Virus record (IMG/VR): IMGVR_UViG_3300045988_172839
Coordinates: 128,001-192,000 of that record
Reading direction: 5' to 3' (one strand)
DNA length: 64,000 bases
Source: a virus
This document shows, piece after piece, positions 1 through 64,000 of the stretch. The notes beneath the pieces were generated by a model. That model had not been told where the DNA came from. It was given only the letters and a program-made list of their open reading frames with translations, and ran no database searches. The stretch's first letter is position 1. The number at the start of each line of letters is the position of its first letter. The translations under genes were made by a program, and so were the position numbers.

Positions 1-171
1 TGTACAAATCATCTTAGGCATAGCAACATCTTCAAAATCCTCCAAACCTACATACAAAAATGTACCACCCAATTCATCTTGGTTTTGGTGTAACTCAGAG
101 TAGGTACGAACTAAATCCTTAATCTTCTTGGGAAGAATGACTCCCTCTTTTTTCTTCTGTCTTTTGTTCAT
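1..171 (-). CDS. hypothetical protein, 5' portion only (gene continues past window start)
   Basis: ATG at 171 opens a frame that stays open to base 1 (MNKRQKKKEGVILPKKIKDLVRTYSELHQNQDELGG...). It overlaps the methylase 3' end and has a weak RBS. Not in the ORF track. Confidence 0.3.
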   Translation of the reverse strand, partial: MNKRQKKKEGVILPKKIKDLVRTYSELHQNQDELGGTFLYVGLEDFEDVAMPKMICT

Positions 172-943
172 CTTTTATCTTTACTGCTTTCCGTATTCTT
201 TCTTTGGCAATTTCAAAATATTGCTCAGTTAATTCCATCCCAATAAAGTTACGATTAGTATTTACGCAAGCTACTCCTGTTGAACCTGAACCCATGCAAT
301 TATCCAAGACCAAATCTCCCTCATTGGTGTAAGTCCTTAACAACCACTCTAACAAAGCTACAGGTTTCTGAGTAGGATGATAGTTTTCTTTCTGCTGATC
401 CTTTGCGAAGATCTGAACACTGAGGGGATACCGCTCTGTCGAGTCGTAATCGACTTGACTTTCTCCGTAAGAGTTGTAATTGGAAGCTAAAACTTCTGAT
501 TTCCCTTGGTGTCTCTCTACAGACTTTTTCCTACTAGACTTACTCGACACCTTACGAGGATGCCCCTTTGTCATCTGAGGGTTATAAGTTGGTAACTTCT
601 TATAGAAAACCAAAATATTCTCATGCGCCTTCATAGGCATCTTTTTAGCATTTAGAAAACCAGTTGGAGCAGTCTTTTGCCAAATAATTTCATATCTGAG
701 GTCTTTGAGGTTGGATACACCTAGAACCTTGTCAAATGGAGTTTGTGCGAATAAGAGAATGGCACCATGCTCTTTAATAATGCGGTTGTATTGTTCCCAA
801 AGGGAATCCAAATCAAGTACGCTATCCCATTTATTCCTTGTTGTTCCGTAGGGTAAGTCACACAAAATTAAATCGATACTTTTGCTTGGGATGTTCTTCA
901 TCAGCTCTAGGCAATTACCTTGTCTTAAATCAATAGAAACCAT
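119..943 (-). CDS. DNA N6-adenine/N4-cytosine methyltransferase, beta-class, orphan
   Basis: N-terminal catalytic DLPYG (DPPY-type) motif, HPTQKP, and C-terminal AdoMet loop LDNCMGSGSTG. This motif order is typical of beta-class amino-methyltransferases. Confidence 0.9.
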   Translation of the reverse strand: MVSIDLRQGNCLELMKNIPSKSIDLILCDLPYGTTRNKWDSVLDLDSLWEQYNRIIKEHGAILLFAQTPFDKVLGVSNLKDLRYEIIWQKTAPTGFLNAKKMPMKAHENILVFYKKLPTYNPQMTKGHPRKVSSKSSRKKSVERHQGKSEVLASNYNSYGESQVDYDSTERYPLSVQIFAKDQQKENYHPTQKPVALLEWLLRTYTNEGDLVLDNCMGSGSTGVACVNTNRNFIGMELTEQYFEIAKERIRKAVKIKDEQKTEEKRGSHSSQED

Positions 944-946
944 AAA

Positions 947-1282
947 TTAAACCATACCATTCAAAGAAGCAACTGACTCTGGAGACAAATAGAGTGAAAG
1001 AGGATTGTCAGAACAACTTCTATAGCTACTTTCAAAGTGTAAAGGAGAACCATCATTATACCAGTAACGACCACCCTTATAACCTTCAAACGGTCTTCCA
1101 GAACTTAAATCATCAAGTGCATCTGCTAATGTTGAAATAGGTACATAATCAGAATCCACATCAAAATACAAGGCAGGTTCAGAATAGATACCCCTCCAAG
1201 AACCATAACCCTTCAACGGACGAACCATCAAAGGTAAAGTTGTTAAATATTTGCAATAGTTAATATCCATTTTTAACTCCAA
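947..1282 (-). CDS. hypothetical protein
   Basis: ORF track; TGGAG RBS 6 nt before the ATG; sits directly downstream of the promoter at 1305-1333. Confidence 0.7.
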   Translation of the reverse strand: MELKMDINYCKYLTTLPLMVRPLKGYGSWRGIYSEPALYFDVDSDYVPISTLADALDDLSSGRPFEGYKGGRYWYNDGSPLHFESSYRSCSDNPLSLYLSPESVASLNGMV

Positions 1283-1304
1283 ATCTTATATAAAAATTCA
1301 TTTT

Positions 1305-1333
1305 AGTATATCACAAAAACCTTTTAAAGTCAA
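1305..1333 (-). promoter_or_regulatory. sigma-A-type promoter TTGACT-17-TATACT
   Basis: On the plus strand: agtata at 1305-1310 and agtcaa at 1328-1333, with an exact 17-nt spacer. Confidence 0.75.
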
Positions 1334-1337
1334 GGGT

Positions 1338-2069
1338 TTACGCAATAAAATCAACTAACCAGTTTGAACGTAAGTAACTTACAAATTCAAAATCTGCAAT
1401 CAAATCAACATTCTCATAACACACCTTTAGTTTAGCTAAAAACCCGTCTAACTCTTCCAACGTAGGAAACCAAAGGAAACAGTTTAAATCATAATAATTA
1501 AACAATAGATTGACAAACAAAGTTGCAGTTCGCTTATTACAGTCATGGAAATATTGTCTTCGCATGAGAAAAAGATAAAACATTAAAATTTGCTCAATTT
1601 TTACATAACGACTGGTATCATCAGAACTTAGTATTTCTTGTACAAAAGACAATAAATCGTTAAATTCAGCTTGCGCTTCTTTTCGAGATACCGAAGGTGG
1701 TTGATAAGTTGTACCACTTATGTTTACTGGGAAATCCTCAGAACGGAAATGACCTTCTAGTTGAGGTTTGTCAGTAACTCCGTTTGAAATCAATTCATGT
1801 AAGTCCTCAATAGCAGTTATGCTCACATCAGAAGAACTAAAGAGATGTACAAAAACCCACGCTTCATAAAGGTTTAGAAGTTCTTTTCGGGTTTTGTAAC
1901 CAAAAGGAAAGGGCTCAAAATGAGTATTTACACATTGTTGGACTTCTTGCTTTGTTAAAACGTAATCTTCAAAGACAGTTGAATGAGCTACGATGTCCAG
2001 TAAATTATGTCCTAAGTAGTCTTGAAATAGAGTAGTCATACTGTTTACCTCAATCTTCTTTGTAATCAA
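1338..2069 (-). CDS. Fic/DOC-like protein with degenerate active-site motif
   Basis: RRQYFHDCNKRTATLF aligns with HxFx(D/E)GN(G/K)RxxR, but the catalytic His position is Gln. Motif-level call only. Confidence 0.4.
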   Translation of the reverse strand: MITKKIEVNSMTTLFQDYLGHNLLDIVAHSTVFEDYVLTKQEVQQCVNTHFEPFPFGYKTRKELLNLYEAWVFVHLFSSSDVSITAIEDLHELISNGVTDKPQLEGHFRSEDFPVNISGTTYQPPSVSRKEAQAEFNDLLSFVQEILSSDDTSRYVKIEQILMFYLFLMRRQYFHDCNKRTATLFVNLLFNYYDLNCFLWFPTLEELDGFLAKLKVCYENVDLIADFEFVSYLRSNWLVDFIA

Positions 2070-2508
2070 AAGTCAAAAACACGTCACCAAAGTAAGTGTG
2101 GGAAATCTTTAACCTTAAAGGGGAAACTACGCTTAATACATCGTTAAACTCCACTAAATATCGTGCTGCTAACATATTCATTCTTTTTCTGAGAGTACCC
2201 TCTCTGGGAAAATATTCTGAGAAAATAACGGAAATTGGGAACCAAGAAGGATACCCAATGAAGGTTGTGGAAAGTTTTAGCTGACCTTCATAGTCAACAA
2301 CCAAGTACAATATTTGATATTTGTGTCCGTATCGAACATAACGAAAACTTTGCATAAGACTTGTATCCGTCAAATGTGCAGTTAATTCAAACGGACTTTG
2401 GTACTGTGCTAAAACTTCTCTCAAAAGTGCTACATTTTTAGGGCATTCCCACAATTTCGAAACGAACGCTAAATCGCGTTCTTCTTTTGTTTTGAACAAT
2501 TTAAACAT
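2050..2508 (-). CDS. hypothetical protein
   Basis: ORF track; AAGGAAG RBS; 3' end overlaps the Fic-like gene start by 20 nt (possible coupling). Confidence 0.7.
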   Translation of the reverse strand: MFKLFKTKEERDLAFVSKLWECPKNVALLREVLAQYQSPFELTAHLTDTSLMQSFRYVRYGHKYQILYLVVDYEGQLKLSTTFIGYPSWFPISVIFSEYFPREGTLRKRMNMLAARYLVEFNDVLSVVSPLRLKISHTYFGDVFLTFDYKED

Positions 2509-2541
2509 CTGAAACTACTTCCTTAATTTCTTCATTTTTTT

Positions 2542-2570
2542 ATTATACCAAAATAAATAAAATTTGTCAA
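2542..2570 (-). promoter_or_regulatory. sigma-A-type promoter TTGACA-17-TATAAT
   Basis: attata at 2542-2547 and tgtcaa at 2565-2570 on the plus strand, 17-nt spacer; perfect consensus hexamers. Confidence 0.85.
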
Positions 2571-2575
2571 TATAA

Positions 2576-2595
2576 AAAGAGGTTTATACCTCTTT
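2576..2595 (-). terminator. rho-independent terminator
   Basis: Stem aaagagg/cctcttt with a 6-nt loop, followed by a U-run on the minus strand, just 3' of gene 2609..2869. Confidence 0.75.
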
Positions 2596-2608
2596 TCTTA
2601 ACTATAGT

Positions 2609-2869
2609 TTACCCTTCTGGATTACCTGTGAATTTATAATAATACATAGAAGCTCCCGATAGATTAGTTTTGTAATTAAACTTGAGATACCCTTGCTTAA
2701 TCCACTTCTCAGCTTTAGCTTTCGCTAATTTTGGAGAAATCTTTTGCCAACCACTTTGATATTGTTGACTTGTCAACAAGTAACAGGCACCGTTAAATAA
2801 AACGTTATCACTTTCTGTAATCGTGTATGTTCTGCGCCCGATTTTTAACTCAAAAGGTTCAAATTTCAT
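2609..2869 (-). CDS. hypothetical protein
   Basis: ORF track. Start moved to the ATG at 2869, which is preceded by AAAGGTGG 8 nt upstream. The GTG at 2881 lies inside that RBS. Confidence 0.65.
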   Translation of the reverse strand: MKFEPFELKIGRRTYTITESDNVLFNGACYLLTSQQYQSGWQKISPKLAKAKAEKWIKQGYLKFNYKTNLSGASMYYYKFTGNPEG

Positions 2870-2888
2870 AAACCATACCACCTTTCTC

Positions 2889-3617
2889 TTACTTTAAACC
2901 AACAACTTTCTTCGCTAGTTTATCGACTGTTTGGTTAATCTTCAAACCACGATGACCGCGCACCCAAATAAAGTCAATTTCCTCAATGCCACTTTCTTTT
3001 GCTTTTTGTAACAAGTAAGCGTGGTATTTCCCAACTGGTTTCTTCAAAGAGGTTCCCCAACAAGCCTGTTCGTTGACCTTGACAGTTTTAGGCGCAGCCC
3101 ACCTAAAGATACCCTCATAGTCGCAAACCACAGTTATCTTACTAAGTTGGCGCTTAATCGCATCTTCAATCGCTAAACCAAACCCACAAACTTCACCTGC
3201 TACATTTCTTGAAGTAGCGAAATTAGGTTTATTATTTGCGATGGCTTGAGCGTCTAACAAAACTCCATTTTCATAGCAAGCAAACGCTCCACCATAAGTT
3301 TGAGTTTGTGTATTGAAAGAACCGTCAATCGAGTACAGAATACCATCGATACCCCAAAGAAGTGGGTCAGAATCTTCTGCCATTTTGATAGTTCCTTTAA
3401 TTCCATTATCTGAGACATAAGGAACAATTTCAGAGGTTTTCTTCATGGACAAGATTGGTTCCTCACCTCTCAAATAAGCTTCAGCTTGTTCTCTTGTAGG
3501 AAAACTCTTGAACTCAATACCTTTTGTTCCTTTTACTACGTTTTCACAATCAGACCAATTTTCAAAGATTTGATTGGTGTTTCGGACTGCGTAATATTTC
3601 TTTTTCTTTTGTGTCAC
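2889..3617 (-). CDS. rnhA: ribonuclease H1 with N-terminal hybrid-binding domain
   Basis: N-terminus YYAV...IFENWSDCENVVKG...FKSFPTREQAEAYL matches the RNase H1 N-terminal domain. The C-terminal half has IDGSFN, GGAFA and VRGHRG...NQTVDKLAKK, which are RNase HI-like. Confidence 0.85.
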   Translation of the reverse strand: MTQKKKKYYAVRNTNQIFENWSDCENVVKGTKGIEFKSFPTREQAEAYLRGEEPILSMKKTSEIVPYVSDNGIKGTIKMAEDSDPLLWGIDGILYSIDGSFNTQTQTYGGAFACYENGVLLDAQAIANNKPNFATSRNVAGEVCGFGLAIEDAIKRQLSKITVVCDYEGIFRWAAPKTVKVNEQACWGTSLKKPVGKYHAYLLQKAKESGIEEIDFIWVRGHRGLKINQTVDKLAKKVVGLK

Positions 3618-3913
3618 TTACTATCTCTCCTAGAAACTAACCAATGGACTCCAAGTATAGAAAATACAACTAAGCTATAAAAGTAGTCAAACACCACAAT
3701 TTTAAGGTTTGAGACCTCAAATTGTAAAAGCGCAAAATCTATTACAATCAAAATAAGACATAATATACACAAAAACCAAAAAGCAAAACTTAAAAAAGGT
3801 CGATGTTTATTATAGGTTGAAAATCTACCAAGTCTAAGATACCGCTGACTTGCTGCGATTAAACTATATAACCAAATACAAGTCAGAAAACTGGATAAAA
3901 CAAAATAAAACAT
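3614..3913 (-). CDS. small membrane protein
   Basis: Hydrophobic, 3 predicted TM segments. Start set at ATG 3913 (AAAGG RBS 8 nt upstream), which avoids overlap with the upstream gene. Confidence 0.6.
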   Translation of the reverse strand: MFYFVLSSFLTCIWLYSLIAASQRYLRLGRFSTYNKHRPFLSFAFWFLCILCLILIVIDFALLQFEVSNLKIVVFDYFYSLVVFSILGVHWLVSRRDSK

Positions 3914-3924
3914 AACTAATACCT

Positions 3925-4251
3925 TTAATCTAAACCCCAATGTCCTCTAACGTATCTCCAAATAACACAGAAAATTAAAGTAGATATAAGTGCGTAAATG
4001 TAACCAACTACATCAAACCATTTAGAGGATAAAGACGAAATCACACCTAACCCGATAATTAATCCAACCCCTACTTCCATTGTGAAATCTGAAATTGCAT
4101 TCAAGTCACTGTCTTTCAATTTAATACTACTACGAAGTGAGGGAACAAAGAGAGGAACCCAAAAATATAGCACGTGGAAAATCCAAAGACTAGCAAAACC
4201 AATGAGTAATCCTAAGTTAAAAATGTTATTTAGCTCTGGGTTGAAATTCAT
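3925..4251 (-). CDS. small membrane protein
   Basis: Hydrophobic ORF; AGAAAGGA RBS 7 nt before ATG 4251. Confidence 0.6.
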   Translation of the reverse strand: MNFNPELNNIFNLGLLIGFASLWIFHVLYFWVPLFVPSLRSSIKLKDSDLNAISDFTMEVGVGLIIGLGVISSLSSKWFDVVGYIYALISTLIFCVIWRYVRGHWGLD

Positions 4252-4266
4252 AATCAAATCCTTTCT

Positions 4267-4503
4267 CTAAATCAACTCAATAGAGAGAACTACAAAATTT
4301 GGTTGTAGACCTTCAAAATCTCGAAGAATATATGTTACTTTAACATAAACAGAACGTCCTGTGTAAGAACCCTCCGTATATTCCATCAACTTTAAAATAT
4401 CTCCAACTTGAAAGTTTCTATCGTTGTAACGCACCTCGAAAGATTTTTCTTTAGTGACTACTTTCTCAAAGTAGTTAGGAGCAATTTTTAACTCATGTAC
4501 CAT
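4267..4503 (-). CDS. ASCH/DUF3850-like small protein
   Basis: HELKIAPNYFEKVVTKEKSFEVRYNDRNFQVGDILKLMEY resembles the ASCH-type beta-barrel family. Ends in TAG, which is clearly used as a stop here. Confidence 0.5.
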   Translation of the reverse strand: MVHELKIAPNYFEKVVTKEKSFEVRYNDRNFQVGDILKLMEYTEGSYTGRSVYVKVTYILRDFEGLQPNFVVLSIELI

Positions 4504-4523
4504 GCCTGAAATACCTACCTTTC

Positions 4524-4859
4524 TTATATAAAGAAATAAGCTGCTTTACCTATTGTTTTCTTAAGTGTGTTAAAACCATAAGTCCTGTAACTCCTAGACC
4601 ACATTTCAGCAATATCAAGCAAAATCAACAATGCGGATACCCAAATATGGAAATTGGAAAGTTCAGTTAAAGACTGAAACTCAAAGAAAACGACAAAATA
4701 AAACAAAGCTAACAGTGACTTTAAGGTAAACCGAACTTTGCTAAAATAACAAAAGTAACTTTTAGTGTCTGGCCAAAGTGCAAAAGTAAAGCACACAAGA
4801 TAAAAGAAAGCGACAACTGTTAGGTGGATTGCTCTTAGTAATAAAAACCAAGTAAGCAT
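4524..4859 (-). CDS. small membrane protein
   Basis: Hydrophobic; start set at ATG 4859 after an AAGGGAG RBS. The longer track ORF overlaps the upstream gene. Confidence 0.6.
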   Translation of the reverse strand: MLTWFLLLRAIHLTVVAFFYLVCFTFALWPDTKSYFCYFSKVRFTLKSLLALFYFVVFFEFQSLTELSNFHIWVSALLILLDIAEMWSRSYRTYGFNTLKKTIGKAAYFFI

Positions 4860-4872
4860 TAAATCTCCCTTT

Positions 4873-5214
4873 CTAAAACTTAACAGACTCTTTAAATTCC
4901 TTTGGAAAAACCTTAGAAACATATAAATTAAAGAGGTTCATAAAATCAATTTCAACATTACCGTAAAAGTCTCTTCGAGTATCATCACCAAATAGTATGT
5001 ATAAGAAAGCAACGCAAAACATACTAGAACAGTAAATTAGTAAAAGTACCAACCCAAGCATTAAAAAGTTATAGGTAAATGAAACCTCTATAAATAAAGA
5101 GCTTGATTTAACTAAGAGAGTTAAAATAAAGTAAGAAAGTAAAGCACCCAAAAAGGAACCTACTAAAGAAGTCTTGAAAGCGTTAAACCTATGTTTTAAA
5201 TATTCTCTGGACAA
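4873..5214 (-). CDS. small membrane protein
   Basis: Hydrophobic; probable TTG start at 5214 (TGGAG RBS), immediately after the upstream TAA. Confidence 0.5.
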   Translation of the reverse strand: MSREYLKHRFNAFKTSLVGSFLGALLSYFILTLLVKSSSLFIEVSFTYNFLMLGLVLLLIYCSSMFCVAFLYILFGDDTRRDFYGNVEIDFMNLFNLYVSKVFPKEFKESVKF

Positions 5215-5215
5215 T

Positions 5216-5419
5216 TTAATTACTCCAATCGTAAGGTTCAGCCGTATCAAATTCTGCAACCAACTGAGGATACCCCATCTCTGTTTTTATAGCTCCGTTT
5301 ACAAGCCCAAACAAGTTTAGACGACCATCTTCTGAATCATCAAATCCTGAAATCTTTACTTCCACAGAACTTGTTGGTGGAAATTGCGACAAGTACGCAA
5401 TCAATTCTGAAACAGTCAT
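5216..5419 (-). CDS. hypothetical protein
   Basis: ORF track; its start shares one base with the upstream stop codon. Confidence 0.65.
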   Translation of the reverse strand: MTVSELIAYLSQFPPTSSVEVKISGFDDSEDGRLNLFGLVNGAIKTEMGYPQLVAEFDTAEPYDWSN

Positions 5420-5856
5420 TATACTTCACCCTCCTGTTTAATCAACAACTCCAAATACTTGTCAATAATCTCAACACACTCTTTGAAAATACGCTCATTA
5501 TCTAAACTCATTGTCAATGTTTGAGCTGTTCTCAAAACACCTAATTGTTCTTCTGACAAATCTGAAAAGTTCTCTTTGTTTACTTCAGGTGCTAACTCTA
5601 AATACTCAGAAGCGCTTAATTTAGGAGCGCAGAGAGCAAGGTACTTATAAGAGGCTTTGGCTTTTCTCAACCAAATACGAGCTTTTTCTAAGTCTTGGAT
5701 ACCACCTTTATGCTTGTAACGAATCACATATTCTGTAACTGTAGCAATCATATGAGGAAAGCAAGAATACAAAGAAAAATCCCAAGACTCAATTTTATTT
5801 TGTGTATAGCGAGAAGGGTTTACCAACTCTTCATTTTCAACATACTTCTTAGTCAT
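5419..5856 (-). CDS. DUF3310-like (SaV-like) protein
   Basis: NPSRYTQNKIESWDF... resembles the phage DUF3310 family; motif-level only. Confidence 0.45.
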   Translation of the reverse strand: MTKKYVENEELVNPSRYTQNKIESWDFSLYSCFPHMIATVTEYVIRYKHKGGIQDLEKARIWLRKAKASYKYLALCAPKLSASEYLELAPEVNKENFSDLSEEQLGVLRTAQTLTMSLDNERIFKECVEIIDKYLELLIKQEGEV

Positions 5857-5887
5857 AGTGTCTAAACCACCTATCTAAATTTAATTT

Positions 5888-5916
5888 ATTATAGCACAAA
5901 ACTCCTTGAAAGTCAA
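5888..5916 (-). promoter_or_regulatory. sigma-A-type promoter TTGACT-17-TATAAT
   Basis: attata at 5888-5893 and agtcaa at 5911-5916, 17-nt spacer. The -35 box lies inside the terminator hairpin. Confidence 0.8.
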
Positions 5917-5920
5917 GGAG
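5902..5920 (-). terminator. rho-independent terminator overlapping the next promoter
   Basis: Stem ctccttga/tcaaggag followed by UUUUG on the minus strand, 3' of gene 5930..6193. Confidence 0.7.
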
Positions 5921-5929
5921 TTTGCTGAT

Positions 5930-6193
5930 TTAGTAATAAAAATCACCATAACGTTCTTTGTAAGGATCAGACCAAGAAATAACTCTAGCTTTTGCAATTT
6001 GAGACTCGAAGTTCAAGGAAAGTAACCATTCACCTGACGGATACGCAAAGTACATAGGGGAATCTTTATCAACGACTACAACTTGACAACCATAGCGTTC
6101 ACTGTAACCAAATTGGAGGACTTCTTGAGTGGAATATTGAATTTCTCCACCTTTTGTTTTATATTTTATCTCAATGTAGGAACCGACTATCAT
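5930..6193 (-). CDS. hypothetical protein
   Basis: ORF track; 2-nt gap after the DHFR gene. Confidence 0.65.
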   Translation of the reverse strand: MIVGSYIEIKYKTKGGEIQYSTQEVLQFGYSERYGCQVVVVDKDSPMYFAYPSGEWLLSLNFESQIAKARVISWSDPYKERYGDFYY

Positions 6194-6195
6194 AA

Positions 6196-6696
6196 CTATA
6201 CCCTTTCATAGTGTTCAACCACAAAATCAAACTCATTTTGATTATCTTTCTCATAAACCGTGCTAGAAATTAAAGAAAAATTAGAAAAGTCAAAGTCTTT
6301 AGGGAAATAAGTACCCCCATCTACTTCAGCTTGAACTTGTGTAATAACCAACTCATCTACATAAGGTTCAAATAGTTTATAAACTTGACTGCCACCTACG
6401 ATATATAGGGTCTTATCTTGATTTTTATACCAATCCAAAACTTCTTCTATACGTGTTACAATAGTTGCACCGTATACTTGGTAGTCCGATTGTGTAGTCA
6501 AAATCAAAATTTCTCTGTTAGGGAGAAGTCTTTTGTTCATACCCCCAAATGTGACTCGTCCCATTAAAATAGCTTGATTTAGTGTTGTCTCTTTAAAATG
6601 CTTAAGATCTTTTGGTAAGTACCAAGGCAAGTGATTATCTTTACCGATGATACCGCTTTTGTCTTGCGCCCAAATTGCTACGAGTTTCTTGTTCAT
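6196..6696 (-). CDS. folA: dihydrofolate reductase
   Basis: VAIWAQDKSGIIGKDNHLPWYLPKDLKHFKETT, LMGRVTF and LYIVGGSQVY are canonical DHFR motifs; length is 166 aa. Confidence 0.95.
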   Translation of the reverse strand: MNKKLVAIWAQDKSGIIGKDNHLPWYLPKDLKHFKETTLNQAILMGRVTFGGMNKRLLPNREILILTTQSDYQVYGATIVTRIEEVLDWYKNQDKTLYIVGGSQVYKLFEPYVDELVITQVQAEVDGGTYFPKDFDFSNFSLISSTVYEKDNQNEFDFVVEHYERV

Positions 6697-6722
6697 CTTT
6701 TCCTTTCCAAATAAAACCTTCT

Positions 6723-6824
6723 AAAACACCCTCTGTTCCAGTTTAAATTCAAACTTTATAAGTTATCGAATTTAGATTTAAAATCGAAACTGGGGCAATC
6801 TGAGCGGTTTTAGAGGGGTGTTTT
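6723..6824 (-). promoter_or_regulatory. structured intergenic element (nested long-range hairpins) upstream of folA
   Basis: Outer stem 6723-6734 pairs with 6812-6824 (12 bp, one bulge). Inner stem 6738-6744 pairs with 6787-6793. Function unknown. Confidence 0.4.
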
Positions 6825-6827
6825 CTA

Positions 6828-7301
6828 TTATCGTTTATTTGCCAAATGAAAATCAATCAAATCATTTAGAGAGGTAAATAATGTTTCTTCATAAATATAA
6901 TACTCAGCAAGCGTTTCATGGTTTAATTGCTCATAAAGATAGTCTAGGAAACCTGTTGCAGCTACATCGTTGTCTGTATAAGCTTGAGAAATAGTAAATT
7001 TGTCGATACCGTAGATAAAGAGGTTACGCTCCGACATACGTTCATCTACTTTTATACTTTCACGTCTTAGAAAGACTAGTTTCACTGCAAATTCTCTATC
7101 GGTGTAATCATCTGTGGGTAACATGTGTCCAATATTGTTTGAGAAGTAATAAACTTGTGTATCTTCATTAACCCCACCACTAGCAACTTTTAGTAAAGTT
7201 AAACCCTCATTCAAAATACTATTGGCAACCAACTCTGTCACTGCTTGGGATACAACAAAATTATTTACATTAGTTCTATTAGTCTCTAACATATATTCCA
7301 C
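6828..7301 (-). CDS. hypothetical protein
   Basis: ORF track; downstream of the promoter at 7322-7350. Confidence 0.7.
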   Translation of the reverse strand: MEYMLETNRTNVNNFVVSQAVTELVANSILNEGLTLLKVASGGVNEDTQVYYFSNNIGHMLPTDDYTDREFAVKLVFLRRESIKVDERMSERNLFIYGIDKFTISQAYTDNDVAATGFLDYLYEQLNHETLAEYYIYEETLFTSLNDLIDFHLANKR

Positions 7302-7321
7302 CTCAAAATTTTCTTGTATTT

Positions 7322-7350
7322 AGTATAGCAAAAGAAACTTTATTTGTCAA
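7322..7350 (-). promoter_or_regulatory. sigma-A-type promoter TTGACA-17-TATACT
   Basis: agtata at 7322-7327 and tgtcaa at 7345-7350, 17-nt spacer. Confidence 0.8.
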
Positions 7351-7415
7351 GTAAGCATAGAACATAAAAATCAAAAGAACCCCAACCGAAGTTGAAGTTC
7401 TCTAGCAAGAAAAAC

Positions 7416-7625
7416 CTATCTAAGTTCTCTCACTTCAAGCGCCAAATTCCGATTCCAATCGAAAATTCTCTGTGCTTGTCCTTCTGCGCTTGACTTCATC
7501 TTCCAAAAGCGAATAGAATGCAAATCACGTGTGAACTCAATGTCATAACTTTTAGTCTTACGATTGAAAGCTACATAAGACACATATAGATCGTTACTTG
7601 GATTATATAAAGCAAAATTTCGCAT
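7416..7625 (-). CDS. hypothetical protein
   Basis: ORF track. Confidence 0.6.
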   Translation of the reverse strand: MRNFALYNPSNDLYVSYVAFNRKTKSYDIEFTRDLHSIRFWKMKSSAEGQAQRIFDWNRNLALEVRELR

Positions 7626-7645
7626 GGGGATACACTCCTAAGTTT

Positions 7646-7924
7646 CTAATTTGTATCAAAACGAAGAACGTGGTTTTCGTAAGTTTGAAGCTCTAAATGG
7701 TCATTGTAATTATCTTTCAAGACATAACCATCTAATTTAACCGCTCTATCCAAGAACTCTTTCAATTCAGACTTCTTCTTCACATAGATTGTGTATCTAG
7801 GAGAAATGGCAAATCCTACTCCCATTTGCCCTGTAATTGCGAACTTACGACCATCTTCCAAAATCACAAATTGGACAAAATCATAACCATAAGTGGTTTC
7901 AAAACGAAATTGAATGTTGTTCAT
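7646..7924 (-). CDS. hypothetical protein, paralog of 7945..8208
   Basis: FVQFVILEDGRKFAITGQ...IYVKKKSEL compared with YVQAVILPDGRKLVITGT...ITVAKKSDL. Confidence 0.7.
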   Translation of the reverse strand: MNNIQFRFETTYGYDFVQFVILEDGRKFAITGQMGVGFAISPRYTIYVKKKSELKEFLDRAVKLDGYVLKDNYNDHLELQTYENHVLRFDTN

Positions 7925-7944
7925 GTTTTACCTACTTTCTTTGT

Positions 7945-8208
7945 TTAATCCCAAGGCATTGTTTGGTCAATAGCTTTCAATTCCTCATAAAATTGAGAGC
8001 CATTTACTTCCTGATACCCCCAAGTAGTTAGGTCTTTAACAACCCATGACAAATCTGACTTCTTCGCTACTGTAATCTCAGAAAAAGCTGAAATTGGCGC
8101 GCCTGCTCCATAAGAAGTACCTGTAATCACTAACTTACGACCGTCTGGGAGAATGACTGCTTGTACATAATGATCTTTGTATTTTAATCTAATTCCTCTT
8201 GTTGTCAT
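7945..8208 (-). CDS. hypothetical protein, paralog of 7646..7924
   Basis: See the pair alignment under 7646..7924. Confidence 0.7.
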   Translation of the reverse strand: MTTRGIRLKYKDHYVQAVILPDGRKLVITGTSYGAGAPISAFSEITVAKKSDLSWVVKDLTTWGYQEVNGSQFYEELKAIDQTMPWD

Positions 8209-8227
8209 TTGTTTTCCTACTTTCTAT

Positions 8228-8653
8228 CTAATCTTCCCAATAAACAAAACTTCTCAAATTGAGATACAACGCATCTCTAAAAGCTACTACGCGACTTTGA
8301 CTTGAGATACCAAGAATTAAATCTACCAAACTCGTTTTGACTCCACTCAAAGGTATATCTACTTTTCGGTTTGTTTTAGTCTTATCTACATAGTATAAAT
8401 GTACCCAAGGGGCATCTTCTTTGATATAAACTTGAATAGTGAAGGGTTGAAGAGCTTGATTATCTAATGTAACCAAATCCATGTACAGAGCGTTTTCGCT
8501 CTGTGAAGTGCGATATGTTAAACCTAAACGAGAAGATCCTTTTACAAGTCTTCGAATATCAACAGGTAGACCGTGTTTCGCCATAGACTGACAAACCGTA
8601 AACAATTCTTCTAAGAGAGCTTGTCTCTCTTTATTTTTAAACAAAGTTTCCAT
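8228..8653 (-). CDS. hypothetical protein, tandem paralog family A
   Basis: N-terminal helix ERQALLEELFTV and C-terminal VAFRDALYLNL helix, as in family A. ATG 8653 follows a GAAAGGTG RBS. Confidence 0.65.
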   Translation of the reverse strand: METLFKNKERQALLEELFTVCQSMAKHGLPVDIRRLVKGSSRLGLTYRTSQSENALYMDLVTLDNQALQPFTIQVYIKEDAPWVHLYYVDKTKTNRKVDIPLSGVKTSLVDLILGISSQSRVVAFRDALYLNLRSFVYWED

Positions 8654-8665
8654 ACTTAACACCTT

Positions 8666-9121
8666 TCAACAATAATCTTGAATAGCTGTCAAACCTAACC
8701 AATACGCTAAAACTAGGTCTTTCTTACGAATATAAGGTAACAACTGTTTAGTGAACATAGTTGGACTCATTTGTAAATCATCCCAATCACAACGAAGACT
8801 GAAAGACTTACCAAACCAAATTTCTCCAGTTTCTTTAAACGGACGACTTGTAAGCTCTACAACTTGTCTGCTACCACCAAATTTATCAACTTTGATATTG
8901 TGGTAGTCAACCCCAACTGTATCTTGCAAGGTAAAAGAAATCGTCCCCTCAGAGCAACCTACCCAAATCAAATATTCACCTCTGGAGGGGGAGGAGATAC
9001 CAGTAGGGAATTTACCCATAGGATAAGTAGATTGACCCTCTAAATACTTCAAGAAGAAATTTAGTTTCTCTACTACCAACTCTTCGAGTTGGTCTCTTTT
9101 TAGTCCTTTGTATTTACTCAA
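8666..9121 (-). CDS. hypothetical protein, tandem paralog family A
   Basis: RDQLEELVVEKLNFFLKYL at the N-terminus and VLAYWLGLTAI at the C-terminus. Confidence 0.65.
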   Translation of the reverse strand: MSKYKGLKRDQLEELVVEKLNFFLKYLEGQSTYPMGKFPTGISSPSRGEYLIWVGCSEGTISFTLQDTVGVDYHNIKVDKFGGSRQVVELTSRPFKETGEIWFGKSFSLRCDWDDLQMSPTMFTKQLLPYIRKKDLVLAYWLGLTAIQDYC

Positions 9122-9584
9122 ATCTTATCTCCTCAACTACATCAAAACCGAAACCCGAAGAACGAACACCTAAATTTAAGCACTCAACTTGTTTAAGGGT
9201 TGCTACATTTTCAACTAGAGAAGTTAAAATATGGTTTAAATCATAATCAAGTAAGTTGGGGAGGTAATACTCATTTGAAACACGCTTTCGTTTTCCTGTT
9301 TTAGTATTACATGACACACTTTCAAACGTACCTCTATCCAATTCCTTGTCGAAATAAATCAGTATTTCATGAATCAAGTCGGTATCTAAGTTTGTCTCAA
9401 TCGTGTTTTTCAAGAGTCTTAGTCGAAATACAGAATCTTTTAGTAGAATTTGAGTTTTATACCTGACTGAGACTTGGGATACCGAACTCATAGGTTTAAT
9501 TTCAGCACCACTTACAAGTAACTTAAACCCCTGATATAAATAGTACCAAAATTCTGTTGTCTGCTTGTTAGTTAATCTATTCAT
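9114..9584 (-). CDS. hypothetical protein (possible family A member)
   Basis: ORF track; similar size and position; family membership uncertain. Confidence 0.6.
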   Translation of the reverse strand: MNRLTNKQTTEFWYYLYQGFKLLVSGAEIKPMSSVSQVSVRYKTQILLKDSVFRLRLLKNTIETNLDTDLIHEILIYFDKELDRGTFESVSCNTKTGKRKRVSNEYYLPNLLDYDLNHILTSLVENVATLKQVECLNLGVRSSGFGFDVVEEIRFE

Positions 9585-9616
9585 TGCACTTAAACCTCAA
9601 CTATATCTTTCTTAGT

Positions 9617-10087
9617 TCAATCCTTATCGTAATCTTTAAAATCAAACCCATACATTTTGTCGATTACATCTCTCTTAGTTTTAAAATTTCTGTAATAGCA
9701 CGTAATTCTCTTACCTCTATTAGTTACATTGATAAACCTATATTTACTTAAGTCCAATGTATCTAAGTATGACAACAAATGGTCTAAGTAGTTCTCAATA
9801 AACCATACAAAGTCTTGCTTACTTGCCTTAATGTTGACAATCAAATATCCCTCATAAATATCGTGGTATTGATTATCCGCAGAATGGTTAGACAAGCGAA
9901 CTTGGTAGTAATCATAGTTCTTATAGGCACTGTCTAAATGACTAGAGATAGACCAACCGTGCTGAGAAAGTTCATCAAAAGCTTGACTCAACTCATCCAT
10001 AGCTTGTTCGTATTCCCTACGTTGAGTATCACTTCTATTAAAACTACGTTTTCTATAAGCGTTATATCTGCTTTTTCCATAAGCCAT
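9617..10087 (-). CDS. hypothetical protein
   Basis: ATG 10087 follows GGAGG 5 nt upstream. The TTG at 10099 lies inside that RBS. Confidence 0.65.
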   Translation of the reverse strand: MAYGKSRYNAYRKRSFNRSDTQRREYEQAMDELSQAFDELSQHGWSISSHLDSAYKNYDYYQVRLSNHSADNQYHDIYEGYLIVNIKASKQDFVWFIENYLDHLLSYLDTLDLSKYRFINVTNRGKRITCYYRNFKTKRDVIDKMYGFDFKDYDKD

Positions 10088-10108
10088 ATTTACCTCCAAA
10101 ATTTAAAC

Positions 10109-10522
10109 TTAATCTTCCAAAGCACTCAAGAAACAAGCTACTTGAAAATCCGTAGAAATCGACTCTACCAAAATCTCAAAACCACGTGTAAATTGTGGAG
10201 TTCCTTTTGCTGCATATTGGACAATATGCTCCAAAGTTTTAGCTGGTAACTCACTTTCTGGTCTATAAAGACTACCTGAGAAGAAAACATCTAAGTCTGA
10301 AGATACCGAAATGTGTAAATCATGAACTCGTTTACCTGATTTCTTATTTTCCAACGAAAGGTAAACTAAGTCTTTTGCAAGTTCTACATAAACTAAGTAT
10401 CTATCAGAAACCTCGATTGTTTCTCCGCTAACTTCATCTGCTAAACCAATAACCTTATCAAAGGTTTTCTCCAAGGTTTGTTGGAGTTGTTGTCTTTTAG
10501 TGTTGCTCATCTTCTTGCTCAC
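10109..10522 (-). CDS. hypothetical protein (possible family A member)
   Basis: KRQQLQQTLEKTFDKVIGL N-terminal helix; similar size. Confidence 0.6.
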   Translation of the reverse strand: MSKKMSNTKRQQLQQTLEKTFDKVIGLADEVSGETIEVSDRYLVYVELAKDLVYLSLENKKSGKRVHDLHISVSSDLDVFFSGSLYRPESELPAKTLEHIVQYAAKGTPQFTRGFEILVESISTDFQVACFLSALED

Positions 10523-11489
10523 TTTCTAAAGCTATTTTAATCTGCTCCGCAATCCTTGATACCACCGGTACCGCAACGCTATTCCCCACTTGTTTGTACA
10601 AGTGACTATTTGCCATTTTCTCTGGGAACTTATACGAACGAGGGAACCCTTGAGTGTTAAAGCACTCTCTTGGAGTCATTTTCCGAATATCACCACCAAA
10701 GGTACGAATAATAGGTACAATGTTACCACCCATACCCATTCCTGCCATCAGAGTAGGTACTACTCCACTCTTATTTTCACGGACATATTGACCTCTTCTG
10801 TACTCATAAATTGAATTACTAGAAGTAATCTCAGAGTCTAATAAAGGATAGTAGTGCTTATCTTCACGGTAATAAAAGACCTCATCTACTGGGTTTTCAA
10901 AGTCAATTACATCATGAATCCTAACTGTTAAAGATATTTCTTCTGGGAAAACAAATCTATCGGAAACTTCTTTATCTCTGAAACCGACTATGTAAATACG
11001 TTCTCTACCCTGAGGGATATTGCCATACTTAGCTGCGTTTAAAACTTTATAATGAACATAGTAACCTAAGTCCTCCAAAGTCTGCAAAATCACTTTAAAT
11101 GTATTTCCTTTATTGTGACTAACTAGGTTCTTTACATTTTCTAAGAAAATTACTTTAGGTTCCTTTTCTTCAATAATGCGAGCTAACTCAAAGAATAAAT
11201 TTCCTCTACCTTTCTCATCATGGAAACCTTGTTAATACCCCGTTATGGAGAACGCTTGGCAAGGAAAACCACCCATAATAACATCAACATTTGGAATATC
11301 TGAGGCTGAAACTTCTTTAATGTCTCTACCATCCAACTGAACATGAGGAAAGTTTAAAGCAAAAGTTTCTCTCGCTTTTTCATCAAATTCATTTGCGTAG
11401 ATTGTTTTAAACCCTTGTTCTTCAAACCCTAAATCAATACCTCCTACTCCTGCAAAGAAGGAAGCACACGTTAATTCTAAACTGCTCAA
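10497..11489 (-). pseudogene. DNA (cytosine-5) methyltransferase interrupted by one in-frame TAA (pseudogene or read-through)
   Basis: FFAGVGG (motif I), GGFPCQAFSITGY, then TAA at 11232-11234, then in the same frame QGFHDEKGRGNLFFELARII..FLENVKN (VI), QGRERIYIVGF (VIII) and GNSVAVPV (X). Confidence 0.8.
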
Positions 11490-11503
11490 AATTTACCCCT
11501 AAT

Positions 11504-11908
11504 CTAATTTGTGTAAGCCAACAAAACCTTTAACCCTTTGATAAAGGCATCAACAAAGGCTACTGTAGGTATATTCTCTATGTAGTTGCGAATGATGGAT
11601 AACGAGAGGTTGTCATATCTTTCGTAAGGTATCCTATTAGAAATCTCTGTTTTAGGGTAACTATTGCTTGTAATGTACCAACCATTTAATCGCTCTACCT
11701 TGTAATCGTAAGCATTGAATGAAATACTATGTGATTTCTGTCCCATACGAACTACAATTCCTAAGTAAGTCCAAGGCGTATCTTGAACCTCAAAATAAGT
11801 ATTATCCGAAACTTTGAACAAACCATACACTTTAGCACCTGTGCTATGTAGCTGATGTAGCCGATACAGTAACTCTGCTAATAAATCTTTCTTTTCACCA
11901 ACAACCAT
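11504..11908 (-). CDS. hypothetical protein, tandem paralog family A
   Basis: KDLLAELLYRLHQLH at the N-terminus and VAFVDAFIKGLKVL at the C-terminus. Confidence 0.7.
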   Translation of the reverse strand: MVVGEKKDLLAELLYRLHQLHSTGAKVYGLFKVSDNTYFEVQDTPWTYLGIVVRMGQKSHSISFNAYDYKVERLNGWYITSNSYPKTEISNRIPYERYDNLSLSIIRNYIENIPTVAFVDAFIKGLKVLLAYTN

Positions 11909-11949
11909 TCATCTGACCTCTAAAACTTCAAATTTAACTGATCTTGTAA

Positions 11950-12372
11950 CTACCACTTAACCATATCATTTGTCAAAACAACTAAATCTAAAGAAGTACA
12001 CAAGTTTGTAAGGCGTTCTTTAGATGTAATTGAGTTCACAATCGCATCTAACTCAGAACCACCCAAAATCAAACTATTTTTATTTACAAAGATAGTAAAC
12101 ATAGTAGAAGTATCTATTTTATTGTTAAGATGAGACCAACCACTCACGCTATATACATCCCCATAGTCATCCACAGAGAAGTAATAAGCAAGGTTATCTT
12201 TACAATAAAGCCCAACATAAAACCCTTTAAGATGAGTTTTATAAGAAAGTGTATATTTTCTATTGTTTAAAGGTCTTTGCGTGTCCTCATAAGATACAAA
12301 TTTGGACACTTCTTCTAGTATGTTCTCAACTGATCTTTTAAGACGTTTCACTTCTTTATCTGTAAACTTCAT
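11950..12372 (-). CDS. hypothetical protein, tandem paralog family A (close to 12873..13310)
   Basis: PLNNRKYTLSYKT...AYYFSV...SGWSHL...ITSKERLTNLCTSL compared with PLNNQKYTYSYIQ...AYYFYI...RGWSYF...ISSKERFINLYTAL. Confidence 0.75.
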   Translation of the reverse strand: MKFTDKEVKRLKRSVENILEEVSKFVSYEDTQRPLNNRKYTLSYKTHLKGFYVGLYCKDNLAYYFSVDDYGDVYSVSGWSHLNNKIDTSTMFTIFVNKNSLILGGSELDAIVNSITSKERLTNLCTSLDLVVLTNDMVKW

Positions 12373-12387
12373 ATTTTAACCTCTCTC

Positions 12388-12885
12388 TCAATCTAAAACC
12401 ATATCAAATTTAAACCCATAAAACTTAGTCAGTATAACAGAAATTAAAACATCTAGTTCCATTTCAAACTGTTGTGATAAAGGTATTGAAACCTTCTCTT
12501 CAATCGAAATTGGAAGTTCATCACAAGAAAGATACCCTCTCATGGTTTTATAGGGAACCAACTCAAACCCTTGAGTCTGACATTTGAAGAATTGAATAAC
12601 TCGAACTGAAGTTAGTTTCTTCTCAGTAAACTTAATTTCCACATGAAAGTTCTCCGTAGTTTTAACAACTATTTGGGTCTTCCCTACAAAATTTACCTCA
12701 GTCACATTTAGAAAAGGTACTAAACGCAAAAGAAGTTCTTCTGTCAGAGTCCACTCTCCTCTTTGTATAGAATAAGCAATAAAAGAGTCTCTGTTGAAAA
12801 TATAAGGGTTGTAGGGAAAAGTAACCCCATCTGACACAACTAATAAACCATCTTTTGAATACATCTTAAACCTCAGTCTTTCCAC
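12388..12885 (-). CDS. hypothetical protein
   Basis: ORF track; embedded in the family A array but without the family termini. Confidence 0.65.
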   Translation of the reverse strand: MERLRFKMYSKDGLLVVSDGVTFPYNPYIFNRDSFIAYSIQRGEWTLTEELLLRLVPFLNVTEVNFVGKTQIVVKTTENFHVEIKFTEKKLTSVRVIQFFKCQTQGFELVPYKTMRGYLSCDELPISIEEKVSIPLSQQFEMELDVLISVILTKFYGFKFDMVLD

Positions 12886-13310
12886 TCAAGAAAGGTATTG
12901 TTTTGAGAAACTAAACATAAAGCAGTATACAAGTTTATAAAACGCTCTTTAGAGGAAATAGAATCAATGATAAGGTCTAAATCTCCCCACGTGATACACT
13001 TATCTGATAAGTCTATAAATAATGTAAATGCGTTTGAGTTATCTGGTTTACCTTTAAAGTAAGACCAACCTCTCATCACATAAGCGTCAGAATCAGAATC
13101 TAGCTCAATGTAAAAATAATAAGCATCTCTACCCTCACAAAATAAACTAACATAAAGTCTGTTTACATCTTGAATATAAGAGTAAGTATATTTCTGATTA
13201 TTTAAAGGAAGTTTCCCATCTTTATGATGTGTAAGTTTAGGTAAGTCTTCCAGTAAACCGTTAATTACTGTCCCAAAGCGACATAGCTCTTCAGATGTTA
13301 AATTCATCAA
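12873..13310 (-). CDS. hypothetical protein, tandem paralog family A
   Basis: Clear paralog of 11950..12372. Confidence 0.75.
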   Translation of the reverse strand: MMNLTSEELCRFGTVINGLLEDLPKLTHHKDGKLPLNNQKYTYSYIQDVNRLYVSLFCEGRDAYYFYIELDSDSDAYVMRGWSYFKGKPDNSNAFTLFIDLSDKCITWGDLDLIIDSISSKERFINLYTALCLVSQNNTFLEWKD

Positions 13311-13720
13311 TCTACCTCCATCATTAACTCTTTCAAAGCATTTAAAAGTACACGTGCCATCTCATCAGAACTTATAAACTCAATTAAATCTTCGAACTTA
13401 CTCAAATTCTTTGTTTTAAACTCTTCATAGTTTAACTTAAATCGAACCTCTTGATACTCACCATCTTTTGTGTAACCTTTACGGATGCTTCGGCAATAGA
13501 CATAATCGTCTTCAAGGTCGAAATTTAAAACATGCTCTCTACCTACATTATAAGTATACAAAGTAAGCTCAATTTCAGAACCCTCTCTCAGAAAGCGAAA
13601 CTCATAAATAAGTGAAGTGTCAAAAACTACCCCATATTCATAAGGTTCTCTATCCCACTCTTTACGCAGAAAATTTACTAAATAATCATTTAATGCTTGT
13701 CTATTTTTCGTTAAAGTCAT
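13307..13720 (-). CDS. hypothetical protein, tandem paralog family A
   Basis: ATG 13720 after a GAGG RBS and right after the upstream stop; NRQALNDYLVNFL at the N-terminus and LLNALKELMMEV at the C-terminus. Confidence 0.65.
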   Translation of the reverse strand: MTLTKNRQALNDYLVNFLRKEWDREPYEYGVVFDTSLIYEFRFLREGSEIELTLYTYNVGREHVLNFDLEDDYVYCRSIRKGYTKDGEYQEVRFKLNYEEFKTKNLSKFEDLIEFISSDEMARVLLNALKELMMEVD

Positions 13721-13722
13721 CT

Positions 13723-14232
13723 CTATACCTCGCAAAAATCATGAATATTTGTAAACAATTTAGGTAAACCTTTATAAAAAGCATCAAGCACCTCAGATTT
13801 CTGAATAGCACTCAATAAAACCATCAATTCAGAGTGTTTAACTTCAGTAACACTAATTTGCTTAGCTAAATGATTTTGAGGTCTTCCTCTATAACAAGGA
13901 ACACTCAAACCTGAAAAACTAGGAGAAAAACCAATGCCTGTACCATTTACCTGCGTACTTGAAGATACCACTTCTTCACTTAAAGTTAAACGATGTACTA
14001 AAGTATTAGTGCCTTTCCGATAAACATCAAAGTTTAAATCAACTAATAATGTATTCTCCAAAGGCATAAACATATTTGAAAATTCTACATTGTATAAAAA
14101 ATTACCTTCAGCACTAAACTGAATATCATATCCCATAAATGTATCAAAATGCTTATCTAACTGTTTATATAACTTATCTAATGCCTGTAAGCAAAAATCT
14201 AACTTTTCTACTCTTGAAACTCGAACACCCAT
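13723..14232 (-). CDS. hypothetical protein, tandem paralog family A (close to 14740..15237)
   Basis: YRGRPQNH...VLDAFYKGLPKLFTNI compared with FFRGKPKEW...VLNAFYLGLPEILNKV. Confidence 0.75.
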   Translation of the reverse strand: MGVRVSRVEKLDFCLQALDKLYKQLDKHFDTFMGYDIQFSAEGNFLYNVEFSNMFMPLENTLLVDLNFDVYRKGTNTLVHRLTLSEEVVSSSTQVNGTGIGFSPSFSGLSVPCYRGRPQNHLAKQISVTEVKHSELMVLLSAIQKSEVLDAFYKGLPKLFTNIHDFCEV

Positions 14233-14270
14233 AATGTCAACCTCATTTATTTAATCAACTAACTAAACAG

Positions 14271-14702
14271 TTACATAAACTTCATGTACTGCAAACCTTC
14301 TAAGTAAGCTAAAACCTGCTCATCAGTTAAAGAGTTAACTACTTCTACAATATCAGAACGACTAAACTCTTTCGTATAGTTTATGGATGTAACATCTACA
14401 ACACTAGAACTTCTCCCACCTACATCATACTTAAATGCTTTAAAACTATACAACAAATCCCCAGCTTCAATCATTTGTAAACCAATAATTAAACTACAAT
14501 GTTGTTTCCAACGTTTACGCGTGTATAGAGTAAAAGAAATAGATAAATTTGTATAATTCTCAGTGATACCCCACCCAAAAGTTAAACGATCATTTACCTC
14601 AACCATAGGAGGAACTTCCGGAAACACAGTCGATTGAATGTGTAAACCTCTAATCATATTATCCAAAACTTCTACTAATTGTGTTCTATCTTTATAAGAC
14701 AT
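14271..14702 (-). CDS. hypothetical protein, tandem paralog family A
   Basis: RTQLVEVLDNMIRGL at the N-terminus and VLAYLEGLQYMKF at the C-terminus. Confidence 0.7.
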   Translation of the reverse strand: MSYKDRTQLVEVLDNMIRGLHIQSTVFPEVPPMVEVNDRLTFGWGITENYTNLSISFTLYTRKRWKQHCSLIIGLQMIEAGDLLYSFKAFKYDVGGRSSSVVDVTSINYTKEFSRSDIVEVVNSLTDEQVLAYLEGLQYMKFM

Positions 14703-14739
14703 ATTTTAAACCTCATTTACTTAAATCGTGACCTTTATC

Positions 14740-15237
14740 TTATTCAAACCTTAAATCAGGAAGTTTCTTAACTTTATTCAAAATCTCTGGTAAACCTAAA
14801 TAAAACGCGTTTAAAACTGCATTAGATTGGATACCCTCGGCAATGAGTCTAGGTGCAAACAAAGCCAAAGTATCACTAGACATAGAACCAACTCTTTCCC
14901 ACTCTTTAGGTTTTCCTCTGAAGAAAGGACTACTATAACCAAAATAAGTATCTGAGTTAGCTGAAGGTTCAATAGCTAACCAAATGCGATGTTGTATAAG
15001 GTAAGAAGATTTACTCACAACTTCAATACTAACCTCCCCTGCATCATTATTACCTTTATTTGGTTCAGTAAGTGTAACTTTTAAGAAATGAGTAGAATTT
15101 ACATCCAATGCCAGATCATACTGTGGAGAGCCGATGTAGTTTCGTTTAAATTCCTTATTTCTAAGTTTTATAACATAAACTGCTAATTGCTCTAAACTTT
15201 TAATACAAACCTCTTGCTTTTCTTGTTTTGTTACCAT
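14740..15237 (-). CDS. hypothetical protein, tandem paralog family A
   Basis: Paralog of 13723..14232. Confidence 0.75.
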   Translation of the reverse strand: MVTKQEKQEVCIKSLEQLAVYVIKLRNKEFKRNYIGSPQYDLALDVNSTHFLKVTLTEPNKGNNDAGEVSIEVVSKSSYLIQHRIWLAIEPSANSDTYFGYSSPFFRGKPKEWERVGSMSSDTLALFAPRLIAEGIQSNAVLNAFYLGLPEILNKVKKLPDLRFE

Positions 15238-15257
15238 AAGTTAAACCTCTTATCTCT

Positions 15258-15701
15258 TTACGGATTGCGCAACGGAATCTTGTTTAAAGCTATTTTGAAA
15301 GCTTTTGCATGTGATTTAGGCATAGATTCTACAAGTTTCTGTACTTCTTCCTCAGATATCTCAGATTCATAAACCTTAACATACGATTTATCGTGGTCAA
15401 ATTCCCCAAATCGTGTAAATGGAAAAGTACCATAATCGAAAGTACAACCCATGTTGTAATTTAAACCTACAAACAACTTTCTAACTGGTTGTTTAGTTGT
15501 TTGAGAAAGCAAGGTCACATGCAAAGAAACGTTACTGTTTTGATGGTTCAGACTGTAAGCCACATGAAACCCACCTGAGACATCAAAGCCAATTAACCCA
15601 TTTATGTCAGTATAGGTACTAGGACTAAGTTCATAACCAACTTGTCTTAGTAGTAAGACCAACTCCTTTTGGTCTTTTGTTAAAATTGTCAACTCAAACA
15701 C
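15258..15701 (-). CDS. hypothetical protein, tandem paralog family A
   Basis: KDQKELVLLLRQVGYEL at the N-terminus and AKAFKIALNKI at the C-terminus. Confidence 0.7.
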   Translation of the reverse strand: MFELTILTKDQKELVLLLRQVGYELSPSTYTDINGLIGFDVSGGFHVAYSLNHQNSNVSLHVTLLSQTTKQPVRKLFVGLNYNMGCTFDYGTFPFTRFGEFDHDKSYVKVYESEISEEEVQKLVESMPKSHAKAFKIALNKIPLRNP

Positions 15702-15704
15702 CTC

Positions 15705-16184
15705 TCAATCACTAAACATCTTATTGTATTCAATTAAACCACAAGCTCTTTCTAAGCACGCAACTAATGGAGTAAGCAAATTATCTCTTTTATAGCTTGT
15801 CAGAACCATCTGACGAATATATGTCTCAAATGGAAATTGTGTTGTGAAACTAACTTTCAAATCATCCAAAGCCTTACCTCTACTATAAGGCAAGCTTGTA
15901 AAAGCACAATAATCAATCGGATTGTTTGAAGTCTCTGGTATATAAGCAACTTCAAAACGATGTAAAGTCGCTCCCAGTGAAGTTAAAAGACTGATACCGA
16001 AAGTTATTGAGGTTTGAGTGCTACTAAACTCTATCAAACCTTTATAGTTTTCATACTCTTTTAACTCAAACAAAATTTCAAAAGGTTTTCTATCCTGAAA
16101 ACTTAAAGTGAGTTGGTTATGTATAAGTTGCAGTCTATTTACTATTCTGTCTAGTTTTTCTTCTTTGGATTGTCTTTTAATCAA
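15705..16184 (-). CDS. hypothetical protein, tandem paralog family A
   Basis: KLDRIVNRLQLIHNQL at the N-terminus and LVACLERACGL at the C-terminus. Confidence 0.7.
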   Translation of the reverse strand: MIKRQSKEEKLDRIVNRLQLIHNQLTLSFQDRKPFEILFELKEYENYKGLIEFSSTQTSITFGISLLTSLGATLHRFEVAYIPETSNNPIDYCAFTSLPYSRGKALDDLKVSFTTQFPFETYIRQMVLTSYKRDNLLTPLVACLERACGLIEYNKMFSD

Positions 16185-16194
16185 ACTATAAACC

Positions 16195-16647
16195 TCACAT
16201 TTCCTTCAAACTTGGGTACAACAAGTAAAGATACCCCAAAAGTGCTTTCCCTAAGTAATCATATTTCATAAACTCTAACAGACCAACCAAATCTTCAAGT
16301 CTGCCATTTGGAGAAACCTCAAAATGATTAACCTCAGTAATCTCACCTTTTGAATCGTAATGATGCACTTCTACAAAAACAACATAAGGTTCAGTCGGTT
16401 CAGTTAAAACATCTAAGTAATTTGTAACAACCAACTGGAAAGTCATCCGTTTACTTCGATTGTAAAAACGTAAATGGAGATTTGGGTTGCGTCTTGTAAT
16501 ATCGTTATAAATCGAACCGATAATCTTACCATCACTTGTCATAGGCATTTTTGGTAAGTGTTTATTCAACACTTTACTACTCAAAAAATCTTGAATCAAA
16601 GTATCTAAACCTAAACGCAAATGGCAAAACTCTTTGTCTGATAACAT
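16195..16647 (-). CDS. hypothetical protein, tandem paralog family A
   Basis: Start set at ATG 16647 (MLSDKEFCHLRLGLDTL). The longer track ORF runs toward the promoter region. Confidence 0.65.
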   Translation of the reverse strand: MLSDKEFCHLRLGLDTLIQDFLSSKVLNKHLPKMPMTSDGKIIGSIYNDITRRNPNLHLRFYNRSKRMTFQLVVTNYLDVLTEPTEPYVVFVEVHHYDSKGEITEVNHFEVSPNGRLEDLVGLLEFMKYDYLGKALLGYLYLLYPSLKEM

Positions 16648-16720
16648 CTTTACTACCCCACTAAATTTCAAGCTACAACAAGCAATCAAAACTTCAATTT
16701 AATTCAAATCTTATAAATCA

Positions 16721-16749
16721 AGTTTACTACAAAAATTGAAAAATTGCAA
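16721..16749 (-). promoter_or_regulatory. sigma-A-type promoter TTGCAA-17-TAAACT
   Basis: agttta at 16721-16726 and ttgcaa at 16744-16749, 17-nt spacer. Sits at the head of the family A array. Confidence 0.65.
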
Positions 16750-16859
16750 GGATTTCACATAAGAAATTTTGATTAATTTGACAAGAATAAAAACAAAACA
16801 AAGCAATATAAAAGAGCAGTATAAAATTATACCACTCCATTATGTGTAAGTTCAAAATC

Positions 16860-17327
16860 TCAATCTTCTAAGTCTAAATCTTTGTCTTCTGGACCAAGAA
16901 TACCGTAAGAAAGTAGAGCTTGCATGTGGTTCTGTACAAAATCTCGAACTTGAGGATGTTCTCTCTCTATTTCTTCAAATTCTTGGAACTGTAAGCTTGT
17001 AAGCACTCTCTCCGTTACAATACGCATGAAATTGAAAAACAATTCCTTTGTGATTTCATCTTTTGATAGACCAAAAAATTCAAGAGACTTGTCTTTATCA
17101 AATAAACCGATACCTTGTTTCAATAGAAGTTCAAAAATTGGATATAAATTCTCCCTAGGAATAGCAACAAAAGAAGTAGCAGACAAAGTATCATCTTCTG
17201 TTCCAAACAAAGAAAGTTCAACCACACCTTCTAAAGTATCTTTCTTTTTCAAAATGCTTTGGTTGAACTTCATAAGGTTCTTCAACACCTTATCTCGAAC
17301 AGTATGTCCAATTTCCATTCTTTCCAT
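16860..17327 (-). CDS. acidic protein, paralog of 25510..25950 and 26332..26838
   Basis: C-terminal EHPQVRDFVQNHMQALLSYG compared with EHPELVDFLDSHMSSMVYIEG; D/E-rich. Confidence 0.7.
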   Translation of the reverse strand: MERMEIGHTVRDKVLKNLMKFNQSILKKKDTLEGVVELSLFGTEDDTLSATSFVAIPRENLYPIFELLLKQGIGLFDKDKSLEFFGLSKDEITKELFFNFMRIVTERVLTSLQFQEFEEIEREHPQVRDFVQNHMQALLSYGILGPEDKDLDLED

Positions 17328-17855
17328 CTATCTGTCTTCACTTTCTATTTCTTCCTGATGAGCTACTTGGATTTCTGGTAAAACTTGTGGATACCCTACA
17401 ACTTCTCCTATTCTTAAATTCGCAACTGCTTCGTGACCTTCTACCAATGCTTGTTTCTTTTGGTACTGCTTAATCTTCATAGCAGTTCTATAACATGTAC
17501 CGAAATAAAGCTCTACATAATCTAACAAGGACACATAAACCATGCGAACACACTCATCATCCTTACCACAAGAAACAGTCGAGTTCCTAAAAATAGACAT
17601 AGACTGCTGAAAACCTACTGGTAAGACAACACCATCTTCTATCTCTGGGTAAACTACCTCAAAAAGTAAATCAACTAAGTACGTTTTATTACCTTTAGTA
17701 TCTCTATCAACCACTTTCCAAAGTAACTTATGTTCAACTAAATAATCAAAAGTTTCTAATAGAGAGTGTCGATTAAACTGTCCCTTCTTAGACTTAAACT
17801 CTTCCACACTTAACGACCCGTTCGCTAAGTTTTTAAATTCAGTTAAAACAGTCAC
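17328..17855 (-). CDS. hypothetical protein
   Basis: ORF track; its stop abuts the next ATG. Confidence 0.7.
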   Translation of the reverse strand: MTVLTEFKNLANGSLSVEEFKSKKGQFNRHSLLETFDYLVEHKLLWKVVDRDTKGNKTYLVDLLFEVVYPEIEDGVVLPVGFQQSMSIFRNSTVSCGKDDECVRMVYVSLLDYVELYFGTCYRTAMKIKQYQKKQALVEGHEAVANLRIGEVVGYPQVLPEIQVAHQEEIESEDR

Positions 17856-17888
17856 ACCAACACCTACCTTTACTACTTTCTGTTAACT

Positions 17889-20114
17889 TTAATCTTCTAA
17901 AGATTCATAAATTCGTTTAAATAAGACTTCCAAACAAGGAACTGCAATCGAGTTACCTGCTTGTTTGTATAACTGCAAATCTGATAAACCTGTCTCTTTT
18001 GCTTTTTGGTAGTCTTCGTAAGAGAACCCCATAAACTTCCAACACTCGCCGGGAGTCAGATACCGCATAGAATAAAAACCACTTAAAGGTTTCTGCTCTT
18101 CTGTCTGATTATCAGACAACATCAAAGCCAAATTGAACAATCCTTGAGGTTTGTTTACAATTTTCTCAGACAACCATAATACGTTTGGGTCTTTTGCAAG
18201 TTCTTCTCGTGTTGAAGAAAGACCACGCTCATATTCTACAAATGGACGAGCTAGAGGGTCACTTGCATCTGAAGGGTACAACTTAGACGGAACTTCACAA
18301 CCTACACCCTCTACAACTGTTTTAGGGTACTTATAGTCAGAAGCCAACATGCAGCTTACTTTCCCTGTCGGAAAAAGGCACTGAGTTCGCATTCCAATCG
18401 ACTCTTTAATGGTTGAAAGGTCTATGTCTTCTAAACCTTGTTCTTTCAATTTGTCGATTTTGTAATCAACTGGAACGTTAAAACGACCGAGGTAATGCAC
18501 GATACCCTTATCTCTTAACTCATAAGTAAAGCGGTCAATGTTATACTGCTTGTGCCACTTCTTTGTATCTAATTCACTACCTAACAAGGGAACCATAGTT
18601 GAACCATTATCAAATCCATTTGGAAAACGATACGGTTTATGTTTCCCTAAAATAGAGACTACGAAAATACGCTCTCTATTTTGAGGGAGTCCAAAGTCTT
18701 TTGCATTAAGGACTCCATAGTAGTTTGTATAACCTAAACCTCTCAAAAAGGAGAGCCAAGAGTGAAACCCATCTCGAAACTTAGCACTGTTTAGAGCCTT
18801 TACATTTTCTAATAACAAAACCTTTGGTTTCTTACCCTCAATCAATCGCTGACACTCCCATAAAAGAGAAGACGAAGTTCCTGAACCCTTTTCAAATCCA
18901 CGTTGTTTTCCTGCAGAACTTAAATCCGTACAGTTGTGTACAATACAGTTCTAAACAGTAAATGAATGATTATCTTTGACACTAATATCATAAACACTAG
19001 CTTTGTATGGAGTGTAACTAGCCGACTCTACGGATACCCAAACATAATCATCCTCAAAAATCATAGAGTTTGATTTAGTTTCCAAGTCACTAAACTCGAT
19101 ACGATAGTGTTCGTTGATAGACTCGCTAATTGTAAACGGTACTTTGTAAGCTTTCAACACTAACTGACTTATACCGTAGAACAATTCTTTACCTGTAACA
19201 AATAAAGTAGAGGTAAAATCTACGGTTTGTCCTGAGACCCTCTGGTAGCCCCATAGAAGCGCTCGAATTTGTTGTAAGGGTAAATCTACCCACTGAGATT
19301 GAAAATGCAATCTGTGCCGTTTTAAGGCGCTCTCACGCAAATAATTTACAAGAGCGCAATTTCGGATACGGAACTCAAGCTGTGAGTTACCTAGTTCTAA
19401 ACTTGAAGTATCAAACAACCCCTCAGTTAAGTCTCTTAATAAGTGATAATGTTTATTATCTACTTTCAAAATCAATTCTTCGCCCTTTACCATGAAAGGA
19501 TAAACAAGTAAGACACCTAATAAGCGCCAAAAATCTAAGTTCTCAAAATGGCTCTCTAGTGATGGATACCCTTGTGGGAGTTTAGACTCTGAGTTAATTG
19601 GAAACCCTAAGTAATCTGAGGTACTTAGCTCCCTCGCTTCTTTCCATTGTGGAGAGTTTAAACCCTCTTCAGATTTACTACGCACATAAAAGGGATGGTT
19701 TTCTGTGGTTGAAATATCTCTCGTAAGTTCTGAACTTACTGAAAATAAAGGCTTTAAACCTTGGTTATAAAAAGCAGTAACCTCTTTATATTCACCTGTG
19801 TGAGTTAAAACCGAGTCACCTACAACCACATTCTTAATAGGAACGTAACCTTTGTCTTTTACAAAGACTAAAGAATCTCCTGTGAAACAAGGGAAAGAGT
19901 AAGTAAACAAATCAAAATCTGGTAAATCCTCTGGCCACAACTTTGAAATGTCTCCAAAGTTAGGAGTTTCCCCATGAATAGCTTCATAAGCCTGATGGGC
20001 GAATTTGTCAATTTCGGATACACCGACTACTTCGTAATCAACACTTAAATTTCTCAGAGCCATGTGTTGAGAACCAACTCCTGCAAAGGCTTCGAACACT
20101 TTTAAATGTACCAT
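17889..20114 (-). pseudogene. DNA (cytosine-5) methyltransferase split by an intein at the catalytic Cys, with an in-frame TAG inside the intein
   Basis: N-extein FEAFAGVGS (I) ...YSFP, then intein CFTGDSLV...VYDISVKDNHSFTV-TAG-NCIVHN, then C-extein CTDLSSAGKQRGF...LLLENVKAL (VI), QNRERIFVV (VIII), GNSIAVP (X). Probable start is ATG 20114. Confidence 0.8.
18933..19889 (-). mobile_element. intein (Hint domain with degenerate LAGLIDADG-like insert)
   Basis: Starts with Cys of CFTGDS (block A) and ends with IVHN followed by the +1 Cys. VYDISVKDNHSF matches block F. 319 codons including TAG at 18951-18953. Confidence 0.8.
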
Positions 20115-20118
20115 ATTG

Positions 20119-20337
20119 TTAGCTAATCTCCTTTGTGAACATACCGCGAACTCCATCAAATCGACTGCCGACATTAGGGTATACTGCTACCAAGATTGTG
20201 TTTTCCTTCAATTCATCACTCGGAAACCCTTTATCTTGTAATCTGTTATAAGTACCAAAGGACACTCGATCTACTACCGTAAAGTCGAAACCTTTCTCTT
20301 CACCCTCCATTGGAGAGAAAATTAGTGTATATTTCAA
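20119..20337 (-). CDS. hypothetical protein
   Basis: ORF track; its stop lies 4 nt before the methylase ATG. Confidence 0.6.
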   Translation of the reverse strand: MKYTLIFSPMEGEEKGFDFTVVDRVSFGTYNRLQDKGFPSDELKENTILVAVYPNVGSRFDGVRGMFTKEIS

Positions 20338-20351
20338 TTTCCACTCCTTTC

Positions 20352-21614
20352 TTAAATATGGATTTGGAACTTGAGAGCTTCAACAGTTAGTAAAGCTAAG
20401 TCCAACGGTGGAATGATATAATCAGCACCATATTCTAAAGGTTCTAACAGTCGATAAGGTTTTCTTCGGAGTTTTGGTTCGCGCATATTCAAGAAAGCTC
20501 CATTTAAGTTCATAGCTCTATATCTATCCTTAAACTGCTGACCTTCTTCCTCAGTTAAACCATGTTTCATCAAAACTGAAACCATTTGTTCAACCTTTTC
20601 AGTTGGTTCTTCAATCTTCACAAACCAATCTTTTGCTATAAACAAAGGAGAGAGACCTTCAGTTGAAAAAGGAACTTCGGCTAGACTAGGTAGAGTGTAT
20701 CTGTCAACTTGGCGCTTATACGGAAGTGTTGGATACCGCTTGCCTGTTGGCTTGTGTTCATAGAAGACTTCACAAGGTTCGTATCGAAACTCTTTGAAAT
20801 CCTCTTCCTCTGCGACTTTCTGTAATAAGTCAACCAAGCGTTTTGGTTTTCGATAGAACCCTTTCATACAAGGAATTGTATCAGAACTATCCCCACGGAT
20901 AATCTTAGTTGCTAACAAAGTGTTATAGTCTGCAAACCCACCTAACTTCTTAACAGAAGACTTACGCTCTAACATACGTTTATAAGTGCGAGGAGTAATT
21001 TGCTCGTAGTTGTTGAGTTCGGGATACCCTTGCTCTGAGTAAGTTTGAGTTGCTGGGTACATATAAACAGACACTTGTTCATCAACCAAAGGAATCATAT
21101 CCAAATCACCTGTCAACACACAAATTGGGTTATTTGGGTACTGAATTTTAGCAACTCTCACCGCTTCTGCAATCAAATCATCTGCTTCGTAATTGTCTTT
21201 CTTCAAAACACAAACACCAATTTTCTTCAGCAAAGTTAAACACAACTCTGCTGAGTTCCACCAATCTGGTGCTAACTTCGGACGACCTGATTTATAAGTT
21301 CCACCTTTACCCTCACGTTTCAATAAATCTTTCATATACTCTTTGCGAGACCAAATCTTAGAGTCAGCACAAACCACCATAGGGTTATATCCTGCTCCTG
21401 AAAGTCTGTTCGCAAAGAACTTCAACATTGCAGACAATACCGTAGTATCTACTACAACTGTTTCTGTATAAACAGACCCCATAGAGTCTAATCTCTCAAC
21501 TTCTACCTCCGCAGACAAAGTGACACCTTTGGCACGCATTCCTTGGAAATACTTATGGACTAAGTGGTTGAAATCCACCACCCATACGATTTTGGACATA
21601 TCTAAGTTATTCAT
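20352..21614 (-). CDS. 5'-3' exonuclease / flap endonuclease (Pol I N-terminal nuclease family)
   Basis: NYEADDLIAEA, LTGDLDMIPL and GDSSDTIPCMKG match the FEN/5'-nuclease acidic motifs. Confidence 0.8.
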   Translation of the reverse strand: MNNLDMSKIVWVVDFNHLVHKYFQGMRAKGVTLSAEVEVERLDSMGSVYTETVVVDTTVLSAMLKFFANRLSGAGYNPMVVCADSKIWSRKEYMKDLLKREGKGGTYKSGRPKLAPDWWNSAELCLTLLKKIGVCVLKKDNYEADDLIAEAVRVAKIQYPNNPICVLTGDLDMIPLVDEQVSVYMYPATQTYSEQGYPELNNYEQITPRTYKRMLERKSSVKKLGGFADYNTLLATKIIRGDSSDTIPCMKGFYRKPKRLVDLLQKVAEEEDFKEFRYEPCEVFYEHKPTGKRYPTLPYKRQVDRYTLPSLAEVPFSTEGLSPLFIAKDWFVKIEEPTEKVEQMVSVLMKHGLTEEEGQQFKDRYRAMNLNGAFLNMREPKLRRKPYRLLEPLEYGADYIIPPLDLALLTVEALKFQIHI

Positions 21615-21677
21615 CTTATTTTTCTTTCTAACTAATCGTTTTCTAAACTACCGGTTGTTTTCCGTTCAATAGTGTAT

Positions 21678-21706
21678 ATTATATCATAAAAATCGAGAAT
21701 TTTCAA
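21678..21706 (-). promoter_or_regulatory. sigma-A-type promoter TTGAAA-17-TATAAT
   Basis: attata at 21678-21683 and tttcaa at 21701-21706, 17-nt spacer. Confidence 0.7.
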
Positions 21707-21726
21707 GTCGGATACCACTAAAAGAA

Positions 21727-21744
21727 AAGGAGCAACCGCTCCTT
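21727..21744 (-). terminator. rho-independent terminator
   Basis: Stem aaggagc/gctcctt with a 4-nt loop and a U-run, 3' of gene 21752..22213. Confidence 0.75.
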
Positions 21745-21751
21745 ATGTAAT

Positions 21752-22213
21752 CTAATCTTTCAAATCCAATAAGTTAGTCGCAACTCCTACATAGTAAGAA
21801 AACTCAGAAAGTAAACCAACCGTTTCAAACCCTTTAAACAAACCTTGAATCATTGAATCCACTGCTTGCTCTGGGAAGTTGTTTGCTAACTTCAAGTAAT
21901 CGTCAAAGGTAGCGTTTGGGGTGTTCAAGTCGAGCGTGTCGCGGGCGATACCCCTAAAGTAATTCTCTACAGAAATGTAACAATGACCTTGAGGTTGGTA
22001 TTGCATGAGAATACTTGCGAAAGCACAATCACTGCCTTTGCGCCACAAGTGGAAAGTTAGTTCATCTGGGCGGATATAAAGGTTAAACTTATCATTCACA
22101 TCTCTCTTGAATGGTCGAGAAGTGTTGTAGTTCTCAACCCAATTAGAGTAAACCTTCTCTGTTGCCATAATGACAATCGCTAGTTGTGTTCTGTTGTCTA
22201 GTGTTTGGAACAT
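21752..22213 (-). CDS. hypothetical protein, tandem paralog family B
   Basis: TQLAIVIMATEKVYSNW at the N-terminus and GFETVGLLSEFSYYVGVATNLLDLK at the C-terminus. Confidence 0.7.
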   Translation of the reverse strand: MFQTLDNRTQLAIVIMATEKVYSNWVENYNTSRPFKRDVNDKFNLYIRPDELTFHLWRKGSDCAFASILMQYQPQGHCYISVENYFRGIARDTLDLNTPNATFDDYLKLANNFPEQAVDSMIQGLFKGFETVGLLSEFSYYVGVATNLLDLKD

Positions 22214-22288
22214 AAAATGTCACACCTCTTTCTATTTCTTAATTCTTCAAATCAAATAAAACAGTAAGAACCAATCATATCAAATAAA

Positions 22289-22759
22289 TTATCGTTTTAA
22301 TTCGTACAACTCATAAGCTACACCTAAATAATACGAGAAGTCAGGATAGTAACCAAGTTGCTCAAAGCAAGAGTATACTGCTTTAATGGTCTTGGGAAGT
22401 GTGTCTTCTTGGAAGTCTTTAACAAAAGCTAAATAAGTTGTAACATCAACCTTATTAAACGTAGTTTCAAACAATCTCAAAGTTGAACCTCTTCGATAAT
22501 ATTCCATAGAAATATATAAATCATTACCTTCTGCAAACTTAGAAGTTACTAGGAAATTGCTATAAAGCAAATCGCTATTTCTACGACAAATATCAAGGTT
22601 AAAGGATTGATTATCTAACCGAAGTTGCACATTAGAAGAACTAACATTTAACGGTTCGTTCAAATTACCATAATCATAAAGACGTTTGTAAAGTGCAGCA
22701 GAAGCCATTAAGATTAAAGCAAATTGCTCTTTCGAACTTAAAGAGTTAAAACCGGACAT
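22289..22759 (-). CDS. hypothetical protein, tandem paralog family B
   Basis: Start at ATG 22759 after AAGGAAGGGG; KEQFALILMASAALYKRL at the N-terminus and CFEQLGYYPDFSYYLGVAYELYELK at the C-terminus. Confidence 0.7.
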   Translation of the reverse strand: MSGFNSLSSKEQFALILMASAALYKRLYDYGNLNEPLNVSSSNVQLRLDNQSFNLDICRRNSDLLYSNFLVTSKFAEGNDLYISMEYYRRGSTLRLFETTFNKVDVTTYLAFVKDFQEDTLPKTIKAVYSCFEQLGYYPDFSYYLGVAYELYELKR

Positions 22760-22773
22760 AGGATACCCCTTCC

Positions 22774-23676
22774 TTATTTTACATAACCAAGGCTTGCGTA
22801 TGCAGACCAAAGACCTACTTTTGTAATCAAGGACTCAAACTCAGTAACGAACCCTAACGTATACTCACATGAAATTAAACCTGAAAGACGGTCTGCGTCC
22901 TCATAGAACAAACCTACTTCAGTAAATGAATCTAAATTCCCATTTTGATTTGAAAGTCTGTAAAGATAGTGATCTCGATCATCTGTTGGTACAATCGTAA
23001 ACGTAAAGTAAGCTTTATTATCAATTAAGACAGAATAAGAAAGACCGGCTTTGTTGATAGTCAATAAGGAAGTTGGGGTTGTTTCTGCATAACTTTGTTC
23101 ATCCAACATAGAATGTAATAAGAGAGTCTTATAAAAATCAGAAATGCGAAGGAATGTAGTTCTTAGTTCTTTTCTTACATCTACCTTTGTTGCGTGTTTT
23201 CGCTTTGCTAACTGTTTAGCAGTAGGCATATACTGAACTGAAGTAGATAAGAAATGATTAAAGTTTTGAGACCATGTATTATCAGCATTGAAAATGTCAA
23301 GAATACCACTCACAAAGGGAGCTAAATATTCTGAAGGAAGTTCTGCTGCTAAACGCTCGAAATCGCTATGCGCATTGAAGATACCGCGTGTTACATTTTC
23401 AAACTGAGGGTTATTTCTAACGTAAGGAGTCACTGCAAAGCTGAGTTTACGGTCTTTGTTAAATGTAAAACTAAACGTGAACCATGTCAAATAATTTTGT
23501 CTTAGTACATTTACAAAGCAACCATGGTTATCAATGTTTACTATCACTTTGTTGTTATCAAATTCAGCCGTAGCTGGTCCGTTTAGTTCTCGTCTAAGTT
23601 TCTCCCATGTATCAACCAAAGCAGTTGCTACTAATGCAAAACGTTGTTCTTTTGTATAGGGTTTCAAATCAATCAT
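22774..23676 (-). CDS. hypothetical protein, family B, double-length (two family-like modules)
   Basis: KEQRFALVATALVDTWEKL at the N-terminus. At 300 aa it is about twice the family size, and a second module starts near KELRTTFLRISDFYKTLL. Confidence 0.65.
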   Translation of the reverse strand: MIDLKPYTKEQRFALVATALVDTWEKLRRELNGPATAEFDNNKVIVNIDNHGCFVNVLRQNYLTWFTFSFTFNKDRKLSFAVTPYVRNNPQFENVTRGIFNAHSDFERLAAELPSEYLAPFVSGILDIFNADNTWSQNFNHFLSTSVQYMPTAKQLAKRKHATKVDVRKELRTTFLRISDFYKTLLLHSMLDEQSYAETTPTSLLTINKAGLSYSVLIDNKAYFTFTIVPTDDRDHYLYRLSNQNGNLDSFTEVGLFYEDADRLSGLISCEYTLGFVTEFESLITKVGLWSAYASLGYVK

Positions 23677-24170
23677 TTTAGACCTCCATTAAAATCTGTC
23701 CAATGTACAACTTGATTAAATTCTTTGTTCAAACGATTTAATTCATCTTGTAAAATCAGTTGCAACTCAAATAAAGATTCATAGAAACTTAACCGTTGTG
23801 AGTTACTGATTGGATAGTAAAACTGTCGAACAAATTCATGCCATTCAGAGTTGTACTCTTTAAGTAAAGACTCTTTAAACTCAAACTCTACCTTACCATT
23901 ACGATAAGAACGAAATGCAGCGGAGAAAATTAAATCTGAGGATACCCCATTGATTACTTTGGATTGTCTAGTAATAGCAAGAGTTGTACTTGGTAAACCG
24001 GTAGTTCGATAAGTTACTAAAGTGAACTCTTTAAAGTTTATAGTATAAGCAAAACTAGAACTCTCTGAACTAAACTCAAAGTTTTGAAAAGGGAGTAAGT
24101 CAATCCAAGTGTTTACGACTAGGTTTAGTATTTGATACAAGTCAATCGGCTCAAGTTGTTTAGTTGCCAT
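23673..24170 (-). CDS. hypothetical protein, tandem paralog family B
   Basis: IDLYQILNLVVNTWIDL at the N-terminus; similar size. Confidence 0.65.
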   Translation of the reverse strand: MATKQLEPIDLYQILNLVVNTWIDLLPFQNFEFSSESSSFAYTINFKEFTLVTYRTTGLPSTTLAITRQSKVINGVSSDLIFSAAFRSYRNGKVEFEFKESLLKEYNSEWHEFVRQFYYPISNSQRLSFYESLFELQLILQDELNRLNKEFNQVVHWTDFNGGLK

Positions 24171-24639
24171 GTGAAATACCCTCTCTAAACTCTACTTCTC
24201 TATCCAACTGTGTAAGAACATCTCTTAAAGTCATTTCTAGTGCAAAACGTTGAGACTCGTTTAACTGAGCAACAATTTCTGAAACATAAGGGTACCACAT
24301 ATAAGAGTCTGTACCTAAACTATCTCTCCAAAACTCAAACTGCACCTTATCTCGATTGAAAAAGCGCACACCTGACTTAATTTCATAATCAGCAACACCA
24401 TTAACCCAAAAATCATAAGGAGGGCAATTCCCATCCAATCGAATTGAAATACTTAGGTTTAGGTGTCCATTCCCCCTAAAAGTAGTTACAACTAATGAGG
24501 AATTGTTTGCATGAATATCATAAGAAGGAGAATTAAATCTAACGATGAACTGTGGAAATCTACGACCCTCCAACCAACGGTATAGAACCTTTTGAAATAA
24601 ACTATTTAATTTAACTACTTCTACTTCTGATTGAACCAT
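24160..24639 (-). CDS. hypothetical protein, tandem paralog family B
   Basis: VKLNSLFQKVLYRWLEG at the N-terminus. Shares RSYRNGKVEFEF / RFFNRDKVQFEF with 23673..24170. Confidence 0.65.
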   Translation of the reverse strand: MVQSEVEVVKLNSLFQKVLYRWLEGRRFPQFIVRFNSPSYDIHANNSSLVVTTFRGNGHLNLSISIRLDGNCPPYDFWVNGVADYEIKSGVRFFNRDKVQFEFWRDSLGTDSYMWYPYVSEIVAQLNESQRFALEMTLRDVLTQLDREVEFREGISHGN

Positions 24640-24643
24640 CTAA

Positions 24644-25117
24644 TTAACCTCCAATCCAACCGTTGAGAACCGCAAAGCGGTGTTGATAACCCTGAAACTG
24701 TGACTCTAAACCAATCAACGTAAAGAAGAAAGGTAAAGAGCGTAGAATAGAAACATACGCAGGTTGCGGAACAACATCTAGTAAGACTTTAAAATCTTCT
24801 ACCGAGAAAGCAACTCCTTCGAGTGCTTTTGTATCCACTAACTTACCATGAGAGTAGTTTTGAACCATCAAATTCAACTCTAAACCATTGTCTGCGACTG
24901 TAAAATACAAAGACACAAATGGTCGTCCTAACTGTCTTAAGACGGTGTAACTAAAGGTATTTGAAGTACAGAACCATTCTACTCCGTCTTGTTTTAAACC
25001 GTCAGCGCTAATGCTTTGTAAGTACCTAGAGTTATCAAACCAAACTTGAAAGGCAGAGCGCATTGCTAATAAAACTTGTACATTCTCTGGTAATTCGTTG
25101 ACATATTGTGCCATCAT
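24644..25117 (-). CDS. hypothetical protein, tandem paralog family B
   Basis: Start at ATG 25117 after a GAAGGAG RBS; VQVLLAMRSAFQVWFDN at the N-terminus. Confidence 0.65.
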   Translation of the reverse strand: MMAQYVNELPENVQVLLAMRSAFQVWFDNSRYLQSISADGLKQDGVEWFCTSNTFSYTVLRQLGRPFVSLYFTVADNGLELNLMVQNYSHGKLVDTKALEGVAFSVEDFKVLLDVVPQPAYVSILRSLPFFFTLIGLESQFQGYQHRFAVLNGWIGG

Positions 25118-25156
25118 AACTTTCTTCTCCTTCAATCTCAAAATCTTGTTAAAAAT

Positions 25157-25185
25157 AGTATAACAAATGGAGAGAATGTTTGCAA
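25157..25185 (-). promoter_or_regulatory. sigma-A-type promoter TTGCAA-17-TATACT
   Basis: agtata at 25157-25162 and ttgcaa at 25180-25185, 17-nt spacer. Sits at the head of the family B array. Confidence 0.7.
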
Positions 25186-25343
25186 GTAAATAAGATGGAA
25201 AATAAGAAAAAGTTCCAATCTAAAGGTTGGAACTATGAATTAGAGGATACCGCTAGGTAAAGAAAAAGAAAGCACATTAGACTATTACGCGCTTTCTCTT
25301 CTGAATTATGGGGTGTACAAGCTGTTGCAAGTACATGGGTAAG

Positions 25344-25505
25344 TCAGTCTTTTTCAACTGTAATGGTAAATTTCCTACCATTCATGTCTAAAGGCAAGAC
25401 TGCGCCCTCTTTGTTTTTATCGCTCACTAAATCTAAAAGAATTTCTAAGACTTGTTTCCCTAGTAAGAGTTGAGTTTCCAAAACGTTTGAATCTGTGTTG
25501 TTCAT
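25344..25505 (-). CDS. hypothetical small protein
   Basis: ATG 25505 lies just after the upstream stop. The longer track ORF overlaps the upstream gene. Confidence 0.5.
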   Translation of the reverse strand: MNNTDSNVLETQLLLGKQVLEILLDLVSDKNKEGAVLPLDMNGRKFTITVEKD

Positions 25506-25509
25506 AGGC

Positions 25510-25950
25510 TTACGCGTCTTCTTCTTCGTCTTTTCCACCTAGCAAACGCTCTGCACTTGCAAAGTGAAGGTCAAGCAAGTTACGGACATCTTCGTTGTCC
25601 TCAACCAAGGTAAGCATGCTTTCATCATCTTTTGGTAGTTTCTCAACGATTTGACCGATATAAGTCATAACTGTGTTCTTAACGAGGTCATCTGCGTTCA
25701 AACCAAGTTTTTCGAAAGTTTCTTTAGTTCCAAGGATACGGGTAATGGCAGTTACCATTGTGTCGAGTGTTACATAAACTGAGTCACTACGAACGTGAGA
25801 CTCACGGATTGAACTAAAACCTACCTTATCGTCTTGCTCAAAAGTTGCAAGAGACACGAAAGACATAGGAGCTAATGTTTCTTCCCCTCGGTCTTCCCAA
25901 AACTGTAGGTGTTCTTTTAAATCCATAGCTGGGCTAGTTTTTGTTGTCAT
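25510..25950 (-). CDS. acidic protein, paralog of 26332..26838 and 16860..17327
   Basis: D/E-rich; its shared layout with 26332..26838 includes LGLNADDLVKNTVMTY compared with FGIDKVALAYEVVQF. Confidence 0.7.
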   Translation of the reverse strand: MTTKTSPAMDLKEHLQFWEDRGEETLAPMSFVSLATFEQDDKVGFSSIRESHVRSDSVYVTLDTMVTAITRILGTKETFEKLGLNADDLVKNTVMTYIGQIVEKLPKDDESMLTLVEDNEDVRNLLDLHFASAERLLGGKDEEEDA

Positions 25951-25984
25951 AAAGTTCTAACTCCTTTAATTTTAAGTATAATTC

Positions 25985-26013
25985 ATTATAACACAACTAA
26001 GTCTTAAAGTCAA
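25985..26013 (-). promoter_or_regulatory. sigma-A-type promoter TTGACT-17-TATAAT
   Basis: attata at 25985-25990 and agtcaa at 26008-26013, 17-nt spacer. Confidence 0.8.
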
Positions 26014-26150
26014 CAGAAAAAGACCACCGAAGTGGACTTTTCATAGCCGTTTAATAGTGTGTCCGTTTGATATTCGGTTCGTTTTGTTCTTTGGTCTAGC
26101 AAGGCACCACCCAAGCATCCTTGACCAAAAGAAATTCATAACCTAACTTC
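26014..26150 (-). ncRNA. candidate small RNA (or 32-codon peptide mRNA), about 135 nt
   Basis: Lies between promoter 26157-26185 and terminator 26021-26038. It contains only a 32-codon ATG frame (MNFFWSRMLGWCLARPK...) with a weak RBS, plus an internal long stem tttggtc...gaccaaa. Confidence 0.4.
26021..26038 (-). terminator. rho-independent terminator (UUCG loop)
   Basis: agaccac-cgaa-gtggact (one mismatch) followed by a U-run on the minus strand. Confidence 0.6.
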
Positions 26151-26156
26151 TCTAAT

Positions 26157-26185
26157 AGTATAGCACAAAAGCTTTGATTTGTCAA
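26157..26185 (-). promoter_or_regulatory. sigma-A-type promoter TTGACA-17-TATACT
   Basis: agtata at 26157-26162 and tgtcaa at 26180-26185, 17-nt spacer. Confidence 0.8.
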
Positions 26186-26211
26186 CAAAAAAAGAGGGGA
26201 ACTACCCCTCT
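26186..26211 (-). terminator. rho-independent terminator
   Basis: Stem agagggg/cccctct with a 5-nt loop and a 7-nt U-run on the minus strand. Confidence 0.8.
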
Positions 26212-26290
26212 TCCCCATATTATTACGGATCGTTTAACAATTTACAAGACCGTTCCCTTTTATAGTTAATCACCCCTAGTTCTTAACTAC
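26186..26290 (-). ncRNA. candidate small RNA, about 100 nt
   Basis: Lies between promoter 26297-26325 and the strong terminator at 26193-26211. It has no ORF (ATGATGTAG only). Confidence 0.45.
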
Positions 26291-26296
26291 ATCATT

Positions 26297-26325
26297 AGTA
26301 TAGCACAAAAACTAAATTTTGTCAA
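26297..26325 (-). promoter_or_regulatory. sigma-A-type promoter TTGACA-17-TATACT
   Basis: agtata at 26297-26302 and tgtcaa at 26320-26325, 17-nt spacer. Confidence 0.8.
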
Positions 26326-26331
26326 GAATGT

Positions 26332-26838
26332 TTATACTTCTGCACCTTCAATATAAACCATAGAAGACATGTGACTATCTAAAAAATCCACTAATTCTGG
26401 GTGTTCTTGTATCAAATCATCTAAATCATCAGTAGTTTCTAGTTCAGAGTGAACATCAAGACCCAAAGATGACTCAATGCGAAAAGCCAAAAATTGTACA
26501 ACCTCATAAGCTAAAGCAACTTTATCGATACCAAACTGGTCTAAACGGTTCTCACTATCCATTGCAGTTAAGGTGGTTTCAACTGCACTCAATAACAGTG
26601 AATAATACTGATGGTTAGAGCAAGTCAACATAACCTCACCGTGAGAGTCTTCTTCATCTGTACCTTCAACAGACGCAACAGTTAGAACACCAGAGATAGG
26701 TTTCTCTTCTTTCAAGAGACCATGTGTAAACGCTAAATGGTCTTTCAACATTTGCTGAGTTTGCTCTTTTGTTAAAACGTTAAAGGTAGGTGTAGAATCA
26801 ACTTCCCCAATTTGAGAAATTTGTGATTTTGTGGACAT
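26332..26838 (-). CDS. acidic protein, paralog of 25510..25950
   Basis: D/E-rich; ends in EHPELVDFLDSHMSSMVYIEG. Confidence 0.7.
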   Translation of the reverse strand: MSTKSQISQIGEVDSTPTFNVLTKEQTQQMLKDHLAFTHGLLKEEKPISGVLTVASVEGTDEEDSHGEVMLTCSNHQYYSLLLSAVETTLTAMDSENRLDQFGIDKVALAYEVVQFLAFRIESSLGLDVHSELETTDDLDDLIQEHPELVDFLDSHMSSMVYIEGAEV

Positions 26839-26872
26839 GGATTATCTCCTTTAGTCTAAATTTTATGTATTT

Positions 26873-26901
26873 ATTTTATCATAAAATAAATAAAAAGTCA
26901 A
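26873..26901 (-). promoter_or_regulatory. sigma-A-type promoter TTGACT-17-TGaTAAAAT (extended -10)
   Basis: atttta at 26873-26878 preceded by TGA on the minus strand; agtcaa at 26896-26901. Confidence 0.7.
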
Positions 26902-26904
26902 ACG

Positions 26905-26925
26905 AAAAACGCACTAAAGTGCGTT
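26905..26925 (-). terminator. rho-independent terminator
   Basis: Stem aacgcac/gtgcgtt with a 4-nt loop and a U-run, 3' of gene 27078..27506. Confidence 0.75.
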
Positions 26926-27077
26926 CCGTCAGCATTTAAAAGGAATTTCTAAATAAAAACCAAAAAATGAAAATTACCAATAAGCTAATTAAAGCCCCTT
27001 TTGTGTGGTCTTGCAAAGAAGACCACCAACGTTTGAAAAATCGAATCATCTTAAGGATACCCAACCTTTCTAACTAC

Positions 27078-27506
27078 TTAATTCCAACCGCTATCAGATT
27101 GAAACCAATCTTCATCTACTTCAACTTCGCTCACTGCGAGTTTTTCCTCTTGTTCTTCTCTCTTTAAATACTCCGACCTACGAACCCACAAGAAGTAACA
27201 GAAACCACAAATGAGTGCAAAGCAAATCAAAGTTAAGACCCACAAGAGAATTTCATTACTAGTGTAGCGGAACCAAAATTGCATAATGGTTCCTAACAAG
27301 ACCAAAATGAGCTTATAAAGAGTGAATAGCAAAGCCAAGGATACCGCTAGACCAATTAGACCAAAGACAAATAACCTAGTCTTTCTATGTCTCTTAAAAT
27401 AAGACACCAAACGCTTTAAAAAAGATTCTTTAGGTTGTTTGGTTTGGTGAGTATTTGATACCGAAAGAGAAGTTGGTTTAGAGGTTTTCTGTTTACGTTT
27501 AAACAT
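27078..27506 (-). CDS. membrane protein
   Basis: Basic N-terminus, three hydrophobic segments and an acidic C-terminal tail; 3-nt gap after the upstream gene. Confidence 0.7.
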   Translation of the reverse strand: MFKRKQKTSKPTSLSVSNTHQTKQPKESFLKRLVSYFKRHRKTRLFVFGLIGLAVSLALLFTLYKLILVLLGTIMQFWFRYTSNEILLWVLTLICFALICGFCYFLWVRRSEYLKREEQEEKLAVSEVEVDEDWFQSDSGWN

Positions 27507-27509
27507 CTG

Positions 27510-29372
27510 TTAATCCTCCAACTCAGCTTTCTTACGAGCTTCAAGCTCTTCTTTCGCCAAACGCTCAAGGGCTTTTTGGTCTGCTTGGGCTTTATTTTCT
27601 ACAAGTTTCTTCGTATTGCGCTCCATCTTACGTCCATACTGGTCGTAAATTTCATCCCCTAAAGCATTGATATAAACTGCTTCAAACTTGTGGTTAAAGG
27701 TCTTGCCCCACATCAAGTTCAAAGTCTTAGTTTCCTTAGTATTAAACCAATCGACCATCTCTGCAGTTCCACGTGCAGCAATTTTAGCACGTTCTTGGAG
27801 ACCATACATGTTGCCCGTTCTGTTAATTAAGTTTTGTTCTGGGTCGGCTAACGTAAACTCAGAATCAACCTCAATTTCTTTATCAGACAAGTTTTCTACT
27901 TGGAAGTGAACAGTACCTAAAACCAAATCAGAAACATTGGTAAAGCCTTTGTTCTTATCGTTAAAGGTTTGAACATCTTTAATAGCTTCATCACCCACTA
28001 ACACCTTAGTTACAGTTACTCGAACATCTTGGTAATTACCTGACGTGTCTTGCATTTTTGTAACAAACGGTGTGCCTAAAGTGACTGGATCATCATACTT
28101 TCCTGAACCGATATGAACATTGGTACTTTTCGCATCGCTTTCTTTACTTGCAATGTAAGTGGATCCGACCCACCCATAGGAAACAACTTTATCGAGGTTT
28201 TTCTCACCATTAGCATAAGTGTAAGGACTAGGCTCAACTTTTTTCAGCTCAAGCCATGAAGATACCGCACTATCGTAAGTTGGATTGTCTAACTTATCGA
28301 AAGTATTAGGGTTTTCAACATTTACTTGCTCTGTAGTACCCTTATCTGTTTTCTTGGTTTGTTTTACTTCACGTGCTTTCAAACCAAGGTAAGGGCGCAA
28401 GTTGTTGATATAAGTTGATAACTCTCTCTCTCTGGCAGACCACTCAGAATGAGCCTTACTTTCACTCTTTTCTCCGTAGCTATCCTCAGTTACACCCACA
28501 AAGAAATCTTGTGAAGTGTGCAATTTCTCAGCACTAAAGACTTCTTTATCAAGTGTAGTTGTGAACTCAGCAGTGAGCTTGTTGTCTGAGGATACCGCTC
28601 CTGCAACTTCAGTTGTTTTGTAAGGTTTTGGAATATCAGAACCTTGCATATATGAAGCTACATAAGCGTTTTTGTACTCTAACATATCTGCTAAATTTTG
28701 TGCGATATACTTAGCGTAAGCGTCTACTAAATCGTCTTTGTAAGTATAAGAGTCTTTCTTTAAGTCTTTTGTTAAAGCCTTGATTTTATCATGGTCTACA
28801 TGTTTTACAACCCAACCGACATATTCCCAGTTGGGAGACTTAATCGTAGCGTCAGAACCGTTTAATTCAACGGTTACTGCTTTAGAGACTGCACCTACAA
28901 AGTCAGTGCGTGAGGTGTTGGTGCTTACATAGGTCAAATTCAAATCCCATAAGGAAACACCGTTTGTCTCAGAAGTATCTGAAATCTCAGCCAAAGAAAA
29001 CTGTGATACACCACTTGAAATCTTATCTTGCAAATCCTTCAAAGCATCTTCTTTTGCTTTCTTTTCAATCGCTACCTTTTGGTTATGCTTATATACCAAA
29101 GTCGAACCCGCACCAATGATACCGAGAGTTGCTAGAACACCTAATGTTATCCACAACTTTTTATAGGACTTCTTAGGGGGTTCTTGTTGAGGGTTTTTAA
29201 AAGGTAAACCTCCACCTTGGTTAAAGTTAGAATTAAACCCACCACCTTGGAAACCGCCCTGAGAGGGTTGTTGACCTCCAAAACCACCTTGGGAGTTAGA
29301 ACCAAAGGAGCCGTTCCCTTTAGAGTTCGAACTAGAAGAACCCGAACCAAATAAATCTACTTGATCACTCAT
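27510..29372 (-). CDS. single-pass membrane protein with G/S/Q/N-rich N-terminus and a large extracytoplasmic domain
   Basis: N-terminus GSGSSSSNSKGNGSFGSNSQGGFGGQQPSQGGFQGGGFNSNFNQGG, TM segment LWITLGVLATLGIIGAGSTLVY, then about 520 aa of globular sequence. Confidence 0.75.
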   Translation of the reverse strand: MSDQVDLFGSGSSSSNSKGNGSFGSNSQGGFGGQQPSQGGFQGGGFNSNFNQGGGLPFKNPQQEPPKKSYKKLWITLGVLATLGIIGAGSTLVYKHNQKVAIEKKAKEDALKDLQDKISSGVSQFSLAEISDTSETNGVSLWDLNLTYVSTNTSRTDFVGAVSKAVTVELNGSDATIKSPNWEYVGWVVKHVDHDKIKALTKDLKKDSYTYKDDLVDAYAKYIAQNLADMLEYKNAYVASYMQGSDIPKPYKTTEVAGAVSSDNKLTAEFTTTLDKEVFSAEKLHTSQDFFVGVTEDSYGEKSESKAHSEWSARERELSTYINNLRPYLGLKAREVKQTKKTDKGTTEQVNVENPNTFDKLDNPTYDSAVSSWLELKKVEPSPYTYANGEKNLDKVVSYGWVGSTYIASKESDAKSTNVHIGSGKYDDPVTLGTPFVTKMQDTSGNYQDVRVTVTKVLVGDEAIKDVQTFNDKNKGFTNVSDLVLGTVHFQVENLSDKEIEVDSEFTLADPEQNLINRTGNMYGLQERAKIAARGTAEMVDWFNTKETKTLNLMWGKTFNHKFEAVYINALGDEIYDQYGRKMERNTKKLVENKAQADQKALERLAKEELEARKKAELED

Positions 29373-29390
29373 ACACTATCACCTCACTTT

Positions 29391-30200
29391 CTAATATCCA
29401 AATGCGTCCATTAGAGCTGATGTATTTACTAGAGGGTCAATTTGAGACTCAGTTGAAGAAACCTCTTCTGAATTAGTAGATACAGCTTGCGTAGGTTCTT
29501 CTACTAATTCAGTTAGTTTCTCATCTTTTTCTACAACCTCATTTTGAGGCTCTGTCGCGCCCTCTGGTGCATTTTCTTGCTCTTGGGGTGTACTTGTATT
29601 CTCAATCGTCTCAACTGCAACTAATGGCTCTGTGGGAGCTTCTGATATAGGTTGTTCAACACCTAAATTATTAGACTTAGTAGATAGAATTTCATGAACC
29701 ATACTTGCTACCAAATCTTTTAAATCCATAGGATTTACAGTTTGACCAACCTCAGAAAGTGTTGATACCCATTGAGGTGTATGTTCTCCCTCACTAGTGT
29801 TATTTGTAGTTGAACCTTTCTCAACTAGTTCCAAACCTAAATCATCTAGCAAATCTAACAAAGCCGATTTAACATCAACCAAAGGCATATCAAGACCACC
29901 AAAGTGCTTAATTTCAGCACTTCGAAGAGTGGATACCCAATCTGCAAAAGGTTCTTCAATCTTTAAGGCTAACCACTTCTCATACAAATTTGCTTGAATG
30001 GTAGACTGCTGCAAGTCATTATAAGCCACAGACTGGTCAGACAAACCAAGCAAGAACTGAGTGGTGGAGACCCTATCTTGAAGCAAAGCATTTAACAACA
30101 ACGAAATATAACTACTTAATTTCTTCTCTGTACGGAGGACTCCAACCAAGTTTGATTGTTCCTCAGTTACACGTACAGACAACGTTTCTCTCAAACTCAA
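29391..30200 (-). CDS. ribbon-helix-helix-like DNA-binding protein with a long acidic tail (ParR-like adaptor candidate)
   Basis: TTG start at 30200 overlaps the upstream TGA (ATTTGA) and follows GGAGG by 7 nt. N-terminus LSVRVTEEQSNLVGVLRTEKKLSSYISLLLNALL fits a beta-strand-helix-helix pattern. Confidence 0.45.
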   Translation of the reverse strand: MSLRETLSVRVTEEQSNLVGVLRTEKKLSSYISLLLNALLQDRVSTTQFLLGLSDQSVAYNDLQQSTIQANLYEKWLALKIEEPFADWVSTLRSAEIKHFGGLDMPLVDVKSALLDLLDDLGLELVEKGSTTNNTSEGEHTPQWVSTLSEVGQTVNPMDLKDLVASMVHEILSTKSNNLGVEQPISEAPTEPLVAVETIENTSTPQEQENAPEGATEPQNEVVEKDEKLTELVEEPTQAVSTNSEEVSSTESQIDPLVNTSALMDAFGY

Positions 30201-31591
30201 ATCGACACCTCCTCTACAAAACCTTCGTGTTGTCGAACCACACGTGACCAAGAACGCTCACTCAATGGACTACCTGAACGCAAGACCTTTGCTTGTTTAT
30301 CCAAACGACTTAGAAACTCAAAGACACCTCGGTTTGTTTCCAAACCCAAGTACAAAACAACTGGACGATTTAGACGAGCTAAATCATCAAACTTACGTTC
30401 CCAATCCACTTCTGACAAAACATTTACTGGAAGTAATGCGTTTGGAGAAGTCAACAAGTCAAGACCGTCAGCTACTCTCAGTTTAATCTCATCATAAGGA
30501 GAATAAAGAGAACGAATGTTTTGCTCTCCTAACAACCACTTAGCCACACGGTTGCGCTTAGTGATACGAACTAAAGTATCCATAATACTCTCTGGAGACA
30601 AGTCAATCACAAGAGTGTCTTTCATGTTTACTAACAGGTATTGGTAAGACGGAACTAAATCTAAACTGGAAGCCGTCACATAAATTTCTACATTCCTTGG
30701 AACACTCAAAGGAGTTGTTGGAACAACTGCACTCTCTTTAAGTTTCGCTTTCAAGTCCTCATTTGCAACCTCTAACTTAGCAAACTCTATCTTCTTGTTA
30801 TCAAAATCAGTCTCAACTAACTGCAAAGTCTCTTTAGTACGATTATGTGAGTTACGCTCATTTTCAAGTTCTGCTTTAGTTAAATCCAAGTCCTCTTTCA
30901 AATTTTGAAGTTGCTCTGAGGATACCCCTAAACCTTGATTTGTGTTAGCAGTTTTCAAATCTCTACGCAAGCGCTCATTATCCGCCCGCAAGAATTGAAC
31001 CTCATCTTCAAGAGTGAGACCAAACCCATCATCTACTGGTAAAGGAGTCTCTTCTTGAATTGGTTCAACCAAAGGGGTTTCTTCTACTTGTGTAAAACCA
31101 CTAGAAGGTTCAACTGTTTCCATTTTGGAAACAACTGGAGTTGCCCCATATTGTGGGGTTAGTGGGGATACCGCTTGAGAATGTGGAGAGTAAGTTGTGT
31201 TCTCCTTATTTAGTTGAGCGTTTTGTGTTGGTGGAGTTGGAGTTGGAGGAGGTGCGACCTCCTCTTTCTTAGGTGGAGCCGTTAAAGACTCCCCTAATTC
31301 GCTCTCCAGCAACAATATCAATTCATCCGCAGTTGTAATCACGTGCGCTCTGTCTGGTCCCACCGTGTCGCGCACTGTAGCATTTGCATCTAATTTAACC
31401 TTTTCATCAGCAGTTAATAAGAACCCTGCCGTGCTAATTTTCTTAGCGTGACTTCTTGCTGATAAAGGTTGAAACTTTGAACCTCCTGAAACAAATCGAA
31501 TATCCGTTCTATGCGCTCTGAGAAGTAAATTCTCAACCTCTGAAATAATCGACTTGCTCAGTTCAAAGTAGTAATAGTCAAAATCTGACAT
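30197..31591 (-). CDS. hypothetical protein with Pro-rich linker and coiled coil
   Basis: APPKKEEVAPPPTPTPPTQ linker; heptad-like LRADNERLRRDLK...LTKAELENERNSHNRTKETLQLVE; downstream of the actin-like gene. Confidence 0.7.
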   Translation of the reverse strand: MSDFDYYYFELSKSIISEVENLLLRAHRTDIRFVSGGSKFQPLSARSHAKKISTAGFLLTADEKVKLDANATVRDTVGPDRAHVITTADELILLLESELGESLTAPPKKEEVAPPPTPTPPTQNAQLNKENTTYSPHSQAVSPLTPQYGATPVVSKMETVEPSSGFTQVEETPLVEPIQEETPLPVDDGFGLTLEDEVQFLRADNERLRRDLKTANTNQGLGVSSEQLQNLKEDLDLTKAELENERNSHNRTKETLQLVETDFDNKKIEFAKLEVANEDLKAKLKESAVVPTTPLSVPRNVEIYVTASSLDLVPSYQYLLVNMKDTLVIDLSPESIMDTLVRITKRNRVAKWLLGEQNIRSLYSPYDEIKLRVADGLDLLTSPNALLPVNVLSEVDWERKFDDLARLNRPVVLYLGLETNRGVFEFLSRLDKQAKVLRSGSPLSERSWSRVVRQHEGFVEEVSI

Positions 31592-31627
31592 GTTTCTACC
31601 TCATCAAATTCTATTTACCCTATTTTA

Positions 31628-32851
31628 TTAAGCTTTTTGAGTCTTTTGTGCCAATGAAAAGGCAGTCATCAATCCTAAAATGTTCAAGTAACGTGGGCTT
31701 GTAAGGTCAAACGGGATACCCTCAATCTCTGGTTCTTCAAGGTATTGCAAGTCTACTAAGTCCAATGTTGGGAGTTCGAGTTGCAATTCAGACAAGAGCG
31801 CTTCAGAAATAGTGACTGTTGAACCGTTTGGAACAACACCACCTCCTACAAGTAAAAGACGGTCAAATGAAGAAACCTCTACTTCTGCTCCTCGCAAGTA
31901 AGTAAATACTTCTTGTGCAATATCGGATGCTACCGAATAAATCGCTTGTTCGACATCTTCTCGAACTTTGTGAGTTGTTGAACCATAGCGTACTTCACAC
32001 GTTTTTAGAACATCTTTAAAACTTGCAATCGGAATATCTAAGCCCAAACGTTTATTTACAGAAGCTCTCACCTTACTCAAAATAGTTGAACCCCCAATCT
32101 TAATGGTGTGTTTCAGACCATCAAGTAGTCTTTGACTGGATACCCCAATTAAATCTGTAGTGCCTTCTCCAAAGTCAATAATCAATACATTTCGAGAAGC
32201 TAAGTCTTCGTAGTGTGGGCGAGGGTTCAAATCTCCATAACTCAAGAATACTGAGTAGAATGAAGAATACCCTTCTGGGAAAACTTTAACGGACTTAACG
32301 GTTAAATTAAACTCAGCCCCATCATATAAGTTCTTATAAGTGAAGGTGCGAACTAAGTTCTGTTCAAAAGTTTCACGTGCGGAAACTGCTTGTGCTGGTG
32401 GAACCAAGACTGCAAACTCAAACTCAACTTCTTTCGACAAAGCTTGTTTTGTGCTTGAAGGATACACCATGTTTACCCAATCCAAAACCTTATCCATTAA
32501 GTTAATCAATACAACATAGTTTAGTAAATGATCTGCTTTTGCTAAGTGACTAACTGGTGTTTTTAGTTTCTTAGGTAAGTTTGCAGTCGCTAAGTCACCC
32601 CACATTACCAACTTTTCATGTTTAATTGCTCCTACTTGTAGAGAAACCTCAAGAACATTGGAGTCTAACTTGTTAAAGTCCTCAGACTGAATATAAGAAG
32701 AGTAAGTTTCCTTAGTTGCTAAGTTCTCCACTACAAAGTGGTTATCAAGCAAATAACCGCGAGTGTGTTTGACGATACCCTCTTCCACAATCTGCGCTAC
32801 TGCGCGTGTTTCTGAGTTTCCTAAATCAACCATCAATTTTACTTGTGTCAT
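31628..32851 (-). CDS. actin-like ATPase (ParM/Alp family)
   Basis: MVDLGNSETR (phosphate 1), LIIDFGEGTTDL (phosphate 2) and LLLVGGGVV (adenosine motif), in the right order and spacing for the actin/ParM fold. Confidence 0.75.
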   Translation of the reverse strand: MTQVKLMVDLGNSETRAVAQIVEEGIVKHTRGYLLDNHFVVENLATKETYSSYIQSEDFNKLDSNVLEVSLQVGAIKHEKLVMWGDLATANLPKKLKTPVSHLAKADHLLNYVVLINLMDKVLDWVNMVYPSSTKQALSKEVEFEFAVLVPPAQAVSARETFEQNLVRTFTYKNLYDGAEFNLTVKSVKVFPEGYSSFYSVFLSYGDLNPRPHYEDLASRNVLIIDFGEGTTDLIGVSSQRLLDGLKHTIKIGGSTILSKVRASVNKRLGLDIPIASFKDVLKTCEVRYGSTTHKVREDVEQAIYSVASDIAQEVFTYLRGAEVEVSSFDRLLLVGGGVVPNGSTVTISEALLSELQLELPTLDLVDLQYLEEPEIEGIPFDLTSPRYLNILGLMTAFSLAQKTQKA

Positions 32852-32934
32852 TTTTACACCATATTCTTTCTATTTCTTGTTTTATGAAAATAAGCCTTAA
32901 ATTCAAAGGGAATTTTCAAAAATTTGAAAATAAC

Positions 32935-34494
32935 CTATTTTCTCAATATCAATTTCAATTCATCACCATATAAATAAGGCACAATCAAAGCGTTTTTAGG
33001 GTTCAATTCCTTGTCGAAGGAGTCCACAAACATGCCGTCCACTTCGTAACCCCTCTTTTTAGCGGTTTCTGTAAAAGTAGAATAAGCTAAACCGCTATAT
33101 GAGATAGAATGGAAGTGAGAACTCAATAAAAACTCGTTTTCATAAGCTAGTTCTCTTAACTTATCAAAATTCGCTAACAAATTAGACATAACATGAATGT
33201 TCAAACCTTGTTGAGTTGCACCTTGTTCGAGGATACCGAGTTCTTTATCAAGTGAAGGGAAGTGAATAGAACCTTGCACCGAAACCAAACCAAATGCTCC
33301 TTTATGACCTTGTGCATCAAAGTTATGATGTTCAAAGAAGTCTCTATACTCCAAATCGGAATGGAAACCACGAACAGAACCTCTAAGCCAGTTACCGTTC
33401 TCAACTGCTGCAATCAAAACAGTTTTCCCTAAATCGCGCAAATACTGGTTCGCAATCAAACCAAGGAAAGAAGTGTACTTAAAGTTGTACTCTTTCGAGT
33501 CTGAAGTCTCTGGTATTTCTGCTACATCAATAGCCAAAATAACCAAGTTTTCAAGCTCAGTAACCTTCAAGTAGTCCTTCATGTGGTTCAAAATACGAGT
33601 CCGAATGGTTTTAGCTGGTAAAGAGTAAAAGAAATCTGTTTGGATACACAATCGGAACAAATACTCGCTCAAATTAAGTTGATAAGAAGCGTTAATGTAA
33701 GGAGACAAACTAAAGTCCACAAACGTTCTATCTAACTTTTCGGGATACCGCTGAAAAGCAGTAGGTACTTCTGCTTGGCACACCTGAGTGAGTTTTCGAA
33801 GTGTTGGCATCTCTAACAAAGGAGTTTCAAATGTAACCTTTAAAATCTCTCTTGCTAAAGAGTTTTCAATATCTCGTACATCAGAAAGCAAAGTGACTCC
33901 GTGCATAGCTACCCACTCTGTCTCAATCTCAACCTCTAAAATCTTAGATAGAGCGTTTAAAACAACACCTGTTCCTGACCAAAATCTTAATTCTTCTGGT
34001 TCAAAATCATACTGATTATTGATTAAAACCGCTTCGCCAATGAGGGATACCCCATCCCCTGTTTCCTCTGTGGTAGACCAATATTGTTGGTTGGGAAACA
34101 AAGGATTACTCTCAACCTCATGGTGGTCTAAGCTAATCACAAAGTTCCCTTGGGAAGTCAACTGCAACATTTCCTCTGCCGAAATAGAAGAGTCCACATT
34201 GATAATGATTTCATTTTGGTGGTACTCTGTAGGGATATAGTAGTCAAATTCACCCCAACTGCGCTCTTTCTTGACGAGTTCTTCTTCGACCATGCCGTGT
34301 CTTCTATCTGTGTTGACACACGAATGGAAAGAATATCCTGCTTTCTGCAACATCTTAGCACCTACGTACCAAGCTAAGAGACCATCAACGTCCGGGTCGC
34401 CTTTAAGGACTATAGGGTAACCACGTGCTAAACCATTTGCCAATACTTGTTTAGCTAAGTCAACACCCTTTAGTGTGTAGTTTTGTAAGTCCAA
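32935..34494 (-). CDS. DHH-family phosphoesterase (RecJ/NrnA-like)
   Basis: KGDPDVDG (motif I/II), SLDHHE (DHH motif III) and AQGHKGAFG (DHHA1 GGH-type motif). Confidence 0.7.
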   Translation of the reverse strand: MDLQNYTLKGVDLAKQVLANGLARGYPIVLKGDPDVDGLLAWYVGAKMLQKAGYSFHSCVNTDRRHGMVEEELVKKERSWGEFDYYIPTEYHQNEIIINVDSSISAEEMLQLTSQGNFVISLDHHEVESNPLFPNQQYWSTTEETGDGVSLIGEAVLINNQYDFEPEELRFWSGTGVVLNALSKILEVEIETEWVAMHGVTLLSDVRDIENSLAREILKVTFETPLLEMPTLRKLTQVCQAEVPTAFQRYPEKLDRTFVDFSLSPYINASYQLNLSEYLFRLCIQTDFFYSLPAKTIRTRILNHMKDYLKVTELENLVILAIDVAEIPETSDSKEYNFKYTSFLGLIANQYLRDLGKTVLIAAVENGNWLRGSVRGFHSDLEYRDFFEHHNFDAQGHKGAFGLVSVQGSIHFPSLDKELGILEQGATQQGLNIHVMSNLLANFDKLRELAYENEFLLSSHFHSISYSGLAYSTFTETAKKRGYEVDGMFVDSFDKELNPKNALIVPYLYGDELKLILRK

Positions 34495-34530
34495 TCGTCT
34501 AAACTACTCCTTTCCGAGTTTAATAAGACT

Positions 34531-34559
34531 ATTATAGCAGATTTTAAAGGGTTTTGCAA
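34531..34559 (-). promoter_or_regulatory. sigma-A-type promoter TTGCAA-17-TATAAT of the DHH/actin-like operon
   Basis: attata at 34531-34536 and ttgcaa at 34554-34559, 17-nt spacer; AAAGGAG RBS downstream. Confidence 0.75.
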
Positions 34560-34563
34560 ATCT

Positions 34564-34707
34564 TATGACAACTGTATGACAAGAAAAATAAAGGTAAGAC
34601 AGAAAAGGAAAATGTTAGGACGAAAACAAATTAAGATGAGCCAAAATAAGGAGGAGATGAGACAAATTTAAATTAAAGTAAGACTAAATAAATTAAGTTT
34701 GAGACAA
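34564..34707. repeat. iteron array, 8 copies of TRRGACAA-like octamer, six in exact 21-bp register
   Basis: TATGACAA at 34564 and 34575; TAAGACAG 34595; TAGGACGA 34616; TGAGCCAA 34637; TGAGACAA 34658; TAAGACTA 34679; TGAGACAA 34700. Confidence 0.8.
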
Positions 34708-34710
34708 AAG

Positions 34711-34731
34711 AAAAACCTCACCGAAGTGAGG
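34711..34731 (-). terminator. rho-independent terminator
   Basis: cctcac-cgaa-gtgagg plus a U-run on the minus strand, 3' of gene 34748..35047. A GATACC copy abuts it at 34731-34736. Confidence 0.75.
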
Positions 34732-34747
34732 ATACCGCTGAGTGAGT

Positions 34748-35047
34748 TTACTCAGACCAAATTACAATGCTATCATTTCTAACAAAGACATGAAGAAGAC
34801 CACCATCAAAAAGCTCAGATAAGTCGCTCTTTATTTTATTCGGAGAATTGAACTCAAAAGAATGAGAACCCCACTCATCCTCTGTGTTTGTTGCAGAAAC
34901 CTCTAAAAAACCATGAGTATAATATCCTCTGGAGGTTTCCTTAGAAGACTGAGGAAATGTAATCTCAATATCCCAAACTCTGTAATTTTTAAAGTGAGTT
35001 GAAATAAACTCACTAAGTAAAGGCAAAAAAGTGCTTGTATCTTTCAT
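34748..35047 (-). CDS. hypothetical protein
   Basis: ORF track. Confidence 0.65.
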   Translation of the reverse strand: MKDTSTFLPLLSEFISTHFKNYRVWDIEITFPQSSKETSRGYYTHGFLEVSATNTEDEWGSHSFEFNSPNKIKSDLSELFDGGLLHVFVRNDSIVIWSE

Positions 35048-35106
35048 TTATCTACCTACTATCTTTCTAATTTTCCAATGAACATGAGGTGTTCCATAAG
35101 ACTACC

Positions 35107-35664
35107 TCAATAATATCTTCTTAACTCTTCTTGGTGTTTCTCAAAGTATTCACGTAACCAGTCCATACCGTAAGCTCTACTGAAACCTTCTAAAATGTAA
35201 GCAAAATCTACGGTATTAAAACCAGTTTTCTCCAAAAACTTAAATAAAACAATAGGAGACTGCAGTTCTCTATATCTGATAATGTCACCTACATCTTTCA
35301 AATCTTGCTCACGTGCGCTTGTTAGTTTCATTCCTAAAAGGTAGTCTAGTGAAACTGTGTAGACCGTTAAGTTTTCAAAGGAATACAAAACCTCACAAAA
35401 TTCAAATGGAGGTCGTGGATTTAAGTTCGCAACGCTATTGTTTAACCAAACATCCTCAGAAGTATTCAAACCTAGTTGTTGTCCGACTCGGTAAATGACC
35501 TCGTTTATTTTAGGTGTTTCAATGTAAAAAGCATCTATGTCTTGAGTGGTTCTGAATCCATGTTGCTCCAAAACAAAACCCCCAACGCAAATAAGAGCTA
35601 AATTAAGACCTTCATTTGCTAATTCTTCATTCAATAGCTCAAAAGCAACTTGTCTTCTATCCAA
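35107..35664 (-). CDS. nucleotidyltransferase-fold protein (MNT/AbiEii-like)
   Basis: LALICVGGFVLEQHGFRTTQDIDAFY fits the GG...R.T.DID nucleotidyltransferase signature. TTG start follows GGAGGA by 8 nt. Confidence 0.5.
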   Translation of the reverse strand: MDRRQVAFELLNEELANEGLNLALICVGGFVLEQHGFRTTQDIDAFYIETPKINEVIYRVGQQLGLNTSEDVWLNNSVANLNPRPPFEFCEVLYSFENLTVYTVSLDYLLGMKLTSAREQDLKDVGDIIRYRELQSPIVLFKFLEKTGFNTVDFAYILEGFSRAYGMDWLREYFEKHQEELRRYY

Positions 35665-35941
35665 ACTTGAAATCCTCCATCAACTTCTTTACTTCTTCAA
35701 CATTTGCCGATTTATTCAAGGATACCACGTGTTCATGAGTTGGAGAATCTTGTTGTACTGCAAATTCTAAACTGACCTTTTGAAAAGCAGTCAACTCATT
35801 AGAAGTAAGTAACTTTTCAATATCCTCATCAGTTAAATAAGTGTAGTCTTCAAAAATCACTTTTCTTAGGTAGCGAAACCAATGGCGAGCATTATGTCGA
35901 GACTGTTTGGCTGTGTTTATCATAAAGTCGTACCAAGTCAT
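35657..35941 (-). CDS. hypothetical protein, 8-nt overlap with the NTase gene
   Basis: ORF track; overlap suggests translational coupling with 35107..35664. Confidence 0.6.
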   Translation of the reverse strand: MTWYDFMINTAKQSRHNARHWFRYLRKVIFEDYTYLTDEDIEKLLTSNELTAFQKVSLEFAVQQDSPTHEHVVSLNKSANVEEVKKLMEDFKFG

Positions 35942-35954
35942 GTTCTGTAAATCC

Positions 35955-36326
35955 TTATTCTTCCAACAAACTTAAAAAAGTTTCCATATCTAAATGGTTT
36001 GGGTCAAAATCTTCCAAATCGAAAATTGGAGGTTTTAAAGATACCCTATAGTAAGGTGAACCCCAACTATCTACTAACCGAACAAGTAAATCACCAAAAA
36101 TGTAAGTTTTACTGCCGTGGTACATAAACGTAAAAGGTATGTCTTCGACCTCAACTCGATTAAGCATGTAGTCCGGATTTACAAGCCTATTGTTATTTCC
36201 TTGAATGATGAAGCCGTTTTGGTCACATAAGTGGTGTAGTAACTCTGTTTTGTACTGTTCCGTTTCTTTTACAATCCTGCGGACTCTAGCAGTCATTCGT
36301 TTGTTAAAGTGTTCTTTTGTTTCCAT
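35955..36326 (-). CDS. hypothetical protein
   Basis: ORF track. Confidence 0.65.
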   Translation of the reverse strand: METKEHFNKRMTARVRRIVKETEQYKTELLHHLCDQNGFIIQGNNNRLVNPDYMLNRVEVEDIPFTFMYHGSKTYIFGDLLVRLVDSWGSPYYRVSLKPPIFDLEDFDPNHLDMETFLSLLEE

Positions 36327-36335
36327 AACTTAACC

Positions 36336-36587
36336 TCAAAATTCCAACTGCAAGGGCGAGATACCCAAACCTGTATCTTCAAAGCGAGAATGTAGCTCAT
36401 CTAAGACAGAACGAGGTACAATCCAGTTACTACCTAGCTTCTCTAAGTGAATATCTACCTTCTCACCTAGTAACTCTCCTGACTTCAAGAGCGTTTGCAA
36501 ACGTTTTGCAGTAGCTAAATAGTGATAATCACCATAAAATTCGACTAGGTAGACTTCTTTGCTCCGACTGTAAACATGTTTTGCCAT
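36336..36587 (-). CDS. hypothetical protein
   Basis: ATG 36587 after a GGTGAGG RBS, just past the methylase stop. Confidence 0.6.
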   Translation of the reverse strand: MAKHVYSRSKEVYLVEFYGDYHYLATAKRLQTLLKSGELLGEKVDIHLEKLGSNWIVPRSVLDELHSRFEDTGLGISPLQLEF

Positions 36588-36595
36588 ATAGAACC

Positions 36596-37828
36596 TCACC
36601 AATCTAAGTTATCTGCAATATATCGACCCAAATGTTCAACAACCTCAACAACTAAGGCATTACCCATAAAGAACTTTCTGCGAGTGTCCGATACCGTAAC
36701 TTCTTTTCCCTTGCTCAATTTAACTTGTGTCCAGTTGTCCGGGAAACCTTGTAAACGCTCTGTTTCGAGTGGTGTTAAAAGTCGATACCCTTTCTCATCT
36801 TCAATTAAATGAGTGGTGCGACTTATAGAACCCTCAGAAGTTAACAAAGTTCGAGAAGGTAAATCTGCGCTATCTACTAAAGCCATAGCACCTTCAGAGT
36901 AAATGTAAGTGAAACCTTCAGAGTTGGTGCGCTCAAACTTCTTAGCGCCTCTCAAATAACGGAACTTGTTTACTTTGTCCTCAGATAAATAAAGTTCCTG
37001 TGGTAAATCAGAGGGATTTTCTAACACATCTCTGAGAACCAAACTAGCGCCATCATAATAAGGCTCTAGCTCCTTTGTAATGACTTTACCCTCTATCATA
37101 CTACCTGAGTTCCAAAACTGCGTAGAAAAAGAGTCTGAGACCTCTACAATGTCTTCTGGTAAAGTGAAAGACAAAGCTCTGTCTTTTATAATCTCAGCTT
37201 TAGTTTCATGCGTGGATTCGAAGATACCACTAGTGCCTACTCCGAAATCATTCAGTGCTTGTTGTTGCGTGAAATAGTCAGTGTCTTTTCGATAGACAAA
37301 GAGAAAGACTCTCTTCCTTCTTTGACACCAACCATAATCTGCAGGGTTAACGACCCTCCAATCGACTCCGTAACCTAAATCAGCAAAAGCTCTCAACATA
37401 ATTGCAAAGTCTCTACCTCTTTGTTTTGAGGGAGCTTTTAACAAGCGATCTACGTTTTCAAGGAGTAAATATTTAGGTTGTGAAAGTCTAGTCGCTCTAA
37501 TGATTTCCCAAAAGAGGACTCCCTTTTTACCCTCGATACCCTTTTCATCTTTTTTGGTTCTTGCTACAGAGTAATCTTGACAAGGAAACCCACCTACAAT
37601 CAAATCTACCTCACCTCTTAAGGCAGAAAAGCGCTCGTCAGAAATTTTAGTGATGTCTTCGTTCCAATTTTCACTGTCTGGGAAATGGTAATTGTAGACC
37701 TCAAAGGCATCTTGCGACTTTCTCAACGGTTCAAACTGGTTCGACCACAAAGTTTTTAAAGTAGGACTTGCTTTTTCAAGACCTACTCGGAAACCTCCTA
37801 CTCCTGCGAATAATTCAAGTACATTCAA
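36596..37828 (-). CDS. DNA (cytosine-5) methyltransferase, intact
   Basis: LELFAGVGGF (I), GGFPCQDYSVA (IV), LLLENVDRL (VI), QRRKRVFLF (VIII), TPLETERLQGFPDNWT (IX) and MGNALVV (X). Probable TTG start at 37828 after GGAAGAGGG. Confidence 0.9.
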   Translation of the reverse strand: MNVLELFAGVGGFRVGLEKASPTLKTLWSNQFEPLRKSQDAFEVYNYHFPDSENWNEDITKISDERFSALRGEVDLIVGGFPCQDYSVARTKKDEKGIEGKKGVLFWEIIRATRLSQPKYLLLENVDRLLKAPSKQRGRDFAIMLRAFADLGYGVDWRVVNPADYGWCQRRKRVFLFVYRKDTDYFTQQQALNDFGVGTSGIFESTHETKAEIIKDRALSFTLPEDIVEVSDSFSTQFWNSGSMIEGKVITKELEPYYDGASLVLRDVLENPSDLPQELYLSEDKVNKFRYLRGAKKFERTNSEGFTYIYSEGAMALVDSADLPSRTLLTSEGSISRTTHLIEDEKGYRLLTPLETERLQGFPDNWTQVKLSKGKEVTVSDTRRKFFMGNALVVEVVEHLGRYIADNLDW

Positions 37829-37853
37829 GTTAATTAGTCCCTCTTCCTTTAAA

Positions 37854-38489
37854 TTAAATAGAACAAGTTCCCCAAGTATAACACAATAGCGCATCACGCT
37901 TTAGTTCTACATTCGGATAATCTTGTAACAAACCCCTTGTATCAAAACGCTGATTTACAATAACTGAGTAACCATTTGGCGTTTTGTGCAAAGTTACAGA
38001 TATTGGAGGTCGCTTTTGACCTTTCTTTGTCTGCGTAGTCTCATGTGCAATATGTAAGTCTTCAACAAACTTAGTTAACAAAACCTCAGTATCTTGACCT
38101 TCAACTGGATCGAAGTCGAACAACCAATGCTGCTTATCTCCATAAGCATTTTCTACCTTAGCTGCAAGAGAAGCTACTTTCGGAGGTAATGTAGATAAAT
38201 CAAACTCTTGATCCAACATCTTGTGCTGCAAAGCCTTAAAGGTTTTTGAGTTAGATCGAGGATTAATAGAGACATACATCCTCGAAAACTCACCAACTTG
38301 ACCGTCATTAACAAAAACTTGAAACTGGGACTTAATTTCTTCAAAACCCTTAGTTGTAACAAATGATACTTTTCTCTCTTTAAACGTTTCAAGGTTCTTG
38401 TTATCCTTATTTCTTGAGACAAACAAGACAACATTTAACTTATCTAAATCAAAATTAACGTCTGAAGCATCTTTAGTAAGTTTTACCAT
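37854..38489 (-). CDS. hypothetical protein
   Basis: ATG 38489 after an AGAGG RBS. There is a weak resemblance of FDFD and TPNGYSVIV to primase-polymerase motifs, which is not enough to make a call. Confidence 0.65.
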   Translation of the reverse strand: MVKLTKDASDVNFDLDKLNVVLFVSRNKDNKNLETFKERKVSFVTTKGFEEIKSQFQVFVNDGQVGEFSRMYVSINPRSNSKTFKALQHKMLDQEFDLSTLPPKVASLAAKVENAYGDKQHWLFDFDPVEGQDTEVLLTKFVEDLHIAHETTQTKKGQKRPPISVTLHKTPNGYSVIVNQRFDTRGLLQDYPNVELKRDALLCYTWGTCSI

Positions 38490-38498
38490 AATCAACCT

Positions 38499-38828
38499 CT
38501 AACTTTCAATATACAAAATTTCAACCACTTCAAGAATAAAGTGCTCTAAAACTCTCTCCGAGTCGATTTGAGGATACCCAAGGATAGGTGTAATCTCATT
38601 TTCAGACCAATAAGGTGCAGAATTACCTAATATCACAATCTTTTCTGTACCGTCTACAAACTCAACTGAAATTTGCGATTTAGTTAATTTTATAGAGCGA
38701 ACAAGAGTATAAGTGTCCCAAAGTTGTTCTTCTTTATCCACACTGTGTACTACAAGCGAAATCAGAGTGGAAGCTAGGTATTCTGGTACAGTCTTATCCA
38801 ACATGTAATTCTCATATTTTAATCTCAT
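38499..38828 (-). CDS. hypothetical protein, triplet family (MRLKYE...PYWSENEI)
   Basis: MRLKYENY...ILGNSAPYWSENEITP. Confidence 0.7.
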   Translation of the reverse strand: MRLKYENYMLDKTVPEYLASTLISLVVHSVDKEEQLWDTYTLVRSIKLTKSQISVEFVDGTEKIVILGNSAPYWSENEITPILGYPQIDSERVLEHFILEVVEILYIES

Positions 38829-39161
38829 TTATTGCACCTCTTCATATAAATAATCTACAACCTCTTGTTTCATTTTCTCCAATAGACGAGTTGGACTAGG
38901 GTAACTAGAACCAAAGTCTGGTTTAATCTCATTTTCTGACCAATAAGGTTCATTATCCCCAAGAATTAAAACCTTAGTTGTATCATCTGTAAAAACAAAC
39001 TGAATACAAAGTCGAGATAAATGTACTGAGCGAACCAAATTTAAACGATGTTTAAAGCTAGACTCACTATCCGTAGTAAAAACAGTATAACCAGCTAAAA
39101 CTTCACTTAATTCAATCACCAAACTTATCTTTTCTGTATAATCTTCATACTTTAATCTCAT
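38829..39161 (-). CDS. hypothetical protein, triplet family
   Basis: ATG 39161 after AAGGTGG; MRLKYEDY...ILGDNEPYWSENEIKP. Confidence 0.7.
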   Translation of the reverse strand: MRLKYEDYTEKISLVIELSEVLAGYTVFTTDSESSFKHRLNLVRSVHLSRLCIQFVFTDDTTKVLILGDNEPYWSENEIKPDFGSSYPSPTRLLEKMKQEVVDYLYEEVQ

Positions 39162-39474
39162 TTTCTTTTCCACCTTTCTTATAATAATGTGAAAGAACTT
39201 TCTTTTTCAAATACTTCTTTAAATGTCCCGAATTGGAAACAACAGAAGTATGTTTTTCATTCGACTTCCAAAAGGCTCCGTTTTCCTCTAATTTCAAGGT
39301 ATTTACCACACCGTCTGAAAACATAAACATAATGCCAAAATCAGTTTCTCGAACCTTCCAAATTAAGTTCTCTACTTCCACATGACCTACAAAGTTTCGA
39401 ACCCTATTCAAACTTGTAAAATCTCTAAATAGCTTTACTTTATTTACTGGTTTCTTTCGTCTGACTAGCACCAT
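39145..39474 (-). CDS. hypothetical protein, diverged triplet-family member
   Basis: ...LEENGAFWKSNEKH in the equivalent position. Confidence 0.6.
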   Translation of the reverse strand: MVLVRRKKPVNKVKLFRDFTSLNRVRNFVGHVEVENLIWKVRETDFGIMFMFSDGVVNTLKLEENGAFWKSNEKHTSVVSNSGHLKKYLKKKVLSHYYKKGGKENEIKV

Positions 39475-40347
39475 TTAGACCTCCACAACTTTAAATCGAT
39501 ACCCCAAAGACTCTACCTTATCTTCAATTTTCCAAAATGACGAAATTCCAAGACCTGCAAAGCTCTGCAAACCAATCTTCGTTACAGACTCTAAATCTGA
39601 AATAAAGGTAAACCCTTTACTTTTCAACAAGGCTCTAATTTTAGAGTTGAACAAGTCAACTGTGAGACAAGGCTCAATCTGAGAACCTGTGTTTTTCGGA
39701 CGGTAAGTAACAATACCCTCAACCTCAGTTAAGACTTGCCCTTCTTTTAACAAACGCTCAGAAACCCTAGAAGAAGACCTATAGCGAACAACCAAACCTT
39801 TATCATTGATATACCAAGACTTACTAACGTTTTTGACAATGTTAGCTATTGATTTTTCAACAAAGGGTTGGCGAGTTGGAGATACCCTTTGGGTGTTAGA
39901 AACTGCTACTAGAAAGTCTCCTGTGTTCTTAGCAGTCAACCAAGTTGAACCTTTGAAGAACTTCTCAAACCACTTCCGTTCTGTTTCATCTACGCTTTTT
40001 ACAACTGTATCTACAAAAGGTAGGAAAGATGAGAAGAAATCATCTGAAAGCTCTGTAACCTCAGAACCAAAGACCAATCGACAAAATGAGCCGAAAGCCG
40101 TTTCACCCATATTATCTAGTAAGTCTTGGTTAAATACAAGAGTATTTTGCAAAGGTGCTACAACTCGACTATTTGTCCAAGCGCTTTTATTCAACTTCTT
40201 ACGAGCAAAACTAAAGTAGTTTACCCCCAGTTGTTTTTCTGCTTCGGTTGCAGAAATGCGACCTAAAATAAGGGCTGACATGATTTGAGATACCCTATCA
40301 GCTTCTTCTTTCACCGCTTTATAAACTTCTTTATCTAAGTTAGACAT
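39475..40347 (-). CDS. hypothetical protein (possible DNA-binding protein)
   Basis: ORF track. It has an HTH-like AEKQLGVNYFSFARKKL segment and a C-terminal GLQSFAGLGISSFWKIEDKVESLGY helix-hairpin-helix-like segment. These are hints only. Confidence 0.6.
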   Translation of the reverse strand: MSNLDKEVYKAVKEEADRVSQIMSALILGRISATEAEKQLGVNYFSFARKKLNKSAWTNSRVVAPLQNTLVFNQDLLDNMGETAFGSFCRLVFGSEVTELSDDFFSSFLPFVDTVVKSVDETERKWFEKFFKGSTWLTAKNTGDFLVAVSNTQRVSPTRQPFVEKSIANIVKNVSKSWYINDKGLVVRYRSSSRVSERLLKEGQVLTEVEGIVTYRPKNTGSQIEPCLTVDLFNSKIRALLKSKGFTFISDLESVTKIGLQSFAGLGISSFWKIEDKVESLGYRFKVVEV

Positions 40348-40361
40348 CGTTTAAAACCTTT

Positions 40362-41237
40362 CTAAATAATATTCAACAAAGTTGCTCTCATTAAAACTTT
40401 GTAGTCTGTACAATCTACTAAAGTAACCTCTACATAAGACGGAATTAAAGTATTATCGTCGTAAAAACACTCAACACCGTATCTGTAAGTATGCTTATAA
40501 ACCTGCGCACTTTGATGTACAAAATGACTGATAGAACGCTCAAAATCATCCAAAGAGAACTGTGATGTACGCTTTGGATTCATATAATACATAGAGTTCT
40601 TTAATGCATTCTTGAAAATGACCTCTGCGTTTCGGTTATGATCTTCCTCAGTAGGTAAATAATTCTCTTTAACACGCATACCACTATTCAAACGAGCCGT
40701 TCCTGTAAACATAACATGCTTATACTCCCCATCATTTAAACACAATCGGTAAGGAACTAAGTGAGTTCTATGGTATAAAGGTCGCTCTTTTCCTTGAACA
40801 ATCGCCCATTCTTGTTTCACAGTATCAAACCCAGGTACATCTGCATTCTTACGAACATCATCACTACGCTTATAAAAACCTACCTTAATAGCTTTATTTT
40901 GAGTATCTAATAAGTGACCATCAAAAACCATAAAGCCACCCACAATACGACCTAAATCATCTTTATCTGCTAGTATATAAGCACCTTTATGCCCTACAAA
41001 GTCCAAACTTGTTAATGATTTATGAAACAACTTACGAGTTCTGATAGGGATATAGTTGATATGATTGAAATAATTCTTCTCAATCTTCCTTAACGTCTCG
41101 TCTTTATCTTTCCCTTTGTTGTAAACAAAAACCAAAAGCGCTATGGACAAAAAAGCAACAATAGAAAACCACAGATGAGAAATTACAAAAAATACTCCAA
41201 CTAAAATCAGTAAACCTTTTAAAATTAACTTTATCAT
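40362..41237 (-). CDS. membrane-anchored DNA/RNA non-specific endonuclease-like protein
   Basis: N-terminal double TM, then YHRTHLVPYRL...MFTGTARLNSG resembling the streptococcal DNA-entry-nuclease type (RGHLI...TQT..N.G) motif. Confidence 0.5.
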   Translation of the reverse strand: MIKLILKGLLILVGVFFVISHLWFSIVAFLSIALLVFVYNKGKDKDETLRKIEKNYFNHINYIPIRTRKLFHKSLTSLDFVGHKGAYILADKDDLGRIVGGFMVFDGHLLDTQNKAIKVGFYKRSDDVRKNADVPGFDTVKQEWAIVQGKERPLYHRTHLVPYRLCLNDGEYKHVMFTGTARLNSGMRVKENYLPTEEDHNRNAEVIFKNALKNSMYYMNPKRTSQFSLDDFERSISHFVHQSAQVYKHTYRYGVECFYDDNTLIPSYVEVTLVDCTDYKVLMRATLLNII

Positions 41238-41267
41238 TTAAAACCTCAAATAACTCTGTAAAATAAG

Positions 41268-41507
41268 CTAGGAAACAATACCCTCAAGAGTAGCTAAACA
41301 CTCCATAAAACTCAATAAACCTAGTTTATACTGACTCTTAGAAAATAATTTAGAAGAGACTACACCAACAATGTTAAACGGAGAATAATAACAAAATTGA
41401 ACATTATCACCTTCAATTTTAACCTCAAAATCACCTTCTAACTCAATATGATGAGTCCGTTGAAGATTATCTACCACTGTATCTATCGTATTTAGGAACT
41501 CTACCAT
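41268..41507 (-). CDS. hypothetical protein
   Basis: ORF track; downstream of the promoter at 41539-41567. Confidence 0.65.
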   Translation of the reverse strand: MVEFLNTIDTVVDNLQRTHHIELEGDFEVKIEGDNVQFCYYSPFNIVGVVSSKLFSKSQYKLGLLSFMECLATLEGIVS

Positions 41508-41538
41508 TTTTAACTCCTTAAATCTTTATATTTAATTT

Positions 41539-41567
41539 ATTATACCATAAATAATACAATTAGTCAA
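41539..41567 (-). promoter_or_regulatory. sigma-A-type promoter TTGACT-17-TGgTATAAT
   Basis: attata at 41539-41544 with an upstream TGG on the minus strand; agtcaa at 41562-41567. Confidence 0.8.
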
Positions 41568-41612
41568 ATAAAAATAGGTGCAAACTCTTGTTCTACACCT
41601 ACTTCTTCTATT

Positions 41613-41816
41613 CTAAACCACAAATATCGCTCCGACAAATAGCAAGGCAAGTCCAATCGCCCCTAAACCTGCTAGATATAAATGCTCCCTTCTCATGTTT
41701 TCTTTATTCTTCACTTCTTCGAAAAGTTGGAGTTCTTTCAAAACAAAGGATACCGCAATTCCAAAGAGAAATACAGAGTTGAAAACGAAAAGAACCCATA
41801 GATAAAAGCCGTCCAT
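41613..41816 (-). CDS. small two-TM membrane protein
   Basis: Two hydrophobic segments flank a charged loop EEVKNKENMRRE. The start lies 7 nt after the upstream stop. Confidence 0.55.
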   Translation of the reverse strand: MDGFYLWVLFVFNSVFLFGIAVSFVLKELQLFEEVKNKENMRREHLYLAGLGAIGLALLFVGAIFVV

Positions 41817-41822
41817 AGAGAT

Positions 41823-42770
41823 TTACCAAAAAGCGCCTTTGGGTTTGTAAGACTTAATCTTACTTGAAAGCTCTCCACGTTTGTTCTCATCAGCCTTCTT
41901 GAAGAGTTCTGTACGAGCTAGAGCCATCTCTGAGTCATTCAAAGAAGGGTCTGCGTACAAACGATAGTCCAAATTAAAGCGCGCACCTTCTACCAACTGA
42001 TACATTTGGTACTCATTGTAAATTGGAAAACCGTCTTTATCGGTACTACAAACTAAACTCAAACAACCAAAGTCAGAAGCTCTCCAACATTGTTCAATCT
42101 GGCCTGCGGTGAAGTTCTCATTGATATAATGCTGAATGAAATCCACTACAGACATCTTCAAACGACCTCTTAAAATCGCCAAAATCTGACTCTCAGACCA
42201 TGAACCCTCTAGGAAAGGGGAAATATCAACCCCTGCCATACGAAGGGAAATCAGAAAATCGAGGTAGTCCTTGTCGGATACCGCTCGACTGTTTTGCAAG
42301 TCCGTAATTTCAACCCCTTGAACCAAAGCAGAAGCAAAAACCTCTATTGTAGACAAAGGAATTAAGGTAAAGTCCACCTTAGAAAAGTCTACATTTTCAA
42401 GCGCCAAGTCTACGAGGATACCGAAAGTCTTTGGTTCAACCATTAACTCATAATTGGTTGAGTTGAAATAGTTAGACAAGCCACTAGAGTCCAAAGTTCT
42501 ATGAGCGCTATACAACTTGTACAAAGGAGTCAGAATATCCTTATCCAAATTAGCGTTTACCAAATAAAGAGGTACATCATGTTCCAAACATAAGCGAACT
42601 GCTCTTAGCAGCTCAAAGTCTACCTTATCACTTGTTATAAAAGGTGTTAAATCCAAACCGTGAAGGAGACCGAGAGTCAACTCGTCCTTCACGTTTCGGT
42701 TCACATCTAATGCTTGTATGTCAAAAAAGGAAAGACCTAAATTCGCATTCTTGTTCAAATTCTTTACCAC
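41823..42770 (-). CDS. hypothetical protein
   Basis: ORF track; immediately downstream of the helicase gene. Confidence 0.7.
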   Translation of the reverse strand: MVKNLNKNANLGLSFFDIQALDVNRNVKDELTLGLLHGLDLTPFITSDKVDFELLRAVRLCLEHDVPLYLVNANLDKDILTPLYKLYSAHRTLDSSGLSNYFNSTNYELMVEPKTFGILVDLALENVDFSKVDFTLIPLSTIEVFASALVQGVEITDLQNSRAVSDKDYLDFLISLRMAGVDISPFLEGSWSESQILAILRGRLKMSVVDFIQHYINENFTAGQIEQCWRASDFGCLSLVCSTDKDGFPIYNEYQMYQLVEGARFNLDYRLYADPSLNDSEMALARTELFKKADENKRGELSSKIKSYKPKGAFW

Positions 42771-42783
42771 ACAATCTTTAAAA

Positions 42784-44991
42784 TCAAAGTTTCAAATCGA
42801 AGTCTGTGAACGCTCCAAGTTGTTCTTCGACCTTGGCTTTTTGCATGCGTTCTTTTAAACTCAATTCCTGCTTCAATTTTACACCATTTAGTACCACTCC
42901 GTCAAGTGGAGTCCACGATTTTAACGGGATACCCATTTCTTTCAAGAATGGTGAAGCTTTTCCTCTACGAGTGAGGTAAATCGTAACTTCATCACCACGT
43001 GTTCCTGCTACGAAGTGAACCCTACGTTCTTCTTCATAACTTAGCTCTCCACTCAAGGTATAAGGAAAGACACCATCAGAATCATCAAAAATAATGTTGA
43101 CATTGGCTTCACGACCTTTAAAGCTGAACGGTGTAGCAAAGGTCAAGAGCGAAGTTCCACCTCTTTTTGCTTCACGGATTTTATTGTTGATAAAGTCCAT
43201 GTTGCTAAAGAAGTCTGTAACTGTGTCGCTTTCTTCCGCCAAGGTTGAAATCGTGCCTACTACTTCCGCATTAGAAGGTTCACCCCAATAAAGAACATGA
43301 GCCAAAAGCTCTTTGAAGAGAACCATTTCTCCGGGAAACTCTTCTCCATAGGTCTTTCTCAACTTGTCTACCAAAGTAGCCATAGACTTGAGACCATATT
43401 CTTGCGCAATGAAATCCAAGTAAGCGTAGTTATCGGAGAACAAGATATTTTTGTTCTCTGGAATAGCGTTCATTAGGCGCTCTGCGAGAGTCTTGGCATC
43501 CCAAAGTTTCAGCTCTGGTGCTAAGACTTTCAAGTTGTTCTTAATATCAACTAAACCACGACCACGCACCATTTCAATGAGGTTCCAAACCTTTTGATAC
43601 CGCGCGGTTCTGAAATCCCTTACGTCTCCTAGTAAGTTGAAGTCTCCTTGGCGCTTAACTGCGTAAAGAATAGAAGACGGAGAGTAAGTGAAGTTCACTC
43701 GTGACTGAACTGCAATAGTCTTTCCTTCAGCTAAATACTTATCAATCAACTGCAAAGAAGCGTCAGCCATATCTTTTACAGAGTCAAATTGGTAAGCTTC
43801 AAGGACTCCAACCTCTTTAAAGGAGCGAAGAGAGTGTTCGTAGCGATTTGAGTTCTTCTCAATCGACTTGGTAATGGGTTTCAAAATGTTTGAAGGGCAA
43901 CGGTAAGATACCGAGAGTGGGTACTTAGTTGGTTGGTACTCCTTGTCGAACCACTCCATGACCTCTGGGTTTGACCCACGGAAACCATAAATCGACTGGT
44001 CTGGGTCTCCTACAATAACCACACGTGGACAATTCTCGAAAATAGGTTTCAAGACTTGGTACTGCAACTCAGACATATCTTGCGCTTCGTCCAACATGAA
44101 GTATTCGTAGCGGTATTTATAGAAGTTGACCCAAGCCATTTGAACTGGATCATCTTTCTTCTCTACGACCATGTACTCGTAAACAAGAGACATCAAATCA
44201 TCAAAATCAATGACGTTCATAGAAGTCTTCAAGGCTTGGTAATCTTCAACTACCATAGGAAGTAAATTTCTTGGGAGGTTCAAGCGTTTTGCCGTTTCGG
44301 CTGCTTCACCAAATTGGTACTCCGTAATCGAGCAGTTACGGTAGTTTGAAATAATTGCAGCCAAGTCTCTTTTATCTTGAAGAGAAATGTAGTTACTTCC
44401 TTCTTCTCCCAAATCATGTTTACGGAAGAGACGACCCATAATTGCATTGAAAATACGAGAACCCTCAGAGTCTCCGCCACCAGTGTCCAACATTTGAACA
44501 TAGTCTGATTTTGACTTATCTGTGAGGTTAAACCCACGAAGTCTCAAAAGTTCAAAGAACTCTGACTGTAGTGTACTGAATGTGAGGTCATTTGTGGATA
44601 CCCCTGAGAGACCTAACTTAGCGAAAGTGCGCTCTACATTCTGTTTAATCTCTTCTGCTCCTTTGCTGAGGAAAGTTGTGACCCAAGCGACTTTCTTTCC
44701 TCTCTGAGCTGGAGACAAGCGACCAATCGTTTTATCCTTTGCTAAAATCAATGAAATCGAAGTGGACTTACCTGAACCCGCAGTCGCAAACAACTCTGTG
44801 CGACCTTCTGAGCGAATAATTGGCTCTAGTTCTTCCAAGTTATAACCTTTAGAAGCGACTAGCTCCAAATACTTCTTCATATTTTCTTCGTAAATTTGTT
44901 CCTCAGTAATTTGTTGCTCAGAATTTGCACTAGGTTTTACACTAGCAAAACCTTTGTCGTTACTGAGGTTGTCGAGTGCTGATTTATACAT
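42784..44991 (-). CDS. UvrD/Rep/PcrA-type SF1 DNA helicase
   Basis: ATAGSGKST (Walker A), FMLDEAQDMS (II), VIVGDPDQSIYGFRG (III), VSYRCP (IV) and EERRVHFVAGTRG (VI). Confidence 0.9.
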   Translation of the reverse strand: MYKSALDNLSNDKGFASVKPSANSEQQITEEQIYEENMKKYLELVASKGYNLEELEPIIRSEGRTELFATAGSGKSTSISLILAKDKTIGRLSPAQRGKKVAWVTTFLSKGAEEIKQNVERTFAKLGLSGVSTNDLTFSTLQSEFFELLRLRGFNLTDKSKSDYVQMLDTGGGDSEGSRIFNAIMGRLFRKHDLGEEGSNYISLQDKRDLAAIISNYRNCSITEYQFGEAAETAKRLNLPRNLLPMVVEDYQALKTSMNVIDFDDLMSLVYEYMVVEKKDDPVQMAWVNFYKYRYEYFMLDEAQDMSELQYQVLKPIFENCPRVVIVGDPDQSIYGFRGSNPEVMEWFDKEYQPTKYPLSVSYRCPSNILKPITKSIEKNSNRYEHSLRSFKEVGVLEAYQFDSVKDMADASLQLIDKYLAEGKTIAVQSRVNFTYSPSSILYAVKRQGDFNLLGDVRDFRTARYQKVWNLIEMVRGRGLVDIKNNLKVLAPELKLWDAKTLAERLMNAIPENKNILFSDNYAYLDFIAQEYGLKSMATLVDKLRKTYGEEFPGEMVLFKELLAHVLYWGEPSNAEVVGTISTLAEESDTVTDFFSNMDFINNKIREAKRGGTSLLTFATPFSFKGREANVNIIFDDSDGVFPYTLSGELSYEEERRVHFVAGTRGDEVTIYLTRRGKASPFLKEMGIPLKSWTPLDGVVLNGVKLKQELSLKERMQKAKVEEQLGAFTDFDLKL

Positions 44992-45179
44992 TTTTCTCTT
45001 CTTTCTTCTATTATATAGTGAGACTGAAATCAGTCTAAAATCTTTTCTGAATAATTAAAATCTAATTTGTTATGTTTATACTAAATTGAGAATAAGGTGA
45101 AAAACTGTGAAAAATCCAAAATCCGAGTATTAGTAAGTTACTACCAAGTTAGTGCTCGGAAAAAGGTAAAATTTCATAA

Positions 45180-45960
45180 CATTGAGGAGATACCTACCAA
45201 GATGTAATTAAATCAAGGGTTTTGCTTGATTTTCTATAAGAAAATAATGAAAATACTTGTCAGATAAGGGATTTACTTGTTTTCTGAGGAAAAATACCTA
45301 CTCATTTTAGAAAATCCAGTTAAAAGTGGCAAGTGAAAACCAAAATTGAGGTCTTCTTTTAGATACCTTCTAAGTGGGGTTGAGAAAAGAGGTTTAATCT
45401 CTTGTGTGCCAAGGACTTTCAAAGTTGTTGCTAGTGAAATTTGAGTTTTAAGTGGTAAGCTCTGAAAAAACTTTGGAGGTATGTTTAGATACCCTCTTCT
45501 CTAGGTTAGGAAAACTAGGTTTAACCCAAGCGTCCCAAAGAGTTTGGAAAGTTTAAGCACGTGTTTTCGATTTTTAACTTCCTCAACCTTAACTAGAGAA
45601 ATTGAAAAATCGAAAAGTGTGACTCGATACCCTCTTGTAACTTTGACATAAAAGGTTCAAAACCTAGTAGTACCAAGTAATAGAAAGCCTACCATCTACT
45701 AAAACTTATTTGAACAAAAGAAAATACTAATTCGACCGAGAGAAAATTTCAAGCTAGGATGAGATACCCTCAAAACCCTGTTAAATCAAGGAAATTAACT
45801 TTTAAGTTAGTTAAACAGTTGCTATCACTAGGTTTCTGAGAACTTGACCTAGTTTGCAATCAAAACCTCATAGTTATTTTATCAATTTGGAGAAAATTGC
45901 GAGGTGTGATGAGATACCCACTTACTAACTTGACAAACCTTATTAAATCAAGGTTCAACA
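45180..45960. repeat. non-coding region with six degenerate units of about 125-175 bp, each centred on GATACC
   Basis: GATACC at 45189, 45362, 45488, 45626, 45763 and 45913. Three units carry TTAAATCAAGG 18-30 nt downstream. No ORF on either strand. Confidence 0.6.
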
Positions 45961-45979
45961 CACTTTCACCTAAGAGAAC

Positions 45980-46594
45980 CTAATTCGAAAAGGCGACATA
46001 ACCAATAAGAGCTAGAAGCGGAACCAAGATAGCAGCTAAAACCCACAAAATAGCAGTGTTTAACTTAGGTTTATCCTCTTGTTTCTCATCGTCTGTTTGA
46101 ACCGGTAAAATATGTGCTGAATGTGGATGATAACCATAAAGAGGTCGGTACAGAAGCGCATTTATAGGAGTATCTGCTGAATAAAACGTTTTTACAGTTT
46201 GCTCAGACGAACCCACAGACGAGGAAGAAGCACCAAAGCTAGGTTTACTATGTGTATCTACTTGCGAACCTAACGAGCGCCAATATGAAACTGGCGTACC
46301 AACGGCACTCGACCTATAAGACCTACCATGACTTGAGTTATGTGAACCAAAATGAGACCCACTTTTTGAACCTTTTGATCCACCGTTATGACTGGTTGAA
46401 CCTTTGGAACTACCATGAGAGCCGCTTTTCGAACTACCACGTGAACTACCGTGTGAACCTCCACGAGCACCACCATGACCTCCACCATGACCACCGTAAC
46501 CTCCGTGACCACCTTTAGCAAGTGCCAAGGTTGGAGCGGATACCGAGAATGCTAGTAAACCAACCACAGCTATTTTTGTAAATTTTCGTAACAC
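45980..46594 (-). CDS. secreted, C-terminally anchored His/Gly/Ser-rich protein
   Basis: Signal-peptide-like MLRKFTKIAVVGLLAFSVSAPTLALA, then GGHGGYGGHGGGHGGARGGSHGSSRGSSKSGSHGSSKGS..., then C-terminal TM ILWVLAAILVPLLALIGYVAF. Confidence 0.65.
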   Translation of the reverse strand: MLRKFTKIAVVGLLAFSVSAPTLALAKGGHGGYGGHGGGHGGARGGSHGSSRGSSKSGSHGSSKGSTSHNGGSKGSKSGSHFGSHNSSHGRSYRSSAVGTPVSYWRSLGSQVDTHSKPSFGASSSSVGSSEQTVKTFYSADTPINALLYRPLYGYHPHSAHILPVQTDDEKQEDKPKLNTAILWVLAAILVPLLALIGYVAFSN

Positions 46595-47010
46595 TGTTCA
46601 AATCTCCTTATGTAATTGTCCTCAAGCTCTGAGTAATTCGAAACCAAAAGCATGTACTTATCAGAGGTAACTTTCTTATTGTAGAGGTAAAGCTCTGGTA
46701 CTGCTATCTTAAATGCTTGGTGCAACAACTCTAAAGGAAAAGTCTCACGAAGTGATGAGATACCTTGCCTAGACAGTTCCGTAAGCTCAAATAAATCTTT
46801 ATGTACCAAGCGATTAGAGTAGTTCGTTAAGTTATTTTTTTTGTAATCAAAAGGGTAATCAAGAATTTCAAATAAACAAGTGTAACTCCCCTTTTTATTT
46901 GTTTGAACCACCCCTCTATAAAGCTTATGTTTAAAAAGATTTACACACGAAACAGTGCGCTCAACCCCATCATCTTCAATTTCAACCTTGTACTTATATT
47001 TATCTTTCAT
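46570..47010 (-). CDS. hypothetical protein
   Basis: ORF track. Confidence 0.65.
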   Translation of the reverse strand: MKDKYKYKVEIEDDGVERTVSCVNLFKHKLYRGVVQTNKKGSYTCLFEILDYPFDYKKNNLTNYSNRLVHKDLFELTELSRQGISSLRETFPLELLHQAFKIAVPELYLYNKKVTSDKYMLLVSNYSELEDNYIRRFEQCYENLQK

Positions 47011-47036
47011 CTAAGTACCTTCTTTTTCTAGTAAAG

Positions 47037-48269
47037 CTATTTAACTTTACAAAAGTCTTGAATTTCATAACCTAACTTTTCTTCCAGTTGCGAGGTGTAA
47101 AAGGATACCCTCTCACGGATTTGCGAAACCTCTACGGAATACTGCTTTTGGTAAAGTTCTTCATCAAATAAAACTCCATAAGACAGTAACAAGAATAGAG
47201 TTGCAACTTCAATCGGAAGAACGGTCGTTTCAAAGTGTAAGTTCTCATTTAAAACTGTAATCGGTACAGAATAAACAGACTCTACTTTAGTAATAAAATA
47301 ATGCTCTGCGTAGACTGAGTTATTGGTTTGAGCGTAGTTGACCCCCAAAGTGTCCCAACCTACCTCAACTCTGCTGACTGTTAGTGAAGGTTCCAAAAAC
47401 TCAATGTAGCTACCATATAATTCTTGAATAGACTCTGGGAGACCTTCAAAATCTTCTAATAAACCCTCTCTGGTCTTATAGACGTTGTAAGTATGGAACT
47501 GAACCTCTGTATCTGTGACCTTTGTAATCTTAGCCAAATGAACCTTGTTAATGAATTTGTTTGTACCTTTGCTACTGCGAACCTCTTCGTTTGCTACATA
47601 GCCTTTTTCATAGAGGAAAACGAGCGAACCAACCTGATACCCTTGCTCTTTAAAGAGCTTTTGTTTCTCAGAAATTGGTAACACCTCTTTGTTCATGTAC
47701 CCATGAAAGCGAGCCATCTCAACATAAAGTTGACTGTTAATCGTGTCTATATCTTTCGCACTCAAATCATAGTCAATCGGTAAATACTCAAAGAGTTTGA
47801 AATAGTAAAGAATACTGGACTCAGCTAACTCTGAGGAAAGACCTTTCACACTTAAATGAAAATCTCCTACAATCACATCAAGATAAATCGCAAACCACAA
47901 GACCACCAAACTATACGAGAGTTGGTAAGGGTAGTTACTAGGTTTCAAATAAGTATAGTTCTCTTCAGTTACCACAAAGGAAGTGCTTGAAACTCTGAAA
48001 TTCTCTACGATTGTTTCAAAGTGAGCCAACAACCTCCGATAATCATAGCTAGGAGGAACTGCTGCTATAGTTTCTTTTAAAGTTAAAAGCTTACGAGCGG
48101 AAGCCATGCTGACATAGGGATACCCATCTAGTTTACTGAGAGCGCTCGGTTCAAATGGAACTGTTGGAATGAACTCTGGAGTAGTTTTGTAAATCTCACT
48201 ATAAGCAATATTATAGAAAGACCAATAAAGAGCCTTATAGGGAGAGTCTATCGTGTATTTATCAACCAT
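47037..48269 (-). CDS. hypothetical protein
   Basis: ORF track, 410 aa. Confidence 0.7.
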   Translation of the reverse strand: MVDKYTIDSPYKALYWSFYNIAYSEIYKTTPEFIPTVPFEPSALSKLDGYPYVSMASARKLLTLKETIAAVPPSYDYRRLLAHFETIVENFRVSSTSFVVTEENYTYLKPSNYPYQLSYSLVVLWFAIYLDVIVGDFHLSVKGLSSELAESSILYYFKLFEYLPIDYDLSAKDIDTINSQLYVEMARFHGYMNKEVLPISEKQKLFKEQGYQVGSLVFLYEKGYVANEEVRSSKGTNKFINKVHLAKITKVTDTEVQFHTYNVYKTREGLLEDFEGLPESIQELYGSYIEFLEPSLTVSRVEVGWDTLGVNYAQTNNSVYAEHYFITKVESVYSVPITVLNENLHFETTVLPIEVATLFLLLSYGVLFDEELYQKQYSVEVSQIRERVSFYTSQLEEKLGYEIQDFCKVK

Positions 48270-48271
48270 CG

Positions 48272-49033
48272 TTAAACACCCTCAACCCTTTCAAACTCAA
48301 CTTTGTTGTGGTTTGGGAAATTCTTCTTTTGAAGTTCTAAAACCAAATCTGCAGGGAGAGTTTTGTTCAAGGTCAGATACCGGGAGAGTGAACCCCAAGT
48401 CTTAATATCTTCAAGGCTTTCTGAGAGAACCTGCTTTAGCGTTTTCTCTACTTCTAAGACTCTTGTAAGAGCTTCTACAATCTCTTCTTTGGACTTCTCT
48501 TTAATCAAATCTATCTGGTAAAGCTCACTTGTACGCTGATTTAAAAGGTTTGGAGCGACTTGTACTAAAGGGAAATCTGAAATTTCTTCTATAATAGTAG
48601 AAAGTCCATCAGAATTGACTTGTAAATACTCCTCAATCACTTGAAACTGACGGTTTTTCCAAAGACTTAATAAACCTGTCGGAAATCTTGACTCAAGACT
48701 TTCTTCAACTTTTAGACTTGCGTAGTAAACTTGACGAGAAGTCAATCCTGAAAGGTCTACGAGTTGCTTGCAGTTGAGTCCTGATCGATACAATTTCAAA
48801 AGACTAAGTGTGCTTTCTTCATTTGACTTACTCAGATTTAAGTAAGACCCGCTCTTCAAAAAATCAACAAGCGTTTTTGCAAACTGCAAGTCCTCTACTG
48901 TTTGTAAGACCGAACTAGAAGGAATGTGCTTGTTATTCTCTAATCTAGTTTGGAATAAAGTAATATCAGAATAAATCTGATTTAAAGTATTAAATATCGG
49001 TTTCTTTTTACTCATAAAAGTTAAAAACCACAC
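48272..49033 (-). CDS. hypothetical protein with sigma-70 region-4-like HTH
   Basis: LLKLYRSGLNCKQLVDLSGLTSRQVYYASLKV resembles a region-4/LuxR-type HTH. The start codon is uncertain (GTG 49033 or ATG 49015, neither with a good RBS). Confidence 0.5.
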   Translation of the reverse strand: MWFLTFMSKKKPIFNTLNQIYSDITLFQTRLENNKHIPSSSVLQTVEDLQFAKTLVDFLKSGSYLNLSKSNEESTLSLLKLYRSGLNCKQLVDLSGLTSRQVYYASLKVEESLESRFPTGLLSLWKNRQFQVIEEYLQVNSDGLSTIIEEISDFPLVQVAPNLLNQRTSELYQIDLIKEKSKEEIVEALTRVLEVEKTLKQVLSESLEDIKTWGSLSRYLTLNKTLPADLVLELQKKNFPNHNKVEFERVEGV

Positions 49034-49175
49034 AAAAAACTACTATTTTATGATTTACTTTTAAAGCACAAAATAAATCATTCTACTTTTCTGTACTTTA
49101 TCCTCTCTGTAAAATTTTCAGTCTGAAATCTAGCTATATGACTAGAAATTTTCTTTGCTGAATTTCTTAAGGTCT

Positions 49176-49204
49176 ATTATACATTATTTTAAAATAAAAA
49201 TCAA
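49176..49204 (-). promoter_or_regulatory. sigma-A-type promoter TTGATT-17-TATAAT
   Basis: attata at 49176-49181 and aatcaa at 49199-49204. It would give a leader of about 140 nt to gene 48272..49033. Confidence 0.55.
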
Positions 49205-49386
49205 GTAACAAGATGTACAAAATCTAAATCAAAATGAGATAAGTTTGGTATTTTTTGGACTAAAGTAAATAATTTGGATTGAAATAGAGTTTACTATAAA
49301 GAAAAACAAGTTTGAGGATACCGAATAGAGGATTTGGGGAGTTCTTTCAATAGTAAAAAAAAACTGAAATTTAAAATTGACAGTTT

Positions 49387-49428
49387 GTTCTCTGTTCTCT
49401 GTTCTCTGTTCTCTGTTCTCTGTTCTCT
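49387..49428. repeat. heptanucleotide microsatellite (GTTCTCT)x6
   Basis: Six perfect tandem copies. Confidence 0.95.
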
Positions 49429-49862
49429 ACTTTCCAAATTCGACCCAACTCAAAAATCTCAGAACTGAAAACTGAATTAGAAATGCACGTGGACTGAGGA
49501 TACCGCAAGGGTGACTAGAGTTTGCTCTGATTTTCTTGGAATTAGAATGCTCCATGAACCTCTACTAATCTTACTGAAGTTTAAGTTACTTACTTAAATT
49601 AAGGCTTACAAAGAAGGAAGACCGCAAAACAAATCTGAAGCCCAACGGAGGTTGAGCGTTCCTATTAACAAAGTTAAAGCCAAAAGTAAAGACCAAAACT
49701 CAAAGCGAGGATACCACTGAGAGGTAGGTTGAGGAGTTGAAGTTTTAAGTTCAGACCTCAGACATTAAACCTGCACAACCAAGCAAAAAGCCACCAAATC
49801 CTTACGGAATTGGGGCGTTCCCTAACCTTAAAACGAAAAATCAGCCTTAAACTTGAAAAACC

Positions 49863-50239
49863 TATGACACAATTTAAGGAAACCTAAGACAATATATTCT
49901 CAATCTAGGACAGAAATTGAGAGAATTAGGACAAATAAATCTCATTTTATGACAAACTTTAACCGTTTTAGGACAAACAAACCTTAATTTAGGACAAAAA
50001 GGCAAAGATTTATGACAAATTTAAACAAAGTTATGACAAATAAACCTATTTCTACGACAAATAAAACCGTTTTTATGACAAAAAGACAAAGACTTAGGAC
50101 AATTTTAAGTAAAGTTAAGACAAAAATAACTAATCTTAAGACAGATTTTAGTACAATTAGGACAAGTGTATGACAGAATTACCTAATCTTAGGACAAAAA
50201 GTCTAAAATCTATGACAAAAATAAAAAGAGTTACGACAA
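49863..50239. repeat. iteron array, 19 direct copies of TA(T/G/A/C)GACA(A/G) at 21-bp spacing
   Basis: Octamers start at 49863 and at 49885 then every 21 bp to 50158 (14 in register). One is offset by 11 bp at 50169, followed by 50190, 50211 and 50232. Confidence 0.9.
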
Positions 50240-50449
50240 GTCACAACTACTGCTTTTCAGAAGCCTAAATACAAGAAATAAGGGAGAAAAAGACACAAAC
50301 TTCGCAAAAGTCTTGAAAATCTAGATACCGCTGAGAGGGTTTAAGAACTAAATTTAGTTCTCAAAATCAAACCGCAGACATTTTTCCCTAAAATCAAGTT
50401 TAAAGGCTCTCATTTGCCCCGTGTCGCATTTTAAATTGAAGTTGGACAT

Positions 50450-50458
50450 ATTATACCA
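50450..50458 (-). promoter_or_regulatory. possible extended -10 promoter TGgTATAAT without a good -35
   Basis: attata at 50450-50455 plus cca at 50456-58. It would transcribe toward the iteron array. Confidence 0.35.
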
Positions 50459-50509
50459 TAAGAGGTTAAAATCAAATCTGGTGCAATCTGGGGCTTTTTA
50501 GAGAAATAG

Positions 50510-50535
50510 AAAAAGTGAAGACTAAAATCTTCACT
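50510..50535 (-). terminator. rho-independent terminator
   Basis: Stem agtgaaga/tcttcact with a 6-nt loop and a U-run, 3' of gene 50666..50944. Confidence 0.7.
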
Positions 50536-50665
50536 TATCTTCTACGTTTATTAAGGTTATGTTTAGGTTCATCTTCAAAACAGTCTGTGAAATCAACCTC
50601 TTTCGAACGATATAGGAAACCCAAACTAACCAACATAAGGACTGCAAGTAATAACCACAAAGTCT

Positions 50666-50944
50666 TTACTCCCAACCATCATCTGAGTTTGCTGCACTCT
50701 CATAGTCTACTTCAGCTCCGTCTCGGAAGCTCTTCTTAGTGAGGAGAGAGTAAACCCACAAACCAAAGTACCAAATAGTCACAACACCAACTACAAGTCC
50801 GAGTGGAATCGTAGCTACAATCACATCAAGATTGGAAAGACCTGTGAGACGGAGAACGAAAAGTACAACAACTGCAAGCATTGTAAGAATCATTGTCGTC
50901 ATTAAAATCGCTAATGGTAAGTTCCATTTGTTGATAAATTTCAT
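50666..50944 (-). CDS. small membrane protein
   Basis: Two to three hydrophobic segments and an acidic C-terminus. Confidence 0.65.
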   Translation of the reverse strand: MKFINKWNLPLAILMTTMILTMLAVVVLFVLRLTGLSNLDVIVATIPLGLVVGVVTIWYFGLWVYSLLTKKSFRDGAEVDYESAANSDDGWE

Positions 50945-50959
50945 TGTTTTTAACCTTTC

Positions 50960-51256
50960 TTAAAGCCTACATTTATATTCGCGCCCTGCGAGGTGATACC
51001 GCAATAAGTCTGAACCTTGGGTAACCAGAACCTCTCTAGTTACTAAATCAATAGTCTGACCTAAACCATGTTCTAATAAGAGTTCGTAGGCTTCTTGCAG
51101 AACCTTGAACTCCTCATGAGACCCACCTTCAACATCCGGGTGAACTTCTTTGGAGCGCTTTTTATACGCTTGTTTCAAACTAGTTTGTTCTACGGTTATA
51201 ACACCTTCAAAGCCGAGAATCTTTAAGGCTTTTTTAATACTGCTTAATTCTATCAT
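50960..51256 (-). CDS. J-domain (DnaJ-like) protein
   Basis: LKQAYKKRSKEVHPDVEGGSHEEFKVLQEAYELL contains the HPD tripeptide in a J-domain helix II/III context. Confidence 0.8.
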   Translation of the reverse strand: MIELSSIKKALKILGFEGVITVEQTSLKQAYKKRSKEVHPDVEGGSHEEFKVLQEAYELLLEHGLGQTIDLVTREVLVTQGSDLLRYHLAGREYKCRL

Positions 51257-51283
51257 AATCTATCTAAACGTGCAAGAGTTTCT

Positions 51284-51814
51284 TTATCTGTAGTAATTAG
51301 CGCTTGCCACGTAAACGTGGGTTGGGTAACGTCCTACGGTGTAAGGGTGGCGGACAACCTTGTAGTTTGCTTGATTATCTTGGTATTTGAGGATACGGTA
51401 AGGGTTATCGTCTACAAAAACCACCTTATCTGAACTATCCTTTGCAGACTGTAAAAGACGAGCTAGAACTTTCTCTTCTTGCTTTACGCTATAGAAAGAC
51501 ATGAAAGCTGAGTTTCCATAACCTAACTTATCAAGCAGTTCTCTCTTCTTCTCTGCAATTTCCTTATTAGGGCTCAAACTAATAAAGCAAATATCCTCAG
51601 TATGAGAGCCTACGAGACCTTCGAGATACCACTCTACTTCTTCATTTACCTTAATCCCACCGTATTGGTAAAATTGAGGGTTTGAGAAGTGTTTAAGTAA
51701 CTCCTTCTCCAACTCATAAAACAACTGTTTCTCTGGTTCATAAGTTGGTTTGAAATCAACCAAACGACTTGCTGAATCAAGGAGTGTATTGTCTAAATCA
51801 ACGTAAACGCGCAA
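51284..51814 (-). CDS. HAD-superfamily hydrolase, 5'(3')-deoxyribonucleotidase-like
   Basis: VYVDLDNTLLD (DxDxT motif I) and VFVDDNP (motif IV). Confidence 0.6.
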   Translation of the reverse strand: MRVYVDLDNTLLDSASRLVDFKPTYEPEKQLFYELEKELLKHFSNPQFYQYGGIKVNEEVEWYLEGLVGSHTEDICFISLSPNKEIAEKKRELLDKLGYGNSAFMSFYSVKQEEKVLARLLQSAKDSSDKVVFVDDNPYRILKYQDNQANYKVVRHPYTVGRYPTHVYVASANYYR

Positions 51815-51857
51815 TCTTTTAACCTCACTAAAATTTAATTTAAACTAGGAAAAGTCC

Positions 51858-52280
51858 TTATTCCAAAGCGATAAAGACTATTTCATCCCATGTGAACTTA
51901 GAAAAGAACTTCAAAACTCTTTCTAAACTGAATTTATTTATAGTATTCTCTGAGTTCTTTATATAAGTCTCCAAATCAAACTGAGGGTAAATGGTCTGAT
52001 ACACCTCTGTATCTAAGCGAGAACCTAAGTGGGATATACCGCTATAAAATAAGGCGTCTTCAAGACCCATATTGCGAACCCACTTACAAAACTGAAGGCT
52101 TTCGCTTGGGGTTAGCTTATAAACCTTGTTGGTCTGAACAAGCGAATTAGGTGCTAAGGCAATTAGCACCTTATCAAGAATACCCTCACCCTCAATCCAC
52201 AAGAAACCTAGTTCTTTCAAGGACTGTAGGAGTTTATCTCTTTCATAAATTGTAACAATTAAGTGTCTATCTTCTTTCAT
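51858..52280 (-). CDS. hypothetical protein
   Basis: ATG 52280 after an AGGTG RBS. The GTG at 52292 lies in or near that RBS. Confidence 0.65.
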   Translation of the reverse strand: MKEDRHLIVTIYERDKLLQSLKELGFLWIEGEGILDKVLIALAPNSLVQTNKVYKLTPSESLQFCKWVRNMGLEDALFYSGISHLGSRLDTEVYQTIYPQFDLETYIKNSENTINKFSLERVLKFFSKFTWDEIVFIALE

Positions 52281-52301
52281 GTAGTGCGACACCTACTAGC
52301 A

Positions 52302-52445
52302 CTAAACCTTACGAGGTTTAGGTTCTTCCTTATTCTTGTGCAAATCCTTACAAGAGTCATCCTTACAAGAGTGCTTATACTTAGTTACAACTGAAGTGTA
52401 AGCACTAGACAAACCTTGCTTCGGAGGTACTTCTTTTGTCTTCAA
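52302..52445 (-). CDS. unlisted small basic protein, 47 aa
   Basis: TTG at 52445 lies 7 nt after AAAGGAG. The frame reads MKTKEVPPKQGLSSAYTSVVTKYKHSCKDDSCKDLHKNKEEPKPRKV and ends in TAG at 52302-52304. It fills an otherwise empty gap. Confidence 0.45.
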   Translation of the reverse strand: MKTKEVPPKQGLSSAYTSVVTKYKHSCKDDSCKDLHKNKEEPKPRKV

Positions 52446-52457
52446 AGCTACGCTCCT

Positions 52458-53231
52458 TTACTTTCTTGTTTCTTTCGTCTTCAAGGTGCGAGCAGAAACT
52501 TTAGGAGTAGAAGTCTTCGCTACTTTTGGCGTGGCTTCTGCACTCTTTTTCTTACTGCTCGAACCTGTGCGAATGACCTTTGGCTTTTCAACATCGCCAA
52601 ATTTCTTATATAAGTCAACCAATTCATCATTGATATATTTCTCTCTCAAAATACCTGATTGAGAGTAGACAAGGCGCACGGTTGCGCCATTTTCGAGATA
52701 CCCGTGGACGGTTTGGTTCATGGAAGTACGAGTAACACGAACCTCTCCAACTAAGTTATTCTCCTTGCGAATCTTAACTACACTTTGGTGGATTCGGTGG
52801 AGCTGAATTTTGAAGACTTTTTCAGTCTTACTTGTGTACCCCAAAGGAATGTGGTAATTACGCTCTGGGAGAACAAACTCAGCGCCTAAGTTACATGAAG
52901 GTAAGTTCTTCAACATGTAAGGTTTCAACTGAATATCAACATCTTTTGTCAACCACAAGTGGAGCTGAATAGGAATGTCTAAACCTTCAACCTTTAAGGT
53001 AATGGTGCGGTTAATGGTAATATCTAAGTCCAAACCATCTTGAACATATTCCAAATCACTCCACAAGCGAGTGTTGAACTTGTACTTCTTGTCATGGTAC
53101 AACTGTTTTAAAACGTTGTTTACTACTGTCTTTTCCCAGTAGTTCTTAATTTCCTGTGTAACCTTTACAAATGGTGTTGAGGGAAATTTGGTCAAGTCTA
53201 AATCTGCTTTCTTTTCTTTCAAATACACCAA
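52458..53231 (-). CDS. hypothetical protein with Lys-rich C-terminal tail
   Basis: ORF track; tail SSSKKKSAEATPKVAKTSTPKVSARTLKTKETRK suggests nucleic-acid binding. Confidence 0.7.
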   Translation of the reverse strand: MVYLKEKKADLDLTKFPSTPFVKVTQEIKNYWEKTVVNNVLKQLYHDKKYKFNTRLWSDLEYVQDGLDLDITINRTITLKVEGLDIPIQLHLWLTKDVDIQLKPYMLKNLPSCNLGAEFVLPERNYHIPLGYTSKTEKVFKIQLHRIHQSVVKIRKENNLVGEVRVTRTSMNQTVHGYLENGATVRLVYSQSGILREKYINDELVDLYKKFGDVEKPKVIRTGSSSKKKSAEATPKVAKTSTPKVSARTLKTKETRK

Positions 53232-53241
53232 CTCCCTCTAA

Positions 53242-54060
53242 TTATTTACCAAACATAAACTGTTCTTGGTCTTTAGCAAATTGCTCTGTATAACGGTCTA
53301 AGCGCATGTACATTGCAGCCTTTGAAATCCCTTGTTTTTCCGCCCACTGGACGACTGGGATACCTTTGAAATAAATCGCCTTAATGTCATCTCTTACCTG
53401 TTTAGTTGTCTTATCTTTCAAGTAAGCCTTTAGCTTAGTTGGTGAGACTCTAAACAAGTCTTCTTCAAACTCTTTAAAGGCACTTGCTACAACATTGTAA
53501 GGGTACAATTTTGATAAGATCTCTGGTGTTGCTTCTTGGTAGGCTACAACTCCACTTACTCTGTTCTTACGAGATTTTACTTTTACTTCGTTTTGAGCTT
53601 CCAACCATTTCTTAAAAGGAACTTCAAGACCCCTACTTAACCCAATTAAGTAAACAGTTTGCTCTTTGAATGGGAAACAAGTAAAGTGCAAGACTTCAAT
53701 TCCTTCTGCGTTTGCAAAAGCGTGTACTAAAGACGACAGCTTAGACAAGCGACTTAACCCTACAACTTCAGACAACTCGTGTAGTGAAATAATTTCACTA
53801 TTGTCAATCTTAGAGCCATCTTTCAAGTATTTATCGCTCTCGATAATTTCTTGATTCGTAAGGGGCGCTTTATCTACATAAGTCACACCTCGAACGCGAG
53901 ACTTGACTTCCCCTATTTGAAACGGTTTACTTGCAAGACCAATTCTACCATTTTGCAAGTTGTAATTGAATGATGACTCTTGGATTTGGTACTTATTTCT
54001 GTACTCATTACGAGTCAACCCTACTTCTACTACCATAATTCTATCTAAAATACCTTTCAT
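53242..54060 (-). CDS. hypothetical protein with C-terminal HTH-like segment
   Basis: Start set at ATG 54060, because the track's N-terminal extension covers the promoter. WAEKQGISKAAMYMRLDRY looks like an HTH. Confidence 0.6.
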   Translation of the reverse strand: MKGILDRIMVVEVGLTRNEYRNKYQIQESSFNYNLQNGRIGLASKPFQIGEVKSRVRGVTYVDKAPLTNQEIIESDKYLKDGSKIDNSEIISLHELSEVVGLSRLSKLSSLVHAFANAEGIEVLHFTCFPFKEQTVYLIGLSRGLEVPFKKWLEAQNEVKVKSRKNRVSGVVAYQEATPEILSKLYPYNVVASAFKEFEEDLFRVSPTKLKAYLKDKTTKQVRDDIKAIYFKGIPVVQWAEKQGISKAAMYMRLDRYTEQFAKDQEQFMFGK

Positions 54061-54076
54061 CTCGATTTTCTCTTTT

Positions 54077-54105
54077 ATTATATCACAAATTTTAGTAAAA
54101 GTCAA
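54077..54105 (-). promoter_or_regulatory. sigma-A-type promoter TTGACT-17-TATAAT
   Basis: attata at 54077-54082 and agtcaa at 54100-54105, 17-nt spacer. Confidence 0.8.
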
Positions 54106-54185
54106 GAAAATAAGATAAAGTTGTGAAAACGACTTGGAAATCTTGAAAAAAGGAAGAACCCAAGTTCTTCCTAATCTTAGATAAT

Positions 54186-54518
54186 TTAAAGAAGTGGATA
54201 ATCCACAACAGTAGCGCCTTCTTCGGACGGATACCCTTTGACACCTCGGTATAAAGCCCTCTCAAGTCCATCTAAACCATGTGAAGAAGAACTAACCAAC
54301 TGAGCTTGAGAACCCTCTAATAAAGTCTTCAAGTGGTAAATTGTTCCGTGACCTACGAAACGTTTCACAACAATCACAATGTCAAAGTCTTTCAACTTAT
54401 CTGGGGCAAGTTCTGTATCGTTGTGTGAGCTAGAATCAATCACTTCAAGCGCTTCTGCTTTCTTCTCCGTTAATACAAGAGACCTAAAACGCTCTACTTG
54501 AGATTTGGGTAATCCCAA
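54186..54518 (-). CDS. hypothetical protein (Rossmann-like start appears to lie upstream of the only start codon)
   Basis: The TTG start at 54518 has a weak RBS. The same frame stays open upstream (TFAKYDFDLKGKKVAILG) back to the TGA of the preceding gene. Confidence 0.55.
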   Translation of the reverse strand: MGLPKSQVERFRSLVLTEKKAEALEVIDSSSHNDTELAPDKLKDFDIVIVVKRFVGHGTIYHLKTLLEGSQAQLVSSSSHGLDGLERALYRGVKGYPSEEGATVVDYPLL

Positions 54519-54566
54519 TATAGCGACTTTCTTACCTTTTAAGTCAAAGTCATATTTGGCAAAGGT

Positions 54567-55409
54567 TCATGAAGGTTTTGAGGATACCACCGATGACGTG
54601 ATTGGTTTAACTTTATTATCTTGGTGAACCCAAGCTAAGCGTGGTAGTTCACCCTCTTTAATGACTAAATCCACCGAGTGTGCAGTCGCTAGGCGATAAG
54701 TCTTCACTAGGTAATCATTGAGGCTGAAGACCCCACAACGAGAACCATAATCTCTTAAAGAGTTACCTTCAGAATCAGAAGGAACATAGTAACCTTCCGC
54801 ATCTTTGTTTAGTGGACAATTTTCAACGTAAGTAAGGCCTGTTTTAGGCTCTAAGGTCGTTTCATAAGAAATATCATAAATACGCGGACCTGAAAGATTA
54901 AAGGAAATTACAAGACCGTGACTCAAATCAAACCGTTTGTACACCTCAAAGTTATTATCGTATAGAACTTCTCCAGTTTCAACATCTTCAATTTCAAAAC
55001 CACGCTCTGTCAATAATACAACACCACACAAGTCACCGTTTGCATTTGGTGAGAAAATACGAGGGCACCATTTGTAACTAGGTGTCTCCTCTTCTTGGTA
55101 CTCTGTTTCATCTGAGTAACCTACTACTTCTTCAGTCGTAAGAGTTTGTGGAGCTTGACCTTTAGGCAGAAGCGCATGATCTTCTGAAGATACCGCAACA
55201 AGGTTTGAAGGACTATCTGAACGAGCTAAGTAATGATGCAAGACCAAATCTTGTTCTTCTTTAAACAAAGGAACTAAAAACTCTCCAAAAGCTTGATTGT
55301 CTAAGCCTAAAAACTCTTTGGCGAGTTTTAGGCGTTCCAAATCACCCTCTACCAAAATATCTTTAATTGTCTTGCGAAATTCATTTAAAAATTCTTCTCT
55401 AAATTCCAT
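54567..55409 (-). CDS. hypothetical protein
   Basis: ATG 55409 after an AGAGG RBS. It ends in TGA at 54567-54569, in frame with ORF 54186..54518. Confidence 0.7.
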   Translation of the reverse strand: MEFREEFLNEFRKTIKDILVEGDLERLKLAKEFLGLDNQAFGEFLVPLFKEEQDLVLHHYLARSDSPSNLVAVSSEDHALLPKGQAPQTLTTEEVVGYSDETEYQEEETPSYKWCPRIFSPNANGDLCGVVLLTERGFEIEDVETGEVLYDNNFEVYKRFDLSHGLVISFNLSGPRIYDISYETTLEPKTGLTYVENCPLNKDAEGYYVPSDSEGNSLRDYGSRCGVFSLNDYLVKTYRLATAHSVDLVIKEGELPRLAWVHQDNKVKPITSSVVSSKPS

Positions 55410-55414
55410 TGAAA

Positions 55415-55879
55415 TCAACCTCTCTTATTCTTTCTATTTTTCTTCCTAACTTTGTGTATGCGAGGTGCAAACTGCTCCGCAGTTGTGCAAATGTCGTCCC
55501 AATTTACTCTAGGTTGTGGGTTAATTAGTAGTTTTCTTGTGTCTATAAAGCTCTTTGTGACCTTACTGCAGTTTCTATATCTTTCCTTGTAACAATAGCA
55601 GCAGACAAAGAAAGTCAGACCCTTTTGATTTAAAGCAAACAACTGCTTAACCTTACGGTGGCAAATGTCACAAGGCGTAGTCAAAGGCGCTTTTGAGGAT
55701 ACCGTAACTGTAGGTGTGAGCGAATTATCAAAGGTTGTCTCAATATCGAAAGCTACTGCTTTTGGAGAAACTGTAACTGTAGGCTCAGAACCGTTGTAAA
55801 AAATTGATTCAGGATCGAAATCCCAATTCTTCTTGTCTGGGTTTAAGAACGATTCAAAATTGATAAAATCACCTAACAT
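55415..55879 (-). CDS. hypothetical Cys-rich protein
   Basis: Start set at ATG 55879, so that the 19-bp repeats upstream are treated as non-coding. CDICHRKV...FVCCYCYKERYRNC suggests a zinc-ribbon-like cluster. Confidence 0.55.
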   Translation of the reverse strand: MLGDFINFESFLNPDKKNWDFDPESIFYNGSEPTVTVSPKAVAFDIETTFDNSLTPTVTVSSKAPLTTPCDICHRKVKQLFALNQKGLTFFVCCYCYKERYRNCSKVTKSFIDTRKLLINPQPRVNWDDICTTAEQFAPRIHKVRKKNRKNKRG

Positions 55880-55911
55880 AAATTTATTCCTATTTTCCTT
55901 TCTAAAATATA

Positions 55912-55999
55912 AGAAACCCCAAAGAAATTTGGGATACCCAAAGAAATTTGGGATACCCAAAGAAATTTGGGATACCCAAAGAAATTTGGGATACCCAAA
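55912..55999. repeat. tandem 19-bp repeat, four full copies plus one degenerate copy, each containing the palindrome TTTGGG-ATA-CCCAAA
   Basis: GGGATACCCAAAGAAATTT repeated, with GATACC starting at 55933, 55952, 55971 and 55990. Lies between the stop of 56007..56744 and ATG 55879. Confidence 0.9.
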
Positions 56000-56006
56000 G
56001 GTAGTT

Positions 56007-56744
56007 TTATACTGGGATTCTTGCACTATGTAAAAAGCTTTCAATCTTTTCCATAGCTTCATTTATTTTTGTCATTACTCCTGAATTAGAGTAAAAATTA
56101 CAAGGGACAGTAATCTTCGCAGTAATAAGCTCATTAACAGAATTTGAAAAATCCAATACTAAACCTTCAGAGCCTAGATTAAACTTCATAGCACGTGAAC
56201 CTGCAACTTCCTTAGAAACTTCAACACGACCAAGACTAACACTAGAAAAATTTGTCACAACAACTTGAAATTGATTAAAATTGAATGTAATCAATGAATT
56301 TGTAAAGTCGTATTTTAAATCAAATTTATAAAAGTTACCACCTGTTAATTCAAGTAGAACTGACAAAGCGTTTATTAACCCTGAAACGTCATTAAACCAA
56401 TATTGAATAGGATTCATAGCAGTTGCAGTTCCCAATATTTTCTCCATTTTAGCTCGCACTTCAGTTTCAGAATAAACTGCAATAGTGTACGAAATATCAG
56501 AGTAATGCTGAACCAACTGCAATGTACCTAAAATATGGTTTACTACAACTTCCATCTGCAGTTTAGAACGTAAAGTGGAGTTCAAGCTATCAAGTTTTTC
56601 CTGTAATTTCTTACTTAATTTTAAAAACGGAAGCTCAACTTGGGAAGCTTGTTTTCTTTGTTCTATCTCTTTCATTAGTTGTAATTTAGACATTTCACTC
56701 TGTAAATCTAGTAAGCGAGTGTCTATAGCGTCAATTAAATCCAT
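56007..56744 (-). CDS. hypothetical protein with N-terminal coiled coil
   Basis: ORF track; LLDLQSEMSKLQLMKEIEQRKQ. Confidence 0.7.
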   Translation of the reverse strand: MDLIDAIDTRLLDLQSEMSKLQLMKEIEQRKQASQVELPFLKLSKKLQEKLDSLNSTLRSKLQMEVVVNHILGTLQLVQHYSDISYTIAVYSETEVRAKMEKILGTATAMNPIQYWFNDVSGLINALSVLLELTGGNFYKFDLKYDFTNSLITFNFNQFQVVVTNFSSVSLGRVEVSKEVAGSRAMKFNLGSEGLVLDFSNSVNELITAKITVPCNFYSNSGVMTKINEAMEKIESFLHSARIPV

Positions 56745-56745
56745 G

Positions 56746-57135
56746 TTAGTTTACCACCTCTCTATGCTTAAACAAGAGTTCAAAGGACTCTAAAATATCA
56801 AATCTTCGACTAGGGTGTGGTGTGAACATATAAAGACCACAACTCAAACTAAACTTCAAACCTACCTTGTTCAACTTTAAAATCAAAGCCGTGTCAATTT
56901 GAGTCTCAAAACCTATTACTCCAACCAAGTTTAACTTGTTATCAGAACCCAATCGAATCTTAGAGTGTTCACTTAGAGGAATTTCAAAATCATCTACCTC
57001 GTTTTGAACAAACTGAAGACTAGTTTTAGTTAGAACAGACAACAAGGTTTCTACCAACTCAGCTCTTTTCTTACTCGTAAAACAAAGTCGGGGTACAGTC
57101 GGATTAAGTGTACTTACATAAAAGTAAGGTTTCAT
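56746..57135 (-). CDS. hypothetical protein
   Basis: Start set at ATG 57135, because the track's 20-aa extension covers promoter 57167-57195. Confidence 0.65.
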   Translation of the reverse strand: MKPYFYVSTLNPTVPRLCFTSKKRAELVETLLSVLTKTSLQFVQNEVDDFEIPLSEHSKIRLGSDNKLNLVGVIGFETQIDTALILKLNKVGLKFSLSCGLYMFTPHPSRRFDILESFELLFKHREVVN

Positions 57136-57166
57136 ACAGTTTCTCACTTTCTTCTTTATTTTCTTT

Positions 57167-57195
57167 ATTATATCAAAAAAGAGGAAATTTGTCAA
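57167..57195 (-). promoter_or_regulatory. sigma-A-type promoter TTGACA-17-TATAAT
   Basis: attata at 57167-57172 and tgtcaa at 57190-57195. Confidence 0.85.
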
Positions 57196-57197
57196 AG

Positions 57198-57233
57198 AAA
57201 AAGAGAGGATACCGCTTGGTAAACTCTCTTTTT
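57198..57233 (-). terminator. rho-independent terminator with GATACC in the loop
   Basis: 10-bp stem aaaaagagag/ctctcttttt. The 16-nt loop contains GATACC at 57208-57213. Confidence 0.7.
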
Positions 57234-57240
57234 ACATTCT

Positions 57241-57624
57241 TTAAATCTCTTTCGCAAGCGCAAGATACCGCTCAAAAGCTGTTTCTAAGTCAAGAATTTC
57301 TGCAAGTGTCAAACTAACAACTCCTCGGTCTAGTTCGTAAAGCAAACCTTTGTCGTAAAGATTTAAGACCTTTTTAGTTGAAACATAAGGCTCTGGATCA
57401 TACTCTTCTACAAGTCTAAGACCTAGTTCTGGAGAAAACTCTAAGTCATAACGATTAGTTAACTTAAATCTAAAATAATCATCACTGGTTTGTTTTAGCT
57501 CCAAATCATAATCAATCATAGCTTTATAGGCAATTTTCTCTAAAAGAAGAGCTGTCTTTTCACTCAGAAAAGAATAGTTTCCGTAAACTGTTTCAGCAGT
57601 GTAAAGAAGTGTGCGTTTAGGCAT
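57241..57624 (-). CDS. hypothetical protein
   Basis: ORF track; GAGGA RBS. Confidence 0.7.
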   Translation of the reverse strand: MPKRTLLYTAETVYGNYSFLSEKTALLLEKIAYKAMIDYDLELKQTSDDYFRFKLTNRYDLEFSPELGLRLVEEYDPEPYVSTKKVLNLYDKGLLYELDRGVVSLTLAEILDLETAFERYLALAKEI

Positions 57625-57654
57625 GTTTTGTCCTCATTTCATTTTATTGATTTA

Positions 57655-57683
57655 ATTATATCAAAAATGTCTTATTTTGTCAA
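57655..57683 (-). promoter_or_regulatory. sigma-A-type promoter TTGACA-17-TATAAT
   Basis: attata at 57655-57660 and tgtcaa at 57678-57683. Confidence 0.85.
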
Positions 57684-57685
57684 GC

Positions 57686-57722
57686 AAAAAGAGAGGATAC
57701 CGCTAGGTAAAGCTCTCTTTTT
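57686..57722 (-). terminator. rho-independent terminator with GATACC in the loop (near-copy of 57198-57233)
   Basis: Same 10-bp stem. The loop gataccgctaggtaaag contains GATACC at 57696-57701. Confidence 0.7.
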
Positions 57723-57724
57723 GC

Positions 57725-58114
57725 TTATAAAGGTAAATCTAAAGGACTGTGAACTATCATAGTGGCTTTAAACCCATCTTTTTTCTTGTTTTTAACAACA
57801 CCTTGAGCAACTTCCTGAGAAGAGTAAAGACCTATAGACTTAGAACCCGTTGAAGTCCAATCATTAGTCTCAGAGTCGTAATTTCGGTCGTCAATGCGAA
57901 CTTCGTATTTAGGTCTTACATAGCGAATGAGATAAGTATTTATAATAAAAGTGACACCTACATGGTTAGAAACCAAGGCAACATCTACCACATAATAACC
58001 GCGAGCTTTTAGAACATCTAATTTAGACTGAAGTTGCTTTTCGTCAAAGTCTGAACCTGCTTTTTCAAGAGTAACATACATAAACTCTATATCTGCTTTT
58101 GTGAAAACTTCCAT
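57725..58114 (-). CDS. hypothetical protein
   Basis: ORF track. Confidence 0.7.
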   Translation of the reverse strand: MEVFTKADIEFMYVTLEKAGSDFDEKQLQSKLDVLKARGYYVVDVALVSNHVGVTFIINTYLIRYVRPKYEVRIDDRNYDSETNDWTSTGSKSIGLYSSQEVAQGVVKNKKKDGFKATMIVHSPLDLPL

Positions 58115-58116
58115 AA

Positions 58117-58392
58117 CTAAACCTTACCTCTAAAAACTTTCCGAGCTAAATCATTACGTTCCTTAACCCAATCCAACCCCTTGTCGTGTAAATCTCGAAC
58201 CATATCATTGTACTCAATCAGAGAATCCAACCCACTCTTTCTAGTAGTTAAATCAATGACCTCAGAAGAAGGTTGAGGAGAAAGACGTCCCATCAAGAAA
58301 TCCAATTTACGAGTATCTTTAAAGTAATCATCAGAAGTTCTACCTAAAATAACTACTTTATCTTTTAATCGTTTACCTAATTCAGCACCCAT
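58117..58392 (-). CDS. hypothetical protein
   Basis: ATG 58392 lies just after the PnuC-like stop. The longer track ORF overlaps the upstream gene. Confidence 0.6.
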   Translation of the reverse strand: MGAELGKRLKDKVVILGRTSDDYFKDTRKLDFLMGRLSPQPSSEVIDLTTRKSGLDSLIEYNDMVRDLHDKGLDWVKERNDLARKVFRGKV

Positions 58393-58393
58393 T

Positions 58394-59095
58394 TTATTCA
58401 CTATCCTTCCAAACAAACAACGCACCTAGACTGTTTAAGATATAGAAAAGGTACTTACCAACGTTAGCAAAGTTCCCTTGAATAAGAGCTTTAGCTAACT
58501 GCACAAAGTTATAGAACAACCAAAAGCTCCATTGAGTTGTAAGTTTAAGTGCATTTAAACCGTTAGCCACCAAAGATAAAGCAAAGGCTATGGTTGTTAC
58601 ATAAGCGAGAGGGTTCATTTGACCCTGATACCCTATATAATTGGTGAGGTACGAGAAGGCAAATGAAATAACTATCAAAGTTGGTACAATCCAATTTAGA
58701 CGAGCTTTTGAAATAGTATTGGCTTTACCGTCTTGCGACTTGTTCCATAAGTAAATAGCTCCAAGGTAGATGAGGAACGTAATGGGATAAGTTATAATTG
58801 CAGCTTTATTGCCTAAAATATAGTCAATTAAGCCAGACAAGACTGCATTGATAATACCTAGATAATTCCCTAACTTACTCAATTTTCCAGTAAATCGAGT
58901 GGACATCATGGAAATCGCTACATTTCCTACTGAAATCCAACCAAAAGGAACAAATACTGTCCAAGTTCCCCAATCAACTAACTGGTTGAGCCATTTGGTG
59001 TGATACCCTGCGGAAATTGCAATCATGAGAACTAGGATAACCCCTAGCAAGTCAAACCACTGAGAAGTGGCGAATTGTTTCAATTTTTGTTTCAT
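58394..59095 (-). CDS. pnuC: nicotinamide riboside transporter PnuC-like membrane protein
   Basis: About 7 hydrophobic segments. KLSKLGNYLGIINAVLSG resembles E. coli PnuC EKISNYFFGLINVTLFG. Also has IYLWNKS and a C-terminal QWSFWLFYNFVQ. Confidence 0.65.
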   Translation of the reverse strand: MKQKLKQFATSQWFDLLGVILVLMIAISAGYHTKWLNQLVDWGTWTVFVPFGWISVGNVAISMMSTRFTGKLSKLGNYLGIINAVLSGLIDYILGNKAAIITYPITFLIYLGAIYLWNKSQDGKANTISKARLNWIVPTLIVISFAFSYLTNYIGYQGQMNPLAYVTTIAFALSLVANGLNALKLTTQWSFWLFYNFVQLAKALIQGNFANVGKYLFYILNSLGALFVWKDSE

Positions 59096-59109
59096 AAAAA
59101 TGTTCCTTT

Positions 59110-59916
59110 CTACTCAGTAACCAATGTGACTTGTACAGTTACTTTATCATTATCTTCGTTATCTAATTCTACCAAACGAGAAACTAGAGAGTCAAAAGTT
59201 GACTGCAAATCAGTTGACGAAACACCTTCTTGCAATGCTTGTACTGTTGCACTTTGTACTTTATTGAATTGAAGAGTGACTTTAGAATCTGAGTCTTTAG
59301 TGTAAGGTAATAAAGTGATCGAATCATCACAAAAACACTCAATTTGACCTTCCAATTTAACCGTATAGCGATCTATTTGAGACTCATAAGAAATATAGAG
59401 TTGGTAATCAAAAATACGAGGTAGTTTAGAACTGTAAACATAAAGTGAAAGTTCTCTTCCAAGTTGACCTTCAAAATAAGGTGAAACACCAATATCCAAA
59501 TCACACAAGAACTTTATTAAATCAAGTTGTTGCTCCACGATAGACAGCTGCTCTAACAACTCATCACCTTTAATAACTTCCTCAAAAGTGTAGACCAAAA
59601 TTGGTACAAAAACATCACCTTTACCGTAATAAAGAGCAAGTTGCTTGTAGCTTTCTAATGGAAGTTCTTCTTCACTAAGAGTTACTACCTCAGACTTGCG
59701 AGCAAGCAATAAAGGGATACTACTATTGCTAAGTAAGTCGTTTACATAAGCGAGTTTGCTTTGTAGTTGGACGTCTCCAAATAGTAAGTCGCCCTTTTCT
59801 GCTGCATTTAACTGCTCCTCCAAAGGTTTAATTTTGTGTGAGAAATTTAAGCAAGCGTCATATTCTTCTCTTTTCAACTGTTCTAGTTCTTTTCTTAATT
59901 CTTCTGTTGTTTTCAT
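59110..59916 (-). CDS. hypothetical protein with N-terminal coiled coil
   Basis: ORF track; TTEELRKELEQLKREEYD. Confidence 0.7.
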   Translation of the reverse strand: MKTTEELRKELEQLKREEYDACLNFSHKIKPLEEQLNAAEKGDLLFGDVQLQSKLAYVNDLLSNSSIPLLLARKSEVVTLSEEELPLESYKQLALYYGKGDVFVPILVYTFEEVIKGDELLEQLSIVEQQLDLIKFLCDLDIGVSPYFEGQLGRELSLYVYSSKLPRIFDYQLYISYESQIDRYTVKLEGQIECFCDDSITLLPYTKDSDSKVTLQFNKVQSATVQALQEGVSSTDLQSTFDSLVSRLVELDNEDNDKVTVQVTLVTE

Positions 59917-59942
59917 TGTCTTTTCTTTCTAAATCGCTTATT

Positions 59943-60737
59943 TTAATGACTCACTACATTAAACTTGTTACGAAACTCAGTAAGTTCTTCTTCTAGCTCA
60001 ACCATAACCTTACCTAAATCCTTGTAGGTAGTAAATGACTTGTGAACTGACAAGATCTGTTCAAATGAACCTGTATAGTCCTCATCATGAACGTACAAAT
60101 TTTCTGCACGTGTTTGAATACAAATATTACTGTTTTTAAATCTAAGTGAACAAAACTCAGACTCAAAAGTTAAAGTGTCATTTACAATCAAAACATAAGG
60201 GCGCTTTACAACCAAAATACAATCATAAGAGTCCATGTATTGATTTGTGTAAGTAAAATATAATTTATCCAAAAAATTATCATAAGACTTGAAAGTAAGA
60301 CTTGCACCATTCAAGTAAAGCAAACTTTTAACTTTAAACACACTACTTACTAATTTCAAAGAACCTTGAAGCCATAATTGGATATCCTCAAAAGTAATGA
60401 TTTGGTTAAAAGACTCCACCAAACCATAGAAAACACGCTTATCTTTAGGGTCAAGAACTTTAAAACTAGAGAGGCCTTCTTTCGAATCTCTATCATTAAC
60501 GATAAATACCCAATTACGTTTGTAATCAATACTTAAAGCCAATCCTAATTCACATTTCACCAATTCATTTTGAAGTTTTTGAATCAGATGGCTTAGAGTC
60601 TCATCTTCTAACAAACTGGAAGCTTTATCCTTCGCCAAACTTTCTTGTGCTTTTACGAGTTGTTGTCTTGCTCTCAAAGAACCAAGTTTGTCCTCTAACT
60701 CTTTAATTTCTTTATCTAATTCTACGGAATTTGTCAT
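59943..60737 (-). CDS. hypothetical protein with N-terminal coiled coil
   Basis: ORF track; LDKEIKELEDKLGSLRARQQ; same architecture as 59110..59916. Confidence 0.7.
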   Translation of the reverse strand: MTNSVELDKEIKELEDKLGSLRARQQLVKAQESLAKDKASSLLEDETLSHLIQKLQNELVKCELGLALSIDYKRNWVFIVNDRDSKEGLSSFKVLDPKDKRVFYGLVESFNQIITFEDIQLWLQGSLKLVSSVFKVKSLLYLNGASLTFKSYDNFLDKLYFTYTNQYMDSYDCILVVKRPYVLIVNDTLTFESEFCSLRFKNSNICIQTRAENLYVHDEDYTGSFEQILSVHKSFTTYKDLGKVMVELEEELTEFRNKFNVVSH

Positions 60738-60768
60738 GTTTATTACCTTCTTTTACTCAATTTTCTTT

Positions 60769-60797
60769 ATTATATCAAAAACAAAAGAAAAAGTCAA
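60769..60797 (-). promoter_or_regulatory. sigma-A-type promoter TTGACT-17-TATAAT
   Basis: attata at 60769-60774 and agtcaa at 60792-60797. The -35 box lies in the hairpin 60789-60815. Confidence 0.8.
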
Positions 60798-60846
60798 GTA
60801 ATACCCTCGACTTTTGTTGAACTTGTAAGATACCGCGAGCGAATTT

Positions 60847-61092
60847 TTAGCGATAAGACTTAAAGCTGTGGTTAATGTATCTTCGGTCTTTGTGTGCTGT
60901 CCACAAAAGACGGAGACCTTGTTCCGTTTGAAGGTATAGAGTCTCTACTACGCTTGTGATCGGTCTGTGGTCTGGTGTGCAAGCAGTTACTTTGCTATGG
61001 AAAACTGCAGTTATTGTCACGTCTTCTCCCTCTTTAGTTGGGAGGTTAAAATCTCGGATACCGAGAACTGTTGGTACTTCTTGAAGTTTCAT
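60847..61092 (-). CDS. hypothetical protein
   Basis: ORF track. Confidence 0.6.
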   Translation of the reverse strand: MKLQEVPTVLGIRDFNLPTKEGEDVTITAVFHSKVTACTPDHRPITSVVETLYLQTEQGLRLLWTAHKDRRYINHSFKSYR

Positions 61093-61108
61093 GTGTCAAA
61101 CCTACTTT

Positions 61109-61552
61109 CTAATAATTCTCTTGAGCTAAAGCAAAAACCGACCCTTGAGTGGTCAATAGCAACCAATTTAACGGTGAATCATGTTTTGTGCGCAGATGCA
61201 AAGCATCAAAACTTAGAGGAACTTTCGTACTAAACGTAATCAATTCTTGCCAACATAAATGTGCCAAGGGTTTAATCGGTTCGTAAACTTTAGTGTAGGA
61301 ATCAGTAAAACAGAGAACCCCTACTGTGTAAACCTCTGTTGTACCATCAGATAGTTCTTTTCGATAAGGTGGCTTTGTAATCCCAATATTTGTAAGAAGA
61401 CCAGCTTCAAATTGATCTAACTCCTTACTCAAAGGAGTTAAAGTGTCCCAAAATTTGTTGAGAAAACCCATGTCATACACGCTCATTGGGTCGTTTACTG
61501 GAAAATGGGATTTAGTAATACGAAGTTCAAATAATTGTACTGTTTTAGTCAT
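61109..61552 (-). CDS. hypothetical protein
   Basis: ATG 61552 follows AAAGGA by 9 nt. ATG 61570 would be almost leaderless relative to the promoter. Confidence 0.6.
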   Translation of the reverse strand: MTKTVQLFELRITKSHFPVNDPMSVYDMGFLNKFWDTLTPLSKELDQFEAGLLTNIGITKPPYRKELSDGTTEVYTVGVLCFTDSYTKVYEPIKPLAHLCWQELITFSTKVPLSFDALHLRTKHDSPLNWLLLTTQGSVFALAQENY

Positions 61553-61581
61553 TCTATTATTTCCTTTCATTTAATGATTTA

Positions 61582-61610
61582 ATTATATCAAAAACAGTAG
61601 AAAAAGTCAA
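61582..61610 (-). promoter_or_regulatory. sigma-A-type promoter TTGACT-17-TATAAT
   Basis: attata at 61582-61587 and agtcaa at 61605-61610. Confidence 0.8.
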
Positions 61611-61615
61611 TATAA

Positions 61616-61637
61616 AAAGAGCAAAAACTTGCTCTTT
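61616..61637 (-). terminator. rho-independent terminator
   Basis: Stem aaagagcaa/ttgctcttt with a 4-nt loop, 3' of gene 61640..62281. Confidence 0.75.
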
Positions 61638-61639
61638 TC

Positions 61640-62281
61640 TTATATTTTTGTTACATCAGACCAACGTAAAACGTCTTTGTTGTAAGGGCTATACTTACTG
61701 TATCGAATGAACAATAAAACAACACCCATAGCAAGTAGTAAACTACCAAAGAAAGTAAAGGCTGGCACAAAACCATGTGTATTCACATAAGTTTGAAGTT
61801 GACTTCCCGAAATAGAAGCACCTTCGTTAGTAAATGGAGAAGGTACAGAGAGATCGTAAGAATCTCGGAACACCCACATCACAAACTTATTAACTAAAGG
61901 ACTAATTGCCAAAGCAAGTAGAGCAGAAATTAAAAGCATCCAATTTTCTAAATGATTTAATCTCTTATAGGCTTTAGATTTCTCTTTAGCACAAGTCAAA
62001 TAAAGGCGACCTTTCAACTTGAAAAATTTGCAGTAAATATAAGGACTTTCGAGTTTTCCCATGACGATACCCAGGTAATCATATTCCATAGTGTCTACAT
62101 CGGTCACATCAACTGTAAAGTCAACCATGTCAAGCTCTTTTGCCTTTTCGACTTCTGGTTGAATAAGTTCAGTTAGACGATTGAGTTTAGCTCTTTCAGT
62201 ATTTAGAGCACTGTCGTCAGTCAGCAAAGATTGATATTTTACTAATAACACTGAATAAGAATCGTTTTTAAATAGTTGCAT
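61640..62281 (-). CDS. membrane protein (soluble N-domain plus C-terminal TM segments)
   Basis: ORF track; AAAGGA RBS; same layout as the next two genes. Confidence 0.7.
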   Translation of the reverse strand: MQLFKNDSYSVLLVKYQSLLTDDSALNTERAKLNRLTELIQPEVEKAKELDMVDFTVDVTDVDTMEYDYLGIVMGKLESPYIYCKFFKLKGRLYLTCAKEKSKAYKRLNHLENWMLLISALLALAISPLVNKFVMWVFRDSYDLSVPSPFTNEGASISGSQLQTYVNTHGFVPAFTFFGSLLLAMGVVLLFIRYSKYSPYNKDVLRWSDVTKI

Positions 62282-62313
62282 TGAAATTTCCTTTCAAATA
62301 AATTACGCTTATG

Positions 62314-62342
62314 ATTTTATCATAAAATACTTGGTTTGTCAA
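62314..62342 (-). promoter_or_regulatory. sigma-A-type promoter TTGACA-17-TGaTAAAAT
   Basis: atttta at 62314-62319 and tgtcaa at 62337-62342. The TG of the extended -10 is the TGA stop of the upstream gene. Confidence 0.7.
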
Positions 62343-62952
62343 TAGAATCAAGCGTTCCGAAGTATAACAAATTCTCCAGTTTCTTACCCCATGCAGTTCC
62401 CTTAAACCAAACCACATATAAGTCAAGTGAACCTAAAGAAATGACTACAGATAAAAGGAATGTCAAGAAAACATAGAAAATATAACTAAGTGGAGGTATC
62501 ATCGGATGATTGGGTCTTGGTAAGTTAGCTTTCAAAAAGTCAAAAAGCCCATAAAAAGCAAGACCACTTACGGTAAAAGCAAAAATAGGAAGTGACATAT
62601 AACCTAAAACAAAAGCAAAAACCTGCAAAAGATACCGAATGTACTCTTCTTTGGGTTTGTTCTTGTACAAAGTTAGTTCAAAATCGTCACCTACTTTGAC
62701 CCACTTATAGTAAGTGTAATCAAGGTTCAAATCCTCAATAACCTCTGAGAGTAAACCTAAACTAAAAAGCTCCTTTGACAAAATTCGAAGAGTTAACTTT
62801 TTTGATCCGCATAATGAAGGAGAAAAACTCAAAGTCTTAGTCATTACTTCAAAAACCTTATCTCTCACCGATTGAGACATAGGAGAGCTAACAATATCTT
62901 TAGGCAAGAAAACATAAGCATCATCGAAATAAGTTTGAATAAAATCAATCAT
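62320..62952 (-). CDS. membrane protein, paralog of 62945..63541
   Basis: FELTLYKNKPKEEYIRYLLQVFAFVLG compared with FLLTLYKTRPEAISRLYLAILLRGLL. Confidence 0.7.
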   Translation of the reverse strand: MIDFIQTYFDDAYVFLPKDIVSSPMSQSVRDKVFEVMTKTLSFSPSLCGSKKLTLRILSKELFSLGLLSEVIEDLNLDYTYYKWVKVGDDFELTLYKNKPKEEYIRYLLQVFAFVLGYMSLPIFAFTVSGLAFYGLFDFLKANLPRPNHPMIPPLSYIFYVFLTFLLSVVISLGSLDLYVVWFKGTAWGKKLENLLYFGTLDSIDKPSIL

Positions 62953-63541
62953 TTTCTACCACCTTATCAAATCTTATTGTATGTTCAAATTCTTTTGCGA
63001 CTTTCGAATAGCGAAACAGTACGCTTGCAACCGTATTAGAACTTATTAGCACAAAGAAGACTGTTAGGAAGTTCAAGAGAATTGTAACTAAAAAAGACGA
63101 AGCAAACTGCGATTTTACAAGTTCCAAGCCGGGAGACAATACCTCAAATATCAAGGAAGCCGTCATCAAAGCAAGTATCAACCAAAGCAACCCTCTCAAT
63201 AATATAGCTAAATATAGCCGAGAAATCGCTTCTGGGCGAGTTTTATATAGAGTGAGTAGAAAGTTACCTTCAAACTTCTCAAGGCGCGTGTAGGCGATTT
63301 TAGAGCCGATTTTTGATAGTGCTTTTGAAAGCAAACTATAGTTGAACTTTGAAGGGGTTAAAAGAGTGAATGTCAAGCTCTCTAAGTTATTCTTCTCCAT
63401 AAAGTCTAACTGAGGAGTTAATTCCTCAATCATAAAACCCAGTGTTTCTCTATCATATTCTGCTTGACGGTCTTTCTTTCGTTGTTCTAATTCTTTCAAT
63501 TTGCGATTTTCATCGCCAAATAAAAATCCTAACCAGAACAT
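62945..63541 (-). CDS. membrane protein, paralog of 62320..62952
   Basis: ATG 63541 after GGGGGAGGA. Confidence 0.7.
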   Translation of the reverse strand: MFWLGFLFGDENRKLKELEQRKKDRQAEYDRETLGFMIEELTPQLDFMEKNNLESLTFTLLTPSKFNYSLLSKALSKIGSKIAYTRLEKFEGNFLLTLYKTRPEAISRLYLAILLRGLLWLILALMTASLIFEVLSPGLELVKSQFASSFLVTILLNFLTVFFVLISSNTVASVLFRYSKVAKEFEHTIRFDKVVEND

Positions 63542-63543
63542 TA

Positions 63544-63960
63544 TCAAAGTCCTCCCCCAAGCTTAAATTCCAAGGATACGGTGTGACTTCCCCTAAGTCC
63601 TGTAATCGTAATTGTCTCAGAACTTGCAGAGAAACCAAATGGAAATTGTAAGGCTTGTCTTACTTCTCTTGTAGTTAAAGGTAGCAAGTCAGTAAACCAC
63701 ACATGAACCTCAGTGTCTTGCAACTCTGTGAAATCTAAGTGGTCTGAGCTGCGCATTACTCGTGCAATGTCAGTAGGTGGAATAACTGCAACCCTTACCC
63801 AATTAGGTGCAAGTGCTTGAACTACTGCTACTACTTTACCTCTTAGATAAACATAAGTATGGTAAACAAAACCATCAGACATGGGGTTAATTGAACCCTC
63901 AATCTTAAAATCAAACTCATAGTCTTTAAGTTTACCATAGCTTCCAAATTCTTCACTCAC
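63544..63960 (-). CDS. hypothetical protein
   Basis: ORF track. The GTG start overlaps the end of a further upstream ORF that runs off the window. Confidence 0.6.
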   Translation of the reverse strand: MSEEFGSYGKLKDYEFDFKIEGSINPMSDGFVYHTYVYLRGKVVAVVQALAPNWVRVAVIPPTDIARVMRSSDHLDFTELQDTEVHVWFTDLLPLTTREVRQALQFPFGFSASSETITITGLRGSHTVSLEFKLGGGL

Positions 63961-64000
63961 TAATGCTTGTTTGATAAAAGCTGAAAGCTTTCTGAACGCT

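Follow-up and report, generated by a model that had tools for sequence, protein, structure and literature searches.

A polar hexamer under selection on one strand of a giant circular element from the human mouth

The DNA analysed here, referred to as the window, is a 64,000-nt part of a circular element of ~239 kb found in oral metagenomes, that is, in human mouth bacteria. It is one of a clade of giant oral elements distantly related to pXO16, a 350 kb conjugative plasmid of Bacillus thuringiensis (closed circle of 349,599 bp). Both share a backbone of unidirectional genes with homologous ATPases, helicases, ParM and nuclease. The minus strand of the window carries a ParM-type actin gene (31628..32851; 27% identity to pXO16, E = 1e-37) and a UvrD-like helicase gene (42784..44991; 30% identity, E = 5e-77). 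An FtsK/SpoIIIE-family ATPase (Pfam 1.4e-12; ~29-30% identity, tblastn E = 2e-43 to 5e-50) and a 546-aa ParB-N plus HNH protein (33% identical to the HNH endonuclease of pXO16, E = 2e-68) are likewise conserved in both. At least five DNA methyltransferase genes lie in the region; an intein interrupts one of them, and one is inverted. An earlier note on this DNA had assumed a phage genome; the element is probably not an ordinary phage but a pXO16-like mobile element.

GATACC is the hexamer with the strongest strand asymmetry in the window (1..64000), with 112 copies on the plus strand, where the count by eye had been about 110, and four on the minus strand. The plus-strand copies start at 427, 1187, 1687, 2250, 2686, 3108, 3348, 3838, 4636, 5269, 5698, 6649, 7005, 8013, 8306, 8996, 9478, 10302, 10558, 12531, 13964, 14565, 14830, 15993, 16230, 17109, 17390, 18059, 18501, 19033, 19565, 20732, 21023, 21711, 21947, 22762, 23380, 23941, 25246, 26527, 27056, 27340, 27457, 28261, 28591, 29118, 29764, 29932, 30921, 31167, 31715, 32139, 32774, 33232, 33744, 34046, 34731, 35721, 36040, 36360, 36690, 36784, 37223, 37535, 38573, 39498, 39881, 40289, 41749, 42277, 42417, 42928, 43596, 43907, 44597, 45189, 45362, 45488, 45626, 45763, 45913, 46539, 46759, 47104, 47636, 48119, 48376, 49317, 49499, 49710, 50324, 50995, 51625, 52697, 53359, 54230, 54583, 55189, 55698, 55933, 55952, 55971, 55990, 57208, 57264, 57696, 58627, 59002, 60829, 61057, 62066 and 62631; all 17 positions listed by the earlier note are among them. 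That note also gave three of the reverse copies (GGTATC on the plus strand) correctly, at 9381..9386, 11628..11633 (within the largest word-free gap, 10558-12531) and 62495..62500, and overlooked a fourth at 1614..1619. The reverse orientation is mildly depleted (four seen vs. ~10 expected), with seven reverse copies of the oral word in 128 kb.

Flanking bases extend the word to 5'-(R)GATACC(S)-3', or (S)GGTATC(Y) on the coding (minus) strand, with a copy roughly every 570 bp: a purine precedes 86 of the 112 copies, S follows at +6 in 95, and G is shunned at +7. Variants with one mismatch show no enrichment. Longer extensions had been overstated, since GA or GAG precedes 29/112 copies (26%) rather than a third, and the long extension GAGGATACCGCTNAG occurs once, GAGGATACCGCT five times. 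A connection with Chi of Bacillus subtilis, as proposed, does not hold either: its pentamer AGCGG is present 26 times where 27 are expected, and in 15 cases it merely overlaps the GATACC word.

The census against codon shuffles and a third-order Markov model that had been called for bears out the enrichment. Markov models of orders 1, 2 and 3 predict 7.2, 11.8 and 18.5 copies, a synonymous-codon shuffle 33.4 ± 3.7 (fixed intergenic copies counted in) and a codon-order shuffle 28.8 ± 3.0, so that the excess over codon-preserving shuffles is more than 20 SD. The copies are distributed 30/31/33 over the three coding-strand frames, a further 18 are intergenic, and the word is denser in non-coding than in coding DNA; it is therefore neither a codon nor a peptide effect, and the earlier view of a constraint at the nucleic-acid level was right. 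So was the impression of an even spread: gaps have a mean of 576, a median of 520 and a maximum of 1973 bp, their CV of 0.63 compares with 0.985 ± 0.09 for random placement (0 of 5000 simulations were that low), and two gaps are shorter than 100 bp vs. 16.7 expected.

We considered whether such a pattern could be a mere by-product that arises through coding or mutation bias, or through the avoidance of head-to-head Type III restriction sites. One-directional genomes do yield strongly skewed hexamers. CAGCAG/CTGCTG in phage T7 is the case of Type III head-to-head site avoidance, and CTGCTG occurs there 36 times vs. 0; in single 20 kb pieces, codon-repeat words of ordinary genomes (e.g. GCCGCC) match the oral word in a simple asymmetry-times-enrichment score. 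However, the T7 word is codon-driven, with 30/36 copies in one frame, and its spacing is random (CV 1.01), whereas in the same comparison the oral word spreads 30/32/33 over the frames with a CV of 0.66. A tenfold enrichment exceeds what avoidance alone can give, and the word does not flip in an inverted gene. GATACC is set apart by its frame independence, its constancy over loci, its even spacing and the conservation of its sites: in alignment blocks of 70-85% identity, 29 of 33 sites are retained, as against 22-38% for other hexamers. Individual sites are under purifying selection. The shuffles, the site conservation and the comparison of frames and spacing with T7 already contradict a by-product, which we regard as hardly credible.

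Several copies lie in conspicuous local arrangements. Upstream of the UvrD-like helicase gene, 1 kb of non-coding DNA (44992..45979, minus strand) comprises six loose repeat units 126-173 bp apart (mean ~145 bp), most of which contain, on the coding strand, a AACCTTGATTTAA-like box, one GGTATC and AATTTT ~16 nt beyond; the word count is six vs. zero in these 988 bp. A second non-coding region of 2.25 kb (49034..51283) contains six TGTTCTC copies (49386-49428) and about twelve iteron-like 21-bp repeats with TTAnGACAA (49926-50239), and may serve in the control of replication or partition. Word polarity is unbroken through it (49317, 49499, 49710, 50324 and 50995), and pXO16 has a comparable 1.7 kb gap adjoining its own UvrD-like helicase gene. 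A 19-bp tandem repeat (CCCAAAGAAATTTGGGATA, 4.4 copies; 55918..56000, plus strand) lies in an ORF and holds one word per unit, its copy number varying in relatives (five in L126, one in L128). Finally, GGTATC can be read in the loop or 3' arm of a terminator-like hairpin on the minus strand (AAAAAGAGAG...CTCTCTTTTT; 57190..57235), and similar arrangements occur at 57696 and 34731.

These hairpin copies, together with the presence of the word in mRNA sense over >99% of the sequence, would suit a signal coupled to transcription, in which GGUAUC in long one-directional transcripts acts in processing, stability, pausing or a ribosome-related function. GGGUAUC in mRNA would moreover be complementary to A-GAUACC-C, the sequence of the universally conserved 790 loop of 16S rRNA. 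The oppositely encoded C5-methyltransferase gene (Pfam E = 1.6e-62) argues against this option, which the earlier note had also listed: it holds three copies in the genome-wide orientation, at identical positions in three relatives, and none in its own mRNA sense, and its closest homolog outside the family has none within the gene. Since the inverted gene keeps the genome-wide orientation, polarity follows the DNA strand and not the mRNA. No gene-sense copies were found in candidate opposite-strand ORFs. Copy number tracks length and not gene number, with four copies ~500 bp apart in the 2.2 kb helicase gene, and long non-coding regions are dense in the word. Antisense read-through transcription of the inverted gene may soften the argument, but overall we consider an RNA-level signal very unlikely.

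Base composition follows the same strand. On the word-bearing strand, third codon positions and intergenic DNA show G>C (+0.127) and T>A, and the sign is unchanged within the inverted gene. A G>C, T>A skew is a mark of the strand that is most often single-stranded, and from the skews we infer which way replication runs and which strand is transferred. Seven IS605-type TnpB insertions, each an independent event, all run in the direction of the polarity. Predicted single-strand accessibility at the sites was marginally higher, at 0.53 vs. 0.49 (p = 0.03), with no difference from random positions. The earlier proposal to look for a flip of the skew with transcription or replication yielded none, either in the sampled part of the oral element (roughly three-quarters of ~240 kb) or inside the inverted gene.

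A sister word marks pXO16. TACCCC, (W)GGGGTA(K) on its coding strand, occurs 658 vs. 5 times over the whole closed circle, at 40-55 copies per 25 kb bin and without a polarity flip anywhere; its density equals that of the oral word, its polarity is likewise near-absolute, and its reverse is mildly depleted (5 vs. ~12 expected from strand composition). The two words have in common the core TACC, which reads GGTA on the coding strand, and differ in their flanks. In pBtic235, which co-resides with pXO16 in the same Bacillus strain, TACCCC occurs 10 vs. 0 times in 64 kb, about chance level, so the word is specific to the element and not to the host. This, with the lack of AGCGG enrichment, excludes host Chi as the signal. 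Sequence comparison indicates slow drift of the word over lineages: GGGTATC occurs 35 vs. 0 times in a lineage whose zinc-ribbon protein is 45% identical. We conclude that (S)GGTATC(Y) is a selected, DNA-level polar word on one strand of the element. That pXO16 has a version of its own suggests a strand-reading signal not described before, and we found no earlier account of one in the searchable literature.

A strand-specific base modification, in which a methyltransferase or another enzyme marks the word as a self label or anti-restriction device, would agree with the methyltransferase genes and with the extreme avoidance of restriction-type palindromes in both elements, which implies strong restriction pressure. 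Yet a modification target needs no tenfold enrichment, even spacing or single orientation, and pXO16 has its word too, although no DNA methyltransferase is annotated among its features listed in the incomplete PLSDB tables. We consider this explanation very unlikely.

KOPS for FtsK, SRS for SpoIIIE and Chi for RecBCD/AddAB are words that orient DNA motors, and the oral word might similarly direct the travel, or a change of activity, of the FtsK/SpoIIIE-like ATPase, presumed to be the conjugative DNA pump, or of the UvrD-like helicase. It is polar, G-rich on the G-rich strand, nearly absolute in skew and uniform over the replicon, both enzymes are conserved, and depletion of the reverse word fits if a misoriented copy stalls or reverses the motor. 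However, the known orienting words are 8-mers at ~1 per 10 kb that switch polarity at the terminus, unlike this 6-mer at 1 per 0.55 kb with no switch; guidance has no need of even spacing or a ceiling on gap size, and the FtsK gamma domain, which reads KOPS and SRS, was undetected in either ATPase even at E = 5. While the transfer of 350 kb in about 4 minutes by pXO16 would suit a guided motor, pXO16 also mobilises plasmids and chromosomal DNA without any such word design (PMC6199540). On balance we find motor guidance unlikely.

The ParB-HNH nuclease could instead nick the word, producing T5-type interruptions or a distributed origin of transfer from which the same strand is always displaced. 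In being short and exact and having R/S flanks, the word looks like a nicking-endonuclease site, shunning it on the other strand would avert double-strand breaks, in line with the mild depletion, and the nuclease is a backbone gene. Against this, hundreds of conserved, evenly spaced sites far exceed what a transfer start requires, breaks every 550 bp would leave the plasmid fragile as single strands, and nick sites of T5-like phages are few and not known to be enriched. A frequent short site could explain how pXO16, which has no recognised relaxase, mobilises oriT-less DNA (PMC6199540), but we judge nicking improbable in either form.

Our best explanation, held tentatively and at somewhat less than an even chance, is that the words mark where a primase starts, at sites distributed along the strand that becomes exposed as single-stranded DNA, the primase being linked to the word by association. 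The general idea of a polar word for a translocating or priming enzyme, with a primase site as the first candidate, had been raised by the earlier note and gains support because the element encodes DnaG-type primase parts and because the word-bearing strand is the one whose skew points to single-strand exposure. Both elements encode a CHC2 DnaG zinc ribbon (1.3e-7 in the oral element, 1.9e-11 in pXO16), a DnaB-like helicase and DnaG catalytic cores that are 39% identical to each other and match the DnaG structures of Aquifex and E. coli, with the EGxxD and DxD motifs lining up. The split primase, in which a CHC2 zinc-ribbon protein stands alone and the TOPRIM catalytic core is separate, would work with the DnaB-like helicase and read each copy on single-stranded DNA as a primer start site. 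The exposed strand would be the lagging-strand template of a one-directional fork and, if transfer displaces it, also the conjugatively transferred strand; priming of the entering strand is limiting in the compared system, which counts in favour, as does the co-orientation of the TnpB insertions. For a primase needing six or seven bases, chance sites would arise only every several kilobases, and selection would add and retain sites until they were frequent and evenly spaced, which matches the observed pattern.

Several points count against primase start sites, among them that predicted accessibility is raised marginally at best. Under the priming model, one would not predict that reverse copies are mildly depleted. 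Across zinc-ribbon identities of 45-100% within the oral clade, the word is unchanged, without clean covariation. Other backbone proteins, the FtsK/SpoIIIE-like ATPase, the UvrD-like helicase or the ParB-HNH nuclease, could be the reader instead. T7 has the best-studied sequence-specific primase, and its (G/T)(G/T)GTC sites (187 vs. 215) show no strand bias and no real enrichment, so known primases do not reshape genomes in this way. In form, the GGTA core is like the sites of known primases: from a template 5'-GG-T-A-3', the primer would be pppA-C-C..., leaving the 3' A uncopied, much as T7 primase makes pppACCC from 5'-GGGTC-3', and the core is also like the Firmicute DnaG site 5'-YTA-3'.

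An exact count gave 112 copies of GATACC on the plus strand of the window against 4 of its complement GGTATC, which makes GATACC the hexamer with the strongest strand asymmetry in the window. Every position that the earlier note had listed was right, while one GGTATC copy, at 1614, had been overlooked. Markov models of order 1 to 3 predict 7–18 copies. Synonymous-codon shuffling yielded 33 ± 4, a figure that includes the 18 intergenic copies held fixed, and shuffling of codon order yielded 29 ± 3. Because all 99 called genes lie on the minus strand, the word reads GGTATC on the coding strand, where it occupies frames 0, 1 and 2 with 30, 31 and 33 copies, and the intergenic copies are denser than those in genes. 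The equal frames, the intergenic copies and shuffles that stay far below 112 bear out the earlier claim that this is not a codon effect. The word occurs in the context R-GATACC-S, with G avoided at the next position, and none of its single-mismatch variants is enriched in the window.

The copies are spread evenly, as the earlier note had also held: the coefficient of variation (CV) of the gaps is 0.63 compared with 0.985 by chance, 2 gaps are shorter than 100 bp (about 17 would be expected), and none exceeds 1973 bp. In alignment blocks with relatives at 70–85% identity, 29 of 33 GATACC sites were retained, compared with 22–38% of other hexamers. Across all reading frames, the word places a constraint on about 1% of the sequence positions. 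Single-strand accessibility at its sites gave a marginal signal. A score multiplying asymmetry by enrichment, calculated on single 20 kb pieces, is equaled by codon-repeat words in ordinary genomes, and the best polar words of ordinary 20 kb loci, taken as an empirical background, gave no discrimination at this scale. What carries the argument is instead that the word is independent of frame, constant, evenly spaced and conserved. The T7 hexamer CTGCTG/CAGCAG, the EcoP15I site, offers a comparison. Like the word described here, it is a hexamer with absolute strand bias (36:0, all copies in one orientation) in a genome transcribed one way, but 30 of its 36 copies share one frame and their spacing is random, as befits a codon-driven word, whereas GATACC is frame-independent, even, enriched in non-coding DNA and conserved. 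The frames, the codon shuffles and this comparison rule out a codon or peptide origin. Avoidance of one orientation under Type III restriction, or a codon by-product, is likewise ruled out by the tenfold gain, equal frames, even spacing and conserved sites.

The window corresponds to about positions 138–202 kb of a contig of 238,733 bp assembled from a metagenome of the human mouth, and near-identical contigs of 230–251 kb with the same genes are present in many samples. By its coordinates, contig 3300007654_000008 and the contig of the window are circularly permuted versions of each other, from which we infer that the oral element is probably a giant circular replicon. The window had no close DNA match among known or sequenced phages and no match in Rfam and tRNA scans, and a host search in representative genomes returned only ordinary chromosomal dnaG loci at no more than 36% identity. 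Many IMG/VR contigs of the same clade, 160–284 kb long, share the word, typically with 35–40 copies versus 0–1 per 21 kb; more distant large contigs with a related ribonucleotide reductase are without it. A walk through relatives that covered about three-quarters of the roughly 240 kb element found a single direction of transcription and zero flips of the word. The exceptions to one-strand coding in these loci were one methyltransferase gene and a few small ORFs.

The oral element encodes an FtsK/SpoIIIE-family ATPase, a VirB4/TraG-like P-loop protein, SNF2, DnaB-like and UvrD-like helicases, a ParM-type actin, many DNA methyltransferases and IS605-type TnpB proteins. Capsid, portal, terminase and tail genes were not found among about 70 larger ORFs scanned across the sampled three-quarters, most of which had no family match, and this gene content is not typical of a phage. 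Also encoded are LPXTG-anchored adhesins of the antigen I/II type (1657 and 904 aa) and a GtfA-like glycosyltransferase (L211 10001-19501; L209). From these genes, the host may be a Gram-positive bacterium similar to Streptococcus, and the element may promote aggregation as pXO16, the plasmid described below, does. Word density in the adhesin gene is somewhat below the usual.

The best database match of the FtsK-like protein lies in pXO16 (pBTHD789-1, NC_018516.1), a conjugative plasmid of 350 kb from Bacillus thuringiensis sv. israelensis whose transfer is aggregation-mediated. This plasmid is a giant circle with all CDS in one orientation (PMC6199540), as is also seen in its gene tables, and conjugative transfer of single-stranded DNA is known for pXO16 only (PMC6199540). 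Nine backbone proteins of the oral element have homologs there by tblastn or BLASTP: VirB4-like (E = 6e-107), DEAD/SNF2 (3e-78), UvrD-like (5e-77; 3e-80 in the relative L091), ParB-HNH (2e-68), DnaB-like (4e-54), FtsK-like (5e-50), TOPRIM (7e-49), ParM (1e-37) and CHC2 (1e-16). Since their order is similar as well, we classify the oral element as a distant pXO16-like element. The two also share surface adhesins and a polar word that recurs every ~530–570 bp and has the same strand orientation with regard to the genes. They differ in that protein identities reach just 27–39%, in host and habitat (oral as opposed to soil-and-insect Bacillus) and in the word itself, which is (S)GGTATC(Y) in the oral element and (W)GGGGTA(K) in pXO16. 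Unlike pXO16, the sampled oral parts carry many DNA methyltransferases, a ribonucleotide reductase and inteins; gyrase is absent from them and the ligase match is weak (~23% identity). A bridging lineage (L323; IMGVR_UViG_3300008589_000004, 161 kb) has pXO16-like gyrase B/A and NAD-ligase homologs at 28–37% identity. No relaxase was recognized in the oral element or in pXO16. Inocles, giant extrachromosomal elements of oral Streptococcus, resemble the oral element as giant circles from saliva that encode LPXTG surface proteins (PMC12340149). They are reported to have two replichores, with ORF orientation switching at origin and terminus (PMC12340149), whereas the oral element is one-directional across the sampled three-quarters or so; identity with Inocles is therefore unsupported, no such switch being present in the sampled loci.

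The word of pXO16 is TACCCC, with 658 copies on the non-coding strand against 5 on the coding strand, where composition predicts about 61 and 12. On this complete, closed circle each 25 kb bin holds 40–55 copies and the polarity switches nowhere. Gaps average 531 bp (CV 0.71, largest 2071 bp), the context is M-TACCCC-W, all frames are represented and intergenic density is two to three times higher. In pBtic235, a second large plasmid of the same strain, TACCCC stands at about chance level (10 versus 0 in 64 kb). The word thus belongs to the element and not to the host, and the co-resident plasmid rules out a host-wide word for pXO16. On the coding strand, the window-like oral group has S-GGTATC-Y (220:7 in 128 kb), a second oral group has GGGTATC together with an extra word, GAGGGT, and the bridging lineage, whose zinc-ribbon protein is 45% identical to that of the window-like group, has GGGTATC (35:0, sharpened to (T)GGGTATC), compared with W-GGGGTA-K (658:5) in pXO16. 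All of these words have the core GGTA in common. Stability of the word inside each lineage, coupled with differences among distant ones, speaks for an element-encoded reader. Within the oral clade, covariation of word and zinc-ribbon protein showed no clean switch: down to 45% identity the word is unchanged and merely sharpened to GGGTATC.

The second oral group (L144, L208, L211 and L186, that is, contig IMGVR_UViG_3300008664_000005 and relatives) has fewer GGTATC copies, 99:2 in 77 kb. Its GAGGGT, at 91:8 against 15 expected, overlaps GGGTATC in part only and could reflect a second reader or a specificity in transition. A further hexamer, GATTTA, occurs 37 times versus once in 21 kb of L143/L144 (IMGVR_UViG_3300007297_000006 and IMGVR_UViG_3300008664_000005); in other family members its skew is much weaker, at 38–40 versus 8–11.

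Palindromes are strongly avoided in both elements. The window contains 5 GGCC (67 expected), 38 GATC (210 expected) and no GAATTC, CAATTG or AGTACT (21 expected each), and pXO16 (loci L213-L220) contains 1 GATC (1004 expected), 0 GGCC (248) and 4 CGCG (248). This extreme avoidance indicates very strong restriction-avoidance selection. Within about 90 kb of the oral element there are six or more genes for DNA methyltransferases, one of the N6/N4 type and at least five of the C5 type (window 119-943, 10497-11093, 17889-20174 and 36596-37897; L123 11231-12343; L183 10001-11206). The C5-methyltransferase gene at 17889-20174 contains an intein (Hint/intein domains), and the ribonucleotide reductase small subunit (L123, from 19931 onward) contains a LAGLIDADG intein; in the DNA that encodes inteins, the word recurs at its usual distances.

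Several non-coding or repetitive stretches of the window stand out. A 2.25 kb non-coding region at 49034-51283 holds six TGTTCTC repeats (49386-49428) and about twelve 21-bp iteron-like units with TTAnGACAA (49926-50239), all in one orientation, and may serve as an origin or in the control of partition. By coordinate estimate, the assembly NODE_7 (230,744 bp) ends near it, and a gap resembling it lies beside the UvrD-like helicase gene of pXO16. Upstream of the UvrD-like helicase gene of the oral element, six loosely repeated non-coding units (44992-45979) follow one another at 126–173 bp; most have a AACCTTGATTTAA-like box, one GGTATC and an AATTTT stretch downstream. Possible roles are in regulation, as small RNAs or in replication. 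Reading them as promoters was set aside because the distance to -35-like boxes, judged by eye, is inconsistent. A 19-bp in-frame tandem repeat within an ORF (55918-56000) has one word copy per unit, and its copy number among near-identical relatives is 4.4 in the window, 5 in L126 and 1 in L128. Several intergenic copies of the word sit in terminator-like hairpins (34700-34770, 57190-57235 and 57680-57725) made of an A-tract, a stem and a T-tract, with GGTATC in the loop or 3' arm or abutting the stem.

Where gene and genome disagree in direction, the word followed the genome. In several relatives a C5-methyltransferase gene (Pfam E = 1.6e-62) lies on the opposite strand, some 5 kb downstream from the gene for ribonucleotide reductase and flanked on both sides by oppositely oriented genes. 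Three word copies within it follow the orientation of the genome as a whole, and their positions agree in three relatives; none is in its own sense. Likewise, all opposite-strand ORFs free of overlap with a sense ORF contain zero gene-sense copies. One of the methyltransferase genes counted above, which is on the opposite strand, looks split or degraded in some relatives (L163, L154, L185).

The strand bearing the motif has a GC skew of +0.127 and more T than A, at third codon positions and in intergenic DNA alike, and third positions inside the inverted gene keep the genome's sign (+0.18 to +0.38). An excess of G over C together with T over A at neutral positions is the signature of the strand exposed most frequently in single-stranded form, namely the lagging-strand template. 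Independent insertions of IS605-type TnpB genes are co-oriented with the word in seven of seven cases; these genes, at least seven, occupy differing places in differing relatives (L006 7364-8524, L124 18291-19514, L132 14693-15850, L137 8319-9518, L196 3055-4212, L198 17440-18549 and L318 11814-12920). Transposition of the IS200/IS605 family reportedly goes into the lagging-strand template, and the co-orientation would fit such insertion; selection against head-on genes could contribute to the pattern. A TnpB insertion, meant to gauge how quickly newly acquired DNA gains the word, has one copy in 1.2 kb. As the polarity does not switch on the closed pXO16 circle, the reader of the word should travel one way around the whole replicon, and the fork would presumably run in a single direction, with the GGTATC strand as its lagging-strand template.

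In the oral element and in pXO16 alike, a DnaG-type primase is encoded in pieces, as separate proteins whose genes lie far apart. The CHC2 zinc-ribbon protein scores above the Pfam cut-off in both (in the oral element PF01807 at 1.3e-7, 31.7 bits, cut-off 24.9), and the DnaB-like helicase gene is close to its gene. A 256-aa TOPRIM protein aligns with the catalytic-core structures of Aquifex and E. coli DnaG (2au3, 1eqn and 1dd9), matching the EGxxD and DxD motifs; among sequenced plasmids and phages, close homologs of this core are confined to pXO16. In pXO16 the CHC2 protein is WP_000365721 and the TOPRIM protein WP_000389279; their oral homologs are encoded at L193 20581-21207 and L130 6802-7572. 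The CHC2 zinc ribbon is the template-reading domain of DnaG and T7 gp4, and the zinc ribbon and catalytic core of primases are able to work in trans. Our preferred explanation, to which we give somewhat less than an even chance, is that the split primase reads the word as its priming sites on the exposed strand.

Known primases initiate at short words on a single-stranded template: 5'-(G/T)(G/T)GTC-3' for T7 gp4, CTG for bacterial DnaG and CTA/TTA in Firmicutes. T7 copies the template GGGTC into the primer pppACCC. The GGTA core would fit this form, the resemblance being one of form only: its T would template the first ATP, the 3' A would stay uncopied, and the 5' Gs would be copied to give a primer pppACC. 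A primase that needs 6–7 bases would meet chance sites just every several kilobases, so that selection for frequent priming on the exposed strand could produce the tenfold enrichment, a ceiling on gaps and few redundant neighbors, and equally frame independence, the intergenic excess and conserved word sites. According to the pXO16 literature, plasmids mobilized by pXO16 depend critically on a correctly oriented single-strand origin. Priming of the entering strand is thus limiting in pXO16 transfer. Under the priming explanation, the strand transferred would be the one that bears the motif, provided that transfer displaces that strand.

A further proposal, which we regard as rather unlikely, is that the word constitutes a self-specific priming code, a single-strand origin spread over the whole replicon. 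With an unusually long specificity of 6–7 nt, the split primase would prime only DNA carrying its own word. A 240–350 kb strand entering by conjugation could then be made duplex quickly and without the host, the lagging strand would also be replicated independently of it, and word and zinc-ribbon protein would co-evolve between lineages, giving GGTATC in the oral element and GGGGTA in pXO16.

The opposite orientation of the word is mildly depleted, which priming would not predict. Such depletion would be expected of a word that orients a motor, as KOPS and SRS do. Against this explanation, the C-terminal parts of both FtsK-like proteins gave no Pfam match at E up to 5 and so no sign of a sequence-reading gamma (winged-helix) domain, although a divergent form is possible. 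Moreover, the word is 10–20 times denser than known orienting words and shows no terminus switch on the pXO16 circle or in the sampled three-quarters of the oral element. The same depletion would be expected of a strand-specific nick site, for which the conserved HNH nuclease is a candidate enzyme. Base modification at the word is a further, unlikely, explanation. More generally, the FtsK-like ATPase, the UvrD-like helicase or the ParB-HNH nuclease could be the reader in place of the primase, as all three are conserved between the oral element and pXO16.

Literature searches on GATACC/GGTATC and TACCCC/GGGGTA found neither word described; their coverage did not extend to the 2015 pXO16 genome paper, where a mention is possible. 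Few short sequences organize a whole replicon, and polar words (Chi, KOPS/SRS, primase sites) belong to these few. Here, a hexamer at about ten times its chance frequency, with 97–99% of copies on one strand, extends across entire elements of 240–350 kb in two very distant hosts. The finding links widespread 'viral' contigs of the human mouth to pXO16, a plasmid for which little is yet understood about replication and about its unusual way of conjugating. Because pXO16 is culturable and genetically tractable, the question of the word is directly testable. If the priming explanation is true, this would be the first primase whose long specificity reshaped its own genome and the first single-strand origin spread over a whole replicon, and the word would offer a practical sequence signature for finding the family in metagenomes.

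Among known polar systems, KOPS (read by FtsK), SRS (SpoIIIE) and Chi (RecBCD/AddAB) are closest in being polar, skewed, G-rich words on the G-rich strand, and an FtsK/SpoIIIE-family ATPase is encoded here as well. These are host-wide 5–8-mers with 75–90% skew whose polarity switches at the terminus, whereas the present word is element-specific, about 10–20 times denser and without a switch. The earlier note had linked the flanking sequence to AGCGG, the Bacillus subtilis Chi; this pentamer is not enriched in the window, which together with the co-resident pBtic235 rules out a host Chi as far as these two sequences show. T5-type interruptions are similar in affecting one strand at a short consensus, and a conserved HNH nuclease, the candidate nicking enzyme, is encoded here, but T5 has a handful of interruption sites without enrichment. 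Primase sites of T7 and DnaG are short words as well, read on a single-stranded template by a zinc-ribbon domain such as the two elements encode. They measure 3–5 nt, and in T7 the (G/T)(G/T)GTC sites (187 versus 215) are neither enriched nor strand-biased, whereas the word is 6–8 nt long, tenfold enriched, 97–99% on one strand, even and conserved; next to T7's unbiased sites, the priming explanation, if right, would be an extreme and new case. We know of no described polar word as dense and absolute. While polar words are known as a class, what is new is the density, the near-absolute polarity over whole replicons and the element specificity, together with the occurrence in two distantly related giant elements whose family has so far been little understood.

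Follow-up and report, generated by a model that had tools for sequence, protein, structure and literature searches.

The 64,000-nucleotide stretch of virus DNA analysed here (the window) contains, at 8228–16689, 16 successive ORFs of 133–169 aa, which the ORF listing places entirely on the minus strand and whose start codons were adjusted after gene calling. The source contigs are ~238–247 kb in length and come from human oral metagenomes; the phage is ~240 kb and its host is probably Streptococcus. The array lies among methylase, exonuclease, helicase, DHFR and replication genes, and from 16647 to 7416 the genes are tightly packed on a single strand. The 16 small ORFs are assigned to 13 members of one proposed family, an AcrIIA5 homologue, and two ORFs, 12388 and 16195, without a link to the family.

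Layout and control elements of the array

From the upstream end, the features are:

16826..16855, minus strand: alternative site of sigma-70 type, TTGAAC-18-TATAAT plus extended -10 TG, matching 10 of 12 positions
16721..16775, minus strand: conserved upstream element of ~55 nt, containing TTGCAA-17-TAAACT (16749–16721)
16195..16647, minus strand: ORF 16195, 150 aa; first gene of the operon; family membership unsupported
15705..16184, minus strand: ORF 15705, 159 aa; proposed member, in a branch with 13723 and 14740
15258..15692, minus strand: ORF 15258, 144 aa; proposed member with weaker support
14740..15237, minus strand: ORF 14740, 165 aa; proposed member, paralogue of 13723
14271..14702, minus strand: ORF 14271, 143 aa; proposed member
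13723..14232, minus strand: ORF 13723, 169 aa; proposed member, modelled with AlphaFold2
13307..13720, minus strand: ORF 13307, 137 aa; proposed member
12873..13307, minus strand: ORF 12873, 144 aa; proposed member, paralogue of 11950
12388..12864, minus strand: ORF 12388, 158 aa; within the array, family membership unsupported
11950..12372, minus strand: ORF 11950, 140 aa; proposed member, paralogue of 12873
11504..11908, minus strand: ORF 11504, 134 aa; proposed member
10497..11489, minus strand: C5 DNA methylase gene, nonsense-broken; not a family member
10109..10510, minus strand: ORF 10109, 133 aa; proposed member, in a branch with 8228 and 9114
9617..10087, minus strand: AcrIIA5 homologue, 156 aa; an insertion, not a family member
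9114..9584, minus strand: ORF 9114, 156 aa; proposed member, in a branch with 8228 and 10109
8666..9121, minus strand: ORF 8666, 151 aa; proposed member
8228..8653, minus strand: ORF 8228, 141 aa; proposed member, modelled with AlphaFold2; a longer 144-aa ORF starts at 8662
7374..7403, minus strand: terminator-like hairpin (stem of 13 pairs, then a T run)

The promoter that an earlier, sequence-only reading had placed at 16721–16749 lies within the ~55-nt element, which occurs once in the window and is kept in two divergent relatives (L017 and L020), where the flanking spacer has diverged. This element is likely to serve the array as promoter or control region. Its hexamers fit the consensus at 8 of 12 positions, which is why they are missing from the list of the consensus scan. 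The alternative site further upstream is not conserved in L017 or L020. The hairpin is the first on the minus strand downstream of the array and probably marks where the transcription unit ends. The array is interrupted, as had been noticed, by a C5 methylase gene that carries a nonsense codon: TAA at 11232–11234, where relative L002 has CAA (Gln). In most relatives, the orthologue of 16195 occupies the upstream end of the array or a position close to it, and that of 12388 adjoins an 11950-type gene in most relatives having one.

The gene at 9617–10087, which starts with the ATG at MAYGKS, is identified by its matches as a bona fide AcrIIA5 anti-CRISPR homologue inserted in the array. The product is 64–66% identical to AcrIIA5 of Streptococcus phages D4276, Sfi21 and phiKSM96 (tblastn), matches PDB 6LKF (E 2.5e-50) and phrog_14794 (E 1e-61), and keeps the basic N-terminal segment of AcrIIA5 (D4276, D1126, Sfi21; 6LKF). 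AcrIIA5 blocks Cas9 interference in S. thermophilus (PMC9120153). Most relatives have the same flanking genes with no AcrIIA5 gene between them; only some relatives carry the gene. It is about equal in size to the family members and shares their operon, but has no sequence relation to them. As a candidate member it was rejected (E 4.9 against the 8228-seeded superfamily HMM, HHalign at most 2.5%), and 6LKF was not among the 50 best Foldseek matches for the 13723 or the 8228 model.

Relationships among the array proteins

BLAST and phmmer searches among the array ORFs found similarity in two pairs only: 11950/12873 (38% identity, E 7e-33, BLASTP) and 13723/14740 (21% identity over the full length, E 1e-7, BLASTP; HHalign 100%). 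The homology of both pairs, which had been proposed from the sequence alone, stands, but their description as recent duplicates does not, given these identities and a paralogue dN of ~1, a value at which the comparisons are saturated. Because the branches of the family share just 10–38% identity, the duplications are judged to be ancient, not recent.

Profiles for HHalign were built from alignments across 47 related phage loci, and with these the similarity extends beyond the two obvious pairs. Here, 8228, 9114 and 10109 are joined (9114/10109, 100%; 8228/10109 and 8228/9114, 98% each), as are 15705 and the second pair (13723/15705, 95%; 14740/15705, 92%). Between branches, most values are only 30–55%, with many of these links being full-length and collinear; 12873/13723 is a full-length link at 46%, and 14271 scores 54% to 8666 and 46% to 8228. 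Overall, array–array scores exceed array–control scores (Mann–Whitney p 5e-13), and alignments of at least 80 columns account for 15% of the former comparisons and 1% of the latter.

Iterative searches with jackhmmer were run in a closed pool made up of 1616 ORFs and reversed decoys. Seeded with 8228, the search reached 12 window members with decoys making up 0 of 561 hits, and at an inclusion threshold of 1e-5 it still reached 9114, 10109, 13307, 8666 and 11504. Seeding with 13723 adds 15258, for 13 linked ORFs, again with 0 reversed decoys. ORFs 12873, 11950, 14271 and 15705 are also recruited, while 12388 and 16195 never are, and these two give E values of 0.26 and 1.0, respectively, against the superfamily HMM. 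Further support came from HMM tests. In a leave-one-out test, six of the 12 left-out groups had a member ranked first of ~533 sequences, and 14271, 13307 and 11504 each rank first. An HMM of the C-terminal motif, trained on two branches, placed 11504 first, 14271 second and 8666 third among the non-training sequences, all within the four best. The 8228-seeded superfamily HMM has 15258 as its top non-training match (E 0.003, among 107 window ORFs); 11950 matches this HMM with an E of 6e-8, although it is itself included in it.

The alignment of all 13 members has shared columns: a Leu in helix 1, H-x-h-x-h in strand 4, an Asp, a Ser, L-h-x-x-I and F...L. The C-terminal helices are best conserved and the beta core least, in keeping with the earlier description of conserved terminal helices around a variable middle. 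In the branch of 13723, an S-x-P-C-x-R-G-K motif is nearly invariant.

These data could also be explained by a number of small families of separate origin (8228/9114/10109; 13723/14740/15705; 11950/12873; singletons) that convergence has made alike only in size and in a helix-sheet-helix arrangement, with profile drift producing the iterative links. The two deepest and best-sampled family profiles, when compared directly, were not significant (probability 0.3%), and narrow BLAST-defined families used as input gave mostly HHalign links below 55%. In addition, reversed decoys (13–17) were recruited in 2 of 15 jackhmmer runs, which leaves some risk of drift in the iterative links. This explanation is nonetheless improbable, as none of the phage's own control families was ever recruited, and control seeds stayed within their own paralogue groups, with the exception of the upstream 21752/24644 family, which reached array-type families. 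It is also opposed by the six window ORFs joined from the 8228 seed at 1e-5, by the left-out members ranked first of ~530 in the leave-one-out and motif tests, by the array–array enrichment, by the like element order of two independent models, and by conserved columns that are the same throughout 13 sequences. Thirteen of the 16 small ORFs (8.2–16.2 kb) are very probably descendants of one ancestral gene and form a single family. A family of about 14 tandem paralogues had been proposed; this is right for the most part, though on less direct and weaker evidence than had been supposed, and the supported count is 13, with 12388 and 16195 probably having been included in the larger number.

Fold, distribution and selection

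The family protein is ~140 aa long. The AlphaFold2 model of 13723 (pLDDT 85.8, pTM 0.81) has a helix at 7–27, six strands, and helices at 133–140 and 146–166. The model of 8228 (pLDDT 91.8, pTM 0.87), numbered on the longer 144-aa ORF, has a helix at 11–30, six strands, and helices at 105–117 and 122–135. Thus, the layout proposed for the family, a helix, a beta-rich middle and a C-terminal helix, holds in both proteins for which it was tested. This likeness is one of element order, with strand topology outside the comparison, and it is seen despite the lack of direct profile similarity between the two branches.

Searches of Pfam, PHROG, PADLOC and the PDB found no relative of the family, and Foldseek searches of the PDB with both models gave no significant match. 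The protein fold of the family is previously undescribed, and the proposal of one small ORFan fold expanded in tandem is upheld. The best viral match of the 8228 model, and its only structural match with an E below 0.001, is H6X4N8 of the Klebsiella jumbo phage vB_KleM_RaK2 (BFVD; E 3e-4, probability 0.99). Both are jumbo-phage proteins, but the TM-scores are just 0.34 and 0.26 with 10% identity, and as H6X4N8 is uncharacterised it contributes no functional information. The p32/gC1qBP/Mam33 architecture consists of an N-terminal helix, an antiparallel sheet and two C-terminal helices, an order of elements like that of the models. C1QBP entries 6szw and 3rpx are among the weak Foldseek matches of both models, far from significant at a probability of 0.06–0.07; there is no sequence similarity, and the array family is not uniformly acidic (pI 4.7–8.7).

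Among 1.84 billion protein representatives, the family comprises 41 clusters at an E of 1e-3 or better, 36 of which map to the families used for building the profile. ORF 13723 has 124 homologous clusters, and those examined are on contigs of jumbo-phage size. The family is thus essentially confined to this clade of 200–300-kb oral phages. Across the 14 tabulated related loci with an array, the copy number, which had been suggested for comparison, ranges from 4 to 17. Gene content differs strongly, with whole branches absent from some loci, and many array genes keep their order from one relative to another. At the array site, relatives have an additional block of larger uncharacterised genes; one of them encodes a DUF7701 protein, whose match to DUF4365 is weak and below threshold.

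The middle of the protein had been described as a hypervariable core. This is not supported by the orthologue dN/dS values of 0.08–0.34, which are like those of DHFR and other control genes; no diversifying selection was seen among orthologues by this measure. These ratios indicate purifying selection on the array orthologues and functional genes.

Possible roles of the family

A host-interaction or anti-defence function, exerted by early-expressed proteins, is suggested by gene context, that is, by the position of the genes and by one neighbouring gene; we hold this tentatively, at somewhat below even. The AcrIIA5 gene inside the array is one concrete contextual point for the anti-defence idea, although the site may merely tolerate insertions. 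The strong differences in gene content among relatives also speak for this idea, and the lack of a diversifying signal among orthologues speaks against it. Sequence, profile and structure searches showed no likeness of the family to known anti-defence, defence or host-takeover proteins.

The strongest competing proposal, which we consider unlikely, is that the proteins serve the phage itself as accessory factors, such as specialised adaptors or regulators, in replication, transcription or DNA modification. The setting of the array, with methylase, exonuclease, helicase and DHFR genes around it, agrees with this, as does purifying selection that matches DHFR and core genes. The recurring gene order would also fit phage housekeeping, and S-x-P-C-x-R-G-K in one branch points to a specific site, not a generic surface. 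However, a copy number of 4–17 with missing branches is unusual for core machinery, the pI values are patternless, and domain and profile searches of family members found no nucleic-acid-binding or enzymatic domain.

Head-internal ejection proteins of giant phages are encoded with structural genes. The array, which like the SPN3US and phiKZ-like paralogous families consists of tandem paralogues in a phage of more than 200 kb, sits instead in a DNA-metabolism block, and no structural genes were seen in the window regions scanned. Those families are described (PMC5694885) as ejection proteins carried within the head. A similar role here, in which the virion would carry the proteins and release them along with the DNA, as with inner-body proteins, has the precedent of these documented tandem head-internal families and the RaK2 structural match in its favour, but the small size of the proteins and the conserved, sigma-70-like promoter element upstream make it quite improbable.

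Least probable of all is an action against competing phages or mobile elements (superinfection exclusion or immunity-like) rather than host defence: immunity-gene arrays do consist of variable, tandem genes for small divergent proteins, relatives carry the extra DUF7701-containing block, and the 8228 model has a weak Foldseek match to the contact-dependent-inhibition immunity protein 6cp9, but this match is not significant (probability 0.54, E 0.26), no toxin gene was recognised beside the array and PADLOC gave no match.

Two further known systems resemble the array in organisation. Host-takeover modules of large phages (SPO1 gp37–60, the T4 and T5 early regions) are made of small early genes; like the array, they are long co-oriented runs of uncharacterised genes with sigma-70-like promoters near nucleotide-metabolism genes, but their products are mostly unrelated ORFans, whereas here one fold is expanded. 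The ASFV MGF360/505 and poxvirus host-range families (“genomic accordions”) are multigene families of large DNA viruses that infect eukaryotes, and experiments have shown that they act in immune evasion. They share with the array highly diverged tandem paralogues of one fold in a variable region with varying copy number; they differ in having no homology to it, and the array copies are ancient, not recently amplified.

Taken as a whole, a lineage-specific family that acts on the host or its defence is an explanation, family and function combined, to which we give an even chance. The three helices and few core positions would form a common scaffold, and the poorly conserved beta region would provide each copy with a separate binding partner. 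The copies, probably co-expressed, would each bind a different host or defence component, and each ancient copy is now retained by purifying selection. The array region also acts as an accessory-gene hot spot, as seen in the AcrIIA5 insertion in some relatives and in the range of copy numbers.

Layout and transcription of the array

All long ORFs of the region 8228–16689 lie on the minus strand and include 16 closely packed ORFs of 133–169 aa, named here by their lower coordinates. The starts of several were refined from the gene calls of identical contigs. The features of the region are as follows:

16855–16826, minus: candidate promoter TTGAAC-18-TATAAT with TG extension, near-consensus
16749–16721, minus: candidate promoter TTGCAA-17-TAAACT, weaker
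16195–16647, minus: ORF, refined by gene call
15258–15692, minus: ORF, refined by gene call
13307–13720, minus: ORF, refined by gene call
12873–13307, minus: ORF, refined by gene call
12388–12864, minus: ORF, refined by gene call
10497–11489, minus: C5 DNA methylase gene, split by an in-frame TAA
10109–10510, minus: ORF, refined by gene call
9617–10087, minus: ORF, refined by gene call
8228–8653, minus: ORF, refined by gene call
7403–7374, minus: terminator-like hairpin, first on the array strand

The spacer upstream of the first array gene is 170 nt long and holds both candidate promoters. The one proposed in the sequence-only reading is TTGCAA-17-TAAACT, which is the weaker by consensus. It is also the only one of the two to lie inside a stretch of ~55 nt that is kept in the divergent relatives L017 and L020 (L numbers denote related phage loci) and occurs once in the window. 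As the first hairpin on this strand is at 7403–7374, the transcription unit probably also takes in three small genes at 7416–8208.

The methylase gene within the array had been described as broken by a nonsense codon and this holds: the TAA at 11232–11234 is CAA in L002, a Gln-to-stop, C-to-T change. A second change of this type is found in the intein-containing C5 methylase gene (CAG to TAG relative to L002, at 18951–18953, minus strand), seven codons before the intein C-terminal HN/C junction; in the gene calls of two other contigs, from different samples, both genes are split as they are here. Stop-codon reassignment was considered for the two genes and set aside, as each site is a Gln codon in relatives and the window has no tRNA gene. 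Selection may lie behind these two independent C5 methylase knock-outs in one genome, or methylated cytosines may have been deaminated.

A protein identical to that of 13723–14232 is encoded on 22 contigs, 14 of which fall in the 0.2–1 Mb class. The contigs listed for this class span 238,470–247,546 bp and include one (238,733 bp) that comes from a human oral metagenome according to its label; related contigs are 200–300 kb. At DNA level, megablast found no match to the array region or to the first 25 kb among 50,697 phage records. Elsewhere the window has genes for four DNA methylases, DHFR, a 5'-3' exonuclease, a UvrD-type helicase, a DHH protein and an MreB-like protein. This gene content places the array in a block of DNA-metabolism genes, and the phage itself is an uncultivated jumbo phage. 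The MreB-like product (407 aa, 31628–32851) has a match to PF21522 (E 7.8e-10), the C-terminal domain of archaeal MreB-like actins, which would mean that a jumbo phage infecting a Gram-positive host encodes an actin-like protein. Other paralogue groups, tandem or dispersed, occur at 16860–17327, 25510–25950 and 26332–26838; 7646–8208; 38499–39474; 61640–63547; and 56746–57624. Gene duplication is habitual in this phage genome and is not specific to the array.

Kinship of the array ORFs

The sequence-only reading had counted about 14 tandem paralogues and named two pairs of recent duplicates. BLASTP and phmmer among the window ORFs found no array pairs besides these two: 11950/12873 (38% identity, E 7e-33) and 13723/14740 (21%, E 1e-7). 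Both are significant; however, at these identities they are not recent, and the duplications in the array are old. A sequence relationship beyond the two pairs is supported statistically for 13 ORFs by profile comparison, leave-one-out trials and iterative searches with decoys, and these 13 very probably form one family, many of whose links are transitive only.

Profile comparison, which had been named as the test that could refute the family, used HHalign with one alignment per window ORF, drawn from 47 related loci. The pairs linked were 9114/10109 (probability 100%), 8228/10109 and 8228/9114 (98%), 13723/15705 (95%), 8666/14271 (54%), 11950/13723 over the full length (47%), 8228/14271 (46%), 8228/8666 (38%) and 10109/11504 (37%). 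Probabilities climbed with deeper alignments. With known subfamilies excluded, array–array scores exceeded array–control scores (Mann-Whitney p 5e-13), and alignments of at least 80 columns made up 15% of array–array pairs versus 1% and 0% in the control classes.

Further support came from HMM searches. When the HMM was built from the remaining window members, the left-out member ranked first of ~533 sequences (window proteins, shuffles and reversals) in 6 of 12 trials. An HMM of the C-terminal motif, trained on the 13723 branch (with 14740 and 15705) and the 8228 branch (with 9114 and 10109) only, placed 11504, 14271 and 8666 at ranks 1, 2 and 4 among all non-training sequences. In a closed jackhmmer pool of 1616 ORFs and their reversals as decoys, the 8228 seed reached 12 window members with no reversed decoy among 561 hits, and at an inclusion E of 1e-5 it still reached 9114, 10109, 13307, 8666 and 11504. 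Seeding with 13723 added 15258, which is also the best non-training match of the 8228-seeded HMM (E 0.003). None of the control families in this pool (DHFR, methylases, AcrIIA5 and the 6828, 7646, 16860 and 17328 groups) was recruited by array seeds; 13–17 reversed decoys were drawn into 2 of the 15 runs. Against the 8228-seeded HMM, 12388 (E 0.26) and 16195 (E 1.0) are at background, leaving their membership unsupported.

Direct HHalign of the deep 13723-branch and 8228-branch profiles is not significant (probability 0.3%), and links between BLAST-defined narrow families from the 47 loci are weaker than those between jackhmmer-expanded groups, so that no single intermediate family bridges the branches. 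These two results would also fit members that share no common ancestry at all, a reading that the control-calibrated scores and decoy searches make improbable.

At 21752–25141, upstream of methylase and exonuclease genes, lie five more small tandem paralogues (21752, 22289 and 24644, plus 23673 and 24160), which link weakly to the array superfamily. Here, jackhmmer seeded with 24644 first draws in an array-type family known from relatives (E 2e-4), followed by the 11950/12873 branch. Counting these paralogues, the window may hold ~18 superfamily members.

Fold, distribution and selection

AlphaFold2 models were made for one member of each of two branches:

13723: 112-sequence alignment, pLDDT 85.8, pTM 0.81; helix 7–27; strands 38–42, 47–57, 61–72, 77–89, 105–114, 124–128; helices 133–140 and 146–166
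8228: 123-sequence alignment, pLDDT 91.8, pTM 0.87; helix 11–30; strands 37–41, 46–53, 58–65, 70–81, 84–92, 98–104; helices 105–117 and 122–135

The order of elements is identical in the two models despite the lack of direct profile similarity and, for these two members compared by order alone, may reflect a topology common to the branches. A secondary-structure predictor using residue propensity and hydrophobic periodicity reached Q3 ~0.6 against the two models and was dropped. Conservation across an alignment of the 13 members fits the layout first proposed, terminal helices around a variable middle: by mean BLOSUM62 per column the C-terminal helices score highest (0.41), the N-terminal helix is intermediate (0.15) and the beta region scores lowest (0.01). 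The few columns that the members have in common are a Leu in helix 1, His-x-h-x-h in strand 4, an Asp, a Ser, L-h-x-x-I and F...L, and a segment S-x-P-C-x-R-G-K is nearly invariant in the 13723 branch.

As far as the PDB goes, the fold is undescribed. Neither the 13723 model nor the 8228 model had a significant Foldseek match in the PDB (best E 0.17 and 0.018); a p32/Mam33-like fold came up as C1QBP chains only, at probability 0.06–0.07 and E 0.45–0.98, which is no significant structural similarity for either model. Among predicted viral structures, the sole match with E <0.001 is an uncharacterised protein of jumbo phage RaK2, to the 8228 model. The members had been called ORFans, and they have no match in Pfam or PHROGs beyond chance-level, sub-threshold ones. 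Likewise, PADLOC matched none of 10 array proteins, their neighbours or the genes inserted in relatives.

An exhaustive HMMER search with the superfamily profile returned 41 clusters at E <=1e-3 among 1.84 billion representatives. Thirty-six map to families already known from this phage clade, and four, with proteins of 464–1494 aa matching in multiple short stretches, look spurious. The family is lineage-specific. The last cluster is a 269-aa protein (L107 8001–8810; ERZ28633964 scaffold_34, 237 kb) with a weak match in two stretches (E 2e-4); its gene has a different context, adjoining 268- and 290-aa genes, and it may be a fused or distant relative.

The proposed comparison with related phages gave copy numbers of 4 to 17 among the tabulated loci carrying the array, and zero in one more distant locus. 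Relatives hold further branches absent from the window. Orthologue dN/dS is 0.08–0.34, a range that also takes in DHFR and the 17328 gene (both 0.14). This purifying selection argues that the genes are functional and conserved and not, as had been suggested for the core, hypervariable.

In some relatives, unrelated gene blocks are inserted in the array. One, at L024 12433–17028 with equivalents in L037, L042 and L043, lies between the 12388-type gene and the methylase; it encodes three ~200-aa paralogues, a 285-aa DUF7701 protein (weak DUF4365 match) and a 443-aa protein, with no PADLOC or informative PHROG match. In the larger relatives L016, L019, L023–L026, L035 and L038, genes for 813–2097-aa proteins and an N-acetylglucosaminidase gene lie between the 16860-type gene and the array. 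The very large genes of L023–L026 encode G5-domain proteins whose LPXTG-anchor matches are weak or faint, and are phage-borne surface-protein genes of the Gram-positive type.

The AcrIIA5 gene and the function of the family

When the concatenated array was compared with 50,697 phage records by tblastn, the sole match was AcrIIA5: ORF 9617–10099 shares 64–66% identity with its counterparts in Streptococcus phages D4276, Sfi21 and phiKSM96. Counted from the second ATG (MAYGKS...), the protein matches PDB 6LKF over residues 1–140 (E 2.5e-50), the only match in a PDB sequence search with the concatenated array and two profiles. The basic, disordered N-terminus is kept (MAYGKSRYN.YRKRSFNRS conserved). 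By sequence, 9617–10087 is a full-length AcrIIA5 homologue. AcrIIA5 stops Cas9 interference in S. thermophilus, and the activity of its family is documented for phages of this species (PMC9120153). A homologue of the Streptococcus-phage type points to a Streptococcus host; AcrIIA5 is now placed in an uncultivated ~240-kb oral phage, pointing to Cas9-bearing streptococci as hosts.

Its N-terminal helix resembles those of the array by eye. A place as a divergent family member was ruled out by HMM (E 4.9 against the 8228-seeded HMM, background), HHalign and Foldseek. The gene is present in only 3 of 15 loci (the window, L005 and L037, among the window and 14 tabulated relatives), invariably between the 10109 and 9114 orthologues; in most other relatives the 10109-type gene is followed directly by a 9114- or 8666-type gene. 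This patchy presence between genes that are elsewhere adjacent indicates that the AcrIIA5 gene is an insertion into the array.

Multigene families are common in large phages, mostly with no known role. The protein family of the array is new but its arrangement is of a familiar kind, and its context gives one solid hint at function. AcrIIA5 is embedded in the array, which also has DNA methylase genes both inside it and next to it; this is an association with known anti-defence genes only. On this basis, a host-interaction or anti-defence function is a tentative proposal, somewhat short of an even chance. The helices would form a scaffold common to all copies, the divergent beta region would give each copy its own partner, and the copies would be expressed together and act on host or defence components. 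The fuller version, in which one new scaffold was duplicated time and again into an anti-defence arsenal and each of at least 13 paralogues neutralises a different streptococcal defence or host factor, is rather doubtful. Homology of the 13 members to a characterised anti-CRISPR or anti-defence inhibitor was not found by tblastn, Pfam, PHROGs or PDB sequence and fold searches, and a DNA-mimic reading was rejected, as net charge and pI vary without an acidic trend. The less likely alternative that the members serve the phage's own DNA machinery would suit the DNA-metabolism genes around the array. With lower probability still, they could be packaged ejection proteins, or give immunity against competitors.

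The array lends itself to testing: it combines 13 diverged copies of a single small fold that lacks relatives in Pfam, PHROGs and the PDB, two branches with confident structure models, a natural copy number of 4 to 17 and, within the operon, an anti-CRISPR gene of a validated type. If the arsenal reading is true, this fold would add a new, prolific family to the counter-defence proteins of phages, with AcrIIA5 as the single member of the arsenal acquired from elsewhere. Should the members serve the phage's own machinery, they would caution against equating gene neighbourhood with function in jumbo phages. If the copies inhibit different host systems, they would supply many new tools and targets at once, and would mean that phages, like poxviruses and ASFV, expand one scaffold into counter-defence repertoires.

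Follow-up and report, generated by a model that had tools for sequence, protein, structure and literature searches.

A phage-like element of about 250 kb from the human mouth carries a six-gene operon whose ParM/Alp-type actin is co-transcribed from a strong promoter abutting a conserved array of phased direct repeats, as well as a second, larger array of the same repeat 15 kb away. Together, the operon and the two arrays most likely form a machine of filaments by which the element takes hold of its own DNA and moves it. We lean towards an expanded type II (ParMRC/AlpACS-like) DNA-positioning system of a giant extrachromosomal element, which would make it an enlarged version of a known type of system, here on giant extrachromosomal elements. 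Features are listed in Table 1 with their positions in the window, that is, the whole stretch of 64,000 nucleotides that was analysed.

Table 1. Features of the operon and of the repeat arrays in the 64-kb window
Feature	Position	Strand	Description
Terminator-like hairpin closing the operon	26905..26930	-	ACGCAC-TTTA-GTGCGT, then T run
Small membrane protein, last operon gene	27078..27506	-	142 aa
Single-pass membrane protein	27510..29372	-	620 aa, co-conserved with the module
Adaptor candidate	29391..30200	-	269 aa, translationally coupled to the preceding gene
464-aa protein, coiled coil	30197..31591	-	Third operon gene
Actin-like ATPase, ParM/Alp type	31628..32851	-	407 aa
DHH/RecJ-like phosphoesterase	32935..34494	-	519 aa
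Sigma-70-type promoter	34559->34531	-	TTGCAA-17-TGcTATAAT
Small promoter-adjacent iteron array	34564..34707	.	TTGTCNTA (minus-strand reading), 7 clear copies and 1 degenerate copy
Intrinsic terminator hairpin	34716..34731	-	CCTCAC-TTCG-GTGAGG, then T run
Large iteron array	49863..50239	.	19 copies, same motif and orientation as the small array

The actin-like protein and its operon

The product of the second gene is, judging from its sequence and predicted structure, a ParM/Alp-type actin with an intact nucleotide-binding site. Its coordinates and the three actin-fold motifs recognised in the earlier note, VDLGNSETR (aa 8-16), IIDFGEGTTDL (aa 224-234) and LVGGGVV (aa 334-340), were all confirmed, and 53 family members, with identities of 20-72%, show no or almost no variation at the motif residues. 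The protein matched Pfam MreB-like_C (7.8e-10) and PHROG 691 'partition protein' (3e-21); NCBIfam ParM/FcmB/PRTRC-D matched below cut-off. In a search of the family profile against the PDB, the best match was Cbc-ParM (9e-13), followed by matches that included CBg-ParM, the B. thuringiensis ParM hybrid protein (4xhp) and pSK41 ParM, and CorM also matched, ranking behind one MreB match. The AlphaFold model (pLDDT 94.4, pTM 0.91) gave, as its top 24 Foldseek matches in the PDB, the pSK41, Bt, pCBH and R1 ParMs, Ta0583, Alp7A, CorM, Alp12 and related chains (E 2e-18 to 1e-12), with pSK41 ParM 3js6 first (E 2.4e-18) and R1 ParM 4a61 at 3e-14; MreB and Hsp70 ranked below these 24, and AlfA took ranks 26 and 35. 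Identity to solved ParMs is about 14-16%, and the best viral fold match was gp506 of phage G (E 1e-21). These searches, which the earlier note had named beforehand as the test of its assignment, place the protein in the ParM/Alp branch of the actin fold. An identity as sugar kinase or Hsp70 is ruled out by the same profile and fold matches to ParM/Alp.

The near-consensus promoter, read earlier as TTGCAA-17-TATAAT at 34531-34559, was confirmed; it lies on the minus strand, with a TG before its -10 box. Four genes had been assigned to it, in the order RecJ-like DHH, actin, coiled-coil protein and a protein with a ribbon-helix-helix-like start, here called the 269-aa adaptor candidate. These genes and their order stand, but the operon has six genes, since the 620-aa single-pass membrane protein and the 142-aa membrane protein follow before it ends at the terminator near 26930-26905; the next promoter lies at 26901-26873. 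At the other end, a terminator just upstream of the small repeat array, preceded by a conserved AGCGGTATCCTC motif, insulates the operon against upstream transcription.

The DHH protein carries the motifs DPDVDG, DHH and GHKGAFG, which are invariant in six orthologues. In the 464-aa protein, a conserved N domain (1-103) is followed by a variable linker rich in Pro, Ser and Thr, a DDGFGLT motif and a coiled coil at about 190-290; residues 294-464 make up a C domain that is highly conserved. The 620-aa protein has an N-terminal tail rich in Gly, Ser, Gln and Phe, and its TM helix, at about aa 73-94, precedes a large C-terminal domain. In pairwise comparisons the cassette was conserved in the related contigs L021, L022, L036, L038 and L039, and the order of the first five genes is the same in relatives with actin identities as low as 25-31%. 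The genes for the DHH protein, actin, coiled-coil protein, adaptor candidate and membrane protein are thus a cassette that has stayed intact over deep divergence. The gene after the membrane-protein gene encodes 135-142 aa in L022, L021 and L043, and 252, 110 and 197 aa in L036, L038 and L039, respectively.

Every carrier examined has conserved, along with the actin, a single-pass membrane protein of 588-691 aa, and CorM is among the closest solved structures to the actin. Both observations would suit an actin repurposed for cytoskeleton or membrane remodelling, as CorMR was from ParMR, which acts with the membrane proteins on the host envelope and leaves the repeats as transcriptional operators only; the case of CorM shows that a ParMR system can give up its role in DNA segregation (bioRxiv 10.1101/2025.06.27.661541). 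We consider this highly improbable, since repeats acting as operators would not require the 19 phased sites that lie 15 kb away and the RecJ-like DNA enzyme is always part of the cassette.

Phased iterons at the promoter and 15 kb away

Eight iterons, six of them in 21-bp register, had been reported beside the promoter. The array is real, but it comprises seven strict T[AG][ATG]GAC sites (0.17 expected, Poisson P about 8e-10) and one degenerate site at 34637, and five sites share one common 21-bp phase. Upstream of the -35 box, at a distance of 4 bp, is an 11-bp doublet; this doublet, the -35 and the -10 are all invariant in relatives, and the promoter-distal iterons are partly degenerate in this genome. 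The large array is in strict 21-bp phase, contains one 11-bp doublet (50158/50169) and lies within a 1.6-kb non-coding, repeat-rich region (49034-50665). No other 144-nt segment of the 64-kb window has more than three sites, and a weight matrix built from the 19 large-array sites finds clusters only at the two arrays. In related contigs both arrays have kept their cores while the spacers have diverged, and the small arrays have 8-10 copies, the large arrays 15-19. The promoter-adjacent array and its larger counterpart, both described in the earlier note, are thus real and evolutionarily conserved.

L021, a relative with 56% identity, has a different repeat motif (CTTGYRTA, which overlaps the -35), and in its adaptor candidate the residues of the N-terminal strand differ as well, which is one case of co-variation. 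Among distant cassette carriers, L036 has only two copies of a 21-bp repeat beside the operon and L038 and L039 have no clear array there, while the segment of the Bacillus thuringiensis plasmid pXO16, unlike the element here, showed no iteron-like array (TRF score >= 50) and no phased array within 12 kb. Because distant carriers show no conspicuous array by the operon, the arrays may not be an obligate part of the cassette.

Direct repeats in 21-bp phase are typical of the Rep-binding iterons of the F, P1, RK2 and pSC101 origins, and the phasing observed here fits such iterons. The arrays might accordingly mark a replication origin together with its control region, of the kind known from iteron plasmids and P1 oriR/incA: the 19-copy array would serve as origin or in copy-number control, the promoter array would autoregulate an initiator operon, and the actin would act in parallel, the repeats not being its centromere. 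The long non-coding region around the large array could equally be an origin, and in phage-like relatives the operon, with its RecJ-like gene first, is part of a replication/recombination module, where a UvrD-type helicase lies on one side of it and a 5'-3' exonuclease on the other. AlpAC, moreover, is itself needed for replication (PMC4446434). An origin nevertheless seems unlikely to us: neither array is flanked by a DnaA box or a distinct AT-rich unwinding element, no Rep, winged-helix or initiator family was found among the operon products or the genes neighbouring the large array, 19 copies is high for an origin, and the operon that encodes the actin also encodes an adaptor-like protein whose C-terminal docking peptide is conserved.

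A candidate adaptor and a possible mechanism

The proposed translational coupling of the fourth gene to the third was borne out: the fourth gene starts with a TTG at 30200 that shares bases with the TGA of the third, GAGGAGG lies upstream, and relatives show the same TTG/TGA coupling. In the 269-aa protein the N domain (1-125) is conserved, starts in a strand-helix-helix-like way and has an invariant Arg10; an acidic variable linker of about 140 aa follows, and the C-terminal peptide, PLVxTSALMxxFGY, is again conserved. The C-terminal motif hydrophobic-x-x-[FLI]-G-[YLV]-COOH is present in all orthologues, that of pXO16 included. This architecture is the one expected of a ParR-like adaptor and makes the protein a candidate for that role; that ParR can dock on ParM through its C-terminal peptide is documented in principle by PDB 4a62. 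The ribbon-helix-helix (RHH) fold earlier suggested for it was not confirmed, as its AlphaFold model has a pLDDT of 39, and neither Pfam nor PDB profile searches gave a match, nor did hhalign with pSK41 ParR, CopG or phage G gp505. Binding to the iterons could instead be the task of the 464-aa protein or of one whose gene lies outside the operon.

In the DNA-positioning system that we favour, dimers of the 269-aa protein would bind the TTGTCNTA iterons through the N-terminal domain. The iterons are two helical turns apart and would therefore all lie on one face of the DNA, so both arrays may be coated into a nucleoprotein 'centromere', and the same protein, at the promoter doublet, would repress the operon. 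Its C-terminal peptide, carried on the long acidic tether, would dock on the actin-like filament, and ATP-driven polymerisation would push or pull the DNA. The coiled-coil protein may be a filament modulator or bundler, the membrane protein may be an anchor holding one end of the system at the envelope, and the RecJ-like DHH enzyme may couple the machine to DNA replication or processing. The cargo would be replicating DNA in a productive cycle, or a low-copy plasmid-like state.

Nature of the element and related systems

The element belongs to a family of 207-285 kb IMG/VR 'viral' contigs from human metagenomes. Its earlier description as a lytic-looking phage was not established. The sole cultivated carrier of the module that was found is pXO16 of B. 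thuringiensis sv. israelensis, a low-copy, stable plasmid of 350 kb with a phage-like organisation. The filament, adaptor and repeats might form the same machinery but serve ordinary plasmid partition, the element being a pXO16-like low-copy giant plasmid or phage-plasmid and no virulent phage. Among 72,556 plasmids, only the ~350-kb pXO16 matched the actin; it has the whole cassette and is a very stable plasmid of low copy number and 'phage-like nature' (PMC6199540). Neither the actin nor the 620-aa membrane protein has a homologue in 50,697 GenBank phage records, and the 64-kb window has addiction-type genes (Fic/DOC and a DUF6036/AbiEii-like nucleotidyltransferase) and no recognised capsid, terminase or lysis gene. 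On the other hand, IMG/VR classes the contigs as viral, and the window showed no gene for an integrase, a repressor, Rep or conjugation. The chosen peptide patterns detected no relative in 185,579 representative bacterial genomes, a set in which plasmids or prophages resident in cultured hosts should appear, and the cassette of phage-like relatives sits in a replication gene block, not beside a plasmid replicon. On this evidence, we hold ordinary plasmid partition to be rather improbable.

The ParM/StbA locus of pXO16 has the same five-gene cassette in the same order, with identities of 35% (DHH-like protein), 26% (actin), 26% (coiled-coil C domain) and 44% (membrane protein C domain), and its counterpart of the 269-aa protein has the same architecture and C-terminal motif. 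The flanking genes are not homologous to those here. The locus is annotated only as 'ParM/StbA family protein' and hypothetical proteins, and a FEMS review mentions no ParM or actin-like protein (PMC6199540).

ParMRC of R1 and pSK41 likewise combines a ParM-type actin with direct repeats abutting the operon promoter, and its co-transcribed ParR has a conserved N domain and a conserved C-terminal peptide, as does the 269-aa protein. The repeat period of pSK41 parC is about 20-21 bp, and that observed here is similar. ParMRC has two genes and the present operon six; compared with the parM-parR order, the DHH gene stands between the repeats and the actin gene, and the 464-aa gene between the actin gene and the adaptor candidate. 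Further differences from ParMRC are the 407-aa actin, the 269-aa adaptor candidate with its ~140-aa acidic tether and only putative RHH fold, the distant larger array, and the 207-285 kb phage-like carrier.

AlpA of the Corynebacterium glutamicum prophage CGP3 binds the operon promoter region and links phage DNA to actin-like AlpC filaments, and AlpC/AlpA are needed for efficient CGP3 replication (PMC4446434, PMC5539076). AlpC/AlpA/alpS resembles the present system in having a virus-encoded actin-like protein and a co-transcribed adaptor on promoter-region repeats, the adaptor here being a candidate. Unlike the six-gene operon, AlpAC is a two-gene system in an integrated prophage, and the RecJ-like, coiled-coil and membrane partners and the distant second array, all present here, have not been reported for it.

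In the jumbo phage G, the actin-like gene gp506 is followed by the small gp505, with an RHH-like start and a hydrophobic C-terminal peptide. They form a plain two-gene parMR-like cassette on the strand opposite to its neighbours, with no detectable sequence similarity to the genes here and no direct repeats found upstream. PhuZ/TubZ of jumbo phages and TubZRC of phage c-st, the latter with extra modulators and multi-cluster centromeres, represent the same concept with a tubulin fold, as opposed to the actin fold here. PhuZ/TubZ are phage-encoded dynamic filaments that position phage DNA (PMC7950403).

The actin-like ATPase and its operon

The open reading frames (ORFs) found here agree with the ORF map of the earlier note, and the coordinates of the main features are collected in the table. 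The actin-like gene encodes a 407-aa protein that matches Pfam MreB-like_C (7.8e-10) and PHROG 691, 'partition protein' (3e-21), as well as the NCBIfam models ParM, FcmB and PRTRC-D, these three all below cut-off. An exhaustive profile search collected 311 clusters of relatives of roughly 400 aa. In an alignment of 53 relatives (20-72% identical), the phosphate-1, phosphate-2 and adenosine motifs and the catalytic Glu are intact and invariant, with D9, G11, S13, E193, D226, G228, T231, G336 and G337 shared by all 53 sequences. Comparison of this 53-member profile with the PDB gave Clostridium botulinum ParMs as best matches (9e-13), together with Bacillus thuringiensis ParM, pSK41 ParM, CorM, MamK, pCBH ParM and Alp7A. 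The AlphaFold (AF2) model has a pLDDT of 94.4, and the top 24 Foldseek matches in the PDB are ParM, Ta0583, Alp7A, CorM, Alp12 and related chains (E 2e-18 to 1e-12); MreB follows from rank 25 and Hsp70 from rank 39, with AlfA and MamK also behind the top 24. A sugar kinase or Hsp70-like protein was the alternative that the earlier note had named as refuting its placement of the protein in the actin superfamily; ParM/Alp-type proteins come first in both structure and profile searches, and thus this outcome did not occur. The closest fold among viral proteins is that of gp506 from the jumbo Bacillus phage G, where gp506 and the small protein gp505, whose start resembles a ribbon-helix-helix (RHH) segment, make up a plain cassette of two genes.

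Features of the operon, the iteron arrays and other loci in the window
Feature	Position	Strand	Remark
Intrinsic terminator	34731-34716		upstream of promoter
Small iteron array	34564-34707
Promoter	34559->34531	minus	TTGCAA-17-TATAAT, upstream TG
DHH protein	32935..34494	minus
Actin-like ATPase	31628..32851	minus	407 aa
Coiled-coil protein	30197..31591	minus	464 aa
Adaptor candidate	29391..30200	minus	269 aa
Membrane protein	27510..29372	minus	620 aa
Small membrane protein	27078..27506	minus	142 aa
Terminator-like hairpin	near 26930-26905		end of operon
Large iteron array	49863-50239		19 copies
Split C5 methyltransferase	17889-20174	minus	Hint/intein domain
N-terminal part plus intein	18951..20174	minus
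C-terminal part	17889..18845	minus
Intact C5 methylase	36596..37897
N6/N4 methylase	119..943
DUF6036/AbiEii-like gene	35107..35664
Run of similar ORFs	8228-17855		~20 ORFs
(TGTTCTC)x6	49386-49428
19-nt tandem repeat	55918-56000		within ORF 55415..56062

Four genes had been assigned to the operon. These genes are all confirmed, but the unit actually contains six, extending from the promoter to a terminator-like hairpin. The first product matches Pfam DHH above cut-off (1.4e-7) and PHROG 2484, RecJ-like (1.2e-25). It carries DHH motifs I-IV and a DHHA1-type GH..A.G motif, and D33, D35, D37, D101, D123-H124-H125 and G396-H397-K398-A400-F401-G402 are invariant in six orthologues. Its score falls far short of the cut-off of the RecJ equivalog model, so this protein is a DHH family member but no bona fide RecJ.

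Directly downstream of the actin gene lies the gene for the 464-aa coiled-coil protein, and the 269-aa adaptor-like gene comes next. The 464-aa protein begins with a conserved N domain, followed by a variable linker rich in Pro, Ser and Thr, a DDGFGLT motif and a coiled coil, and ends in a C domain that is very conserved; PDB profile searches returned coiled-coil matches only. A MinD/ParA-like pseudo-ATPase in its C domain, an idea formed by eye, found no support and was dropped (hhalign against E. coli MinD, probability 0.03%). The TTG start codon of the 269-aa gene overlaps the stop codon (TGA) of the gene before it and has GAGGAGG as its ribosome-binding site; relatives show the same arrangement. 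Conservation is high over residues 1-125, gives way to an acidic, variable middle and returns in the last ~12 residues. Orthologues down to 21% identity share an invariant Arg in an N-terminal strand-like segment, and the C-terminal motif hydrophobic-x-x-[FLI]-G-[YLV] is invariant across them. Judged from these sequences, the layout appears to be that of a ParR-type adaptor, with binding of the filament subunit by the C-terminal peptide predicted. A possible RHH fold is suggested by the sequence pattern. Searches for it gave nothing significant, whether with Pfam on the isolated domain (E<=10), with PDB profiles from alignments of 18 and of 6 sequences, or by hhalign with pSK41 ParR, CopG and phage G gp505 as targets, and the AlphaFold model (26 close homologues) is one long low-confidence helix with a pLDDT of 38.9. 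The last two genes encode a 620-aa protein, with an N-terminal tail rich in Gly, Ser, Gln and Phe ahead of one TM helix and a large C-terminal domain, and a small membrane protein of 142 aa.

Two phased iteron arrays

Between the intrinsic terminator and the operon promoter, the motif T[AG][ATG]GAC (plus strand) occurs seven times in strict form and once in degenerate form, where 0.17 strict copies are expected (P about 8e-10). The array of eight iterons reported earlier is upheld; five copies share one 21-bp phase, and an 11-bp doublet lies 4 bp from the -35 box. The small array thus provides the direct repeats at or around the operon promoter that form the centromere-like feature of ParMRC loci. 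The second, larger iteron field described in the earlier note was also recovered: its 19 copies keep strict 21-bp phase, and its one 11-bp doublet offsets them by half a period, just as the doublet of the small array does. Scanning the window with a weight matrix made from the 19 sites gave clusters at the two arrays and at no other place.

Among seven distinct versions of the promoter region, including one from a relative with a 72%-identical actin, TTGTCNTA cores recur every 21 bp while the spacers have diverged, and the doublet, -35 and -10 are invariant; the small array of the window has one unit fewer than the other versions. The large array is found with 15-18 copies in 6/6 relatives whose contigs span the region. 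In the related contig L021 (56% actin identity), another repeat, CTTGYRTA, occurs at 10-22-bp spacing and overlaps the -35 box. These patterns of conservation argue that the repeats are probably functional protein-binding sites rather than chance repeats, and the 21-bp-phased TTGTCNTA array can be offered as an explicit candidate centromere. Beside the operons of distant carriers, only a 2 x 21-bp repeat was seen in contig L036, and nothing clear in contigs L038 and L039 or in the pXO16 plasmid segment.

The large array could also be an iteron-type origin or copy-control array, since the 21-bp period of both arrays fits iterons phased at about two helical turns; however, the other parts of such an origin were not found. 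The non-coding stretches 49034-50665 and 34495-34747 contain no DnaA-box-like site, the sole one of the scanned 33-36 kb and 48-51.5 kb regions lying at 50929 inside the upstream coding region. No distinct AT peak that would mark an unwinding element stands beside either array, and no Rep initiator family was found among the operon products or the neighbours of the large array, a weak absence because many of these proteins have no detectable family. The 1.6 kb of non-coding DNA that surround the large array have no Rfam match.

The stretch 49034-50665 is rich in simple repeats, including (TGTTCTC)x6 in the window. Genome termini at the large array were considered and rejected: five related contigs end within ~1 kb of it, and the ends fall in an 8-nt tandem repeat, indicating an assembly break. 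This long repeat, (GAGGTYTG)n, lies in relatives directly downstream of the array at the equivalent of ~49770, and contigs L025, L026, L028 and L032 end inside it.

Conservation of the cassette and its proposed function

The order DHH, actin, coiled coil, adaptor and membrane protein is retained in the related contigs L022 and L021, and also in L036, L038 and L039. The last three are phage-like contigs at a much greater distance (actins 25-31% identical), and each has the cassette placed with a UvrD-type helicase on one side and a 5'-3' exonuclease on the other. In pairwise comparisons, the coiled-coil, adaptor and membrane proteins were confirmed as homologous. Among 72,556 plasmids, the actin matched one replicon type only, a ~349.6-kb plasmid of B. 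thuringiensis sv. israelensis, which is pXO16 (FEMS review, PMC6199540). It carries the same five genes in the same order (identities of 35% for DHH, 44% for the membrane protein C domain and 26% for the coiled-coil C domain); its own 269-aa protein has no BLAST similarity but equal architecture and the same C-terminal motif, and the flanks of the cassette are unrelated. The plasmid is described as low-copy, very stable and conjugative, with genes in a single orientation and many paralogues, features that 'suggested a phage-like nature' (PMC6199540).

Near-identical copies (81-99% protein identity) were found on 20 IMG/VR viral contigs, mostly of 175-285 kb, and further copies on many ENA, Logan and JGI metagenome contigs, including the NCBI-deposited assembly GCA_015473145.1; thus, the element belongs to a common, uncultured jumbo phage-like family. 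As carrier of the operon, this family comprises IMG/VR viral contigs of 207-285 kb, such as IMGVR_UViG_3300008152_000004. Among 50,697 GenBank phage records, the operon region had 0 megablast matches, and the actin and membrane protein 0 tblastn matches. The earlier note had placed the operon in a lytic-looking phage. The operon is confirmed, but the lytic context stays unproven, with no virion or lysis gene recognised in the 64-kb window; nor is an integrase or repressor gene recognisable there. The finding of the cassette also raises the question of whether the 'viral' contigs carrying it are virulent phages at all. Given the gene content of the window, the occurrence of the same cassette on the low-copy plasmid pXO16, and the Fic/DOC and AbiEii-like genes in the window, these elements may be maintained as plasmids or phage-plasmids of low copy number, and the cassette may then simply be their partition system, although the actin and DHH peptide patterns used in two scans of 185,579 representative genomes matched no relative.

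The core of the original interpretation, a ParM-type actin with a promoter-adjacent centromere-like array, stands. The most economical reading would be an expanded ParMRC/AlpACS-like system, in which we infer the repeat binder, the polymerisation and the cargo alike. The adaptor would coat the phased iterons at the promoter, leading to autoregulation as in R1 and CGP3, and would also coat the larger distal array; its tethered C-terminal peptide would then join the coated iterons to a ParM-type filament. It is also possible that the cassette is a repurposed, CorMR-like cytoskeleton, but this would leave the distal array unexplained. Known type II systems lack counterparts of the coiled-coil, membrane and RecJ-like partners. 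In the ParMRC/AlpACS-like reading, these partners point to modulation of the filament, an anchor at the membrane and a tie to the replication or processing of DNA. AlpAC is needed for efficient CGP3 replication, a precedent that fits the place of the cassette in a replication gene block (PMC4446434).

What is new here is the company that a ParM-type actin keeps: in abundant human oral jumbo phage-like elements and in pXO16, it belongs to a fixed set of genes, together with those for a RecJ-like enzyme, a coiled-coil protein, an adaptor candidate with a long tether and a membrane protein. This set is a conserved and enlarged actin cassette carried by giant extrachromosomal elements. The actin-like segregation of small plasmids is a well-understood system of two genes, and positioning of phage DNA is known mainly through the tubulin PhuZ. 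The present cassette suggests that a positioning apparatus of greater complexity is both required by very large mobile genomes and common to them. Its proposed role is open to direct experiment, because pXO16-carrying B. thuringiensis is culturable and genetically tractable. A bolder proposal, which we regard as speculative and rather unlikely, is that the five genes represent a hitherto unrecognised class of actin machine confined to giant (200-350 kb) extrachromosomal genomes in Gram-positive bacteria, membrane-anchored and coupling DNA replication or processing to positioning, as an actin counterpart of the jumbo-phage PhuZ spindle with the iteron arrays as multi-site 'kinetochores'.

Other features of the window and its relatives

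The window has a G+C content of ~36% and no tRNAs, and its ORFs of >=90 aa are all on the minus strand, except for a few that overlap minus-strand genes. One C5 cytosine DNA methyltransferase is split by a Hint/intein domain into two ORFs separated by a gap of ~105 bp; an intact C5 methylase, one more C5 ORF and an N6/N4 methylase are also encoded. Directly upstream of the actin operon, a DUF6036/AbiEii-like nucleotidyltransferase gene overlaps an upstream 94-aa ORF by 8 nt (35107-35941) in a toxin-antitoxin-like layout, and a Fic/DOC-family protein is encoded elsewhere in the window. The run of ~20 successive ORFs of similar size (roughly 135-200 aa) recalls, in ORF size and arrangement only, the tandem paralogue arrays of phage G (gp447-gp474) and the 'many paralogues' of pXO16 (PMC6199540).

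In relatives, IS605/TnpB-type elements (contig L022, 2435-3676 and 17967-19725; contig L042, 6031-9907) indicate that the cassette is subject to insertions; the one in L042, a long-read assembly with possible errors, splits the DHH gene. A dihydrofolate reductase gene is inserted between the adaptor and membrane-protein genes of L021 (5201-5686). Upstream of the RNase H-like and DHH-like genes of the pXO16 segment (L045, 9552-9652 and 10304-10379), several TCTAG motifs occur at ~11-12-bp spacing; judged by eye, these candidates could be the own binding sites of the pXO16 cassette.

Two further repeats were observed in the window. The motif (TTTACCn)AGCGGTATCCTC recurs intergenically, with minus-strand starts at 57702, 57214, 25252, 34737, 49323, 49505, 49716 and 50330, and in many cases it supplies the loop or the 5' arm of a terminator hairpin lying directly upstream of a TTGACA-17-TATAAT promoter. 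It is invariant in relatives even where its pairing partner is altered, and may have a role beyond termination, for instance in processing or regulation. ORF 55415..56062 contains, in its predicted 5' part, a perfect tandem repeat with a 19-nt period and 4.4 copies (CCCAAAGAAATTTGGGATA), and each unit includes a CCCAAA/TTTGGG palindrome.
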